Origin: Haliotis rufescens
Taxonomy: Eukaryota
Direction of reading: 5' to 3'
NCBI RefSeq assembly: GCF_023055435.1
Contig: NW_025963891.1
Location: 9,920,001-9,984,000 of the forward strand
DNA length: 64,000 bases
Shown here: positions 1 through 64,000 of the stretch, in pieces
Position numbering within the stretch: the first letter of the stretch is position 1
Layout: each line of letters opens with the position of its first letter
Program-made: the position numbers and the translations under genes
Notes under the pieces: generated by a model
The model's input: only the letters and a program-made list of their open reading frames with translations
Told to the model about the DNA's origin: nothing
Database searches by the model: none

Positions 1-65
1 ATGAAATATTCTTACATTATTACACATGACACGGTTAACTTCAGTGTGTATTTTTGGTATTGCAG

Positions 66-155
66 ATGCTGACAATGCTGCCTCTCGATCCTTCAGCGCA
101 CACGAACAACGTCACGTGTAAAACATTGTCAATAAAACTTTGCATTTGACCAGAG
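66..155 (+). other. 3'-UTR exon of a further gene copy upstream of the window
   Basis: Same acceptor (ends at 65), exon sequence and AATAAA (131-136) as at 10151. Confidence 0.6.
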
Positions 156-1269
156 TACTGTTGTTTCTTGGACGGTTTATGTGAGATATGGAGATCATTT
201 GTTGAACCTGTGTCATATAATAGGCACGTGAAAATTATTTAGCAATCGAATCCTAGTGGAACGCCATTTATCACACCATACATAACATAGACTCTCGACA
301 GTCAAGAACGCAAAGAAATTGGTCCAGGCTGGTCAACTGATGATCAAATGAAACTACTTTAACACGTTTTTCTATTATCGTTCTATTTTGAGGATAGAGG
401 AAGGGAGTTGGGTTTGGTTTGTCCAAGGAACGGAACTCTGCACGGCGAATAGCGGCGCCTCAGACGACTGAACCAATCGCATCCTCATCCTTGAGGATAG
501 ACCATTATGCGGTGAACTAAATACTCAGAATCAGACATTATACGATTAAATGAGGAGACACATGTATACAGGATCAAGACAAATGGACATAATAAGTTGT
601 CACCAGTTAATTCCTGAAACAAATTGAAATAAAACGGTTATTGGCAAATGAACCCATTACGATTACTATTTTCAACAGATATCCTAAGAAGATAAACAGA
701 ACGAAGCTATCGCGTGTACAGCAAAGAGTGAGTGAGTTTAGGTTAACGCCTCTTTGAACAGTACGTCAGTTTCATCAGCACTCGTGACGGGTGCTATAAT
801 GCTATGTCACACATGGGTGCTCTTGAATATTAATACTCTCTTTTGATTAATTGAAATTATATTCACTGCTCCACGGCTCAGTCATATATATCCGCTTCAC
901 CCACGGGCACTTTACCGGGGATCATGTAAATGTACAGTGACAAAGACAATAAGGAGACATGTAAGGTTCAACCATTTCATTGCATGGTACAAGTGACGGG
1001 TAATCGTGACCTAGTGTCGCACGGGATATGATGTGGTAGTGCATGGTTGCCTAGCATTGGACAATAAGTGAAGGAAACATTACATTCCTTAGAACTATTA
1101 TCAGATGGATACCAGACCTATCCTTCATTTGAATGGTTAAAGCTTCACCAACGTTACAAACTTTTAACTCAGAACTTATCAACTTGAAATATTTGAATAA
1201 ACTTTAATTTTAAAGTCTCTGCAATGAGCATGACCTTTCACGGGGCACAAAGTGCTCTTGTCTCACAAG

Positions 1270-1453
1270 GTAAGAGATTCAGTCTAACTAGTGGTCTGGT
1301 GACTCTCTTGGAACATCTCCTTTCAGTCTCTTCACATTCCTGCTGTAGTACAGTAGGTCTGGTATTCATCTCGTCAGGCACTGATAATGATGTACTCGTA
1401 GTGTCTTGATGGTCATCTGGCTTCCACTGCTCAGTTGTCTTGTTGCTGGACAT
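1270..1453 (-). mobile_element. Possible LTR-retrotransposon pol C-terminal relic
   Basis: RRCSKRVTRPLVRLNL, preceded by an S/T/P/E-rich spacer, resembles the RRSxRxxxPPxRL tail of Gypsy integrases. No other support. Confidence 0.3.
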
Positions 1454-1511
1454 TACTGAATCTCACTTACAGTCACGGTATCTGCCGTCCTAGTAGTTTC
1501 CTCCCACATAT

Positions 1512-1677
1512 GAGTGAGTGAGGAATGAGTATGGTTTTACGCCACTTCTACATTGCAACAATATCACGAAAGGGACACCGGAACATGGGCTTCATGCATT
1601 GTACTCAGGTGGGAATAAAACCCGGGTGTTTGCCGTGACGAACTAACACTTTTACAACTAGGCTACCTCATCGTCCC
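1512..1677 (-). mobile_element. Older copy of the same tRNA-derived SINE (units 1-4 and 6)
   Basis: GTGAGTGAG...TGGTTTTACGCC...CAATATCACG...ACCCGGG...CGTGACGA...ACTAGGCTACCTCA aligns by eye to 5918-6081. Confidence 0.75.
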
Positions 1678-1834
1678 TGTGATGTGCAGTACTACAGTAT
1701 ATTTGTTTTGTTTATATTTAATTCACTTACTTTATTTGAATGTTCATCTGGAATATAATTATATATTAATCATAAAATATCGTAAAATATCACTGACATT
1801 AAATGTTTGGAGAATTGACAATACCTGAAGTTGA

Positions 1835-2385
1835 TGTCATAATGCGTTATCACCCAAATAGATGTTATCCCACACCAGGGTGGTGAACACATTGCCGCGA
1901 AATCCATAGGGAACATCGGTTTCATGCTGTAATTTTGTTTTGTCGTCAAAGCCGTATCAAGAGTCACCGAGTAGGAAACGCCGTGTCCTAACGAGTTGAG
2001 TAGCTGCTGTAATTTGGTAGACCCTTTAATGTGTCTTTAGGGCCACACCTAAAGCAAAGTGTTTTCGCATCAGCTTTCCACCACAGAGAAAAGACGAATT
2101 ATGTCTTGTGAAAGAGAAAGTATTTTTCTGGTTGTTATTTCCTTTTATTTCCACCAACTGCCGTTCTTTTAATACTTTTCTCAATTATCTAAATACGAAA
2201 ATTTCTTGAAGGCTTTAATGCGAGATGTTCAGATTATATACACATTTAGAGTACTGTTTATAACATGACGCATGGTACCGCATTTCTGTACATACTGGGT
2301 CCGAGTACCAAATACGGGTCTCTTGTTTTCTCTTCAAGGATCAATTTTTGTTTTGATCGCCTTCATACATTTTGTCCTGTCCATT
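1835..2385 (-). pseudogene. Academ-type DNA transposase remnant A (also in units 2, 3, 4, 6; deleted in unit 5)
   Basis: Minus-strand translation across frameshifts gives RYHASCYKQY (2280-2251), ILSLSQDII (~2123-2097), KHFALGVAL/RHIKGSTKLQQLLNSLGHGVSYS (~2064-1968), DTAL and FTTLVWDNI (1887-1861). I recognise this motif order from Academ transposases (not searched). Confidence 0.75.
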
Positions 2386-2395
2386 TTGTGACCTA

Positions 2396-4265
2396 GATCA
2401 GAAGATGTTTTGGACTTTAAATCGACGTGGGAACCAATTGCATGCCTTGAAGCAGAAGGTGTGCAAACAAGAAATGCCCAAGAAATCTGTACCATAATGC
2501 CAAACCATATGAAACAGGTATCAAGCGACCAAGATGAGCTTCACTTTGATCAAGAGGTTAGGAAGCACATTGAGGGACACGTGGAAAGGATACGTTTGGA
2601 CATACAGGGCACTGACCAGTCATCAGTTGATCTTCTAACAAGTCCAGGGAAAAAAACATCAATTTGCAAAACCCCAAAACGCAAACAAGGCTGCTGGTAT
2701 GGACAACATGTTTTTGAACATCTTCGATATGGTGGAAAATACCTTACAAAGTGCTTGTCAGAACTCTTTAACCTCGTTATTACATCTGGATACATTCCTG
2801 CCCAATGGAAAAGAGGCACTATCATACCGATATTCAAAGGAGGCAACATGTCTCGCGTGTTACCGGATTCCTATCGAGGGGTAACCCTATTGCCGGTTAT
2901 ATACAAGGTATTTGAAGTCATTGTAAGTAGTAGAATCCAACAGCTCACCAACAGTGAATCCTTTCCATGTATACAACAACGTGGTTTCTAGAAAGGCCTT
3001 TTCTCCAGTGACACCTCCTTAATTGTACAAGAATCAATACTTCATAAAGAACGATCGGACGCCATCAACTTAGCCTTCTTAGACAGTTCAAAAGCGTTTG
3101 ACGCAGTATTACACCAAAGACTTTTATACAAGCTGTATCATCTTGGAATCCCAGATGCACTGTGGGGGATATTTGACAAAAGATACAAGTTCATCGAGAG
3201 CAGCGTCCTTGTTAATAACACAAGATCATACTGGTTTCCGTTATCAAGAGGTGTTCGGCAAGGAAGCGTCCTGTCGGCAAAACTCTACCTGCTATACATA
3301 GATGAACTGTGAGAGAAACTGTCCACCAGCAAACTTGGTGCAGTGATCTTGAATATCCATGTAATGGCACCCACTCAAGCGGACGATATAGCAATTATTA
3401 GTCCAGTATCAGCAAATCTGCAGAAGATGATGACCATATGTGAAAGATATAGTTCAGACTGGCGGTTCTCTTTTTATCTCCTTCCAAGAGCCAGATAGTC
3501 AGATATAGTGACAGAAAAGCAGCTGCTTCTAGTGTTGTACTCGTATCTCCATGTATATACATAAGTGTTCATTCACAAGTATGGGCTTTGTCCCAGACAT
3601 ATGTCGCATCCTCCACAAGTATTCATTATACTGTCACCTGGAGGCATTTCTTAGTTCCAGTACATCCCTGGAGCGGAAGATATGGAAAAGGACAGTCAAA
3701 GAAGCCGTGAATACTTTTGAAGTACCAGCATGGCGGGAAAGACTTTCATCAGAAACTGACACTGTGCACTTTGAGAGTATTCACACGTGGCGAGGAGGAT
3801 AGCTCGAGAGTGTCCTGAGCTAAAGTCAGCTGCCTGTTTTGCTGTCCACATTTGTGCGATGTGGAGACCGGGGAAATTACATGGTATCTGTTCACAGTGT
3901 GGTATTAACTACCATGACTTACTGACTCACGTACGGTGCCACTGTGTGAGTAAGAGAACAATAAGAGAGAACTTATGGTGTGACATTGTGTGTATAGGAC
4001 CCGTTGACATCAGCGTTGAACTCCACAACAAATCAGGTTATGTTTGCTGTCCTGTAAGCCACCTTTGGATACTGATCCAGATACCAGTGGCTCTTACTCA
4101 CGAAGTGAAATTCGAGGACTATACCGCTTTCATTATATGGACGGAATTTACTAACAAAATACGTTACCACAGTGGTATATGGTGGTATTCTCTGACAATG
4201 TAATAATTTTCATGTAATTATCTTTAATATTATACCTTGTTACTCTCCTATGGAGGAATAAAAGT
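2396..4265 (+). mobile_element. 5'-truncated, degenerate non-LTR retrotransposon (LINE, CR1/L2-group-like RT), unit 1
   Basis: RT motifs across frameshifts and stops: KAAGMD, WKRGTIIPIFKGG, PDSYRGVTLLPVIYKVFE, QQRGF, AFLDSSKAFDAV, GVRQGSVLS, TQADD. C-terminal CxxC-x8-H-x4-C knuckle. 3' hairpin CTCC-TAT-GGAG followed by AATAAA (4245-4262). Carries a 442-bp internal deletion at ~3540. Confidence 0.9.
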
Positions 4266-4269
4266 GTAT

Positions 4270-4900
4270 ATAAAAGTACTTCTCCCTTTCTTTTAATACT
4301 TTTAATAACCTCTGCACAAAGTTTCTTGGAGGCTTTCATGCGAGGAATTCAGATTATATACACATTTAGAGTACTGTTTTATAACATGACGCATGGTACC
4401 GCGCTTCTGTACATGCTGGGTCCGAGTTCCCAATCTGTAATAAAATCTGGTCATCTCCTTTCAGTCGTGCATCCTGTAAAGATTTGTCAGCATTTGTATC
4501 ACATCTGATAAGGGTCTCTTGTTTTGTCTTCAAGGATGTTTCATCAACAATAACTTTAGTCTTTTTAATGATGACACACTCCTCAGGAAGTATATGATTT
4601 GATCGCCTTCATACTTTTTGTCCTGAGTTATTTTGGATCTAAGAACAATCCTTGTCATTTTAAGGGATGGTTAAGAGGTTGATACATCTGTATCTCCATG
4701 TTGAGGGGATGGTTCACAGGTAAACACATCTGCCTCTCCATCAACATGTCGTAAACACACCGGACACCATGAACTGTACGTTCCATAAACCGTCGATTGC
4801 AGTAGCGGCGATAAATTGCGTGTCACTGCACTTGGACGGCGTAAGACTTTGATTATACAAAGAAGGTATAAGACGCCGTTCCCAGGCGAAACTATAATGT
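4270..4900 (-). pseudogene. Academ-type DNA transposase remnant B (N-terminal region; units 1-5)
   Basis: Minus strand reads EECVIIKK...ETLIRCDT...LKGDDQILLQIGNSD..CTEARYHASCYK (~4408-4377), then KKLCAEVIKSIKRKGEV. It is a diverged direct repeat of 2170-2385. Confidence 0.7.
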
Positions 4901-5917
4901 GTATGTCACCAGGATATAGTTCGAATGTTGCCGATTGCTTCCTAATCAATAAAATAAAATAAAATCTACTAAAAATGTACTGGCATAAACAATTCAGAAA
5001 CAACAAATACAGAACCCACCTAGATGAAACACATCAAACCATAATACACAAAATGCCATGTCTATTTGGAATTAATTAAAACACAAATGATTACATGCAA
5101 CTGAATTGTTAAGGCAATGGAAACTAAACACTCACTTATGTGGTAATTAATCAGGTGTGAAACTGGAAAGTAAAGTTGATAAATGAACAATTCAAACGCC
5201 TTCCATACATCAGTTTGACGTGTTTCACATATCATTTACAATCTAATCAACTCGGTTCTCGTTATCTACCCATCCAGAATAATAGGTTCACCACACAATG
5301 AGTTATCGGTTGAATAAATAAGAGCACTCTTTTGCATGCAGTGTGCGTACATTATGCTGTTTGATAAAATCTTGTATATCGCATGAGTATAATTACTACA
5401 TATTCTTTGTTTGGTTCAAATACAAATCTGAAGACAAAATTATCAAAATGAAAACGTTCGTACTCATGATCATCGGATGCTGGCTTCCCTAAGGGGCGTA
5501 ACTCTTGACTGCCAATTACGGAACAATAGGCGACTGCACCCATATCTCCCTCCATGTCATATATTACAGAAATTTATAATCTTACAGATACTAAGAACGA
5601 CCACCTTTGTATTGACTGTATTTGTATAAACTGCCGGATAAAGAAAGTATACACTTGACAAGGGATTTTGACAACCGTTGTCAAAAGGTTACCAAGCTGA
5701 AAACAGTCGCCGAAACACTGCAAAACTTAAGGTATAAATCTATGAAATACATCACCATCGAATAATCATTTTTTGCTTGTTTCAATTTTAGCAACAATAA
5801 GAAATGTGTTTACGCTTTCTTTTGCCCGAAAGTTTACATCTCTTGACAAATTCTCAAGAAGAATACATGCAAGCGTTATAGGAAAGACGTTTCTGTTTAT
5901 CACCTGACTTTTGGAGA

Positions 5918-6081
5918 GTGAGTGAGAGAGTGGGTGAATTTGGTTTTACGCCGCTTTTAGCAATATTCAAGCAATATCACGGCGGGGGACACCAGAAATG
6001 GACTTCATCCATGTGAAGAATGGAACCCGGGTCTTCGGCGTGACGAGCGAACGCTTTATCAACTAGGCTACCTCACCGCCC
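5918..6081 (-). mobile_element. tRNA-derived SINE with target-site duplication (also ~16179, 26223, 36690, 52895)
   Basis: Minus-strand head GGGCGGTGAGGTAGCCTAGT...GCGTTCGCTCGTCACGCCGAAGACCCGGGTTCCATTC, with A/B-box-like motifs and an (ACTC)n-like tail. Flanked by a ~14-16-bp direct repeat CTGACT(T/C)TTG(G/T)AGA. Confidence 0.8.
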
Positions 6082-6423
6082 AACTGACTCTTGTAGAATT
6101 GGCAATGTCAGATAATTGACATAGTTTTGTAATCATGTAGATGCAAAACAAATTCAGTCAGTTGTTGACTAGTTACGACTCTTGAGTTCTTTCATCATGT
6201 CAGTTGATTGTAGGGTGTATCACCATGGTCAACAGTAGGTGGCAAAGAGATCTAATCGAGAGAGATATCAAAAACAGGTTATTTTATTAAGAACGCGACA
6301 ATTATTGTTTCAACATGTGTAGGTTTCAAACAGAGAATATTCGTTAAGAACAGGACATCTGTCTGAATCGTCTAGTTGAATTAGTTTGCTGTTAATTAAA
6401 GCCATCCTACTGTGCGCTGTGAT

Positions 6424-6493
6424 TGACTAAGTCACCAACTATGAAGAGTCGGAACATATATAAAGCTTTACATTTAAACACATCACAACAGTT
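6424..6493 (+). promoter_or_regulatory. Core promoter of the saposin-like gene (repeated upstream of every copy)
   Basis: TATATAAA at 6457-6464, an Inr-like ACAGTT about 30 nt downstream (6488-6493), and the palindrome TGACTAAGTCA at 6424-6434. All are conserved in the five copies. Confidence 0.65.
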
Positions 6494-6514
6494 GAATTTC
6501 TCAGCTTCAAGACA

Positions 6515-9282
6515 ATGAAGACTTTTTTCGCATTTGTAGTCGCTGTTGTAGCAAGCCAAGGTGAGTGTTTTAAATGACCATGCCTTCTTACTATCCACTT
6601 CTCAGTAGATACGATGGACGTGGCTAAGGCGCAGCAATATGATATTTACGGAAATCCAATTATATGCATTAATTTTTTTTCTGATGTGTTCGAATGTAAA
6701 CATATTTACATTAATTATTTTTTGACTAAAGTTGACGCGTTGACGTTTTATATTTACATGTTTTCAGCTATGGCCCTGTCGATACAGGATGGAAATGATG
6801 AGTGCGCTCATTGCATCGCTTTCATTACTGATCGCCAGGAGATGGAACTCGAATCGATTGTACGTAAATAATACTGACTGTATCCCATGATGGTTCGTAA
6901 AAATCGTCCTATTTCCAAACGTGCCCACTAACATATACGTACATGTTTAGAACATTATCTTTTTGATTATACACTAATGGTTTATACCCCTACCCTCAAT
7001 ATAATACTTAAAGTAATGGGACCAGTCAACCAAGTGTTCGTTTCGGAATCTACTTCTGAATTTTCCAATTTCCCAAAATAAATGGGATCTGTCCAGTCTT
7101 TGGTAGAATATTGTACTGAACCCTACTCTCATATATTTATCAGTATTCTATCTACTACACATAGATCTATTACTACATATATTTAAAGATAAGTTTACCC
7201 CAGAACGTAAGGAGGTAAACATGTCACAAATACACTCATGTCTCTTCTCCAGATCTATTGTACTGAGTTTTTATATAACATGTGTTTCAGGAAGAACAGG
7301 AAGCAAAAATGAACAACGTCTGTTCTTCAATGGAACCCAGCAAGGTGGAAGAGGTGAGATAAATAATAGTTCTCAATAGTAAACAAACGGATTTCATAAA
7401 CAACAAGATCAGATGTTTCATTGCAAAGAGCAATGTACTGAATATATCACAAGGTAGATAATTAAAAAGGTACAATAATCTATATTCATAGCAAACTGTG
7501 TTGATCCTTAACGCTGTGAATTAGATAAACTAATATTCTTGAGGCTAATATTATAAAAACGCGTATTTGCAGTGTAAGACAAAAGTGCAGAAAATATGCC
7601 AGAAGAAGAAGGACAAAGTCAACAGTCAGGTAACTGTTAATTTTTACATCATCAGAAATCCTGCTCCAATCAATGGACTTATCATGAAGCACAAGATTGC
7701 GTCAGCTTACACTTGCATATACTGACATCATGAAAAAGGTGATTGATGCAAAAAGTTCAGGAATGTACCAATCAGATGGAATTTAGATACCCGGGGAAAG
7801 AGATGGAAAACTCTATATCAGCATTTCAGCTTACGTTTCCTTTATCAGAATTATAACCTTTACCATGTTTTCACTGAGTTACACAAAATGCTCAGGATTG
7901 GACTATGATTTTACCCTTTAACTCTATAATTATTATTGTACACTGCAAGTAAGCAAAAGGATTTGGTTTTACAACATATCATGTAATTGTGTTCACCTTC
8001 ACAGAGCCCAGAAGCCATCTGTAAAGCCACCAAGTACTGCCCGTCGCTTGATACCGCCAACATGAACACACCTACAAACAAGGCAAGATTAATACCTAGT
8101 ACCAGTCCTCTAGTCAACAGGTTTAGTGAGTATAACTCATCAAACTTACACACAATCAAATGAATGTCTTAACGTGTTCATGATTTGTACAATTTACTGG
8201 GTTAGAAAGTAGGTTCTACTTTCGTCACACTTATTGTGCTGCAATATTAGTGTTACATTGGTTACAAACGAAAGTTTAAAAACTGTAGGCATAATGATGC
8301 ATTCAATTTGTCATTTCATGTTTCGTAGGTTCAAGGGAGAGGGCGATGCAAGGACTGCAAGAACTTTCTAAAAGACGTCAAAGAAAGGCAAATGGTCACT
8401 GTTGTGAGTGACAAATATTTAGAAGGTTTAATCACTCCTATGTTGGTCTGGCACATTTACATTATTTCCCAAACTACATAAAACATGTACCATCTTGTTT
8501 TAAGTAAAATAACTAATCGTACACGTTGATGTAATGCAATCATAACATCATGACAACGTGTAGTTAAAAACGTTTCTTTTACAGGCCTCTGTAAAGGAAC
8601 TGATCGAAACCATGTTCTGTGAAAAGCTCAGCGAAGACCGCCAGGAACAGGTGTGTATATAGTTATCCAATCATTGTTCAGTTTTCTGATTATGATATAA
8701 ATTCAGTAGTTCTTTCCTTATTGTAGTCCTAGACAATCCATGTGTTTGACACCATGAGTATCGGATACAATGACGTGCACCATTCAAGTCAGCTAGCCTG
8801 ACCATCTGATCCCGTAGGTCGCCCCTAATATTGTGTTACAGTTAATTTCATAATCAGTCATGATATATATTCTTATTTCATTATATAATGTGTGTATGTA
8901 TACAATTTCACGTTCATCTAATTATGTTTGAGCATTCTGTGTACTCTGTTTCAGTGTGCTGACTTTCTAGATGCAGCAATCGAAATGGAAATCGAGCTAC
9001 TAGATTTGGTGGTAAGTAAATGTTGGATGTATAAGTGAGATACTCATTGTTTTGATATTTACATAAACTTACACTTTACAGCCATATATGTCGATTTCTT
9101 AAGACATATCCATTAAGGACACTTATCAATATGTATGATCGGAATGAAGTATAAAACCTGGATAGTAAGAGTTAAAAGACTACTGTTTATTTAATTAAAA
9201 CTATGTAAAAGAATGGAACTTTTGTTTATTACAGAATGTTAAAACGTCATGCAAACTACTTGGTATGTGTGGTGCCAACTAG
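6515..9282 (+). CDS. Secreted two-domain saposin-like (SAPLIP) protein, copy 1 (9 coding exons, 193 aa)
   Basis: Exons 6515-6560, 6768-6859, 7291-7353, 7573-7629, 8005-8082, 8329-8403, 8585-8650, 8955-9011, 9235-9282 (TAG). All introns are GT-AG except intron 5 (GC-AG). Product: MKTFFAFVVAVVASQAMALSIQDGNDECAHCIAFITDRQEMELESIEEQEAKMNNVCSSMEPSKVEECKTKVQKICQKKKDKVNSQSPEAICKATKYCPSLDTANMNTPTNKVQGRGRCKDCKNFLKDVKERQMVTVASVKELIETMFCEKLSEDRQEQCADFLDAAIEMEIELLDLVNVKTSCKLLGMCGAN. It has a hydrophobic signal peptide and two C-x2-C...C-x10-C...C-x5-C saposin-B cysteine arrays. Confidence 0.9.
8725..8826 (-). mobile_element. SINE fragment in intron 7 (each unit)
   Basis: The reverse complement GGGCGACCTACGGGATCAGATGGTCAGGCTAGCTGACTTGA resembles ~45003-45110. 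Confidence 0.6.
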
Positions 9283-9319
9283 TTGTAAGGTGAGTTGTAT
9301 TGAACGTGATATAGGCGAG

Positions 9320-9500
9320 GTAAGGTGAAGTGAGGCGGGATGAGTTTTAACATCGCGTTCAAGATTATTGCACTCCATGTGGCGGCTTGTTCTCGTCCGG
9401 ACTTTATAGTGCTTGCTCACTGAGATGCCATGTCGCAGTTTCACATAGAAACCCCACTCTGACACATTATACTCAGACACCGAGCCGGCCAGTGCTTGTT
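9320..9500 (-). mobile_element. Probable SINE fragment (central-domain-like) in intron 9
   Basis: The minus strand ACTGGCCGGCTCGGTGTCTGAGTATAATGTGTCAGAGTGGGG resembles a conserved SINE central domain (V-domain-like, from recall). Confidence 0.45.
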
Positions 9501-9854
9501 GATGGTTGATGTTGCGCTAAAGCACACACGGATGCTTTTGAACATTGCTACTCTCCTTTTACAAATTGAAATTATATACTGTTTCGTGTTGATTCCCAAA
9601 TTGAAATAGTATGTTAATCCAGAAGTCTGAACGTAAAAGAACTTCGTGTGAAACCAACAAACAACCAGCATGTTGTATACAATCAACAAATGAATTACAA
9701 AAATTAACTGGGTTTACAAATCAGGACAAATTACTCCACATTAATTACAATGGCGCCTCGGGCAGACGCCCTGTCCAATACACCATGGAGGTTTTCCTTC
9801 TGTCTACGCAATAGTTACACCGCTGTCTGAGGAACAAGTTTCGGTTGGAACTAT

Positions 9855-10050
9855 TGACTGTTTGTTTCGTTTACTTCAACGCCACAATCAGCACTATTCC
9901 AGCTATATGAAGGCCTGTCTGAACCAGACACGCAATCAGCCAAATTACCGAGTCTGGCCACTCGACCCATTAAGTCGCCTCTAACGACCAGCATAGGTTG
10001 ATTGGGAGAAATACTTACTCTGGACCAACTGTCTTCTGCTCCCCGGACGG
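9855..10050 (-). mobile_element. Diverged SINE in intron 9 (each unit)
   Basis: The reverse complement resembles 44939-45192 (ATGCTGGTCGTTAGAGGCGACT...CATATAGCTGGAATAGTGCTGATTGTGGCGTT). Confidence 0.65.
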
Positions 10051-10150
10051 ATGCTCTGTCCACTTTACTGATGACTAGTCATGATATGAAATATTCTTAC
10101 ATTATTACACATGACACGGTTAACTTCAGTGTGTATTTTTGGTATTGCAG

Positions 10151-10240
10151 ATGCTGACAATGCTGCCTCTCGATCCTTCATCGCCCACGAACAACGTCAC
10201 GTGTAATTTATTGTCAATAAAACTTTGCATTTGACCAGAG
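10151..10240 (+). other. Non-coding terminal (3'-UTR) exon with polyadenylation signal, copy 1 (also at 20370, 30459, 48438, 57036)
   Basis: Strong donor AAG|GTGAGT at 9289/9290, 7 nt after the stop codon. Acceptor TTTTTGGTATTGCAG ends at 10150. AATAAA at 10216-10221. The exon end is approximate. Confidence 0.6.
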
Positions 10241-12420
10241 TACTGTTGTTGCTTGGACGGTTTATTTGAGATATGGAGATCATTTGTTGAACCTGTGTCA
10301 TATAATAGGCACGTGAAAATTATTTAGCAATCGAATCCTAGTGGAACGCCATTTATCACACCATACATAACATAGACTCTCGACAGTCAAGAACGCAAAG
10401 AAATTGGTCCAGGCTGGTCAACTGATGATCAAATGAAACTACTTTAACACGTTTTTCTATTATCGTTCTATTTTGAGGATAGAGGAAGTGAGTTGGGTTT
10501 GGTTTGTCCAAGGAACGGAACTCTGCACGGCGAATAGCGGCGCCTCAGACGACTGAACCAATCGCATCCTCATCCTTGAGGATAGACCATTATGCGGTGA
10601 ACTAAATACTCAGAACCAGACATTATACGATTAAATGAGGAGACACATGTATACAGGATCAAGACAAATGGACATAATAAGTTGTCACCAGTTAATTCCT
10701 GAAACAAATTGAAATAAAACGGTTATTGGCAAATGAACCCATTACGATTACTATTTTCAACAGATATCCTAAGAAAATAAACAGAACGAAGCTATCGCGT
10801 GTACAGCAAAGAGTGAGTGAGTTTAGGTTAACGCCTCTTTGAACAGTACGTCAGTTTCATCAGCACTCGTGACGGGTGCTATAATGCTATGTCACACATG
10901 GGTGCTCTTGAATATTAATACTCTCTTTTGATTAATTGAAATTATATTCACTGCTCCACGGCTCAGTCATATATATCCGCTTCACCCACGGGCACTTTAC
11001 CGGGGAGCATGGTACATGTGACGGGTAATCGTGACCTAGTGTCGCACGGGATATGATGTGGTAGTGCATGGTTGCCTAGCATTGGACAATAAGTGAAGGA
11101 AACATTACATTCCTTAGAACTTTTATCAGATGGATACCAGACCTATCCTTCATTTGAATGGTTAAAGCTTCACCAACGTTACAAACTTTTAACTCAGAAC
11201 TTATCAACTTAAAATATTTGAATAAACTTTAATTTTAAAGTCTCTGCAATGAGCATGACCTTTCACGGGGCACAAAGTGCTCTTGTCTCACAAGGTAAGA
11301 GATTCAGTCTAACTAGTGGTCTGGTGACTCTCTTGGAACATCTCCTTTCAGTCTCTTCACATTCCTGCTGTAGTACAGTAGGTCTGGTATTCATCTCGTC
11401 AGGCACTGATAATGATGTACTCGTAGTGTCTTGATGGTCATCTGGCTTCCACTGCTCAGTTGTCTTGTTGCTGGACATTACTGAATCTCACTTACAGTCA
11501 CGGTTTCTGCCGTCCTAGTAGTTTCCTCCCACATATGAGTGAGTGAGGAATGAGTATGGTTTTACGCCACTTCTATATTGCAACAATATCACGAAAGGGA
11601 CATCGGAACATGGGCTTCATGCATTGTACTCAGGTGGGAAAAAACCCCGGGTGTTTGCCGTGACGAACTAACACTTTTACAACTAGGCTACCTCATCGTC
11701 CCTGTGATGTGCAGTACTACAGTATATTTGTTTTGTTTATATTTAATTCACTTACTTTATTTGAATGTTCATCTGGAATATAATTATATATTAATCATAA
11801 AATATCGTAAAATATCACTGACATTAAATGTTTGGAGAATTGACATTACCTGAAGTTGATGTCATAATGCGTTATCACCCAAATAGATGTTATCCCACAC
11901 CAGGGTGGTGAACACATTGCCGCGAAATCCATAGGGAACATCGGTTTCATGCTGTAATTTTGTTTTGTCGTCAAAGCCGTATCAAGAGTCACCGAGTAGG
12001 AAACGCCGTGTCCTAACGAGTTGAGTAGCTGCTGTAATTTGGTAGACCCTTTAATGTGTCTTTAGGGCCACACCTAAAGCAAAGTGTTTTCGCATCAGCT
12101 TTCCACCACAGAGAAAAGACGAATTATGTCTTGTGAAAGAGAAAGTATTTTTCTGGTTGTTATTTCCTTTTATTTCCACCAACTGCCGTTCTTTTAATAC
12201 TTTTCTCAATTATCTAAATACGAAAATTTCTTGAAGGCTTTAATGCGAGGTGTTCAGATTATATACACATTTAGTGTACTGTTTATAACATGACGCATGG
12301 TACCGCATTTCTGTACATACTGGGTCCGAGTACCAAATACGGGTCTCTTGTTTTCTCTTCAAGGATCAATTTTTGTTTTGATCGCCTTCATACATTTTGT
12401 CCTGTCCATTTTGTGACCTA

Positions 12421-14732
12421 GATCAGAAGATGTTTTGGACTTTAAATCGACGTGGGAACTAATTGCATGCCTTGAAGCAGAAGGTGTGCAAACAAGAAAT
12501 GCCCAAGAAATCTGTACCATCATGCCAAACCATATGAAACAGGTATCAAGCGACCAAGATGAGCTTCACTTTGATCAAGAGGTTAGGAAGCACATTGAGG
12601 GACACGTGGAAAGGATACGTTTGGACATACAGGGCACTGACCAGTCATCAGTTGATCTTCTAACAAGTCCAGGGAAAAAAAAAAAAATTTGCAAAACCCC
12701 AAAACGCAAACAAGGCTGCTGGTATGGACAACATGTTTTTGAACATCTTTGATATGGTGGAAAATACCTTACAAAGTGCTTGTCAGAACTCTTTAACCTC
12801 GTTATTACATCTGGATACATTCCTGCCCAATGGAAAAGAGGCACTATCATACCGATATTCAAAGGAGGCAACATGTCTCGCGTGTTACCGGATTCCTATC
12901 GAGGGGTAACCCTATTGCCGGTTATATACAAGGTATTTGAAGTCATTGTAAGTAGTAGAATCCAACAGCTCACCAACAGTGAATCCTTTCCATGTATACA
13001 ACAACGTGGTTTCTAGAAAGGCCTTTCCTCCAGTGACACCTCCTTAATTGTACAAGAATCAATACTTCATAAAGAACGATCGGACGCCATCAACTTAGCC
13101 TTCTTAGACAGTTCAAAAGCGTTTGACGCAGTATGACACCAAGGACTTTTATACAAGCTGTATCATCTTGGAATCCCAGATGCACTGTGGGGGATATTTG
13201 ACAATAGATACAAGTTCATCGAGAGCAGCGTCCTTGTTAATAACACAAGATCATACTGGTTTCCGTTATCAAGAGGTGTTCGGCAAGGAAGCGTCCTGTC
13301 GGCAAAACTCTACCTGCTATACATAGATGAACTGTGAGAGAAACTGTCCACCAGCAAACTTGGTGCAGTGATCTTGGATATCCATGTAATGGCACCCACT
13401 CAAGCGGACGATATAGCAATTGTTAGTCCAGTATCAGCAAATCTGCAGAAGATGATGACCATATGTGAAAGATATAGTTCAGACTGGCGGTTCTCTTTTT
13501 ATCTCCTTCCAAGAGCCAGATAGTCAGATATAGTGACAGAAAAGCAGCTGCTTCTAGTGTTGTACTCTATGGACGTGATATCCCAGTGACAAATGAGCTT
13601 AAGCACGTTGGTTATATTGAACACTGAATTTAACTCATGGTAGAGAACTCTGGAGAGCTGCTCAAAGATGAAAGCATCAGCCATGGCACTCGTCAAATCG
13701 GGACTGCATGAACGCGCTCTAAACCCCATGACAAGCTCAAAACTTATTACGGCAATTTGTATCCCAAAGGCTATGTTTGGGTGTTATGGTCGATGATTTC
13801 CAAGGCAGAAATTCTGGCTATAGAAGGAGCACAGAGGTCCATTCTCAAAATGGCACAGGGACTTCCACGTCATACTAGGTCTGACATAGTTAATGCTCTT
13901 CCCGGCTGGCTCCCCATAGAATCACTTTTCAACATCAGGAAACTATTCTTTCTTGGCCACCTCTGTAATTGTTCTAATCATCTGCTTTCTAAGAAGGTTT
14001 TTATGACTCGTATCTCCATGTATATACATAAGTGTTCATCCACAAGTATGGGCTTTGTCCCAGACATATGTCGCATCCTCCACAAGTATTCATTATACTG
14101 TCACCTGGAGGCATTTCTTAGTTCCAGTACATCCCTGGAGCGGAAGATATGGAAAAGGACAGTCAAAGAAGCCGTGAATACTTTTGAAGTACCAGCATGG
14201 CGGGAAAGACTTTCATCAGAAACTGACACTGTGCACTTTGAGAGTATTCACACGTGGCGAGGAGGATAGCTCGAGAGTGTCCTGAGCTAAAGGCAGCTGC
14301 CTGTTTTGCTGTCCACATTTGTGCGATGTGGAGACCGGGGAAATTACATGGTATCTGTTCACAGTGTAGTATTAACTACCATGACTTACTGACTCACGTA
14401 CGGTGCCACTGTGTGAGTAAGAGAACAATAAGAGAGAACTTATGGTGTGACATTGTGTGTATAGGTCCCGTTGACATCAGCGTTGAACTCCACAACAAAT
14501 CAGGTTATGTTTGCTGTCCTGTAAGCCACCTTTGGATACTGATCCAGATACCAGTGGCTCTTACTCACGAAGTGAAATTCGAGGACTATACCGCTTTCAT
14601 TATATGGACGGAATTTACTAACAAAATACGTTACCACAGTGGTATATGGTGGTATACTCTGACAATGTAATAATTTTCATGTACTTATCTTTAATATTAT
14701 ACCTTGTAACTCTCCTATTGAGGAATAAAAGT
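12421..14732 (+). mobile_element. Degenerate LINE RT copy, unit 2
   Basis: Same element, retaining the 442-bp segment (ORF 13757-14269, QRSILKMAQGLPRHT). Confidence 0.9.
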
Positions 14733-16776
14733 GTACTTCTCCCTTTCTTTTAATACTTTTAATTACCTCTGCACAAAGTTTCTTGGAGGCTTTCATGCGA
14801 GGAATTCAGATTATATACACATTTAGAGTACTGTTTTATAACATGACGCATGGTACCGCGCTTCTGTACATGCTGGGTCCGAGTTCCCAATCTGTAATAA
14901 AATCTGGTCATCTCCTTTCAGTCGTGCATCCTGTAAAGATTTGTCAGCATTTGTATCACATCTGATAAGGGTCTCTTGTTTTGTCTTCAAGGATGTTTCA
15001 TCAACAATAACTTTAGTCTTTTTAATGATGACACACTCCTCAGGAAGTATATGATTTGATCGCCTTCATACTTTTTGTCCTGAGTTATTTTGGATCTAAG
15101 AACAATCCTTGTCATTTTAAGGGATGGTTAAGAGGTTGATACATCTGTATCTCCATGTTGAGGGGAAGGTTCACAGGTAAACACATCTGCCTCTCCATCA
15201 ACATGTCGTAAACACACCGGACACCATGAACTGTACGTTCCATAAACCGTCGATTGCAGTAGCGGCGATAAATTGCGTGTCACTGCACTTGGACGGCGTA
15301 AGACTTTGATTATACAAGAAGGTATAAGACGCCGTTCCCAGGCGAAACTATAATGTGTATGTCACCAGGATATAGTTCGAATGTTGCCGATTGCTTCCTA
15401 ATCAATAAAATAAAATAAAATCTACTAAAAATGTACTGGCATAAACAATTCAGAAACAACAAATACAGAACCCACCTAGATGAAACACATCAAACCATAA
15501 TACACAAAATGCCATGTCTATTTGGAATTAATTAAAACACAAATGATTACATGCAACTGAATTGTTAAGGCAATGGAAACTAAACACTCACTTATGTGGT
15601 AATTAATCAGGTGTGAAACTGGAAAGTAAAGTTGATAAATGAACATGAGTATAATTACTACATATTCTTTGTTTGGTTCAAATACAAATCTGAAGACAAA
15701 ATTATCAAAATGAAAACGTTCGTACTCATGATCATCGGATGCTGGCTTCCCTAAGGGGCGTAACTCTTGACTGCCAATTACGGAACAATAGGCGACTGCA
15801 CCCATATCTCCCTCCATGTCATATATTACAGAAATTTATAATCTTACAGATACTAAGAACGACCACCATTGTATTGACTGTATTTGTATAACTTGCCGGA
15901 TAAAGAAAGTATACACTTGACAAGGGATTTTGACAACCGTTGTCAAAAGGTTACCAAGCTGAAAACAGTCGCCGAAACACTGCAAAACTTAAGGTATAAA
16001 TCTATGAAATACATCACAATCGAATAATCATTTTTGTTTGTTTCAATTTTAGCAACAATAAGAAATGTGTTTACACTTTCTTTTGCCCGAAAGTTTAGAT
16101 CTCTTGACAAATTCTCAAGAAGAATACATGCAAGCGTTTTAGGAAAGACGTTTCTGTTTATCACCTGACTTTTGGAGAGTGAGTGAGAGAGTGGGTGAAT
16201 TTGGTTTTACGCCGCTTTTAGCAATATTCAAGCAATATCACGGCGGGGGACACCAGAAATGGACTTCATCCATGTGAAGAATGGAACCCGGGTCTTCGGC
16301 GTGACGAGCGAACGCTTTATCAACTAGGCTACCTCACCGCCCAACTGACTCTTGTAGCATTGGCAATGTCAGATAATTGACATAGTTTAGTAATCATGTA
16401 GATGCAAAACAAATTCAGTCAGCTGTTGACTAGTTACGACTCTTGAGTTCTTTCATCATGTCAATTGATTGTAGGGTGTATCACCATGGTCAACAGTAGG
16501 TGGCAAAGAGATCTAATCGAGAGAGATATCAAAAACAGGTTATTTTATTAAGAACGCGACAATTATTGTCTCAACATGTGTAGGTTTCAAACAGAGAATA
16601 TTCGTTAAGAACAGGACATCTGTCTGAATCGTCTAGTTGAATTAGTTTGCTGTTAATTAAAGCCATCCTACTGTGCGCTGTGATTGACTAAGTCACCAAC
16701 TATGAAGAATCGGAACATATATAAAGCTTTACATTTAAACACATCACAACAGTTGAATTTCTCAGCTTCAAGGACA

Positions 16777-19530
16777 ATGAAGACTTTTTTCGCATTTGTA
16801 GTCGCTGTTGTAGCAAGTCAAGGTGAGTGTTTTAAATGGCCATGCCTTCTTACTATCCACTTCTCAGTAGATACGATGGTCGTGGCTAAGGCGCAGCAAT
16901 ATGATATTTACGGAAATCCAATTATATGCATTAATTCTTTTTCTGATGTGTTCGAATCTAAACATATTTACATTAATTATTTTTTGACTAAAGTTGACGC
17001 GTTGACGCTTTATATTTACATGTTTTCAGCTATGGCCCTGTCGATACAGGATGGAAATGATGAGTGCGCTGATTGCATCGCTTTCATTACTGATCGCCAG
17101 GAGATGGAACTCGAATCGATTGTACGTAAGTAATACCGACTATAACCCATGATGGTTCGTAAAAATCGTACCCACTAACATATACGTACATGTTTAGAAC
17201 ATTATCTTTTTGATTATACACTAATGGTTTATACCCCTAACCTCAACATAATACTTAAAGTAATGGGACCAGTCAACCAAGTGTTCGTTTCGGAATCTAC
17301 ATCTGAATTTTCCAATTTCCCAAAATAAATGGGATCTGTCCAGTCTTTGGTAGAATATTGTACTGAACCCTACTCTCATATATTTATCAGTATTCTATCT
17401 ACTACAAATGGATCTATTACTACATATATTTAAAGATAAGTTTACCCCAGAACGTAAGGAGGTAAACATGTCACAAATACACTCATGTCTCTTCTCCAGA
17501 TCTATTGTACTGAGTTTTTATATAACATGTGTTTCAGGAAGAACAGGAAGCAAAAATGAACAACGTCTGTTCTTCAATGGAACCCAGCAAGGTGGAAGAG
17601 GTGAGATAAATAATAGTTCTCAATAGTAAACAAACGCATTTCATAAACAACAAGATCAGATGTTTCATTGCAAAGAGCAATGTACTGAATATATCACAAG
17701 GTAGATAATTAAAAAGGTACAATAATCTATATTCATAGCAAACTGTGTTGATCCTTAACGCTGTGAATTAGATAAACTAATATTCTTGAAGCTAATATTA
17801 TAAAAACGCGTATTTGCAGTGTAAGACAAAAGTGCAGAAAATATGCCAGAAGAAGAAGGACAAAGTCAACAGTCAGGTAACTGTTAATTTTTACATCATC
17901 AGAAATCCTGCTCCAATCAATGGACTTATCATGAAGCACAAGATTGCGTCAGCTTACACTTGCATATACTGACATCATGAAAAAGGTGATTGATGCAAAA
18001 AGTTCAGGAATGTACCAATCAGATGGAATTTAGATACCCGGGGAAGGAGATGGAAAACTCTATATCAGCATTTCAGCTTACATTTCCTTTATCAGAATAA
18101 TAACCTTTACCATGATTTCACTGAGTTACACAAAATGCTGAGAATTGGACTATGATTTTACCCTTTAACTCTATAATTATTATTGTACACTGCGAGTAAG
18201 CAAAAGGATTTGGTTTTACAACATATCATGTAATTGTGTTCACCTTCATAGAGCCCTGAAGCCATCTGTAAAGCCACCAAGTACTGTTCGTCGCTTGATA
18301 CCGCCAACATGAACACACCTACAAACAAGGCAAGATTAATACCTAGTACCAGTCCTCTAGTCAACAGGTTTAGTGAGTATAACTCATCAAACTTACACAC
18401 AATCAAATGAATGTCTTAACGTGTTCATGATTTGTACAATTTACTGGGTTCGAAAGTAGGTTCGTCTTTCGTCACACTTATTGTGCTGCAATATTATTGT
18501 TACATTGGTTACAATCTAAAGTTTAAAAACTGTAGGCATAATGATGCATTCAATTTGTCATTTCATGTTTCGTAGGTTCAAGGGAGACGGCGATGCAAGG
18601 ACTGCAAGAACTTTCTAAAAGACGTCAAAGAAAGGCAAATGGTCACTGTTGTGAGTGACAAATATTGAGAAGGTTTAATCACTCCTATGTTGGTCTGGCA
18701 CATTTACATTATTTCCCAAACTACATAAAACATGTACCATCTTGTTTTAAGTAAAATAACTAATCGTACACGTTGATGTAATGCAATCATAACATCATGA
18801 CAACGTGTAGTTAAAAACGTTTCTTTTACAGGCCTCTGTAAAGGAACTGATCGAAACCATGTTCTGTGAAAAGCTCAGCGAAGACCGTCAGGAACAGGTG
18901 TGTATATAGTTATCCAATCATTGTTCAGTTTTCTGATTATGATATAAATTCAGTAGTTCTTTCCTTATTATAGTCCTAGACAATCTATGTGTTTGACACC
19001 ATGAATATCGGATACAATGACGTGCACCATTCAAGTCAGCTAGCCTGACCATCTGATCCCGTAGGTCGCCCCTAATATTGTGTTACAGGTAATTTCATAA
19101 TCAGTCATGATACATATTCTTATTTCATTATATAATGTGTGTATGTATACAATTTCACGTTCATCTTATTATGTTTGAGCATTCTGTGTACTCTGTTTCA
19201 GTGTGCTGACTTTCTAGATGCAGCAATCGAAATCGAAATCGAGCTACTAGATTTGGTGGTAAGTAAATGTTGGATGTATAAGTGAGATACTCATTGTTTT
19301 GATATTTACATAAACTTACACTTTACAGCTATATATGTCGATTTCTTAAGACATATCCATTAAGGACACTTATCAATATGTATGATCGGAATGAAGTATA
19401 AAACCTGGATAGTAAGAGTTAAAAGACTACTGTTTATTTAATTAAAAATATGTAAAAGAATGGAACTTTTTGTTTATTACAGAATGTTAAAACGTCATGC
19501 AAACTACTTGGTATGTGTGGTGCCAACTAG
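16777..19530 (+). CDS. Secreted two-domain saposin-like protein, copy 2
   Basis: Exons 16777-16822, 17030-17121, 17538-17600, 17820-17876, 18252-18329, 18576-18650, 18832-18897, 19202-19258, 19483-19530. Frame and splice sites intact. Differences from copy 1: H30D, P99S, G117R, M170I. Confidence 0.9.
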
Positions 19531-22500
19531 TTGTAAGGTGAGTTGTATTGAACGTGATATAGGCGAGGTAAGGTGAAGTGAGGCGGGATGAGTTTTAACA
19601 TCGCGTTCAAGATTATTGCACTCCATGTGGCGGCTTGTTCTCGTCCGGACTTTATAGTGCTTGCTCACTGAGATGCCATGTCGCAGTTTCACATAGAAAC
19701 CCCACTCTGACACATTATACTCAGACACCGAGCCGGCCATTGCTTGTTGATGGTTGATGTTGCGCTAAAGCACACACGGGTGCTTTTGAACATTGCTACT
19801 CTCCTTTTACAAATTGAAATTATGTACTGTTTCGTGTTGATTCCCAAATTGAAATAGTATGTTAATCCAGAAGTCTGAACGTAAAAGAACTTCGTGTGAA
19901 ACCAACAAACAACCAGCATGTTGTATACAATCAACAAATGAATTACAAAAATTAACTGGGTTTACAAATCAGGACAAATTACTCCACATTAATTACAATG
20001 GCGCCTCGGGCAATACACCATGGAGGTTTTCCTTCTGTCTACGCAATAGTTACACCGCTGTCTGAGGAACAAGTTTCGGTTGGAACTATTGACTGTTTGT
20101 TTCGTTTACTTCAACGCCACAATCAGCACTATTCCAGCTATATGAAGGCCTGTCTGAACCAGACACGCAATCAGCCAAATTACCGAGTCTGGCCACTCGA
20201 CCCATTAAGTCGCCTCTAACGACCAGCATAGGTTGATTGGGAGAAATACTTACTCTGGACCAATGGTCTTCTGCTCCCCGGACGGATGCTCTGTCCACTC
20301 TGATATGAAATATTCTTACATTATTACACATGACACGGTTAACTTCAGTGTGTATTTTTGGTATTGCAGATGCTGACAATGCTGCCTCTCGATCCTTCAT
20401 CGCACACGAACAACGTCACGTGTAAAACATTGTCAATAAAACTTTGCATTTGACCAGAGTACTGTTGTTGCTTGGACGGTTTATGTGAGATATGGAGATC
20501 ATTTGTTGAACCTGTGTCATATAATAGGCACGTGAAAATTATTTAGCAATCGAATCCTAGTGGAACGCCATTTATCACACCATACATAACATAGACTCTC
20601 GACAGTCAAGAACGCAAAGAAATTGGTCCAGGCTGGTCAACTGATGATCAAATGAAACTACTTTAACACGTTTTTCTATTATCGTTCTATTTTGAGGATA
20701 GAGGAAGGGAGTTGGGTTTGGTTTGTCCAAGGAACGGAACTCTGCACGGCGAATAGCGGCGCCTCAGACGACTGAACCAATCGCATCCTCATCCTTGAGG
20801 ATAGACCATTATGCGGTGAACTAAATACTCAGAATCAGACATTATACGATTAAATGAGGAGACACATGTATACAGGATCAAGACAAATGGACATAATAAG
20901 TTGTCACCAGTTAATTCCTGAAACAAATTGAAATAAAACGGTTATTGGCAAATGAACCCATTACGATTACTATTTTCAACAGATATCCTAAGAAGATAAA
21001 CAGAACGAAGCTATCGCGTGTACAGCAAAGAGTGAGTGAGTTTAGGTTAACGCCTCTTTGAACAGTACGTCAGTTTCATCAGCACTCGTGATGGGTGCTA
21101 TAATGCTATGTCACACATGGGTGCTCTTGAATATTAATACTCTCTTTTGATTAATTGAAATTATATTCACTGCTCCACGGCTCAGTCATATATATCCGCT
21201 TCACCCACGGGCACTTTACCGGGGAGCATGTAAATGTACAGTGACAAAGACAATAAGGAGACATGTAAGGTTCAACCATTTCATTGCATGGTACAAGTGA
21301 CGGGTAATCGTGACCTAGTGTCGCACGGGATATGATGTGGTAGTGCATGGTTGCCTAGCATTGGACAATAAGTGAAGGAAACATTACATTCCTTAGAACT
21401 ATTATCAGATGGATACCAGACCTATCCTTCATTTGAATGGTTAAAGCTTCACCAACGTTACAAACTTTTAACTCAGAACTTATCAACTTGAAATATTTGA
21501 ATAAACTTTAATTTTAAAGTCTCTGCAATGAGCATGACCTTTCACGGGGCACAAAGTGCTCTTGTCTCACAAGGTAAGAGATTCAGTCTAACTAGTGGTC
21601 TGGTGACTCTCTTGGAACATCTCCTTTCAGTCTCTTCACATTCCTGCTGTAGTACAGTAGGTCTGGTATTCATCTCGTCAGGCACTGATAATGATGTACT
21701 CGTAGTGTCTTGATGGTCATCTGGCTTCCACTGCTCAGTTGTCTTGTTGCTGGACATTACTGAATCTCACTTACAGTCACGGTATCTGCCGTCCTAGTAG
21801 TTTCCTCCCACATATGAGTGAGTGAGGAATGAGTATGGTTTTACGCCACTTCTATATTGCAACAATATCACGAAAGGGACACCGGAACATGGGCTTCATG
21901 CATTGTACTCAGGTGGGAATAAAACCCGGGTGTTTGCCGTGACGAACTAACACTTTTACAACTAGGCTACCTCATCGTCCCTGTGATGTGCATTACTACA
22001 GTATATTTGTTTTGTTTATATTTAATTCACTTACTTTATTTGAATGTTCATCTGGAATATAATTATATATTAATCATAAAATATCGTAAAATATCACTGA
22101 CATTAAATGTTTGGAGAATTGACATTACCTGAAGTTGATGTCATAATGCGTTATCACCCAAATAGATGTTATCCCACACCAGGGTGGTGAACACATTGCC
22201 GCGAAATCCATAGGGAACATCGGTTTCATGCTGTAATTTTGTTTTGTCGTCAAAGCCGTATCAAGAGTCACCGAGTAGGAAACGCCGTGTCCTAACGAGT
22301 TGAGTAGCTGCTGTAATTTGGTAGACCCTTTAATGTGTCTTTAGGGCCACACCTAAAGCAAAGTGTTTTCGCATCAGCTTTCCACCACAGAGAAAAGACG
22401 AATTATGTCTTGTGAAAGAGAAAGTATTTTTCTGGTTGTTATTTCCTTTTATTTCCACCAACTGCCGTTCTTTTAATACTTTTCTCAATTATCTCAGTAC

Positions 22501-22699
22501 GAAAATTTCTTGTAGGCTTTAATGCGAGGTGTTCAGATTATATACACATTTAGAGTACTGTTTATAACATGACGCATGGTACCGCATTTCTGTACATACT
22601 GGGTCCGAGTACCAAATACGGGTCTCTTGTTTTCTCTTCAAGGATCCATTTTTGTTTTGATCGCCTTCATACATTTTGTCCTGTCCATTTTGTGACCTA

Positions 22700-24569
22700 G
22701 ATCAGAAGATGTTTTGGACTTTAAATCGACGTGGGAACTAATTGCATGCCTTGAAGCAGAAGGTGTGCAAACAAGAAATGCCCAAGAAATCTGTACCATA
22801 ATGCCAAACCATATGAAACAGGTATCAAGCGACCAAGATGAGCTTCACTTTGATCAAGAGGTTAGGAAGCACATTGAGGGACACGTGGAAAGGATACGTT
22901 TGGACATACAGGGCACTGACCAGTCATCAGTTGATCTTCTAACAAGTCCAGGGAAAAAAACATCAATTTGCAAAACCCCAAAACGCAAACAAGGCTGCTG
23001 GTATGGACAACATGTTTTTGAACATCTTCGATATGGTGGAAAATACCTTACAAAGTGCTTGTCAGAACTCTTTAACCTCGTTATTACATCTGGATACATT
23101 CCTGCCCAATGGAAAAGAGGCACTATCATACCGATATTCAAAGGAGGCAACATGTCTCGCGTGTTACCGGATTCCTATCGAGGGGTAACCCTATTGCCGG
23201 TTATATACAAGGTATTTGAAGTCATTGTAAGTAGTAGAATCCAACAGCTCACCAACAGTGAATCCTTTCCATGTATACAACAACGTGGTTTCTAGAAAGG
23301 CCTTTTCTCCAGTGACACCTCCTTAATTGTACAAGAATCAATACTTCATAAAGAACGATCGGACGCCATCAACTTAGCCTTCTTAGACAGTTCAAAAGCG
23401 TTTGACGCAGTATTACACCAAAGACTTTTATACAAGCTGTATCATCTTGGAATCCCAGATGCACTGTGGGGGATATTTGACAAAAGATACAAGTTCATCG
23501 AGAGCAGCGTCCTTGTTAATAACACAAGATCATACTGGTTTCCGTTATCAAGAGGTGTTCGGCAAGGAAGCGTCCTGTCGGCAAAACTCTACCTGCTATA
23601 CATAGATGAACTGTGAGAGAAACTGTCCACCAGCAAACTTGGTGCAGTGATCTTGGATATCCATGTAATGGCACCCACTCAAGCGGACGATATAGCAATT
23701 ATTAGTCCAGTATCAGCAAATCTGCAGAAGATGATGACCATATGTGAAAGATATAGTTCAGACTGGCGGTTCTCTTTTTAACTCCTTCCAAGAGCCAGAT
23801 AGTCAGATATAGTGACAGAAAAGCAGCTGCTTCTAGTGTTGTACTCGTATCTCCATGTATATACATAAGTGTTCATCCACAAGTATGGGCTTTGTCCCAG
23901 ACATATGTCGCATCCTCCACAAGTATTCATTATACTGTCACCTGGAGGCATTTCTTAGTTCCAGTACATCCCTGGAGCGGAAGATATGGAAAAGGACAGT
24001 CAAAGAAGCCGTGAATACTTTTGAAGTACCAGCATGGCGGGAAAGACTTTCATCAGAAACTGACACTGTGCACTTTGAGAGTATTCACACGTGGCGAGGA
24101 GGATAGCTCGAGAGTGTCCTGAGCTAAAGGCAGCTGCCTGTTTTGCTGTCCACATTTGTGCGATGTGGAGACCGGGGAAATTACATGGTATCTGTTCACA
24201 GTGTGGTATTAACTACCATGACTTACTGACTCACGTACGGTGCCACTGTGTGAGTAGGAGAACAATAAGAGAGAACTTATGGTGTGACATTGTGTGTATA
24301 GGACCCGTTGACATCAGCGTTGAACTCCACAACAAATCAGGTTATGTTTGCTGTCCTGTAAGCCACCTTTGGATACTGATCCAGATACCAGTGGCTCTTA
24401 CTCACGAAGTGAAATTCGAGGACTATACCGCTTTCATTATATGGACGGAATTTACTAACAAAATACGTTACCACAGTGGTATATGGTGGTATTCTCTGAC
24501 AATGTAATAATTTTCATGTAATTATCTTTAATATCATACCTTGTAACTCTCCTATGGAGGAATAAAAGT
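22700..24569 (+). mobile_element. Degenerate LINE RT copy, unit 3
   Basis: Same element, with the same 442-bp deletion as unit 1 (junction at 23843-23846). Confidence 0.9.
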
Positions 24570-26820
24570 GTATATAAAAGTACTTCTCCCTTTCTTTTAA
24601 TACTTTTAATAACCTCTGCACAAAGTTTCTTGGAGGCTTTCATGCGAGGAATTCAGATTATATACACATTTAGAGTACTGTTTTATAACATGACGCATGG
24701 TACCGCGCTTCTGTACATGCTGGGTCCGAGTTCCCAATCTGTAATAAAATCTGGTCATCTCCTTTCAGTCTTGCATCCTGTAAAGATTTGTCAGCATTTG
24801 TATCACATCTGATAAGGGTCTCTTGTTTTGTCTTCAAGGATGTTTCATCAACAATAACTTTAGTCTTTTTAATGATGACACACTCCTCAGGAAGTATATG
24901 ATTTGATCGCCTTCATACTTTTTGTCCTGAGTTATTTTGGATCTAAGAACAATCCTTGTCATTTTAAGGGATGGTTAAGAGGTTGATACATCTGTATCTC
25001 CATGTTGAGGGGATGGTTCACAGGTAAACACATCTGCCTCTCCATCAACATGTCGTAAACACACCGGACACCATGAACTGTACGTTCCATAAACCGTCGA
25101 TTGCAGTAGCGGCGATAAATTGCGTGTCACTGCACTTGGACGGCGTAAGACTTTGATTATACAAAGAAGGTATAAGACGCCGTTCCCAGGCGAAACTATA
25201 ATGTGTATGTCACCAGGATATAGTTCGAATGTTGCCGATTGCTTCCTAATCAATAAAATAAAATAAAATCTACTAAAAATGTACTGGCATAAACAATTCA
25301 GAAACAACAAATACAGAACCCACCTAGATGAAACACATCAAACCATAATACACAAAATGCCATGTCTATTTGGAATTAATTAAAACACAAATGATTACAT
25401 GCAACTGAATTGTTAAGGCAATGGAAACTAAACACTCACTAATGTGGTAATTAATCAGGTGTGAAACTGGAAAGTAAAGTTGATAAATGAACAATTCAAA
25501 CGCCTTCCATACATCAGTTTGACGTGTTTCACATATCATTTACAATCTAATCAACTCGGTTCTCGTTATCTACCCATCCAGAATAATAGGTTCACCACAC
25601 AATGAGTTATCGGTTGAATAAATAAGAGCACTCTTTTGCATGCAGTGTGCGTACATTATGCTGTTTGATAAAATCTTGTATATCGCATGAGTATAATTAC
25701 TACATATTCTTTGTTTGGTTCAAATACAAATCTGAAGACAAAATTATCAAAATGAAAACGTTCGTACTCATGATCATCGGATGCTGGCTTCCCTAAGGGG
25801 CGTAACTCTTGACTGCCAATTACGGAACAATAGGCGACTGCACCCATATCTCCCTCCATGTCATATATTACAGAAATTTATAATCTTACAGATACTAAGA
25901 ACGACCACCTTTGTATTGACTGTATTTGTATAAACTTGCCGGATAAAGAAAGTATACACTTTACAAGGGATTTTGACAACCGTTGTCAAAAGGTTACCAA
26001 GCTGAAAACAGTCGCCGAAACACTGCAAAACTTAAGGTATAAATCTATGAAATACATCACCATCGAATAATCATTTTTTGCTTGTTTCAATTTTAGCAAC
26101 AATAAGAAATGTGTTTACGCTTTCTTTTGCCCGAAAGTTTACATCTCTTGACACATTCTCAAGAAGAATACATGCAAGCGTTATAGGAAAGACGTTTCTG
26201 TTTATCACCTGACTTTTGGAGAGTGAGTGAGAGAGTGGGTGAATTTGGTTTTACGCCGCTTTTAGCAATATTCAAGCAATATCACGGCGGGGGACACCAG
26301 AAATGGACTTCATCAATGTGAAGAATGGAACCCGGGTCTTCGGCGTGACGAGCGAATGCTTTATCAACTAGGCTACCTCACCGCCCAACTGACTTTTGTA
26401 GAATTGGCAATGTCAGCTAATTGACATAGTTTAGTAATCATGTAGATGCAAAACAAATTCAGTCAGCTGTTGACTAGTTACGACTCTTGAGTTCTTTCAT
26501 CATGTCAGTTGATTGTAGGGTGTATCACCATGGTCAACAGTAGGTGGCAAAGAGATCTAATCGAGAGAGATATCAAAAACAGGTTATTTTATTAGGAACG
26601 CGACAATTATTGTCTCAACATGTGTAGGTTTCAAACAGAGAATATTCGTTAAGAACAGGACATCTCTCTGAATCGTCTAATTGAATTAGTTTGCTGTTAA
26701 TTAGAGCCATCCTACTGTGCGCTGTGATTGACTAAGTCACCAACCATGAAGGATTGGAACATATATAAAGCTTTTCATTTAAACACATCACAACAGTTGA
26801 ATTTCTCAGCTTCAAGGACA

Positions 26821-29589
26821 ATGAAGACTTTTTTCGCATTTGTAGTCGCTGTTGTAGCAAGCCAAGGTGAGTGTTTTAAATGGCCATGCCTTCTAACTAT
26901 CCACTTCTCAGTAGATACGATGGTCGTGGCTAAGGCGCAGCAATATGATATTTACGGAAATCCAATTATGTGCATTAATTCTTTTTCTGATGTGTTCGAA
27001 TCTAAACATATTTACATTAATTATTTTTTGACTAAAGTTGACGCGTTGACGTTTTATATTTACATGTTTTCAGCTATGGCCCTGCCGATACAGGATGGAA
27101 ATGATGAGTGCGCTGATTGCACCACTTTCATTACTGATCGCCAGGAGATGGAACTCGAATCGATTGTACGTAAATAATACTGACTGTATCCCATGATGGT
27201 TCGTAAAAATCGTGCTATTTCCAAACGTGCCCACTAACATATACGTACATGTTTAGAACATTATCTTTTTGATTATACACTAATGGTTTATACCCCTACC
27301 CTCAATATAATACTTAAAGTAATGGGACCAGTCAACCAAGTGTTCGTTTCGGAATCTACTTCTGAATTTTCCAATTTCCCAAAATAAATGGGATCTGTCC
27401 AGTCTTTGGTAGAATATTGTACTGAACCCTACTCTCATATATTTATCAGTATTCTATCTACTACACATAGATCTATTACTACATATATTTAAAGATAAGT
27501 TTACCCCAGAACGTAAGGAGGTAAACATGTCACAAATACACTCATGTCTCTTCTCCAGATCTATTGTACTGAGTTTTTATATAACATGTGTTTCAGGAAG
27601 AACAGGAAGCAAAAATGAACAACGTCTGTTCTTCAATGGAACCCAGCAAGGTGGAAGAGGTGAGATAAATAATAGTTCTCAATAGTAAACAAACGCATTT
27701 CATAAACAACAAGATCAGATGTTTCATTGCAAAGAGCAATGTACTGAATATATCACAAGGTAGATAATTAAAAAGGTACAATAATCTATATTCATAGCAA
27801 ACTGTGTTGATCCTTAACGCTGTGAATTAGATAAACTAATATTCTTGAGGCTAATATTATAAAAACGCGTATTTGCAGTGTAAGACAAAAGTGCAGAAAA
27901 TATGCCAGAAGAAGAAGGACAAAGTCAACAGTCAGGTAACTGTTAATTTTTACATCATCAGAAATCCTGCTCCAATCAATGGACTTATCATGAAGCACAA
28001 GATTGCGTCAGCTTACACTTGCATATACTGACATCATGAAAAAGGTGACTGATGCAAAAAGTTCAGGAATGTACCAATCAGATGGAATTTAGATACCCGG
28101 GGAAGGAGATGGAAAACTCTATATCAGCATTTCAGCTTACATTTCCTTTATCAGAATAATAACCTTTACCATGTTTTCACTGAGTTACACAAAATGCTGA
28201 GGATTGGACTATGATTTTACCCTTTAACTCTATAATTATTATTGTACACTGCGAGTAAGCAAAAGGATTTTGTTTTACAACATATCATGTAATTGTGTTC
28301 ACCTTCACAGAGCCCAGAAGCCATCTGTAAAGCCACCAAGTACTGTCCGTCGCTTGATACCGCCAACATGAACACACCTACAAACAAGGCAAGATTAATA
28401 CCTAGTACCAGTCCTCTAGTCAACAGGTTTAGTGAGTATAACTCATCAAACTTACACACAATCAAATGAATGTCTTAACGTGTTCATGATTTGTACAATT
28501 TACTGGGTTCGAAAGTAGGTTCGTCTTTCGTCACACTTATTGTGCTGCAATATTATTGTTACATTGGTTACAATCGAAAGTTTAAAAACTGTAGGCATAA
28601 TGATGCATTCAATTTGTCATTTCATGTTTCGTAGGTTCAAGGGAGACGGCGATGCAAGGACTGCAAGAACTTTCTAAAAGACGTCAAAGAAAGGCAAATG
28701 GTCACTGTTGTGAGTGACAAATATTGAGAAGGTTTAATCACTCCTATGTTGGTCTGGCACATTTACATTATTTCCCAAACTACATAAAACATGTACCATC
28801 TTGTTTTAAGTAAAATAACTAATCGTACACGTTGATGTAATGCAATCATAAAATCATGACAACGTGTAGTTAAAAACGTTTCTTTTACAGGCCTCTGTAA
28901 AGGAACTGATCGAAACCATGTTCTGTGAAAAGCTCAGCGAAGACCGTCAGGAACAGGTGTGTATATAGTTATCCAATCATTGTTCAGTTTTCTGATTATG
29001 ATATAAATTCAGTAGTTCTTTCCTTATTGTAGTCCTAGACAATCCATGTGTTTGACACTATGAATATCGGATACAATGACGTGCACCATTCAAGTCAGCT
29101 AGCCTGACCATCTGATCCCGTAGGTCGCCCCTCATATTGTGTTACAGTTAATTTCATAATCAGTCATGATATATATTCTTATTTCATTATATAATGTGTG
29201 TATGTATACAATTTCACGTTCATCTAATTATGTTTGAGCATTCTGTGTACTCTGTTTCAGTGTGCTGACTTTCTAGATGCAGCAATCGAAATGGAAATCG
29301 AGCTACTAGATTTGGTGGTAAGTAAATGTTGGATGTATAAGTGAGATACTCATTGTTTTGATATATACATAAACTTACACTTTACAGCCATATATGTCGA
29401 TTTCTTAAGACATATCCATTAAGGACACTTATCAATATGTATGATCGGAATGAAGTATCAGACCTGGATAGTAAGAGTTAAAAGACTACTGTTTATTTAA
29501 TTAAAAATATGTAAAAGAATGGAACTTTTTGTTTATTACAGAATGTTAAAACGTCATGCAAACTACTTGGTATGTGTGGTGCCAACTAG
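26821..29589 (+). CDS. Secreted two-domain saposin-like protein, copy 3
   Basis: Exons 26821-26866, 27074-27165, 27597-27659, 27879-27935, 28311-28388, 28635-28709, 28891-28956, 29261-29317, 29542-29589. Intact. Differences from copy 1: S20P, H30D, I32T, A33T, G117R. Confidence 0.9.
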
Positions 29590-32500
29590 TTGTAAGGTGA
29601 GTTGTATTGAACGTGATATAGGCGAGGTAAGGTGAAGTGAGGCGGGATGAGTTTTAACATCGCGTTCAAGATTATTGCACTCCATGTGGCGGCTTGTTCT
29701 TGTCCGGACTTTATAGTGCTTGCTCACTGAGATGCCATGTCGCAGTTTCACATCGAAACCCCACTCTGACACATTATACTCAGACACCGAGCCGGCCAGT
29801 GCTTGTTGATGGTTGATGTTGCGCTAAAGCACACACGGGTGCTTTTGAACATTGCTACTCTCCTTTTACAAATTGAAATTATGTACTGTTTCGTGTTGAT
29901 TCCCAAATTGAAATAGTATGTTAATCCAGAAGTCTGAACGTAAAAGAACTTCGTGTGAAACCAACAAACAACCAGCATGTTGTATACAATCAACAAATGA
30001 ATTACAAAAATTAACTGGGTTTACAAATCAGGACAAATTACTCCACAGTAATTACAATGGCGCCTCGGGCAGACGCCCTGTCCAATACACCGCGGAGGTT
30101 TTCCTTCTGTCTACGCAATAGTTACACCGCTGTCTGAGGAACAAGTTTCGGTTGGAACTATTGACTGTTTGTTTCGTTTACTTCAACGCCACAATCAGCA
30201 CTATTCCAGCTATATGAAGGCCTGTCTGAACCAGACACGCAATCAGCCAAATTACCGAGTCTGACCACTCGACCCATTAAGTCGCCTCTAACGACCAGCA
30301 TAGGTGGATTGGGAGAAATACTTACTCTGGACCAATGGTCTTCTGCTCCCCGGACGGATGCTCTGTCCACTTTCCTGATGACTAGTCATGATATGAAATA
30401 TTCTAACATTTCTTACACATGACACGGTTAACTTCAGTGTGTATTTTTGATATTGCAGATGCTGACAATGCTGCCTCTCGATCCTTCATCGCCCACGAAC
30501 AACGTCACGTGTAAAACATTGTCAATAAAACTTTGCATTTGACCAGAGTACTGTTGTTGCTTGGACGGTTTATGTGAGATATGGAGATCATTTGTTGAAC
30601 CTGTGTCATATAATAGGCACGTGAACATTATTTAGCAATCGAATCCTAGTGGAACGCCATTTATCACACCATACATAACATAGACTCTCGACAGTCAAGA
30701 ACGCAAAGAAATTGGTCCAGGCTGGTCAACTGATGATCAAATGAAACTACTTTAACACGTTTTTCTATTATCGTTCTATTTTGAGGATAGAGGAAGGGAG
30801 TTGGGTTTGGTTTGTCCAAGGAACGGAACTCTGCACGGCGAATAGCGGCGCCTCAGACGACTGAACCACTCGCATCCTCATCCTTGAGGATAGACCATTA
30901 TGCGGTGAACTAAATACTCAGAACCAGACATTATACGATTAAATGAGGAAACACATGTATACAGGATCAAGACAAATGGACATAATAAGTTGTCACCAGT
31001 TAATTCCTGAAACAAATTGAAATAAAACGGTTATTGGCAAATGAACCCATTACGATTACTATTTTCCACACATTTCCTAAGAAGATAAACAGAACGAAGC
31101 TATCGCTTGTACAGCAAAGAGTGAGTGCGTTTAGGTTAACGCCTCTTTGAACAGTACGTCAGTTTCATCAGCACTCGTGACGGGTGCTATAATGCTATGT
31201 CACACATGGGTGCTCTTGAATATTGATACTCTCTTTTGATTAATTGAAATTATATTCACTGCTCCACGGCTCAGTCATATATATCCGCTTCACCCACGGG
31301 CACTTTACCGGGGAGCATGTAAATGTACAGTGACAAAGACAATAAGGAGACATGTAAGGTTCAACCATTTCATTGCATGGTACAAGTGACGGGTAATCGT
31401 GACCTAGTGTCGCACGGGATATGATGTGGTAGTGCATGGTTGCCTAGCATTGGACAATAAGTGAAGGAAACATTACATTCCTTAGAACTATTATCAGATG
31501 GATACCAGACCTATCCTTCATTTGAATGGTTAAAGCTTCACCAACGTTACAAACTTTTAACTCAGAACTAATCAACTTGAAATATTTGAATAAACTTTAA
31601 TTTTAAAGTCTCTGCAATGAGCATGACCTTTCACGGGGCACAAAGTGCTCTTGTCTCACAAGGTAAGAGATTCAGTCTAACTAGTGGTCTGGTGACACTC
31701 TTGGAACATCTCCTTTCAGTCTCTTCACATTCCTGCTGTAGTACAGTTGGTCTGGTATTCATCTTGTCAAGCACTGATAATGATGTACTCGTAGTGTCTT
31801 GATGGTCATCTGGCTTGCACTGCTCAGTTGTCTTGTTGCTGGACATTACCGAATCTCACTTACAGTCACGGTCTCTGCCGACCTAGTAGTTCCTCCCACA
31901 TATGAGTGAGTAAGGAATGAGTATGGTTTTACGCCACTTCTATATTTCAACAATATCACGGCAGGGACACCGGAACATGGGCTTCATGCATTGTACTCAG
32001 GTGGGAATAAAACCCGGGTGTTTGCCGTGACGAACTAACACTTTTACAACTAGGCTACCTCATCGTCCCTGTGATGTGCAGTACTACAGTATATTTGTTT
32101 TGTTTATATTTAATTCACTTACTTTATTTGAATGTTCATCTGGAATATAATTATATATTAATCATAAAATATCGTAAAATATCACTGACATTAATTGTTT
32201 GGAGTATTGACATTACCTGAAGTTGATGTCATAATGCGTTATCACCCAAATAGATGTTATTCCACATCAGGGTGGTGAACACATTGCCGCGAAATCCATA
32301 GGGAACATCGGTTTCATGCTGTAATTTTGTTTTGTCGTCAAAGCCGTATCAAGAGTCACCGAGTAGGAAACGCCGTGTCCTAACGAGTTGAGTAGCTGCT
32401 GTAATTTGGTAGACCCTTTAATGTGTCTTTAGGGCCACACCTAAAGCAAAGTGTTTTCGCATCAGCTTTCCACCACAGAGAAAAGACGAATTATGTCTTG

Positions 32501-32787
32501 TGAAAGAGAAAGTATTTTTCTGGTTGTTATTTCCTTTTATTTCCACCAACTGCCGTTCTTTTAATACTTTTCTCAATTACCTCAGTACGAAAATTTCTTG
32601 TAGGCTTTAATGCGAGGTGTTCAGATTATATACACATTTAGTGTACTGTTTATAACATGACGCATGGTACCGCATTTCTGTACATACTGGGTCCGAGTAC
32701 CAAATACGGGTCTCTTGTTTTCTCTTCAAGGATCAATTTTTGTTTTGATCGCCTTCATACATTTTGTCCTGTCCATTTTGTGACCTA

Positions 32788-35100
32788 GATCAGAAGATGT
32801 TTTGGACTTTAATTCGACGTGGGAACCAATTGCATGCCTTGAAGCAGAAGGTGTGCAAACAAGAAATGCCCAAGAAATCTGTACCATCATGCCAAACCAT
32901 ATGAAACAGGTATCAAGCGACCAAGATGAGCTTCACTTTGATCAAGAGTTTAGGAAGCACATTGAGGCACACGTGGAAAGGATACGTTTGGACATACAGG
33001 GCACTGACCAGTCATCAGTTGATCTTCTAACAAGTCCAGGGAAAAAAACATCAATTTGCAAAACCCCAAAACGCAACAAGGCTGCTGGTATGGACAACAT
33101 GTTTTTGAACATCTTCGATATGGTGGAAAATACCTTACAAAGTGCTTGTCAGAACTCTTTAACCTCGTCATTACATCTGGATACATTCCTGTCTAATGGA
33201 AAAGAGGCACTATCATACCGATATTCAAAGGAGGCAACATGTCTCGCGTGTTACCGGATTCCTATCGAGGGGTAACCCTATTGCCGGTTATATACAAGGT
33301 ATTTGAAGTCATTGTAAGTAGTAGAATCTAACAGCTCACCAACAGTGAATCCTTTCCATGTATACAACAACGTGGTTTCTAGAAAGGCCTTTCCTCCAGT
33401 GACACCTCCTTAATTGTACAAGAATCAATACTTCATAAAGAACGATCGGACGCCATCAACTTAGCCTTCTTAGACAGTTCAAAAGCGTTTGACGCAGTAT
33501 GACACCAAGGACTTTTATACAAGCTGTATCATCTTGGAATCCCAGATGCACTGTGGGGGATATTTGACAATAGATACAAGTTCATCGAGAGCAGCGTCCT
33601 TGTTAATAACACAAGATCATACTGGTTTCCGTTATCAAGAGGTGTTCGGCAAGGAAGCGTCCTGTCGGCAAAACTCTACCTGCTATACATAGATGAACTG
33701 TGAGAGAAACTGTCCACCAGCAAACTTGGTGCAGTGATCTTGGATATCCATGTAATGGCACCCACTCAAGCGGACGATATAGCAATTGTTAGTCCAGTAT
33801 CAGCAAATCTGCAGAAGATGATGACCATATGTGAAAGATATGGTTCAGACTGGCGGTTCTCTTTTTATCTCCTTCCAAGAGCCAGATAGTCAGATATAGT
33901 GACAGAAAAGCAGCTACTTCTAGTGTTGTACTCTATGGACGTGATATCCCAGTGACAAATGAGCTTAAGCACGTTGGTTATATTGAACACTGAATTTAAC
34001 TCATGGTAGAGAACTCTGGAGAGCTGCTCAAAGATGAAAGCATCAGCCATGGCACTCGTCAAATCGGGACTGCATGAACGCGCTCTAAACCCCATGACAA
34101 GCTCAAAACTTATTACGGCAATTTGTATCCCAAAGGCTATGTTTGGGTGTTATGGTCGATGATTTCCAAGGCAGAAATTCTGGCTATAGAAGGAGCACAG
34201 AGGTCCATTCTCAAAATGGCACAGGGACTTCCACGTCATACTAGGTCTGACATAGTTAATGCTCTTCCCGGCTGGCTCCCCATAGAATCACTTATCAACA
34301 TCAGGAAACTATTCTTTCTTGGCCACCTCTGTAATTGTTCTAATCATCTGCTTTCTAAGAAGGTTTTTATGACTCGTATCTCCATGTCTATATACATAAG
34401 TGTTCATCCATAAGTATGGGCTTTGTCCCAGACATATGTCGCATCCTCCATAAGTATTCATTATACTGTCACCTGGAAGCATTTCTTAGTTCCAGTACAT
34501 CCCTGGAGCGGAAGATATGGAAAAGGACAGTCAAAGAAGCCGTGAATACTTTTGAAGTACCAGCATGGCGGGAAAGACTTTCATCAGAAACTGACACTGT
34601 GCACTTTGAGAGTATTCACACGTGGCGAGGAGGATAGCTCGAGAGTGTCCTGAGCTAAAGGCAGCTGCCTGTTTTGCTGTCCACATTTGTGCGATGTGGA
34701 GACCGGGGAAATTACATGGTATCTGTTCACAGTGTGGTATTAACTACCATGACTTACTGACTCACGTACGGTGCCACTGTGTGAGTAAGAGAACAATAAG
34801 AGAGAACTTATAGTGTGACATTGTGTGTATAGGTCCCGTTGACATCAGCGTTGAACTCCACAACAAATCAGGTTATGTTTGCTGTCCTGTAAGCCACCTT
34901 TGGATACTGATCCAGATACCAGTGGCTCTTACTCACGAAGTGAAATTCGAGGACTATACCGCTTTCATTATATGGACGGAATTTACTAACAAAATACGTT
35001 ACCACAGTGGTATATGGTGGTATTCTCTGACAATGTAATAATTTTCATGTAATTATCTTTAATATTATACCTTGTAACTCTCCTATGGAGGAATAAAAGT
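32788..35100 (+). mobile_element. Degenerate LINE RT copy, unit 4
   Basis: Same element, undeleted version. Confidence 0.9.
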
Positions 35101-37287
35101 ATATATAAAAGTACTTCTCCCTTTCTTTTAATACTTTTAATTACCTCTGCACAAAGTTTCTTGGAGGCTTTCATGCGAGGAATTCAGATTATATACACAT
35201 TTAGAGTACTGTTTTATAACATGACGCATGGTACCGCGCTTCTGTACATGCTGGGTCCGAGTTCCCAATCTGTAATAAAATCTGGTCATCTCCTTTCAGT
35301 CGTGCATCCTGTAAAGATTTGTCAGCATTTGTATCACATCTGATAAGGGCCTCTTGTTTTGTCTTCAAGGATGTTTCATCAACAATAACTTTAGTCTTTT
35401 TAATGATGACACACTCCTCAGGAAGTATATGATTTGATCGCCTTCATACTTTTTGTCCTGAGTTATTTTGGATCTAAGAACAATCCTTGTCATTTTAAGG
35501 GATGGTTAAGAGGTTGATACATCTGTATCTCCATGTTGAGGGGATGGTTCACAGGTAAACACATCTGCCTCTCCATCAACATGTCGTAAACACACCGGAC
35601 ACCATGAACTGTACGTTCCATAAACCGTCGATTGCAGTAGCGGCGATAAATTGCGTGTCACTGCACTTGGACGGCGTAAGACTTTGATTATACAAAGAAG
35701 GTATAAGACGCCGTTCCCAGGCGAAACTATTATGTGTATGTCACCAGGATATAGTTCGAATGTTGCCGATTGCTTCCTAATCAATAAAATAAAATAAAAT
35801 CTACTAAAAATGTACTGGCATAATCAATTCAGAAACAACAAATACAGAACCCACCTAGATGAAACACATCAAACCATAATACACAAAATGCCATGTCTAT
35901 TTCGAATTAATTAAAACACAAATGATTACATGCAACTGAATTGTTAAGGCAATGGAAACTAAACACTCACTTATGTGGTAATTAATCAGGTGTGAAACTG
36001 GAAAGTAAAGTTGATAAATGAACAATTCAAACGCCTTCCATACATCAGTTTGACGTGTTTCACATATCATTTACAATCTAATCAACTCGGTTCTCGTTAT
36101 CTACCCATCCAGAATAATAGGTTCACCACACAATGAGTTATCGGTTGAATAAATAAGAGCACTCTTTTGCATGCAGTGTGCGTACATTATGCTGTTTGAT
36201 AAAATCTTGCATATCGCATGAGTATAATTACTACATATTCTTTGTTTGGTTCAAATACAAATCTGAAGACAAAATTATCAAAATGAAAACGTTCGTACTC
36301 ATGATCATCGGATGCTGGCTTCCCTAAGGGGCGTAACTCTTGACTGCCAATTACGGAACAATAGGCGACTGCACCCATATCTCCCTCCATGTCATATATT
36401 ACAGAAATTTATAATCTTACAGAAATTAAGAACGACCACCTTTGTATTGACTGTATTTGTATAAACTGCCGGATAAAGAGAGTATACATTTGACAAGGGA
36501 TTTTGACAAACGTTGTCAAAAGGTTACCAAGCTGAAAACAGTCGCCGAAAAACTGCAAAACTTAAGGTATAAATCTATGAAATACATCACCATCGAAGAA
36601 TCATTTTTTGTTTGTTTCAATTTTAGCAACAATAAGAAATGTGTTTACGCTAGGAAAGACGTTTCTGTTTATCACCTGACTTTTGGAGAGTGAGTGAGAG
36701 AGTGGGTGAATTTGGTTTTACGCCGCTTTTAGCAATATTCAAGCAATATCACGGCGGGGGACACCAGAAATGGACTTCATCAATGTGAAGAATGGAACCC
36801 GGGTCTTCGGCGTGACGAGCGAATGCTTTATCAACTAGGCTACCTCACCGCCCAACTGACTTTTGTAGAATTGGCAATGTCAGCTAATTGACATAGTTTA
36901 GTAATCATGTAGATGCAAAACAAATTCAGTCAGCTGTTGACTAGTTACGACTCTTGAGTTCTTTCATCATGTCAGTTGATTGTAGGGTGTATCACCATGG
37001 TCAACAGTAGGTGGCAAAGAGATCTAATCGAGAGAGATATCAAAAACAGGTTATTTTATTAAGAACGCGACAATTATTGTCTCAACATGTGTAGGTTTCA
37101 AACAGAGAATATTCGTTAAGAACAGGACATCTCTCTGAATCGTCTAATTGAATTAGTTTGCTGTTAATTAAAGCCATCCTACTGTGCGCTGTGATTGACT
37201 AAGTCACCAACTATGAAGAATCGGAACATATATAAAGCTTTTCATTTAAACACATCACAACAGTTGAATTTCTCAGCTTCAAGGACA

Positions 37288-40200
37288 ATGAAGACTTTTT
37301 TCGCATTTGTAGTCGCTGTTGTAGCAAGCCAAGGTGAGTGTTTTAAATGGCCATGCCTTCTAACTATCCACTTCTCAGTAGATACGATGGTCGTGGCTAA
37401 GGCGCAGCAATATGATATTTACGGAAATCCAATTATGTGCATTAATTCTTTTTCTGATGTGTTCGAATCTAAACATATTTACATTAATTATTTTTTGACT
37501 AAAGTTGACGCGTTGACGTTTTATATTTACATGTTTTCAGCTATGGCCCTGCCGATACAGGATGGAAATGATGAGTGCGCTGATTGCATCACTTTCATTA
37601 CTGATCGCCAGGAGATGGAACTCGAATCGATTGTACGTAAATAATACTGACTGTATCCCATGATGGTTCGTAAAAATCGTGCTATTTCCAAACGTGCCCA
37701 CTAACATATACGTACATGTTTAGAACATTATCTTTTTGATTATACACTAATGGTTTATACCCCTACCCTCAATATAATACTTAAAGTAATGGGACCAGTC
37801 AACCAAGTGTTCGTTTCGGAATCTACTTCTGAATTTTCCAATTTCCCAAAATAAATGGGATCTGTCCAGTCTTTGGTAGAATATTGTACTGAACCCTACT
37901 CTCATATATTTATCAGTATTCTATCTACTACACATAGATCTATTACTACATATATTTAAAGATAAGTTTACCCCAGAACGTAAGGAGGTAAACATGTCAC
38001 AAATACACTCATGTCTCTTCTCCAGATCTATTGTACTGAGTTTTTATATAACATGTGTTTCAGGAAGAACAGGAAGCAAAAATGAACAACGTCTGTTCTT
38101 CAATGGAACCCAGCAAGGTGGAAGAGGTGAGATAAATAATAGTTCTCAATAGTAAACAAACGCATTTCATAAACAACAAGATCAGATGTTTCATTGCAAA
38201 GAGCAATGTACTGAATATATCACAAGGTAGATAATTAAAAAGGTACAATAATCTATATTCATAGCAAACTGTGTTGATCCTTAACGCTGTGAATTAGATA
38301 AACTAATATTCTTGAAGCTAATATTATAAAAACGCGTATTTGCAGTGTAAGACAAAAGTGCAGAAAATATGCCAGAAGAAGAAGGACAAAGTCAACAGTC
38401 AGGTAACTGTTAATTTTTACATCATCAGAAATCCTGCTCCAATCAATGGACTTATCATGAAGCACAAGATTGCGTCAGCTTACATTTGCATATACTGACA
38501 TCATGAAAAAGGTGATTGATGCAAAAAGTTCAGGAAAGTACCAATCAGATGGAATTTAGATACCCGGGGAAGGAGATGGAAAACTCTATATCAGCATTTC
38601 AGCTTACATTTCCTTTATCAGAATAATAACCTTTACCATGATTTCACTGAGTTACACAAAATGCTGAGAATTGGACTATGATTTTACCCTTTAACTCTAT
38701 AATTATTATTGTACACTGCGAGTAAGCAAAAGGATTTTGTTTTACAACATATCATGTAATTGTGTTCACCTTCATAGAGCCCTGAAGCCATCTGTAAAGC
38801 CACCAAGTACTGCCCGTCGCTTGATACCGCCAACATGAACACACCTACAAACAAGGCAAGATTAATACCTAGTACCAGTCCTCTAGTCAACAGGTTTAGT
38901 GAGTATAACTCATCAAACTTACACACAATCAAATGAATGTCTTAACGTGTTCATGATTTGTACAATTTACTGGGTTCGAAAGTAGGTTCGTCTTTCGTCA
39001 CACTTATTGTGCTGCAATATTATTGTTACATTGGTTACAATCGAAAGTTTAAAAACTGTAGGCATAATGATGCATTCAATTTGTCATTTCATGTTTCGTA
39101 GGTTCAAGGGAGAAGGCGATGCAAGGACTGCAAGAACTTTCTAAAAGACGTCAAAGAAAGGCAAATGGTCACTGTTGTGAGTAACAAATATTGAGAAGGT
39201 TTAATCACTCCTATGTTGGTCTGGCACATTTACATTATTTCCCAAACTACATAAAACATGTACCATCTTGTTTTAAGTAAAATAACTAATCGTACACGTT
39301 GATGTAATGCAATCATAAAATCATGACAACGTGTAGTTAAAAACGTTTCTTTTACAGGCCTCTGTGAAGGAACTGATCGAAACCATGTTCTGTGAAAAGC
39401 TCAGCGAAGACCGTCAGGAACAGGTGTGTATATAGTTATCCAATCATTGTTCAGTTTTCTGATTATGATATAAATTCAGTAGTTCTTTCCTTATTGTAGT
39501 CCTAGACAATCCATGTGTTTGACACCATGAGTATCGGATACAATGACGTGCACCATTCAAGTCAGCAAGCCTGACCATCTGATCCCGTAGGTCGCCCCTC
39601 ATATTGTGTTACAGTTAATTTCATAATCAGTCATGATATATATTCTTATATCATTATATAATGTGTGTATGTATACAATTTCACGTTCATCTAATTATGT
39701 TTGAGCATTCTGTGTACTCTGTTTCAGTGTGCTGACTTTCTAGATGCAGCAATCGAAATGGAAATCGAGCTACTAGATTTGGTGGTAAGTAAATGTTGGA
39801 TGTATAAGTGAGATACTCATTGTTTTGATATATACATAAACTTACACTTTACAGCCATATATGTCGATTTCTTAAGACATATCCATTAAGGACACTTATC
39901 AATATGTATGATCGGAATGAAGTATAAAACCTGGATAGTAAGAGTTAAAAGACTACTGAACACGTCCCATTTTAATTCTGGAAACCCAAAAGTCCAGAAA
40001 CTCTACGCTCTTTGCCCAGTCTCGGTTAAAGGTATTTACAAAATTAAACATGCCGTTTTCATGGGAACATACCAAGGAAGAAAAAATGAAAAAAAAAATG
40101 TTCAAAAACTCAATATTTAGACTATGTCGCCCATGGGCCTGCCCATGGGCGAAGTGTGGCCCATGGGCCTGCCCATGGGCGAAGTCTGGCCCATGGGTAG

Positions 40201-43200
40201 GCCCATGGGCAGGCCCATGGGCGAGAATATGTTCCTTTACTTAAAACTCATGTTTTTGTTTCGCAAATACATTTAATGTATTCATTCAAGTATCATGACA
40301 CAAAATTTAATTCATTTTAACTTAATTCAACGATTTTATAACGATATTGAAATATTTCGCCCATGGGCGAGAAAAAGGTTTGGCCCATGGGCGAGAATAT
40401 GTTCCTTTACTTAAAACTCATGTTTTTGTTTCACAAATACTTTTAATGTATTCATTCAAGTATCATGACACAAAATTTAACTCATTTTAACTTAATTCAA
40501 CGATTTTATAGCGATATTGAAATATTTCGCCCATGGGCGAGAAAAAGGTTTGGCCCATGGGCGAGTATATGTTCCTGTACTTAAAACTCATGATTTTGTT
40601 TCGCAAATACATTAAATGTATTCATTGAAGTATCATGACACAAAATTAAACTCATTTTAACTTAATTCAACGATTTTATAGCGATATTGAAATATTTCGC
40701 CCATGGGCGAGAAAAAGGTTTGGCCCATGGGTAGGCCCATGGGCAGGCCCATGGGCGAGAATATGTTCCTTTACTTAAAACTCATGTTTTTGTTTCGCAA
40801 ATACATTTAATGTATTCATTCAAGTATCATGACACAAAATTTAACTCTTTTTAACTTAATTCAACGATTTTATAGCGATATTGAAATATTTCGCCCATGG
40901 GCGAGAAAAAGGTTTGGCCCATGGGCGAGTATATGTTCCTTTACTCAAAACTCATGTTTTTGTTTCGCAAATACATTAAATGTATTTATTCTAGTATCAT
41001 GACACAAAATTTAACTAATTTTTACTTAATTCAACTATTTTACGGCGTTATTAAAATATTTCGCCCATGTTTTCGTCAGTCCCTTTCAAGCATCAACTAA
41101 CTGTTTGCAAAGTATATTGTATCATGTGAAATATACTTTATATTATATCATTACATTACTATTTAAAAAGGGCATTTGGTTGGATGTTTCCTTTAGTTCT
41201 ACAAATTTCACCTGTTTTACATATTGTAGCGATCTTTAATGAACCCGGCCTTACCTCTCAAAACGTTTTGACAGTTTATCATACGAATTCATGTGCGTGT
41301 ACTCTAATTCATTGGAGTTATTTTCCACAACATTAAATTTTAGTTACTTTCTATTTCATTTCCCATTTAATGTCCCGTTGATACATCACACTGGGCAATT
41401 ACGTGACACCAGGTATGCAATATACAGGTACGCGTGCGCGTATTTTAATGAAAAAAAACTATTCGTCTTTTATTGCATAACGTTTGGCTGAATATCTTAC
41501 ATTCTAATGAAATCTCGAAATATTTTTTTAATTACATGCGGTTTCGAACTGACCAGTGGGAATTATGTTCCAATGCGATTGAGGAAAACGTGAGTGAATA
41601 TTGTGACACTAAAGCAACTTTTAACTGCATTGTCACTTTTGGTATGAAAATGGTAACAGTTCAGAAAAAACAACAGCCTTCTTATGATAATTCTCATTAG
41701 TACGTTGTATCTAATTACAGTGTCGGCCTTATTTACAGGTGATTCTACAATACCTGCTCTCGGTCAATTACGATCTACCACACCACGCGTGAATAAACAG
41801 TTATGCAGGTGTTGCTGTGGGCAAATACCTAGCCTGAAAATGTTTATTTTTTTTAGGATACATGTTTTACAAATGTTCGTTGATATGTGGATATATTAAG
41901 CACAAAGACAAAAAAATGTTTATGAAAGATGAATTAGTGCCTTGATATATTCATCGAGATGTGTATCATCGTGTAATGGGGTCATTCAATAAACGTATGT
42001 TTGGAGGAGATATCAAAGGAGCCGCCCAATATACACAGTGTCGTCCGGTGAACTACCACCCCACCCTGTCCATTAGAGTTATTTAATCGGTACACAAATA
42101 TATTTGATGCGGTGTCAGTGCGGAAGGAGTTTGAATTACGTCCGCCAGTTGTCACAGAAATCCTCAAAGTATAGAAACAATAAACAAGGTCAATCCGTAC
42201 TAATTACCTAGTGACGCACGTAACAACGACTGTCAATAGGGAAAATGGTGAAAACAAATTGAAATAGATTTTAATAAAACATTATTGTACTACATAACTC
42301 GCAAAAGCGGTGCCTAAAATTGTTTGACCGTGTTATGTGTGTTGTAAACTGACGAATAGCAAGTAATTGTCATGCTGTACGCATGGTTCCATATACAAAT
42401 TCAGTTATACAACCGGTATGAAACTGAGAACTGAGATACCAAGTACAACCTGCATTTACACACGGAAGCAATATACTTGTGTGTATGCCCTCTCCTCTAA
42501 AAAATGTATCACTAAAGTATTTGCATTGTAATAAATATAGTAATGATAAAACTTGGTAATTTGGTAGGTCTCCGACAGATATGATTTTCAGTTTTTTTAC
42601 ACCTTTGATTGATACGGATTACGTACCTGTTGTCTAGTCACTGTCTCTAATGTATCTGCTTGTTAGAAATTTCAAATGTCTTGTTATAGCACTGTTCCTA
42701 AAATACGGCAGTTTCTTTTATCGGGTATAAATAGTTGATTCGTCTTGTCACGCAGTCATTTTTTACTTGATCGAATGATTTCCACAAAAAATTACGGCAG
42801 AGAGTTTTGTATTTTATTATATTTTTAGAAGATTTTAGAAGATGCTTACATCACTGTATCTCAGAACGTAAAACTGATAACATTCAAACATGTAATTAGT
42901 ACACAGTTAATTGTTACATATAATTTCCTGCATATTCCTTTTTGAACAAAAAGCCTACATGTATACTGATATCGGTGTCCACTGTTAAAAGGGTATTAGT
43001 GCAGTCAGCCATGGTAAATGGAGAGACAATAATAAGGTGATTAATTATAGTCTGTTGCAGAATATGCGGTATAAGTGTAGTCATTGATACATATACACAT
43101 TACACATATACAGATGAAATACACGATATGATGCAGTGCAAGAACAAATTAAGATACGGTTTCTATTAAAAATAATTATACGATTTCGGATTTAATTGGC

Positions 43201-46200
43201 ATGTTTAAATTTTCAGGCCAACACGGCTGAGATACAGCATCGGCATACTCAACTGGAGTTGTTTTCTGCCGGTCGTATGTTCATTGTTTGACTGAGCACA
43301 CTCGTGTCGGGGTTTCGATATTTTCTTCTCTTTGTTGGCAGCCTGCCACCGGTCTGAATTTTGAGAAAGGTCTCAGCATGGGACTGTTAATTACTTCTTA
43401 ATGATGTCTACAAGCTTACAAACTTGTAGATGTTGGGTGCGGTTAGGACCAAACTTTTTCAGCTCAGAGTGTTAGTGGTCCTGGAACCCATAGTGTCAAA
43501 CAGGTTCTGCACAAAACGTCCATCAGATTCTACTGTTCAGCAACATTGTCACTGAATTTCAGAACTCTGGCATGATATAATAATCAAGGATTTCGAAGGT
43601 GAACGAGGGGAAAGGCAGACGCACGTGGATTTACCCTCAGGTTATTATTGTCTGGAGTTCACATTTTGGGGCATTTCATATACTAATTGAACAGAGTTCA
43701 CCTGCACATGTCCACTTTAGTGATACAGACTGTAACCAAAAATGCAATGAGCCGTAGCTCTTAATCCCTTATAACAACGGTAACAACAACCAGGGTGAGG
43801 ACACAGTAAGGTTAAACCGTGTCCAACAAACAATCTGAGGTGGCTATCTCCCATCAAGTCAGCTCTGTTTTTAAGCGCATAGTTATGTTTTTACATATTG
43901 AAATAAAAGGAATTTAAAAAATTATATTTAACAAACCTACACATAACCAAATACAAAACTTTATAACCCTCTCTAGACTTAGTTCCAATTAACCTGGATC
44001 ATTCAACTCGCTCACGAAGGTCGTATGCGACTTTAAAGTGAATACGTCTACAGTGTACAAGTAACTTTTAACTGTATCATATATACTCATGATGAGCAAT
44101 TATTTTCGTTCCTAATTCGAATGAGCACATTCTGAGGCTAAATCTGCAAAAGGACAGATAAAATATTTCTTTGTACAATGCAAACGATACAAACGTAGCG
44201 GCTGATAATAGAGACAATGATTTAATAATCTGCAATATATCAAGTGTTCTCGTTCAATCTATTGTACATATTGAAGTGATTGTAAAGTTTCAAGGAGTAC
44301 TAAAATGTTGTGGTATTATGAATGTATTTAGAATATGAATAGCGAAAAACAGTCACCATATCGGATGTACATGTATAACTTGTCTTCCAACACCACGCTT
44401 GTGCCGAGGCCCATGGTCATAAAATTAATCGGTCCCATAAAAGGAGCAAATAGTTTCGCAGATACTTCTTGCTATGGTTCACTCACAATTGTCAGACGAC
44501 CTAATCATCAGTCAGACCAGTCAAGTGTGACCAGCGTACCTGCCTGGTTTTGGCTCCTAATTACTGAACTGCCCAATACTTTCATACTGTGGGCAAAGTA
44601 AGCGGCCTCGTTGAGTGATACAGACTAACCAGATTATGATTGTGTTTGTAAGTTGCGTTTAATCTGTGTCGGATTGCAGTTGTTTTATTAGTCAAGACTA
44701 GGGGTAGTTTTTTCAATGAAACCTTTTAGCCGTTGAGTTTGTTTTGCATTCATTTCATTAAATACATTGTTAGGTAGAATAATAACACGTTATATGGATA
44801 AAACATCTCCCTAATCTGATTATAATCTCACATGTACTCTAAGTACCGTACTATATTACTTTGCGGAGACACTGAGTATAATTTTTTAGTTGGCATTGTA
44901 TGCTGTCTGAATGACTTTACAAATCCCTGCATTCAATAGACCCGTGAAGATCTTCAACAAACCATTCTTGGCGTAAAAGGGCGACAGCGCTTGTCGTAAG
45001 AAGCGACTACCGGGATCGGGTGGTCAGGCTCGCTGACTTGGTTGATGCATGTCATCGTATCCCAATTGGTGGATCGATGCACATGATGTCAATCACTGGA
45101 TTGTCTGGTCCAGACTCGATTATTTACAGACCGCCGTCATACAGCTGAAATATTGCTAAGTGTGGCGTTATACAACTAACAAACAAACAAAACACAATAA
45201 GAGAAAGTGTATGAGTACTAAAACTTGCAATAGATATGCGTACCCTACGTACACACATGAGTCCCATTCGACAGTCTACAACACACGAATAACTGTCAAA
45301 CAAGTTTGGGTACCCCTTATGTTCAGGCAAGTTATTTAGTTCGATAATTTTGTATTAAAATCCTTTTCAATTTGTTTTCATCCTTTTCCCCTATTCCATG
45401 CATGTTTATGTTGCTACATCTTATTGCTCATGTTTCCAAGTATTGTAAAACACTTTAATGTTTCTCCTTCTTAATCTAACGTTGTAACATTTCCGGTCAT
45501 TGCCATCATCTAATACACAAGAGATGATACCAAGACATATTTTATTCGGTTTTATGGTCTATGCGGTCTTACAATTGATTTTATTAGTCTTTAAATCTTA
45601 TGTCTAGTAAATATTTTCACAAACAGGGCTGTTAACTGATATAAGGAATGTAACATCCAGTTGAGGACTGAATACGACGTACGTTAGACTGGTAACGACA
45701 TTTCTACAATTAATATTTTGAATAAGCCGTTAATACGCCAGTTGTGACAGGGATGATGGTATGGTAGATGTAGCAGACATATTGACAGCCGTTGTTACGC
45801 GAGTCACTAGGTTATTAGTACGGCATTGGCCTTGTTGATTGGTACTATACTTTCTGTGGCCACTGGCGGACGTAATTCAAACTCCTTCCACACTGACATC
45901 GCACCAAATATATTTGTGTACCGATCACATAACTCTTACTGACAGGGTAGGGTGGTAGTTCACGCGAAACGGACGACACTGTGTATATTGAGCGGCTCCT
46001 TTGATATCGCCTCACAACATACTTTTAATGAATGACCAATTAAACGATGATACACATCAGGATCGCGGAGAAAATACAAGCTTCGTTCGCGTTGAATATA
46101 TATATCAAGGCACAAATTCATCTTTCATAAACTTTTTGTGTCTTGGTGCTTAATATATCCACATATCAACGAAAATATGTAATACATGTATCCACAAAAA

Positions 46201-47569
46201 TATACATGTACAGGCTAGGTATTTGCCTACAGCAACACCTGCATAACTGTTTATTCACGCGTGGTGTGGCAGATTGTAATTGACCGACAACAAGTATTGT
46301 AGAATCACCTGTAAATAAGGCCGACACTGTAATTAGACAACGTACTAATGAGAATATGAGAATTATCATTAGAAGGCTGTTACGTTTTTCTTAACTATTA
46401 CCATTTTCATACCAAAAGTGACAATGCAGTTAAAAGTTGCTTTAGTGTCACAATATTCACTCACGTTTTCCTCAATCGCATTGAAACATAATTCCTACTG
46501 GTCAGTTCGACACTGCTTGTAATTAAATAATTATTTCGAGATTTCGTTAGAATGTAAGATATTCAGCCAAACGTTATGCAATAAAAGTTTATGCAATAAA
46601 AGTTTCTTTCCATTAAAATACGCGCACGCGTACCTGTCACGTAATTGCACAGTGGGATGTATCAACGGGTCATAAAATGGGAAATGAAATAGAAACTAAC
46701 TAAAATTTAATGTTGTACACGCACATGAATTCGTATGATAAACTGCCAAAACGTTTTGAGAGATAAGACCGGGTTCATTAAAGATGTTGGGTGCGGTTAG
46801 GACCAAACTTTTTCAGCTCAGAGTGTTAGTGGTCCTGGAACCCATAGTGTCAAACAGGTTCTGCACAATACGTCAATCAGATTCTACTGTTCAACAGCAT
46901 TGTCACTGAATTTCAGAACTCTGGCATGATATAATAATCAAGGATTTCGAAGGCAAAACCTTTTCTCGCGAAATATTTCAATAAATCTGTAAAATAGCTG
47001 AATTGAGTAAAATTGAGTTACATTATGTGCCATGAAAATAGTAAGAACACCTGCATGTATTTGCGAAACAAAAACATAAATTTTAAGTAAAGGAAAATAT
47101 TCTCGCCCATGGGCCAAACCCTTTTCTCGCCCATGGGCGAAATATTTCAATATCGCTATAAAATCGTTGAATTAAGTTAAAATGAGTTAAATTTTGTGTC
47201 ATGATACTTGAATGAATACATTAAATGTATTTGCGAAACAAAAACATGAGTTTTAAGTAAAGGAACATATTCTCGCCCATGGGCAGGCCCATGGGCGACA
47301 TAGTCTAAATATTGAGTTTTTGAACATTTTTTTTTTCATTTTTTCTTCCTTGGTATGTTCCCATGAAAACGGCATGTTTAATTTTGTAAATACCTTTAAC
47401 CGAGACTGGGCAAAGAGCGTAGAGTTTCTGGACTTTTGGGTTTCCAGAATTAAAATGGGACGTGTTGACTGTTTATTTAATTAAAAATATGTAAAAGAAT
47501 GGAACTTTTTTTTAATTACAGAATGTTAAAACGTCATGCAAACTACTTGGTATGTGTGGTGCCAACTAG
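37288..47569 (+). CDS. Secreted two-domain saposin-like protein, copy 4 (7.5-kb transposon in intron 8)
   Basis: Exons 37288-37333, 37541-37632, 38064-38126, 38346-38402, 38778-38855, 39102-39176, 39358-39423, 39728-39784, 47522-47569. Coding sequence intact (S20P, H30D, A33T, G117R). Intron 8 is expanded by the insertion at 39959-47467. Confidence 0.85.
40129..41070 (+). repeat. Subterminal tandem repeat, ~170-bp unit x ~5, punctuated by GCCCATGGGC palindromes
   Basis: Unit starts at 40221, 40391, 40561, ~40755 and ~40925. A cluster of GCCCATGGG motifs lies at 40129-40222. Confidence 0.95.
43217..43760 (-). pseudogene. Heavily decayed MULE (Mutator-like) transposase C-terminal remnant inside the foldback element
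   Basis: Minus-strand fragments in the expected order: GSLHFWLQSV (cf. GCxFHxxQ), RASAFPLVH (cf. RAAxLPLVP), FDTMGSRTTN (RTTN at 43482-43471), PNIYKFV (~43437-43417), IQTGGRLPTKRRKYR and VEYADAVS (43253-43230). Multiple stops and frameshifts. Confidence 0.6.
44939..45192 (+). mobile_element. SINE copy nested in the foldback element
   Basis: GACCCGTGAAGATC...GCTTGTCGTAAGAAGCGACT...GGGATCGGGTGGTCAGGCTCGCTGACTTGGTTGA...TGTGGCGTTA followed by an (AAAC)n tail. The same family occurs reversed at 9855-10050 and 8725-8826. Confidence 0.75.
46965..47298 (-). repeat. Inverted counterpart of the 170-bp subterminal repeat (~2 units)
   Basis: Reverse complement of the left-arm unit; the inner unit is more diverged. 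Confidence 0.9.
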
Positions 47570-49700
47570 TTGTAAGGTGAGTTGTATTGAACGTGATATA
47601 GGCGAGGTAAGGTGAAGTGAGGCGGGATGAGTTTTAACATCGCGTTCAAGATTATTGCACTCCATGTGGCGGCTTGTTCTTGTCCGGACTTTATAGTGCT
47701 TGCTCACTGAGATGCCATGTCGCAGTTTCACATCGAAACCCCACTCTGACACATTATACTCAGACACCGAGCCGGCCAGTGCTTGTTGATGGTTGATGTT
47801 GCGCTAAAGGACACACGGGTGCTTTTGAACATTGCTACTCTCCTTTTACAAATTGAAATTATGTACTGTTTCGTGTTGATTCCCAAATTGAAATAGTATG
47901 TTAATCCAGAAGTCTGAACGTAAAAGAACTTCGTGTGAAACCAACAAACAACCAGCATGTTGTATACAATCAACAAATGAATTACAAAAATTAACTGGGT
48001 TTACAAATCAGGACAAATTACTCCACAGTAATTACAATGGCGCCTCGGGCAGACGCCCTGTCCAATACACCGCGGAGGTTTTCCTTCTGTCTACGCAATA
48101 GTTACACCGCTGTCTGAGGAACAAGTTTCGGTTGGAACTATTGACTGTTTGTTTCGTTTACTTCAACGCCACAATCAGCACTATTCCAGCTATATGAAGG
48201 CCTGTCTGAACCAGACACGCAATCAGCCAAATTACCGAGTCTGACCACTCGACCCATTAAGTCGCCTCTAACGACCAGCATAGGTGGATTGGGAGAAATA
48301 CTTACTCTGGACCAATGGTCTTCTGCTCCCCGGACGGATGCTCTGTCCACTTTCCTGATGACTAGTCATGATATGAAATATTCTAACATTATTACACATG
48401 ACACGGTTAACTTCAGTGTGTATTTTTGGTATTGCAGATGCTGACAATGCTGCCTCTCGATCCTTCATCGCCCACGAACAACGTCACGTGTAAAACATTG
48501 TCAATAAAACTTTGCATTTGACCAGAGTACTGTTGTTGCTTGGACGGTTTATGTGAGATATGGAGATCATTTGTTGAACCTGTGTCATATAATAGGCACG
48601 TGAACATTATTTAGCAATCGAATCCTAGTGGAACGCCATTTATCACACCATACATAACATAGACTCTCGACAGTCAAGAACGCAAAGAAACTGGTCCAGG
48701 CTGGTCAACTGATGATCAAATGAAACTACTTTAACACGTTTTTCTATTATCGTTCTATTTTGAGGATAGAGGAAGTGAGTTGGGTTTGGTTTGTCCAAGG
48801 AACGGAACTCTGCACGGCGAATAGCGGCGCCTCAGACGACTGAACCACTCGCATCCTCATCCTTGAGGATAGACCATTATGCGGTGAACTAAATACTCAG
48901 AACCAGACATTATACGATTAAATGAGGAAACACATGTATACAGGATCAAGACAAATGGACATAATAAGTTGTCACCAGTTAATTCCTGAAACAAATTGAA
49001 ATAAAACGGTTATTGGCAAATGAACCCATTACGATTACTATTTTCCACACATTTCCTAAGAAGATAAACAGAACGAAGCTATCGCTTGTACAGCAAAGAG
49101 TGAGTGCGTTTAGGTTAACGCCTCTTTGAACAGTACGTCAGTTTCATCAGCACTCGTGATGGGTGCTATAATGCTGTCACACATGGGTGCTCTTGAATAT
49201 TGATACTCTCTTTTGATTAATTGAAATTATATTCACTGCTCCACGGCTCAGTCATATATATCCGCTTCACCCACGGGAACTTTACCGGGGAGCATGTAAA
49301 TGTACAGTGACAAAGACAATAAGGAGACATGTAAGGTTCAACCATTTCATTGCATGGTACAAGTGACGGGTAATCGTGACCTAGTGTCGCACGGGATATG
49401 ATGTGGTAGTGCATGGTTGCCTAGTATTGGACAATAAGTGAAGGAAACATTACATTCCTTAGAACTATTATCAGATGGATACCAGACCTATCCTTCATTT
49501 GAATGGTTAAAGCTTCACTAACGTTACAAACTTTTAACTCAGAACTAATCAACTTGAAATATTTGAATAAACTTTAATTTTAAAGTCTCTGCAATGAGCA
49601 TGACCTTTCACGGGGCACAAAGTGCTCTTGTCTCACAGGGTAAGAGATTCAGTCTAACTAGTGGTCTGGTGACTCTCTTGGAACATCTCCTTTCAGTCTC

Positions 49701-51257
49701 TAGAAAGGCCTTTCCTCCAGTGACACCTCCTTAATTGTACAAGAATCAATACTTCATAAAGAACGATCGGACGCCATCAACTTAGCCTTCTTAGACAGTT
49801 CAAAAGCGTTTGACGCAGTACCTGCTATACATAGATGAACTGTGAGAGAAACTGTCCACCAGCAAACTTGGTGCAGTGATCTTGGATATCCATGTAATGG
49901 CACCAACTCAAGCGGACGATATAGCAATTGTTAGTCCAGTATCAGCAAATCTGCAGAAGATGATGACCATATGTGAAAGATATAGTTCAGACTGGCGGTT
50001 CTCTTTTTATCTCCTTCCAAGAGCCAGATAGTCAGATATAGTGACAGAAAAGCAGCTACTTCTAGTGTTGTACTCTATGGACGTGATATCCCAGTGACAA
50101 ATGAGCTTAAGCACGTTGGTTATATTGAACACTGAATTTAACTCATTGTAGAGAACTCTGGAGAGCTGCTCAAAGATGAAAGCATCAGCCATGGCCCTCG
50201 TCAAATCGGGACTGCATGAACGCGCTCTAAACCCCATGACAAGCTCAAAACTTATTACGGCAATTTGTATCCCAAAGGCTATGTTTGGTGTTACGGTCGT
50301 TGATTTCCAAGGCAGAAAATCTGGCTATAGAAGGAGCACAGAGGTCCATTCTCAAAATGGCACAGGGTCTTCCACGTCATACTAGGTCTGACATAGTTCA
50401 TGCTCTTCCCGGCTGGCTCCCCATAGAATCACTTATCAACATCAGGAAACTATTCTTTCTTGGCCACCTCTGTAATTGTTCTAATCATCTGCTTTCTAAG
50501 AAGGTTTTTATGACTCGTATCTCCATGTCTATATACATAAGTGTTCATCCACAAGTATGGGCTTTGTCCCAGACATATGTCGCATCCTCCACAAGTATTC
50601 ATTATCCTGTCACCTGGAGGCATTTCTTAGTTCCAGTACATCCCTGGAGCGGAAGATATGGAAAAGGACAGTCAAAGAAGCCGTGAATACTTTTGAAGTG
50701 CCAGCATGGCGGGAAAGACTTTCATCAGAAACCGACACTGTGCACTTTGAGAGTATTCATCCGGATGTGACCCCACACGTGGCGGGGAGGATAGCTCGAG
50801 AGTGTCCTGAGCTAAAGGCAGCTGCCTGTTTTGCTGTCCACATTTGTGCGATGTGGAGACCGGGGAAATTACATGGTATCTGTTCACAGTGTGGTATTAA
50901 CTACCATGACTTACTGACTCACGTACGGTGCCACTGTGTGAGTAGGAGAACAATAAGAGAGAACTTATGGTGTGACATTGTGTGTATAGGTCCCGTTGAC
51001 ATCAGCGTTGAAATCCACAACAAATCAGGCTATGTTTGCTGTCCTGTAAGCCACCTTTGGATACTGATCCAGATACGAGTCGCTCTTACTCACGAAGTGA
51101 AATTCGAGGACTATACCGCTTTCATTATATGGACGGAATTTACTAACAAAATACGTTACCACAGTGGTATATGGTGGTATTCTCTGACAATGTAATAATT
51201 TTCATGTAATTATCTTTAATATTATACCTTGTAACTCTCCTATGGAGGAATAAAAGT
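49701..51257 (+). mobile_element. Degenerate LINE RT copy, unit 5 (5' part deleted)
   Basis: Starts at a ~1.66-kb deletion junction and has a second ~180-bp deletion at 49820. Retains 16 bp absent from units 1-4, giving the 212-aa ORF 50557-51195. Confidence 0.9.
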
Positions 51258-53399
51258 ATATATAAAAGTACTTCTCCCTTTCTTTTAATACTTTTAATTA
51301 CCTCTGCACAAAGTTTCTTGGAGGCTTTCATGCGAGGAATTCAGATTATATACACATTTAGAGTACTGTTTTATAACATGACGCATGGTACCGCGCTTCT
51401 GTACATGCTGGGTCCGAGTTCCCAATCTGTAATAAAATCTGGTCATCTCCTTTCAGTCGTGCATCCTGTAAAGATTTGTCAGCATTTGTATCACATCTGA
51501 TAAGGGCCTCTTGTTTTGTCTTCAAGGATGTTTCATCAACAATAACTTTAGTCTTTTTAATGATGACACACTCCTCAGGAAGTATATGATTTGATCGCCT
51601 TCACACTTTTTGTCCTGAGTTATTTTGGATCTAAGAACAATCCTTGTCATTTTAAGGGATGGTTAAGAGGTTGATACATCTGTATCTCCATGTTGAGGGG
51701 ATGGTTCACAGGTAAACACATCTGCCTCTCCATCAACATGTCGTAAACACACCGGACACCATGAACTGTACGTTCCATAAACCGTCGATTGCAGTAGCGG
51801 CGATAAATTGCGTGTCACTGCACTTGGACGGCGTAAGACTTTGATTATACAAAGAAGGTATAAGACGCCGTTCCCAGGCGAAACTATTATGTGTATGTCA
51901 CCAGGATATAGTTCGAATGTTGCCGATTGCTTCCTAATCAATAAAATAAAATAAAATCTACTAAAAATGTACTGGCATAATCAATTCAGAAACAACAAAT
52001 ACAGAACCCACCTAGATGAAACACATCAAACCATAATACACAAAATGCCATGTCTATTTCGAATTAATTAAAACACAAATGATTACATGCAACTGAATTG
52101 TTAAGGCAATGGAAACTAAACACTCACTTATGTGGTAATTAATCAGGTGTGAAACTGGAAAGTAAAGTTGATAAATGAACAATTCAAACGCCTTCCATAC
52201 ATCAGTTTGACGTGTTTCACATATCATTTACAATCTAATCAACTCGGTTCTCGTTATCTACCCATCCAGAATAATAGGTTCACCACACAATGAGTTATCG
52301 GTTGAATAAATAAGAGCACTCTTTTGCATGCAGTGTGCGTACATTATGCTGTTTGATAAAATCTTGCATATCGCATGAGTATAATTACTACATATTCTTT
52401 GTTTGGTTCAAATACAAATCTGAAGACAAAATTATCAAAATGAAAACGTTCGTACTCATGATCATCGGATGCTGGCTTCCCTAAGGGGCGTAACTCTTGA
52501 CTGCCAATTACGGAGCAATATCTCCCTCCATGTCATATATTACAGAAATTTATAATCTTACAGATATTAAGAACGACCACCTTTGTATTGACTGTATTTG
52601 TATAAACTGCCGGATAAAGAAAGTATACACTTGACAAGGGATTTTGACAAACGTTGTCAAAAGGTTACCAAGCTGAAAACAGTCGCCGAAACACTGCAAA
52701 ACTTAAGGTATAAATCTATGAAATACATCACCATCGAATAATCATTTTTGGTTTGTTTCAATTTTAGCAACAATAAATAATGTGTTGACGCTTTCTTTTG
52801 CCCGAAAGTTTAGATCTCTTGACAAATTCTCAAGAAGAATACATGCAAGCGTTTATAGGAAAGACGTTTCTGTTTATCACCTGACTTTTGGAGAGTGAGT
52901 GAGAGAGTGAGTGAATTTGGTTTTACGCCGCTTTTAGCAATATTCAAGCAATATCACGGCGGGGGACACGAGAAATGGACTTCATCCATGTGAGGAATGG
53001 AACCCGGGTCTTCGGCGTGACGAGCGAACGCTTTATCCACTAGGCTACCCCACCGCCCAACTGACTTTTGTAGAATTGGCAATGTCAGCTCATTGACATA
53101 GTTTAGTAATGGTCAACAGTAGGTGGCAAAGAGATCTAATCGAGAGAGATATCAAAAACAGGTTATTTTATTAAGAACGCGACAATTATTGTTTCAACAT
53201 GTGTAGGTTTCAAACAGAGAATATTCGTTAAGAACAGGACATCTGTCCGAATCGTCTAATTGAATTAGTTTGCTGTTAATTAGAGCCATCCTACTGTGCG
53301 CTGTGATTGACTAAGTCACCAACTATGAAGAGTCGGAACATATATAAAGCTTTACATTTAAACACATCACAACAGTTGAATTTCTCAGCTTCAAGGACA

Positions 53400-56167
53400 A
53401 TGAAGACCTTTTTCGCATTTGTAGTCGCTGTTGTAGCAAGCCAAGGTGAGTGTTTTAAATGGCCATGCCTTCTAACTATCCACTTCTCAGTAGCTACGAT
53501 GGTCGTGGCTAAGGCGCAGCAATATGATATTTACGGAAATCCAATTATATGCATTAATTCTTTTTCTGATGTGTTCGAATGTAAACATATTTACATTAAT
53601 CATTTTTTGACTAAAGTTGACGCGTTGACGTTTTATATTTACATGTTTTCAGCTATGGCCCTGTCGATACAGGATGGAAATGATGAGTGCGCTGATTGCA
53701 TCGCTTTCATTACTGATCGCCAGGAGATGGAACTCGAATCGATTGTACGTAAATAATACCGACTATATCCCATGATAGTTCGTAAAAATCGTGTTATTTC
53801 CAAACATACCCACTAACATATACGTACATGTTTAGAACATTATCTTTTTGATTATACACTAATGGTTTATACCCCTACCCTCAATATAATACTTAAAGTA
53901 ATGGGACCAGTCAACCAAGTGTTCGTTTCGGAATCTACTTCTGAATTTTCCAATTTCCCAAAATAAATGGGATCTGTCCAGTCTTTGGTAGAATATTGTA
54001 CTGAACCCTACTCTCATATATTTATCAGTATTCTATCTACTACACATAGATCTATTACTACATATAATTAAAAATAAGTCTACCCCAGAACGTAAGGATG
54101 TTAACATGTCACAAATACACTCATGTCTCTTCTCAACATCTAATGTACTGAGTTTTTATATAACATGTGTTTTAGGAAGAACAGGAAGCAAAAATGAACA
54201 ACGTCTGTTCTTCAATGGAACCCAGCAAGGTGGAAGAGGTGAGATAAATAATAGTTCTCAATAGTAAACAAACGGATTTCATAAACAACAAGATCAGATG
54301 TTTCATTGCAAAGAGCAATGTACTGAATATATCACAAGGTAGATAATTAAAAAGGTACAATAGTCTATATTCATAGCAAACTGTGTTGATCCTTAACGCT
54401 GTGAATTAGATAAACTAATATTCTTGAGGCTAATATTATAAAAACGCGTATTTGCAGTGTAAGACAAAAGTGCAGAAAATATGCCAGAAGAAGAAGGACA
54501 AAGTCAACAGTCAGGTAACTGTTAATTTTTACATCATCAGAAATCCTGCTCCAATCAATGGACTTATCATGAAGCACAAGATTGCGTCAGCCTACATTTG
54601 CATATACTGACATCATGAAAAAGGTGATTGATGCAAAAAGTTCAGGAAAGTACCAATCAGATGGAATTTAGATACCCGGGGAAGGAGATGGAAAACTCTA
54701 TATCAGCATTTCAGCTTACATTTCCTTTATCAGAATAATAACCTTTACCATGTTTTCACTGAGTTACACAAAATGCTGAGGATTGGACCATGTTTTTACC
54801 CTTTAACTCTATAATTATTATTGTACACTGCGAGTAAGCAAAAGGATTGGGTTTCACAACATATCATGTAATTGTGTTCACCTTCACAGACCCCTGAAGC
54901 CATCTGCAAAGCCACCAAGTACTGTCCGTCGCTTGATACCGCCAACATGAACAAACCTACAAACAAGGCAAGATTAATACCTAGTACCAGTCCTCTAGTC
55001 AACAGGTTTAGTGAGTATAACTCATCAAACTTACACACAATCAAATGAATGTCTTAACGTGTTCATGGTTTGTACAATTTACTGGGTTAGAAAGAAGGTT
55101 CGTCTTTCGTCACACTTATTGTGCTGCAATATTATTGTTACATTGGTTACAAACGAAAGTTTAAAAACTGTAGGCATAATGATGCATTCAATTTGTCATT
55201 TCATGTTTCCGTAGGTTCAAGGGAGAAGGCGATGCAAGGACTGCAAGAACTTTCTAAAAGACGTCAAAGAAAGGCAAATGGACACTGTTGTGAGTGACAA
55301 ATATTGAGAAGGTTTATCACTCCTATGTTGTTCTGGCACATTTGCATTATTTCCCCAAATACATAAAATATGTACCATCTTGTTTTAAGTTAAATTAACA
55401 AATCGTACACGTTGATGTAATGCAATCATAAAATCATGACTACGTGTAGTTAAAACTTTTCTTTTACAGGCCTCTGTAAATGAACTGATCGAAACCATGT
55501 TCTGTGAAAAGCTCAGCGAAGACCGCCAGGAACAGGTGTGTATATAGTTATCCAATCATTGTTCAGTTTTCTGATTATGATATAAATTCAGTAGTTCTTT
55601 CCTTATTGTAGTCCTAGACAATCCATGTGTTTGACACCATGAGTATCGGATACAATGACGTGCACCATTCAAGTCAGCTAGCCTGACCATCTGATCCCGT
55701 AGGTCGCCCCTCATATTGTGTTACAGTTAATTTCATAATCAGTCATGATATATATTCTTATATCATTATATAATGTGTGTATGTATACAATTTCACGTTC
55801 ATCTAATTATGTTTGAGCATTCTGTGTACTCTGTTTCAGTGTGCTGACTTTCTAGATGCAGCAATGGAAATGGAAATCGAGCTACTAGATTTGGTGGTAA
55901 GTAAATGTTGGATGTATAAGTGAGATACTCATTGTTTTGATATATACATAAACTTACACTTTACAGCCATATATGTCGATTTCTGTAGACATATCCATTA
56001 AGGACAATTATCAATATGTATGATCGGAATGAAGTATAAAACCTGGATAGTTAGAGTTAAAAGACTACTGTTTATTTAATTAAAAATATGTAAAAGAATG
56101 GAACATTTTTTTATTACAGAATGTTAAAACGTCATGCAACCTACTTGGTATGTGTGGTGCCAACTAG
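53400..56167 (+). CDS. Secreted two-domain saposin-like protein, copy 5 (most divergent copy)
   Basis: Exons 53400-53445, 53653-53744, 54176-54238, 54458-54514, 54890-54967, 55215-55289, 55470-55535, 55840-55896, 56120-56167. Intact. Differences from copy 1: H30D, S87T, T108K, G117R, V135D, K141N, I168M, K185N. Confidence 0.9.
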
Positions 56168-59100
56168 TTGTAAGGTGAGTTGTATTGAACGTGATATAGG
56201 CGAGGTAAGGTGAAGTGAGGCGGGATGAGTTTTAACATCGCGTTCAAGATTATTGCACTCCATGTGGCGGCTTGTTCTTGTCCGGACTTTATAGTGCTTG
56301 CTCACTGAGATGCCATGTCGCAGTTTCACATCGAAACCCCACTCTGACACATTATACTCAGACACCGAGCCGGCCAGTGCTTGTTGATGGTTGATGTTGC
56401 GCTAAAGGACACACGGGTGCTTTTGAACATTGCTACTCTCCTTTTACAAATTGAAATTATGTACTGTTTCGTGTTGATTCCCAAATTGAAATAGTATGTT
56501 AATCCAGAAGTCTGAACGTAAAAGAACTTCGTGTGAAACCAACAAACAACCAGCATGTTGTATACAATCAACAAATGAATTACAAAAATTAACTAGGTTT
56601 ACAAATCAGGACAAATTACTCCACAGTAATTACATTGGCGCCTCGGGCAGACGCCCTGTCCAATACACCACGGAGGTTTTCCTTCTGTCTACGCAATAGT
56701 TACACCGCTGTCTGAGGAACAAGTTTCGGTTGGAACTATTGACTGTTTGTTTCGTTTACTTCAACGCCACAATCAGCACTATTCCAGCTATATGAAGGCC
56801 TGTCTGAACCAGACACGCAATCAGCCAAATTACTGAGCCTGACCACTCGACCCATTAGGCCGCCTCTAACGACCAGCATAGGTTGATTGGGAGAAATACT
56901 TACTCTGGACCAACTGTCTTCTGCTCCCCGGACGTATGCTCTGTCCACTTTCCTGATGACTAGTCATGATATGAAATATTCTTACATTATTACACATGAC
57001 ACGGTTAACTTCAGTGTGTATTTTTGATATTGCAGATGCTGACAATGCTGCCTCTCGATCCTTCATCGCCCACGAACAACGTCACGTGTAATACATTGTC
57101 AATAAAACTTTGCATTTGACCAGAGTACTGTTGTTGCTTGGACGTTTATGTGAGATATGGAGATCATTTGTTGAACCTGTGTCATATAATAGGCACGTGA
57201 ACATTATTTAGCAATCGAATCCTAGTGGAACGCCATTTATCACACCATACATAACATAGACTCTCGACAGTCATGAACGCAAAGAAATTGGTCCAGGCTG
57301 GTCAACTGATGATCAAATGAAACTACTTTAACACATTTTTCTATTATCGTTCTATTTTGAGGATAAAGGAAGTGAGTTGGGTTTGGTTTGTCCAAGGAAC
57401 GGAACTCTGCACGGCGAATAGCGGCGCCTCAGACGACTGAACCAATCGCATCCTCATCCTTGAGGATAGACCATTATGCGGTGAACTAAATACTCAGAAC
57501 CAGACATTATACGATTAAATGAGGAAACACATGTATACAGGATCAAGACAAATGGACATAATAAGTTGTCACCAGTTAATTCCTGAAACAAATTGAAATA
57601 CAACGGTTATTGGCAAATGAACCCATTACGATTACTATTTTCAACAGATATCCTAAGAAGATAAACAGAACGAAGCTATCGCTTGTACAGCAAAGAGTGA
57701 GTGAGTTTAGGTTAACGCCTCTTTGAACAGTACGTCAGTTTCATCAGCACTCGTGATGGGTGCTATAATGCTATGTCACACATGGGTGCTCTTGAATATT
57801 GATACTCTCTTTTCATTAAGTGAAATTATATTCACTGCTCCACGGCTCAGTCATATATATCCGCTTCACCCACGGGAACTTTACCGGGGATCATGTAAAT
57901 GTACAGTGACAAAGACAATAAGGATACATGTAAGGTTCAACCATTTCATTGCATGCTACAAGTGACGGGTAATCGTGACCTAGTGTCGCACGGGATATGA
58001 TGTGGTAGTGCATGGTTGCCTAGTATTGGACAATAAGTGAAGGAAACATTACATTCCTTAGAACTATTATCAGATGGATACCAGACCTATCCTTCATTTG
58101 AATGGTTAAAGCTTCACCAACGTTACAAACTTTTAACTCAGAACTTATCAACTTGAAATATTTGAATAAACTTTAATTTTAAAGTCTCTGCAATGAGCAT
58201 GACCTTTCACGGGGCACAAAGTGCTCTTGTCTCACAAGGTAAGATATTCAGACTAACTAGTGGTCTGGTGACACTCTTGGAACATCTCCTTTCAGTCTCT
58301 TCACATTCCTGCTGTAGTACAGTTGGTCTGGTATTCATCTTGTCAGGCACTGATAATGATGTACTCGTAGTGTCTTGATGGTCATCTGGCTTCCACTGGT
58401 CAGTCGTCTTGTTGCTGGACATTACTGAATCTCACTTACAGTCACGGTCTCTGCCGATCTAGTAGTTTCCTCCCACATATGAGTGAGTGAGGAATGAGTA
58501 TGGTTTTACGCCACTTCTATATTTCAACAATATCACGAAAGGGACAACGGAACATGGGCTTCATGCATTGTACTCAGGTGGGAATAAAACCCGGGTGTTT
58601 GCCGTGACGAACTAACACTTTTACAACTAGGCTACCTCATCGTCCCTGTGATGTGCAGTACTAGATATCAATATAAATAAGGAACATTTGGTTAAAATAG
58701 AGACCAGAAAAATCCAGAAGTCCATAAGACAGTATTATCGAAGTAAGTGGTGGCGGTTGTGTATTAGTTCTTCGGTCTTGCGATCACAACCAAATGAGGA
58801 CACCAAATATAAAGTGCCGACCCGGCATTCGAACACTGGCTGCCTGCGTAAAGATTGAGCATACTGGATACTATTATAGTATAGTATGGTATAGATTATA
58901 GAACGAGACATTATGTTTTAACATGAAAAGCAGAAAGCAGTGACACCATGAGAAGCATGATATACTGTGCAAAAAGGTGAACGGACTAAAGGGATCATGG
59001 CTACTAACTCTTACATGTACTTGAAATACCTGACCAGCTTCAATGAACCTTGTATAAAAATAAATATTGCATCTTATTACATTTCATAACATTGTTTGTT

Positions 59101-59786
59101 TTGTTTATATGTAATGCACTTACTTTATTTGAATGTTCATCTGGAATATAATTATATATTAATCATTAAATATCGTAAAATATCACTGACATTAAATGTT
59201 TGGAGAATTGACATTACTTGAAGTTGATGTCATAATGCGTTATCACCCAAATAGATGTTATCCCACACCAGGGTGGTGAACACATTGCTGCGAAATCCAT
59301 AGGGAACATCGGTTTCATGCTGTAATTTTGTTTTGTCGTCAAAGCCGTATCAAGAGTCACCGAGTAGGAAACGCCGTGTCCTAACGAGTTAAGTAGCTGC
59401 TGTAATTTGGTAGACCCTTTAATGTGTCTTTAGGGCCACACCTAAAGCAAAGTGTTTTCGCATCAGCTTTCCACCACAGAGAAAAGACGAATTATGTCTT
59501 GTGAAAGAGAAAGTATTTCCTGGTTGTTATTTCCTTTTATTTCCACCAACTGCCGTTCTTTTAAAACTTTTCTCAATTACCTCAGTACAAAATTTCTTGT
59601 AGGCTTTAATGCGAGGTGTTCAGATTATATACACATTTAGTGTACTGTTTATAACATGACGCATGGTACCGCATTTCTGTACATACTGGGTCCGAGTACC
59701 CAATACGGGTCTCTTGTTTTCTCTTCAAGGATCCATTTTTGTTTTGATCGCCTTCATACATTTTGTCCTGTCCATTTTGTGATCTA

Positions 59787-61369
59787 GATCAGAAGATGTT
59801 TTGGACTTTAATTCGACGTGGGAACCAATTCCATGCCTTGAAGCAGAAGGTGTGCAAACAAGAAATGCCCAAGAAATCTGTACCATCATGCCAAACCATA
59901 TGAAACAGGTATCAAGCGACCAAGATGAGCTTCACTTTGATCAAGAGTTTAGGAAGCACATTGAGGCGCACGTGGAAAGGATACGTTTGGACATACAGGG
60001 CACTGACCAGTCATCAGTTGATCTTCTAACAAGTCCAGGGAAAAAACATCAATTTGCAAAACCCCAAAACGCAACAAGGCTGCTGGTATTGACAACATCT
60101 TTTATGAACATCTTCGATATGGTGGAAAATACCTTACAAAGTGCTTGTCAGAACTCTTTAACCTCGTTATTACATCTGGATACATTCCTGCCTAATGGAA
60201 AAGAGGCACTATCATACCGATATTCAAAGGAGGCAACATGTCTCGCGTGTTACCGGATTCCTATCGAGGGGTAACCCTATTGCCGGTATATATACAAGGT
60301 ATTTGAAGTCATTGTAAGTAGTAGAATCCAACAGCTCACCAACAGTGAATCCTTTCCATGTATACAACAACGTGGTTTCTAGAAAGGCCTTTCCTCCAGT
60401 GACACCTCCTTTATTGTACAAGAATCAATACTTCACTATAAAGAACGTTCGGACGCCATCAACTTAGCCTTCCTGGACAGTTCAAAAGCGTTTGACACAG
60501 TATGACACCAAGGACTTTTATACAAGCTGTATCATCTTGGAATCCTAGATACACTGTGGGGGATATTTGACAATAGCTACAAGTTCATCGAGAGCAGCGT
60601 CCTTGTTAATAACACAAGATCATACTGGTTTCCGTTATCAAGAGGTGTTCGGCAAGGAAGCGTCCTGTCGGCAAAACTCTACCTGCTATACATAGATGAA
60701 CTGTGAGAGAAACTGTCCACCAGCAAACTTGGTGCAGTGATCTTGGATATCCATGTAATGGCACCCACTCAAGCGGACGATGTAGCAATTGTTAGTCCAG
60801 TATCAGCAAATCTGCAGAAGATGATGACCATCTGTGAAAGATATAGTTCAGACTGGCGGTTCTCTTTCTCTCCTTCCAAGAGCCAGCTAGTCAGATATAG
60901 TGACAGAAAAGCAGCTGCTTCTAGTGTTGTACTCTATGGACGTGATATCCCAGTGACAAAAGAGCTTAAGCACGTTGGTTATATTGAACACTGAATTTAA
61001 CTCATGGTAGAGAACTCTGGAGAGCTGCTCAAAGATGAAAGCATCAGCCATGGCACTCGTCAAATCGGGACTGCATGAACGCGCTCTAAACCCCATGACA
61101 AGCTCAAAACTTATTAAGGCAATTTGTATCCCAAAGGCTATGTTTGGGTGTTATGGTCGATGATTTCCAAGGCAGAAATTCTGGCTATAGAAAGAGCACA
61201 GAGGTCCATTCTCAAAATGGTACAGGGACTTCCACGTCATACTAGGTCTGACATAGTTAATGGGTTTAGAGCGCGTTCATGCAGTCCCGATTTGACGAGT
61301 GCCATGGCTGATGCTTTCATCTTTGAGCAGCTCTCCAGAGTTCTCTACCATGAGTTAAATTCAGTGTTC
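59787..61369 (+). mobile_element. Degenerate LINE RT copy, unit 6 (3'-truncated, ends in an inverted duplication)
   Basis: ORF 60737-60994 contains APTQADDVAIV...WRFSFSPSKS. Homology breaks at 61259, followed by an inverted copy of 60986-61096. Confidence 0.9.
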
Positions 61370-62470
61370 CCAGAGATGGAAACACACGCTTTTGATTTGT
61401 TAATTGACATTTGGGCATGTTCATGTTTTTTTTATGAAATCATGCATTTTCTGAATTCAGTATGGCAAATTAAACCATTTGAACACATACAGGAGTCTTT
61501 TATCTGTTGCAAACCGAAATTGTTTCAGATTTGGTAAAAACATCACTTTGCATTAAATCTTATTCAATGTCACAGGAGCTTTTGTTGTTCAGTATAGTTT
61601 AACTTAAGCTTCAGGTATATCGATCATTTGGTATCGTTCAATAACCATCAAACAGCCAATTCCCTGATTCCCACGATTTACCCAACCCGAACTGGAAGTA
61701 AAGGAGACCAGTGAGACCGCCTCACCTGTTTCATATGTAGATCTATCCATAAAGATTCAGAGTACTAGTGATAACACACTATCCACAACACTGTATGACA
61801 AGAGGAATAACTTCAACTTTCCAATACACAACATTCCCATCATGTCGCGCAGCTCCAGCCCTTGGTGTTTTCATTTTACAGTTTTTGATTTATACTCGAA
61901 CGTGCCACTCTTGTTCAGAAGTTGTTTGATGAAGGTTAAAACATTTAAGGCTTCAGTAAAGCTTTTATGGTAGACAGGTGGAGGACATTTCCAAATTTGA
62001 CACATCAGTGACGCATCAGTGACTTGTGCCATGTGGTCCCGTGTTTTTGTCAGGTGAACAACTGACTTGCATGTGCTTGTGAGGGGTGCCGCAGATGGCG
62101 CAGGATACGCTCAATTTTTTCGCGGACTCTTGGTATCATCTCTTCTTGATAGTGATTCATAAACACATTTTCATGATATCGTCGGAATCGCAGAATGGAC
62201 TGCTCAGAAGTTTTTTGATTCAAGGCCTCAGTAAAACTTCCAAAACGTTTTATAGAAGACAGGTGGAGGACATTTCCAAATTTGTCGCATCAGTGACAAG
62301 TATGATGTCCGATGCATTTCCATATTTTAACGTGCATCATATGTTCCCGTGTTTTTTTTCAGGTGAACAATTGATTTGCCTTTGCATGTGCTTGTGACGG
62401 GTGCCACCGGTGACGCAGGACACCTGGTATCATCTCTATTTGATAGAGATTCATAAACATATGTTCATGA
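61370..62470 (+). mobile_element. Degenerate Penelope-like element RT fragment with duplicated 3' segment
   Basis: Translates as FNLSFRYIDHLVSFNN (YIDD motif decayed), ELEVKETSETASPVSYVDLSI, LYDKRNNFNFPI and APALGVFILQ. Segment ~61950-62180 is repeated at ~62225-62480. Confidence 0.75.
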
Positions 62471-62639
62471 TGTAGTCGGAGATTTCTTATGTATATGGCA
62501 AAGGTTTCTGCCGCTTTTATTTTATTTTCATGGTATATGTCTACTTAAGTATCTGTTTTATGGACGAACTATGAAAGGTTGTAAATAACTCTCATGACAG
62601 AACATTCTCTATTCTTCCATTATGACAACATTTACTTAC

Positions 62640-63625
62640 AGTTTCTCTGAGAGTGTATGAGGATAGATGAGAACATATTTCTTCCTTTAGGAAGTGTTCT
62701 ACCATTTCCTGAAATGCAAAGAACAAGGTTTCCAGTAATTGCCATTATACAGAGGCTTTCGCAAATTATTGATTTCACGCGATAATGCCCCAAAATAAAC
62801 ATTGAAATATGTGTAAGTTGTGTTTTACGCCGCTTTTAGCAATATTCCACCGATATCACGACAGGAAACACCAGAAATGGGCTTCACACATAGTACCCAG
62901 GTTGGGATTCGGACTTGGCCTCAGCCGTGACGGCGAACGCTTTGACGCGTTTGTACAATATTTCATTGAAAGTCAGCTTAAAGTGATAGACATGTCTAAA
63001 GTCACCTTCTCCTTCGAAGACTTTTGTGAGCCATTCTCCCGTTTTTCGAGGCAATGCGGTTATATACATATGAAAGTCGTTATATCTAATGCCAATAAAT
63101 AGAACAGATCATGTATTTGACAAGCAGGAAGTAGGCACTGGTCAATCAATTTCTAATTTATTCAAGTAGCATGACTCACCACGCCTTCATCTGTATCCAA
63201 TCTGGCAATTACCGCGGTGAGGGTTTCCTTACAGTTCGTACACGCATCGTCATCCTTTGAAATGATGCAGAAGAAAAAACGAATGTTTTTCGCTTATAAG
63301 CAGTTCAATTTTTACTGAACCCTCACATTGAAAATAGATATAACGATTACAACACACACGCACGTTTATAAGTTTCGCATATATGGTTGTCAAGTGAGTA
63401 GAGAGTATACCTCTGTTGATTATGTTACTAGCTGTCTTATATTCCAGTTATTAGGCAGCGATATAGCTGAAACAAATATTGATTTTCTAAGTCAAATGTG
63501 TATGAGTTGGTAAAATATCCCGTGCACAAATATACAAAGGTTGACATATAATCAACTCCTAACGCAACCAACTTACCTGACCCAACGGAGACACATAGGG
63601 CAATAATAAGAATCGAAGTATTCAT
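62640..63625 (-). CDS. Divergent secreted saposin-like paralog, 5' part only (4 exons, 77 aa; 3' exons not found)
   Basis: Minus-strand exons 63625-63577, 63466-63429, 63254-63180, 62708-62640, all with GT-AG boundaries. Product: MNTSILIIALCVSVGSAISLPNNWNIRQLDDDACTNCKETLTAVIARLDTDEGVEMVEHFLKEEICSHLSSYTLRET. It shows a signal peptide, CxxC and the third saposin Cys, with the same phase-0 intron positions as the array gene. Confidence 0.8.
62810..62946 (-). mobile_element. tRNA-derived SINE fragment in intron 3 of the minus-strand paralog
   Basis: GTTTTACGCCGCTTTTAGCAATATTCCA...ACACCAGAAATGGGCTTCACACA...CGTGACGGCGAACGCTTT matches 5918-6081. Confidence 0.75.
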
Positions 63626-63684
63626 TTTCGGGGATGAACGTAAACACGCCGTTGATGTCAGGTCAGAAGTAAACGTCATGGAGG

Positions 63685-63692
63685 TTTATATA
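63685..63692 (-). promoter_or_regulatory. TATA box of the minus-strand saposin-like paralog
   Basis: TATATAAA on the minus strand, 60 nt upstream of the ATG at 63625. The array gene has similar spacing. Confidence 0.6.
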
Positions 63693-64000
63693 CTCAGGCT
63701 AGGGTGACACCATGTGCAACCCGACGCTATTTAATTTTCCCATATGTCTTTTAATGGGTGCGTTTGACAATTTTGAAGAGAGCATTACCCTTTTTAGTTG
63801 GTGCTAATAAAGCCAATTGCCTAGTTAAAAGTGTCAGACATGTGAAATTGATATAGTCAAAATGTCTATTCCAATATGCTTAACAGCATGTGGAATTGAA
63901 ATATTCAATTTCAATATATGTTTCGCAAGAGCTATCATGTGTTTATCGATGTTGGCACACCTTTACATTATATGCTTCATAATATATTTTTAATGAATCA

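Follow-up and report, generated by a model that had tools for sequence, protein, structure and literature searches.

A recently amplified tandem array of genes for a two-domain saposin-like protein in the abalone Haliotis rufescens

Saposin-type (SAPLIP) domains are held by three nested disulfides (1-6, 2-5 and 3-4) and participate in lipid or membrane interaction. In prosaposin, SapA domains flank four SapB domains, each of which carries one N-glycan sequon. Amoebapores, NK-lysin, granulysin and the caenopores of C. elegans (SPP family) are small, secreted and unglycosylated saposin-fold effectors that belong to expanded, fast-turnover families. Effector SAPLIPs are single-domain and clearly amphipathic, and some of them, such as caenopores and amoebapores, are acidic and active in the gut or phagosome lumen. 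The precursor pro-surfactant protein B contains several saposin domains, of which a single one becomes the lipid-active product.

Here, we show that a 64,000-nucleotide stretch of Haliotis rufescens DNA (the window, C113:9920001-9984000) carries part of a genuine tandem array, amplified recently, whose genes encode a two-domain saposin-like protein (Table 1). Self-comparison of the window revealed six direct repeat units of ∼10 kb each with 97-100% identity, and the same terminal exon with its ttgcag acceptor was repeated at 10151, 20370, 30459, 48438 and 57036. The tail of a further copy, already noticed in the original prediction, is the terminal exon of an upstream copy (copy G) whose coding exons at C113:9916473-9919226 precede the window. 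The units differed by intergenic and intronic indels, 1-3% substitutions and private structural variants, with a two-unit higher-order pattern among them. Every indel longer than 60 bp (one 435-bp insertion, two deletions of 190 bp and ∼1.95 kb, and a 7.5-kb insertion) was intergenic or intronic, and none was found in exons. The five intact copies expected in the window were all present, but the array is larger: it continues upstream and comprises 12 loci in 111 kb (C113:9865546-9975905), nine of which are intact and the remaining three truncated or frameshifted. No further locus could be found outside this cluster in the 1.33-Gb H. rufescens assembly.

In each gene, a TATA promoter is followed by nine short coding exons, and a terminal exon carrying a poly(A) signal comes last. 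As read directly from the sequence, the coding exons of copy 1 are 46, 92, 63, 57, 78, 75, 66, 57 and 48 nt long, adding up to 582 nt (193 amino acids and a stop codon), which matches the original gene model. The reading frame, all 13 cysteines, the splice sites and the TATA box had been claimed to be kept in the five window copies, and all of them are; it should be noted that intron 5 has a GC instead of a GT donor in every copy, the other seven donors being GT and all eight acceptors AG. The promoter motif TATATAAA lies 58-59 nt upstream of the ATG in all five. A ∼7.5-kb insertion, located at about 39959-47467, extends intron 8 of copy 4 to 7737 nt. Among the upstream copies, copy D has CG instead of AG at the exon 7 acceptor, and therefore the intact copies need not all be functional.

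Table 1. Positions of genes, exons and repeat units (numbered within the window unless a contig is named)
Feature	Position	Strand	Remarks
Upstream copy G, terminal exon (3'UTR or alternative last exon) with AATAAA	66-136	+	ttgcag acceptor; AATAAA 131-136
Gene copy 1, TATA box to poly(A) signal	6457-10221	+	Read from sequence, splice sites checked
Copy 1, coding exons 1-5	6515-6560, 6768-6859, 7291-7353, 7573-7629, 8005-8082	+	GC donor after 8082
Copy 1, coding exons 6-9	8329-8403, 8585-8650, 8955-9011, 9235-9282	+	Stop included
Copy 1, TATA box; terminal exon start; AATAAA	6457-6464; 10151; 10216-10221	+	
Gene copy 2	16718-20440	+	Joined model = XP_046350215.2, 193/193
Copy 2, coding exons 1-5	16777-16822, 17030-17121, 17538-17600, 17820-17876, 18252-18329	+	
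Copy 2, coding exons 6-9	18576-18650, 18832-18897, 19202-19258, 19483-19530	+	
Gene copy 3	26762-30529	+	Joined model = XP_048256785.1, 193/193
Copy 3, coding exons 1-5	26821-26866, 27074-27165, 27597-27659, 27879-27935, 28311-28388	+	
Copy 3, coding exons 6-9	28635-28709, 28891-28956, 29261-29317, 29542-29589	+	
Gene copy 4	37229-48508	+	Joined model = XP_048256784.1, 193/193
Copy 4, coding exons 1-5	37288-37333, 37541-37632, 38064-38126, 38346-38402, 38778-38855	+	
Copy 4, coding exons 6-9	39102-39176, 39358-39423, 39728-39784, 47522-47569	+	
Gene copy 5	53341-57106	+	Joined model = XP_046350304.1, 193/193
Copy 5, coding exons 1-5	53400-53445, 53653-53744, 54176-54238, 54458-54514, 54890-54967	+	
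Copy 5, coding exons 6-9	55215-55289, 55470-55535, 55840-55896, 56120-56167	+	
Tandem units with gene (97-99% identical), counted from one terminal exon to the next	66-10150, 10151-20369, 20370-30458, 30459-48437, 48438-57035	+	
Sixth unit, without gene	From 57036	+	
Canonical abalone saposin-like gene	62634-63692 and past window end	minus	
Further canonical saposin-like genes, same neighbourhood	C113:10.21-10.24 Mb		

The joined models of copies 2-5 are identical to RefSeq proteins (193/193) on the same 22,494,865-bp contig, the upstream copies D, E and F also match RefSeq proteins at 193/193, and the copy 1 protein was identical at 189 of 193 positions to the nearest RefSeq proteins among the matches listed. 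These proteins carry the automatic names 'proactivator polypeptide-like 1' or 'prosaposin-like' in both H. rufescens and H. cracherodii. Contrary to what had been supposed, the cluster is therefore not hidden, since RefSeq already models genes with the same exons in the two species. The suggestion that it was probably not described fails as to annotation but holds as to function, in that our literature search found no functional study or characterization of the family. It is thus an uncharacterized, already annotated member of a well-known superfamily.

The encoded protein has an N-terminal hydrophobic leader (exon 1) followed by two six-cysteine saposin-type domains that are separated by an 18-residue linker. 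Residues 1-16, which occupy their own exon, comprise MK, an 11-residue hydrophobic run and S-Q-A (GRAVY +1.59) and look signal-like by eye. Cysteines are present at positions 28, 31, 57, 68, 76, 92, 98, 119, 122, 149, 160, 184 and 190, which confirms the total of 13 and the two arrays exactly as first described, and both domains share the spacing C-x2-C, x25/26, C, x10, C, x23, C-x5-C. This spacing is preserved in all nine intact H. rufescens copies, and the 12 domain cysteines show little or no variation among four Haliotis species. As also stated earlier, no N-X-S/T sequon is present in the 193-residue protein. Both domains are polar, with GRAVY values of -0.76 (domain 1) and -0.02 (domain 2) vs +0.44 to +0.48 in the adjoining canonical abalone saposin domains. 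In domain 1, helices 1-2 are acidic (net -9) and helices 3-4 basic (net +7), and domain 2 has a basic helix 1 and a hydrophobic, acidic C-terminal half (GRAVY +0.87 for residues 160-191). Without its leader, the predicted protein is acidic and contains essentially no His, and the basic residues preceding domain 2 (GRRR, GRGR or GKRR) do not form a conserved convertase site.

There is good support for placing domain 2 in the saposin superfamily; for domain 1, which is very polar, the support is indirect. The Pfam search proposed with the original prediction gave no match: neither SapB_1 (PF05184) nor SapB_2 (PF03489) was detected in five single exons (E ≤ 10), no SapA or SapB match was obtained with three full-length family members (E ≤ 1), and six-frame genome scans with SapB_1 and SapB_2 returned nothing inside the window. 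The family profile matched human saposin B (4v2o, 6slr and 1n69; E = 1.4e-3 to 1.8e-3 among 177,635 PDB sequences), covering only domain 2 from its first to its last cysteine. Using hhalign, domain 1 could be aligned with domain 2 (P = 1.9e-4) and domain 2 with a Pfam-positive neighbour domain (P = 1e-3). The best named protein-language-model neighbours were SapB clusters (top score 0.90, 203 shared features), and domain 1 alone gave lead-level scores of 0.80-0.82. The AF2 model was all-helical with middling confidence (mean pLDDT 63.7, pTM 0.40), and domain 1 was modelled as an open helical hairpin (pLDDT 80-91). The best 10 Foldseek matches in PDB were all saposins B, C or D (probability up to 0.92, E ≥ 1). 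In VIA alignments, 75 of 80 residues of domain 1 were superposed on open saposin A (Z 7.7, 20% identity) and 71 residues of domain 2 on saposin D (Z 4.2); in a search of all representative chains, a saposin match reached Z 7.2 and generic helical hairpins were equal in Z, and the values of the two domains do not exceed the level of such hairpins either. Cysteine spacing, the saposin B profile match, language-model neighbours and structural alignments are thus all in line with the secreted-type, two-domain saposin-like protein originally proposed.

Each domain is encoded by a four-exon unit, and the three introns within it, all of phase 0, have matching positions in the two domains; therefore, internal duplication of a cassette gave rise to the protein. 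The canonical saposin-like genes that flank the array use this cassette too, together with a phase-1 signal exon and equivalent intron positions. Unlike the 193-residue family, these genes pass the Pfam SapB_2 threshold and encode hydrophobic domains (GRAVY as given above), and we regard the family as a polar, divergent offshoot of them.

Searches of 5.8 and 1.84 billion proteins yielded relatives from Haliotis alone, and at least 10 such genes of 193 amino acids were present in an independent H. cracherodii assembly. In the tree, six near-identical young copies form a rufescens-only clade (support 90/89), and thus amplification or homogenization was recent and species-specific. Copy 5, the last and most divergent young copy, falls outside this clade, and copy D is orthologous to two H. 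cracherodii genes (support 93/95). The ∼10-kb units were multiplied or homogenized in H. rufescens after the split from H. cracherodii, in part as two-unit blocks. Both the lineage specificity and the recent amplification assumed at the outset are borne out by these data.

In older paralogues, exons and core promoter are conserved above introns, and both are under purifying selection. Copy D was 91.9% identical to copy 1 in exons and 83.4% in introns, the corresponding values of copy E being 96.0% and 91.1%; the core promoter (-60 to -1) was nearly invariant in ten copies; and dN/dS was 0.06-0.75, that is, below 1 in every pair. Exon 4 showed no change across the nine intact copies, and the Lys-rich helix 3 of domain 1 is the most conserved exon. 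This conservation bears on whether the array could be an artefact or dead DNA (haplotypes over-expanded in the assembly, or unexpressed pseudogenes modelled by homology), a reading that would account for the three damaged loci, the CG acceptor of copy D and an exon divergence about equal to intron divergence in the young copies. We consider it highly improbable: besides the conserved exons and promoters of the older paralogues, the private structural variants, the 1-3% substitutions, the two-unit pattern, the H. cracherodii gene set and a 582-nt frame intact over nine exons in nine copies all argue against it. On sequence grounds, the array very probably represents a real, expressed SAPLIP gene family.

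As to function, the NCBI name 'proactivator polypeptide-like' would imply a lysosomal sphingolipid activator, that is, a housekeeping prosaposin-type cofactor for lysosomal hydrolases, and human saposins A-D are indeed the best sequence and structure matches. Such a role is very unlikely considering two domains instead of four, the lack of a SapA domain and of a sequon, scores below Pfam thresholds, and a genus-restricted, multi-copy family with rapid turnover; moreover, the genome has a canonical prosaposin-like locus on another contig (C13:27.726-27.748 Mb), with many domains and full matches to SapB_1 and SapB_2. A gamete or reproductive-tract protein (fast-evolving, genus-specific, with a sperm-egg or spawning role, amplified and diversified as other abalone reproductive genes are) is unlikely as well. 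Genus restriction and the parallel species-specific copy sets of H. rufescens and H. cracherodii would suit it, but dN/dS, below 1 in every pair, speaks against it, and the variable sites of exon 2 (domain 1 helix 1; nine nonsynonymous and no synonymous in the nine intact copies) are not a significant excess because nonsynonymous and synonymous sites stand at roughly 4:1. A SapB1-annotated gene is strongly sex-biased in gonad samples of H. discus hannai; however, amylase, endoglucanase, mannanase and chitotriosidase were among the genes differentially expressed along with it (PMC11989308), and we infer that these co-varying digestive enzymes point to digestive-gland tissue in the samples and not to gametes. 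Linked by annotation only, that gene may serve as a lead for a digestive context. It is also improbable that the protein is a structural or binding protein that has ceased to act on lipids, in which the fold is a disulfide-stapled scaffold for polyions or proteins (for example, in mucus, in the handling of algal polysaccharide or in shell matrix). The polarity, opposed charges, conserved Lys-rich helix and modelled open hairpin of domain 1 would all be compatible with this, whereas domain 2 retains an amphipathic, hydrophobic C-terminal half.

The best overall explanation is probably a Haliotis-restricted SAPLIP array encoding a secreted lipid- or membrane-interacting effector; an extracellular, membrane-active role specifically is a more tentative prediction. 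The leader would be cut after Ala16 (site chosen by eye), and a roughly 20-kDa acidic, unglycosylated protein would be secreted. Its site of action would not be the lysosome, and it would interact in bulk with lipids or membranes as an effector, most likely in the gut or digestive-gland lumen, or in mucosal or haemolymph defence, as caenopores and amoebapores do. Domain 2 might be the membrane-facing module and domain 1 an accessory or latch domain, with acidic helices 1-2 paired against basic helices 3-4. Since both domains are polar and the Pfam SapB models are unmatched, the putative lipid-binding or lytic function is somewhat weakened, and such strong polarity fits poorly with classical lipid extraction. 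As a whole, the original interpretation is thus partly supported. There is a slim chance that the hydrophobic, lipid-binding core of domain 1 has been swapped for an intramolecular acid-base helix zipper. The domain could then be a latch or pro-domain, responsive to pH or salt, that silences the membrane-active domain 2 until the protein has arrived where it acts, or else a polyion-binding module. In this reading, the two oppositely charged halves of the domain (net -9 and +7) would be joined by three disulfides, leaving Cys76 as an extra free cysteine.

If expressed, the family would provide a clean, datable case of the birth of an invertebrate effector-type gene family, in the order of divergence from neighbouring canonical saposin genes, internal domain duplication and parallel species-specific tandem amplification in red and black abalone. 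Its polar domain 1, with a putative charge zipper, tests how far the saposin fold can drift from lipid binding; if the zipper were real, either of its proposed roles would give the fold a new function, in a form that sister abalone species have amplified independently. The two species are a concern for both conservation and aquaculture and are affected by bacterial disease (for example, withering syndrome); therefore, a highly expressed secreted SAPLIP could be useful as a marker of defence in the gut or mucosa, or as one of its effectors.

Compared with known systems, the abalone family resembles prosaposin and PSAPL1 in having a (putative) signal peptide followed by tandem SapB-type six-cysteine domains, but those proteins have four domains, SapA domains and more than 500 residues, whereas the abalone proteins have two domains, no SapA and 193 residues, lack sequons and Pfam SapB_1/SapB_2 matches, and are genus-restricted and tandemly amplified. 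Orthology to prosaposin or PSAPL1 is not supported, given the two domains and the lack of a sequon and of any SapA or SapB Pfam match. Like the effector SAPLIPs, the abalone proteins are small, unglycosylated and putatively secreted and belong to an expanded family with fast turnover, but they have two unusually polar domains and lack both a conserved His switch and a net cationic surface: NK-lysin is cationic and amoebapore His-dependent, whereas the predicted mature abalone protein is acidic and almost devoid of His. Pro-surfactant protein B likewise carries more than one saposin domain of unequal hydrophobicity per secreted precursor, and the mouse SP-B C-terminal domain was among the structural matches, but a conserved convertase site that would point to proteolytic maturation is not seen before domain 2 of the abalone proteins.

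The array in the window is, judging from sequence and database comparison, a real, intact and recently amplified one that encodes a divergent, Haliotis-restricted two-domain saposin-like protein (SAPLIP). The model of copy 1 joins nine coding exons (46, 92, 63, 57, 78, 75, 66, 57 and 48 nt) through eight AG acceptors, seven GT donors and a GC donor at intron 5, and a further donor 8 nt past the stop codon leads to the terminal exon (coordinates are shown in the table). The 193-aa product carries cysteines at positions 28, 31, 57, 68, 76, 92, 98, 119, 122, 149, 160, 184 and 190 and contains no N-X-S/T sequon. The original prediction, which had described these genes from the sequence alone, was confirmed in detail: all five window copies retain the frame, the 13 cysteines, the TATA box, the poly(A) signal and all splice sites, the GC donor among them, and none of the larger indels between the units of the window falls within an exon. 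Its view that the genes are hidden had to be given up, as public annotation already contains them and the joined models are letter-identical to RefSeq proteins. The TATA box is preceded, at a distance of about 20 nt, by a near-palindrome, TGATTGACTAAGTCA (window 6424-6440 and its counterparts in other copies), a possible bZIP-type site. Its sequence does not vary among the seven young copies, whereas D, E and A carry an altered version.

The database evidence started from a single exon. Exon 2 (window:6770-6859, 30 aa), searched with phmmer against 1.84 billion representatives, matched a 193-aa protein at residues 17-46, and five single exons had no match in Pfam. The 90% cluster of this protein contained 18 named NCBI proteins, including six 193-aa H. 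rufescens members on contig C113 (22,494,865 bp) named 'proactivator polypeptide-like 1', one 263-aa variant and at least 10 193-aa H. cracherodii entries named 'prosaposin-like' or 'uncharacterized'. Identity over 193/193 residues was found between joined copies 2, 3, 4 and 5 and XP_046350215.2, XP_048256785.1, XP_048256784.1 and XP_046350304.1, respectively, and between upstream copies E, F and D and XP_046350243.2, XP_048256786.1 and a 'prosaposin-like' database protein (P0021), respectively. Further database searches used the ids of proteins identical to the joined models. None of the listed cluster members is identical to copy 1; the agreement of the other joined models with RefSeq provides independent corroboration of every junction. 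RefSeq already contains models of the family under automatically assigned names, and the literature search found no publication that deals with these proteins or accessions, including no functional study.

Searches of the whole 1.33-Gb assembly with DNA and with a profile placed all relatives within C113:9865546-9975905, where the cluster comprises 12 loci; tblastn with the joined protein found no further divergent copies. On this contig the window spans C113:9920001-9984000. In copy D, exon 7 is preceded by CG rather than by an AG acceptor (L003:8967-9032 in a stretch upstream of the window, that is, C113:9888967-9889032, minus strand). This copy also has the highest dN/dS in the family (0.54-0.75), and it may be decaying. 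Partial copies B and C lie head to head (L002:5185-9582 in another upstream stretch, C113:9875185-9879582) with a junction near C113:9876790-9876930, an arrangement that amounts to an inverted duplication at the cluster's old end.

Features of the array, with positions counted from the start of the window
Feature	Position	Strand	Basis or remark
Copy 1 TATA box TATATAAA	6457-6464	+	read from sequence
Copy 1 ATG	6515	+	read from sequence
Copy 1 stop	9280-9282	+	read from sequence
Copy 1 terminal exon start	10151	+	read from sequence
Copy 1 AATAAA	10216-10221	+	read from sequence
Terminal exons, six copies, ~85 nt each	66, 10151, 20370, 30459, 48438, 57036	+	
Repeat unit 1	66-10150	+	terminal exon to terminal exon
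Repeat unit 2	10151-20369	+	terminal exon to terminal exon
Repeat unit 3	20370-30458	+	terminal exon to terminal exon
Repeat unit 4	30459-48437	+	terminal exon to terminal exon
Repeat unit 5	48438-57035	+	terminal exon to terminal exon
Young copies, n=7, near-identical	F, G, window copies 1-5	+	whole-assembly search
Copy E	upstream of window	+	older, intact
Copy D	upstream of window	-	older, frame intact
Partial copy A	upstream of window		without exons 8-9
Partial copy B		-	exons 4-9; 1-nt deletion (frameshift) in exon 7
Partial copy C		+	exons 2-9; domain Cys149 lost

Comparison of units within the window revealed direct repeats of about 10 kb with 97-100% identity, whose boundaries were set at successive terminal exons, and a sixth unit without a gene from 57036 onward. 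Copy 4 carries a 7.5-kb insertion in intron 8 (window 39959-47467) with its coding sequence intact, and unit 5 has an intergenic deletion of ~1.95 kb. Indels common to G and copy 2, and to copy 1 and copy 3, suggest that units were duplicated in blocks of two. ORFs from the intergenic 6 kb of the repeat unit matched no Pfam family. The intergenic part of each unit contains a 157-bp element twice (window 2158-2313 and 4282-4434, 85% identity), and intron 7 contains a repeat of ~100 nt (window 8731-8826) that is dispersed over many contigs in dozens of copies (75-88% identity) and resembles a fragment of a SINE or MITE. In all six copies, the terminal '3'UTR' exon has an open phase 0 frame of 27 codons; this frame contains two cysteines and an N-V-T sequon, with TGA directly past AATAAA. 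In two RefSeq models, P0007 from H. rufescens (263 aa) and P0022 from H. rubra, exon 8 is spliced straight to the terminal exon and exon 9 is skipped. The frame may represent an alternative C-terminus or the leftover of an older last exon.

Both the lineage restriction and the recent amplification proposed originally were borne out. When a single member and the family profile were queried against 5.8 billion clustered proteins, only Haliotis proteins were returned (length 0.55-1.75x query, at word-based sensitivity). In a tree of the proteins, six of the young H. rufescens copies clustered to the exclusion of all H. cracherodii members (support 90/89), copy D grouped with two H. cracherodii genes (support 93/95), and H. 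cracherodii had a near-identical copy set of its own. It follows that each species separately expanded or homogenised an older small family.

Divergence within H. rufescens was also compared between exons and introns. Exons of copies D and E were more similar to those of copy 1 (91.9% and 96.0% identity) than were their introns (83.4% and 91.1%, respectively), whereas the seven young copies had equal divergence in both, as would be expected for very recent duplicates. The 60 nt upstream of the ATG, TATA box included, are nearly invariant in ten copies. Exon 4 (window 7573-7629 and its counterparts), the exon for the Lys-rich helix 3 of domain 1, has no nucleotide change across nine intact copies, D and E included; this identity would reflect either strong constraint that extends to synonymous sites or local gene conversion. 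Pairwise dN/dS between family copies ranged from 0.06 to 0.75. The variable sites of exon 2 in the nine intact copies comprise nine nonsynonymous and no synonymous ones, a pattern for which positive selection is unproven given the small numbers and pairwise dN/dS values below 1.

Evidence for the saposin identity came from several sources. Both domains have exactly the canonical cysteine spacing, and the 12 domain cysteines are invariant or nearly so in H. rufescens, H. cracherodii, H. rubra and H. asinina. Each domain is interrupted by three phase 0 introns at equivalent positions (15 residues past the second cysteine, just before the fourth, and 18 residues past the fourth), and the same positions occur in a canonical saposin-like paralogue at the array edge (window 62634-63692, minus strand). 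Against PDB, the family profile matched human saposin B (E = 1.4e-3), with domain 2 covered from the first to the last cysteine. Profile alignment with hhalign related domain 1 to domain 2 (P = 1.9e-4) and domain 2 to a Pfam-positive neighbour domain (P = 1e-3). The best named neighbours in a protein language-model search were SapB clusters (top score 0.90), and domain 1 alone reached only lead-level scores of 0.80-0.82. The AF2 model was all-helical (pLDDT 63.7); its ten best Foldseek matches were all saposins, yet with E-values of at least 1. Targeted structural alignment placed domain 1 end to end on open saposin A (Z 7.7, rmsd 4.0, 75 residues, 20% identity) and domain 2 on saposin D (Z 4.2, 71 residues), and in an unbiased search across all representative chains of the PDB, the match to saposin was tied with generic helical hairpins and not separable from them. 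Pfam SapB_1 and SapB_2 did not match full-length family members at E ≤ 1, and six-frame scans of the whole genome with both gave many matches elsewhere and none in the window, because the domains are divergent and each is split over four exons. Domain 2 is thus very probably a SAPLIP; for domain 1 the same assignment is likely, though somewhat less so, and rests mainly on cysteine spacing, intron positions and the internal repeat. The edge paralogue has its own TATA box, a 49-nt signal exon and an in-frame TAA in its second exon. Further four-exon canonical saposin cassettes lie beyond the window end (L012:4900-9250, minus strand), so that the 193-aa family sits inside a larger SAPLIP neighbourhood.

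With regard to function, a hydrophobic leader is encoded by a separate exon, and the mature protein (~20 kDa) is acidic, with a pI of about 5, and lacks a sequon. Domain 1 is very polar (GRAVY -0.76); its N-half is acidic (net -9) and its C-half is basic (net +7). In domain 2, the first helix is basic and the C-half is hydrophobic and acidic. Convertase cleavage ahead of domain 2 was dropped, as the basic motif differs between copies. Over the rival readings of a reproductive protein, a lysosomal activator, a scaffold without a lipid role and an artefact, we favour an extracellular, lipid- or membrane-interacting effector that would be made in bulk, because small, unglycosylated, multi-copy secreted SAPLIPs usually act on membranes, as effectors of gut or immune cells. 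Domain 2 would then be the active module and domain 1 an accessory. In one published study, a SapB1-annotated gene of H. discus hannai, whose membership in the 193-aa family is not established, covaries with digestive enzymes in gonad samples (PMC11989308). Compared with the 193-aa family, the saposin domains of the canonical abalone neighbours are far more hydrophobic.

What the first reader, a model, noticed from the sequence alone, without database searches (positions are those of the whole stretch)
6768..9011. Mirror-image charge design of the two saposin domains
Seen: paralogous exons carry opposite charge. Exon 4 (CKTKVQKICQKKKDKVNSQ; 7 K, 1 D) and exon 8 (CADFLDAAIEMEIELLDLV; 6 D/E, no K/R) are both exactly 19 aa and start on Cys4. 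Exon 2 is acidic, while its counterpart exon 6 is basic (8 K/R vs 3 D/E in copies 2-5). The chain therefore runs acidic-basic-basic-acidic. The third helix of domain 1 also has lysines where saposins usually have hydrophobic core residues. Inference: the domains may pair electrostatically as a self-inhibited pro-form. Alternatively, the central cationic halves could fold as a swaposin-like or domain-swapped unit.
Basis: partly seen in the sequence, partly recalled or inferred. Interest (0 to 1): 0.7.

Follow-up and report, generated by a model that had tools for sequence, protein, structure and literature searches.

The report
Abalone saposin with a charged-core domain
This abalone gene, repeated in tandem, encodes a likely secreted protein with two saposin-type (lipid-handling) domains; the first has charged residues where its relatives have a greasy core and is predicted to be a stiff hairpin that likely no longer binds lipid, so the apparent 'mirror-image' charge is mostly one odd domain beside a fairly ordinary acidic one.

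Summary
The gene is real: 193 codons, nine coding exons, spliced contigs in four runs of one study, 12 copies in one cluster, close relatives found only in Haliotis. The exon 4 (+6) versus exon 8 (-6) contrast is right and exceeds chance (p 0.001-0.006; largest of 168 background pairs is 7). But it is no mirror: exons 3 and 7 are both acidic, aligned charged positions are 8 same-sign against 2 opposite, and part of exon 6's charge lies in the linker. Equal exon length and the Cys4 start are an inherited module shared with ordinary saposin genes next door. The real oddity is domain 1: 6-7 of 20 core positions are charged (background maximum 4 of 206), and AlphaFold fuses its helices 1 and 2 into one straight helix in two species while control domains keep the hinge. 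Its acid run lies opposite its own lysine run. Domain-domain capping stays possible (invariant K79/E171); a swaposin is unlikely.

The parts
6515..6560 (+). Exon 1, copy 1: start codon and signal-peptide-like stretch
   Evidence: joint to exon 2; signal peptide inferred from the hydrophobic N-terminus
6768..6859 (+). Exon 2: domain 1 Cys1/Cys2 and helix 1; acidic; R38 and E42 at core positions
7291..7353 (+). Exon 3: domain 1 helix 2 and Cys3; net -4
7573..7629 (+). Exon 4: domain 1 helix 3 from Cys4; net +6; core lysines K71, K79, K80, K82; extra Cys76
8005..8082 (+). Exon 5: domain 1 Cys5/Cys6 and linker; ends at a GC donor (GC-AG intron 8083-8328)
   Evidence: joint 8080>8327 with 3 ambiguous letters in all four runs; GC donor in 12 of 12 copies
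8329..8403 (+). Exon 6: end of linker with basic motif, domain 2 Cys1/Cys2 and helix 1
8585..8650 (+). Exon 7: domain 2 helix 2 and Cys3; net -3
8955..9011 (+). Exon 8: domain 2 helix 3 from Cys4; net -6; E171 at a core position
9235..9289 (+). Exon 9: domain 2 Cys5/Cys6 and stop
10151..10230 (+). Exon 10: 3' untranslated exon (end approximate)
   Evidence: joint 9287>10149
16777..20449 (+). Copy 2 of the gene (its exons read as P0016, the protein folded)
26821..30538 (+). Copy 3 of the gene
37288..48517 (+). Copy 4 of the gene, with an insertion of about 7.5 kb in intron 8
53400..57115 (+). Copy 5 of the gene
62634..63625 (-). First exons of a neighbouring ordinary (hydrophobic-core, acidic) saposin-like gene; further copies lie beyond the window
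   Evidence: a copy in L007 is spliced in runs X1 and X3

Best explanation
The gene encodes a likely secreted, abalone-restricted two-domain saposin-like protein whose domains have likely split their jobs: domain 1 is predicted to be a hinge-less, disulfide-stapled helical hairpin whose acid and lysine runs likely cancel each other inside the domain, and domain 2 is the likely lipid-binding unit. Shown: gene structure, splicing, copy number, six-Cys spacing in both domains, loss of hydrophobic core residues in domain 1 and their retention in domain 2, conservation over four species. Predicted: one straight helix 24-58 packed antiparallel to helix 62-85, in a register (C57-C68, C31-C92) that sets E40-E50 against K74-K82. 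Inferred: domain 1 cannot close into the usual saposin bundle or cradle acyl chains, and acts as a soluble, protease-resistant partner that keeps the greasy, acidic domain 2 in solution during secretion; domain 2 (pI 4.6) would engage lipid or membranes best at low pH, as other acidic saposins do. The exon-level 'mirror' is then the sum of this internal zipper, the ordinary surface acidity of domain 2 and the arginines of the linker.
For: Core positions: domain 1 has 6-7 charged of 20 in six complete orthologues, background mean 0.75, maximum 4 in 206 domains; hydrophobic fraction 0.21, below the minimum 0.216 of 155 background domains, while domain 2 has 0.35, the background mean. Structure: continuous helix 24-58, pLDDT 85-92 over residues 41-90; in the control model of P0022 two ordinary domains keep the break (H37-54/H57-74, H135-152/H155-172) and the domain 1 orthologue is continuous (H333-366, pLDDT 90-97 over 341-400) although aligned almost only to ordinary saposins. 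The ordinary control domain fits open saposins at 2.0-2.1 A (Z 9.9-10.4), domain 1 only at 4.1-4.7 A (Z 8.2-8.8). Crude electrostatics: domain 1's own two halves score -3.6 kT, lowest of 206 background domains -2.0. Constraint: 28 of 59 residues invariant in 12 sequences of four species, among them R38, E40, E44, E50, K69, K79, D81; pN/pS 0.32 in domain 1 among five diverged copies. Domain 2 groups with the second domain of P0031 (98/99), a two-domain protein whose first domain is ordinary, so a basic helix 1 in domain 2 exists without a basic domain 1.
Against: No function was tested; tissue is unknown. AlphaFold with 23-27 sequences can over-extend helices, and domain 2, which keeps its core, is also drawn with fused helices at lower confidence (pLDDT about 70). 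The internal zipper is weaker in H. asinina and H. rubra (-1.0 and -1.4 kT; near 0 at seawater screening), and E42 is A or T there. Domain 2's acids are not cancelled inside domain 2 (+0.2 to +2.5 kT), which leaves them free to meet domain 1's lysines. Invariant F34 and M41 lie off the hairpin's core stripe and suggest a binding surface. Domain 2 itself has 3-4 charged core positions, so it is not fully ordinary. pTM 0.40 leaves the arrangement of the two domains open.
Confidence: 0.5

Rival explanations
1. Self-inhibited pro-form: the two hairpins pack into a pseudo-symmetric four-helix bundle in which domain 1 covers the greasy face of domain 2, with a buried K79-E171 pair for specificity; cleavage at the basic site before Cys119 frees domain 2. 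Compatible in part with the best explanation.
For: K79 and E171 are equivalent core positions, opposite in sign and each invariant; helix 3 is +6 against -6; domain 2's acids are uncompensated internally; H. asinina has five opposite-sign equivalent pairs along helix 3; KRR or RRR precedes domain 2 in H. asinina, H. rubra and window copies 2-5; the linker changes fastest (pN/pS 1.6).
Against: Both whole domains are net acidic (-1 and -5; pI 5.2 and 4.6), so they do not attract as wholes; same-sign pairs outnumber opposite ones (8:2 and 10:7); five opposite of eight doubly charged helix-3 positions in H. asinina is chance level (hypergeometric p 0.5, my hand count); the paired basic site is RGR or KGR in copy 1 and other copies.
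Confidence: 0.28
2. Domain 1 is an active binder of anionic surfaces or polymers (bacterial envelopes, algal sulfated polysaccharides, anionic head groups) through its lysine run, and targets domain 2 to them.
For: Helix 3 carries +6, above all 155 background domains; exon 4 is identical in 10 of 12 genomic copies.
Against: The lysines sit on the inner and flanking faces opposite an acid run, and domain 1 is net neutral to acidic; the helix is only +2 to +5 in other species.
Confidence: 0.11
3. Swaposin or half-swapped fold: residues 68-159 form a circularly permuted cationic unit and the outer halves form a second, acidic unit.
For: Residues 68-159 are net +9 in copy 2 (pI 9.3); pairing exon 7 with exon 4 is electrostatically favourable in the crude model, and total scores do not separate the normal from the swapped pairing in six of eight proteins.
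Against: Saposins align end to end with residues 24-101 of the model; domain 1 folds as one confident unit in P0022, where no domain 2 follows; the outer halves would be acid against acid (+3.1 kT in copy 2); net charge of 68-159 falls to +5 or +6 in diverged copies.
Confidence: 0.06
4. Domain 1 is a decaying spacer; its charged core reflects relaxed selection.
For: No Pfam saposin match for any of five family proteins; some gene models lack parts of a domain (P0007, P0022).
Against: 28 of 59 positions invariant over four species; pN/pS 0.32, lower than domain 2's 0.59; all six cysteines kept.
Confidence: 0.05

Closest known systems
Saposin-like proteins (SAPLIP; saposin B-type domain, Pfam SapB_1 PF05184 / SapB_2 PF03489), e.g. 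human saposins A-D
   Same: Six-Cys spacing, all-helical model, best structural matches are open saposins A, C and D; family profile meets saposin B at E 0.001; NCBI names several copies 'prosaposin-like'.
   Different: Domain 1 lacks the hydrophobic core and is predicted to lack the helix 1-2 hinge; no Pfam saposin hit; only two domains, no SapA domain; a seventh Cys in domain 1 of most copies.
Surfactant protein B proprotein (three saposin-like domains; anionic SP-BN active at acid pH; PMC8538444, passages read)
   Same: One precursor with saposin domains of unlike charge and likely unlike jobs; the lowest-rmsd saposin match of domain 1 is the SP-B C-terminal domain (6vz0_B Z 6.5, rmsd 2.9; 6vze_E Z 7.2, rmsd 3.5).
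   Different: Those Z values are in the range common for helical hairpins; sequence identity 14%; whether that SP-B domain shares the fused helix could not be read (paper not held).
Plant-specific insert (swaposin) of plant aspartic proteases
   Same: Any tandem of two saposin domains contains a C-half/linker/N-half segment of this order.
   Different: Here both outer halves are present and the model folds collinear domains.
Neighbouring ordinary Haliotis saposin-like genes (P0022 N-terminal domains) and the unnamed two-domain protein P0031
   Same: Same four-exon, phase-0 module and locus, spliced in the same runs; P0031's second domain is the closest outside relative of domain 2 (48.5 bits, next 34.2).
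   Different: They keep hydrophobic cores and Pfam SapB_2 matches; the tree does not join the neighbour's domains to either domain of this family.

Membership tests
Saposin-like proteins (SAPLIP) | Six cysteines in the saposin spacing | tested here: met
   Both domains match; spacings 29/11/24/6 and 30/11/24/6
Saposin-like proteins (SAPLIP) | Sequence or profile kinship to saposin B-type domains | tested here: met
   29 non-family multi-saposin proteins at E <= 0.001 besides four Haliotis hits; saposin B at E 0.001; Atlas first hit SapB_2 cluster 0.90; but no Pfam saposin hit
Saposin-like proteins (SAPLIP) | Amphipathic helices with a hydrophobic core or lipid-facing inner surface | tested here: not met
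   Not met for domain 1 (6-7 charged of 20 core positions, hydrophobic fraction 0.21); largely met for domain 2 (13 hydrophobic of 20, fraction 0.35)
Saposin-like proteins (SAPLIP) | Four or five helices in two leaves with a hinge between helices 1 and 2 (PMC5424708, PMC12678512; passages read) | tested here: inconclusive
   Predicted only: helices 1 and 2 fused in domain 1 of two species while control domains keep the break
Saposin-like proteins (SAPLIP) | Disulfides C1-C6, C2-C5, C3-C4 | not testable with these tools
   No coordinates returned; the register is consistent with it; needs mass spectrometry
Saposin-like proteins (SAPLIP) | Binding to lipid or membranes | not testable with these tools
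   No assay
Swaposin (plant-specific-insert type) | The unit is encoded as C-half then N-half, without its own outer halves | tested here: not met
   The gene holds two complete collinear six-Cys domains
Swaposin (plant-specific-insert type) | Residues 68-159 fold as one permuted domain | tested here: inconclusive
   The full-length model folds collinear units; the fragment alone was not folded; electrostatics do not exclude it
Cationic lytic SAPLIPs (NK-lysin/granulysin type; features recalled) | Net positive domain with surface basic residues and intact core | tested here: not met
   Both domains net acidic; domain 1's lysines occupy core positions

The most novel reading that the evidence does not exclude
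A saposin pair that has turned into a single-chain, four-helix safety catch: two hinge-less disulfide-stapled hairpins, in which a polar-core domain 1 clamps the lipid-binding face of domain 2 through a buried K79-E171 ion pair until the basic linker site is cut, a built-in inhibitor evolved from a saposin domain and amplified to a dozen copies in abalone.
Probability: 0.25. Interest if true: 0.7.

Novelty: new variant of a known kind. Interest (0 to 1): 0.42.

Why it matters
Saposin-like domains work by opening a hinged, greasy interior to lipid. A conserved, expressed, tandemly amplified member that has filled that interior with charges and is predicted to have lost the hinge shows the scaffold can be reused for a non-lipid job, and gives a small natural test case for what controls the open-closed switch. 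If domain 1 caps domain 2 it would be an inbuilt inhibitor made from the same fold. The expansion in a farmed mollusc hints at a digestive or defence role that my eight literature searches did not find described.

Tried and rejected
Complex prediction of residues 22-102 with 112-193: no answer, score 0.00, alignment not used, partner fold uncertain; not used as evidence either way. My own idea that the charges are negative design against half-swapping: the crude model favours the normal pairing only in window copies 2 and 4 (+4.1 kT) and not in six other proteins (-1.5 to +0.8); dropped. Idea that domains 1 and 2 are a recent duplicate with inverted charges: each domain's profile does not rank the other domain among its 18 best outside hits and the tree leaves them unjoined. 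A long exon 5 read to a GT donor: rejected, the spliced contigs give the GC donor. No RNA holder is listed on record as RNA; other runs of the same species label held next to none of the words, and X14 and X15 did not cover the neighbour's exons: no evidence on tissue. Wide fold search gave only generic hairpins besides saposin A (best Z 8.3); no plant swaposin was listed, which excludes nothing. Pfam: no saposin family for five family proteins; seven other open frames in the repeat unit gave nothing above cut-off. Literature: searches found no description of this family; a 'SapB1' gene is listed among gonad differences in another abalone (PMC11989308, passages read) but cannot be tied to this gene and its supplements were not opened. 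The SP-B domain structure paper and a SAPLIP review were not held. Earlier scan notes: none nearby, two unrelated by words. The 68-159 fragment was not folded alone (both folding jobs went to the full protein and the control).

Full report
Gene and setting. The window holds a tandem repeat of about 10 kb. Each unit carries a gene of nine coding exons and one 3' untranslated exon; copy 1 spans 6515-10230 and reads as 193 codons with a hydrophobic N-terminus. Contigs of four runs of one study (RNA by guess) skip exactly the predicted introns, including a GC-AG intron after exon 5. Five copies lie in the window and 12 matches in one 110 kb cluster of G000 contig C113; at least one upstream copy has a frameshift in exon 7. 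Stored proteins that read the same as the exons of window copies 2-5 are filed under Haliotis rufescens. Three homology searches found close relatives only in H. rufescens, H. cracherodii, H. rubra and H. asinina; all other hits were multi-saposin proteins at 22-32% identity.

The observation. Exon 4 (net +6) and exon 8 (net -6) are both 57 nt and start on Cys4. The contrast of 12 is beyond chance: p 0.0013 by shuffling, 0.006 allowing any of four exon pairs, and the largest contrast among 168 adjacent background domain pairs is 7. The background was the saposin domains of the 30 non-query hits P0022-P0051, leaving out the family domain at the end of P0022 (209 domains, 155 after removing near-duplicates; 206 distinct). 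The rest of the mirror does not hold. By exon the chain of copy 2 runs -7, -4, +6, +1, +5, -3, -6, +2, so exons 3 and 7 are both acidic and exons 6+7 sum to +2. Exon 6 is 8 vs 3 in copies 2-4, 8 vs 4 in copy 5, 7 vs 3 in copy 1, and two or three of its basic residues lie before Cys1; the helix itself is +2 here and 0 in H. asinina. At Cys-anchored equivalent positions there are 8 same-sign and 2 opposite pairs, and six basic residues of domain 1 stand where domain 2 is hydrophobic. Against my reading, the H. asinina orthologue has 7 opposite to 10 same, five of them along helix 3. Equal exon length and the Cys4 start are an inherited module: an ordinary saposin-like gene next door on the minus strand has phase-0, 60-nt exons starting on Cys4 and is spliced in runs X1 and X3 as well.

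What is really unusual. Domain 1 has R38, E42, K71, K79, K80 and K82 at positions that are hydrophobic in 74-95% of background domains. Over 20 core positions it has 6-7 charged residues in six complete orthologues, against a background mean of 0.75 and a maximum of 4 in 206 (P0007 lacks exon 5 and was not counted). Its hydrophobic fraction, 0.21, is below every one of 155 background domains; domain 2's, 0.35, is average, though it has 3-4 charged core positions, notably E171. This is selected rather than decayed: 28 of 59 residues are invariant in 12 sequences from four species, and pN/pS is 0.32 in domain 1, 0.59 in domain 2 and 1.6 in the linker among five of the 12 genomic copies, chosen as complete and diverged (pairs not independent).

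Structure. AlphaFold on copy 2's protein (27 rows) gives one helix 24-58 where saposins have two, then helices 62-85 and 88-94, with pLDDT 85-92 over residues 41-90; domain 2 is drawn alike at about 70; pTM is 0.40. As a control I folded P0022, which holds two ordinary domains and a domain 1 orthologue in one chain: the ordinary domains keep the helix 1-2 break and the orthologue does not (pLDDT 90-97), although its alignment rows were nearly all ordinary saposins.

Where the charges point. With C57-C68 and C31-C92 as anchors, E40-E50 lie across from K74-K82. An idealised screened-charge model gives domain 1's own halves -3.6 kT, lower than all 206 background domains (minimum -2.0), weaker in H. 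asinina and H. rubra (-1.0, -1.4); domain 2's own halves repel slightly. The same model does not consistently separate the normal from the half-swapped pairing, so it cannot exclude a swap, but in a swap the outer halves would be acid against acid. Both whole domains are net acidic (pI 5.2 and 4.6). Domain 2's nearest outside relative is the second domain of P0031, whose first domain is ordinary: a basic helix 1 in domain 2 can exist without a basic domain 1, which argues against one co-designed mirror.

Mechanism. Most likely (0.5) the domains divide labour: domain 2 is an acidic, lipid-binding saposin-like unit, probably favoured by low pH as reported for the anionic SP-BN domain (PMC8538444; passages read), and domain 1 is a rigid polar partner with an internal charge zipper. 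Function, secretion and pH dependence are inferred. An anion-binding role for the lysine run (0.11), a swaposin (0.06) and decay (0.05) follow.

Verdict. Observation partly confirmed, interpretation partly supported. A new variant of a known kind: a saposin-derived domain with a charged interior and a predicted lost hinge, in an abalone-restricted, amplified gene. Eight literature searches found no account of it; subscription papers and supplements were not covered. Interest 0.42.

Noticed in passing
window 8083-8328 and the same intron in all copies: Intron 5 is a GC-AG intron in 12 of 12 copies; a read-through to the next GT would shift the frame.
   Followed up: yes
window 7597-7599 (Cys76, exon 4): A seventh cysteine in domain 1, present in all 12 genomic copies but Ser in P0005 (H. 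asinina) and P0006 (H. rubra); could be free or link chains.
   Followed up: partly
window about 39959-47467: An insertion of about 7.5 kb with long inverted arms in intron 8 of copy 4, like a non-autonomous DNA transposon; no open frame of 120 aa or more inside.
   Followed up: partly
window 62634-63625 (-) and L007, L008: A second, convergent tandem array of ordinary acidic saposin-like genes with the same exon module, spliced in the same runs; the H. asinina model P0022 fuses such a gene to a domain 1 of this family, possibly an annotation join.
   Followed up: partly
G000 C113:9865546-9891147 (L001-L004): Older, about 90% identical copies in both orientations; one has a 65-nt exon 7 (frameshift) and no exons 1-3 found, one has no exons 8-9 found, one has no exon 1 found.
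   Followed up: no
P0031 (unnamed ENA protein, 228 aa): Two-domain saposin-like protein whose second domain is the closest non-abalone-named relative of domain 2 and has the same Cys spacing as domain 1 (29/11/24/6); organism not on record.
   Followed up: partly
window 6809: Copy 1 has His at position 30 where the laid contigs of all four runs and the other window copies have Asp.
   Followed up: no
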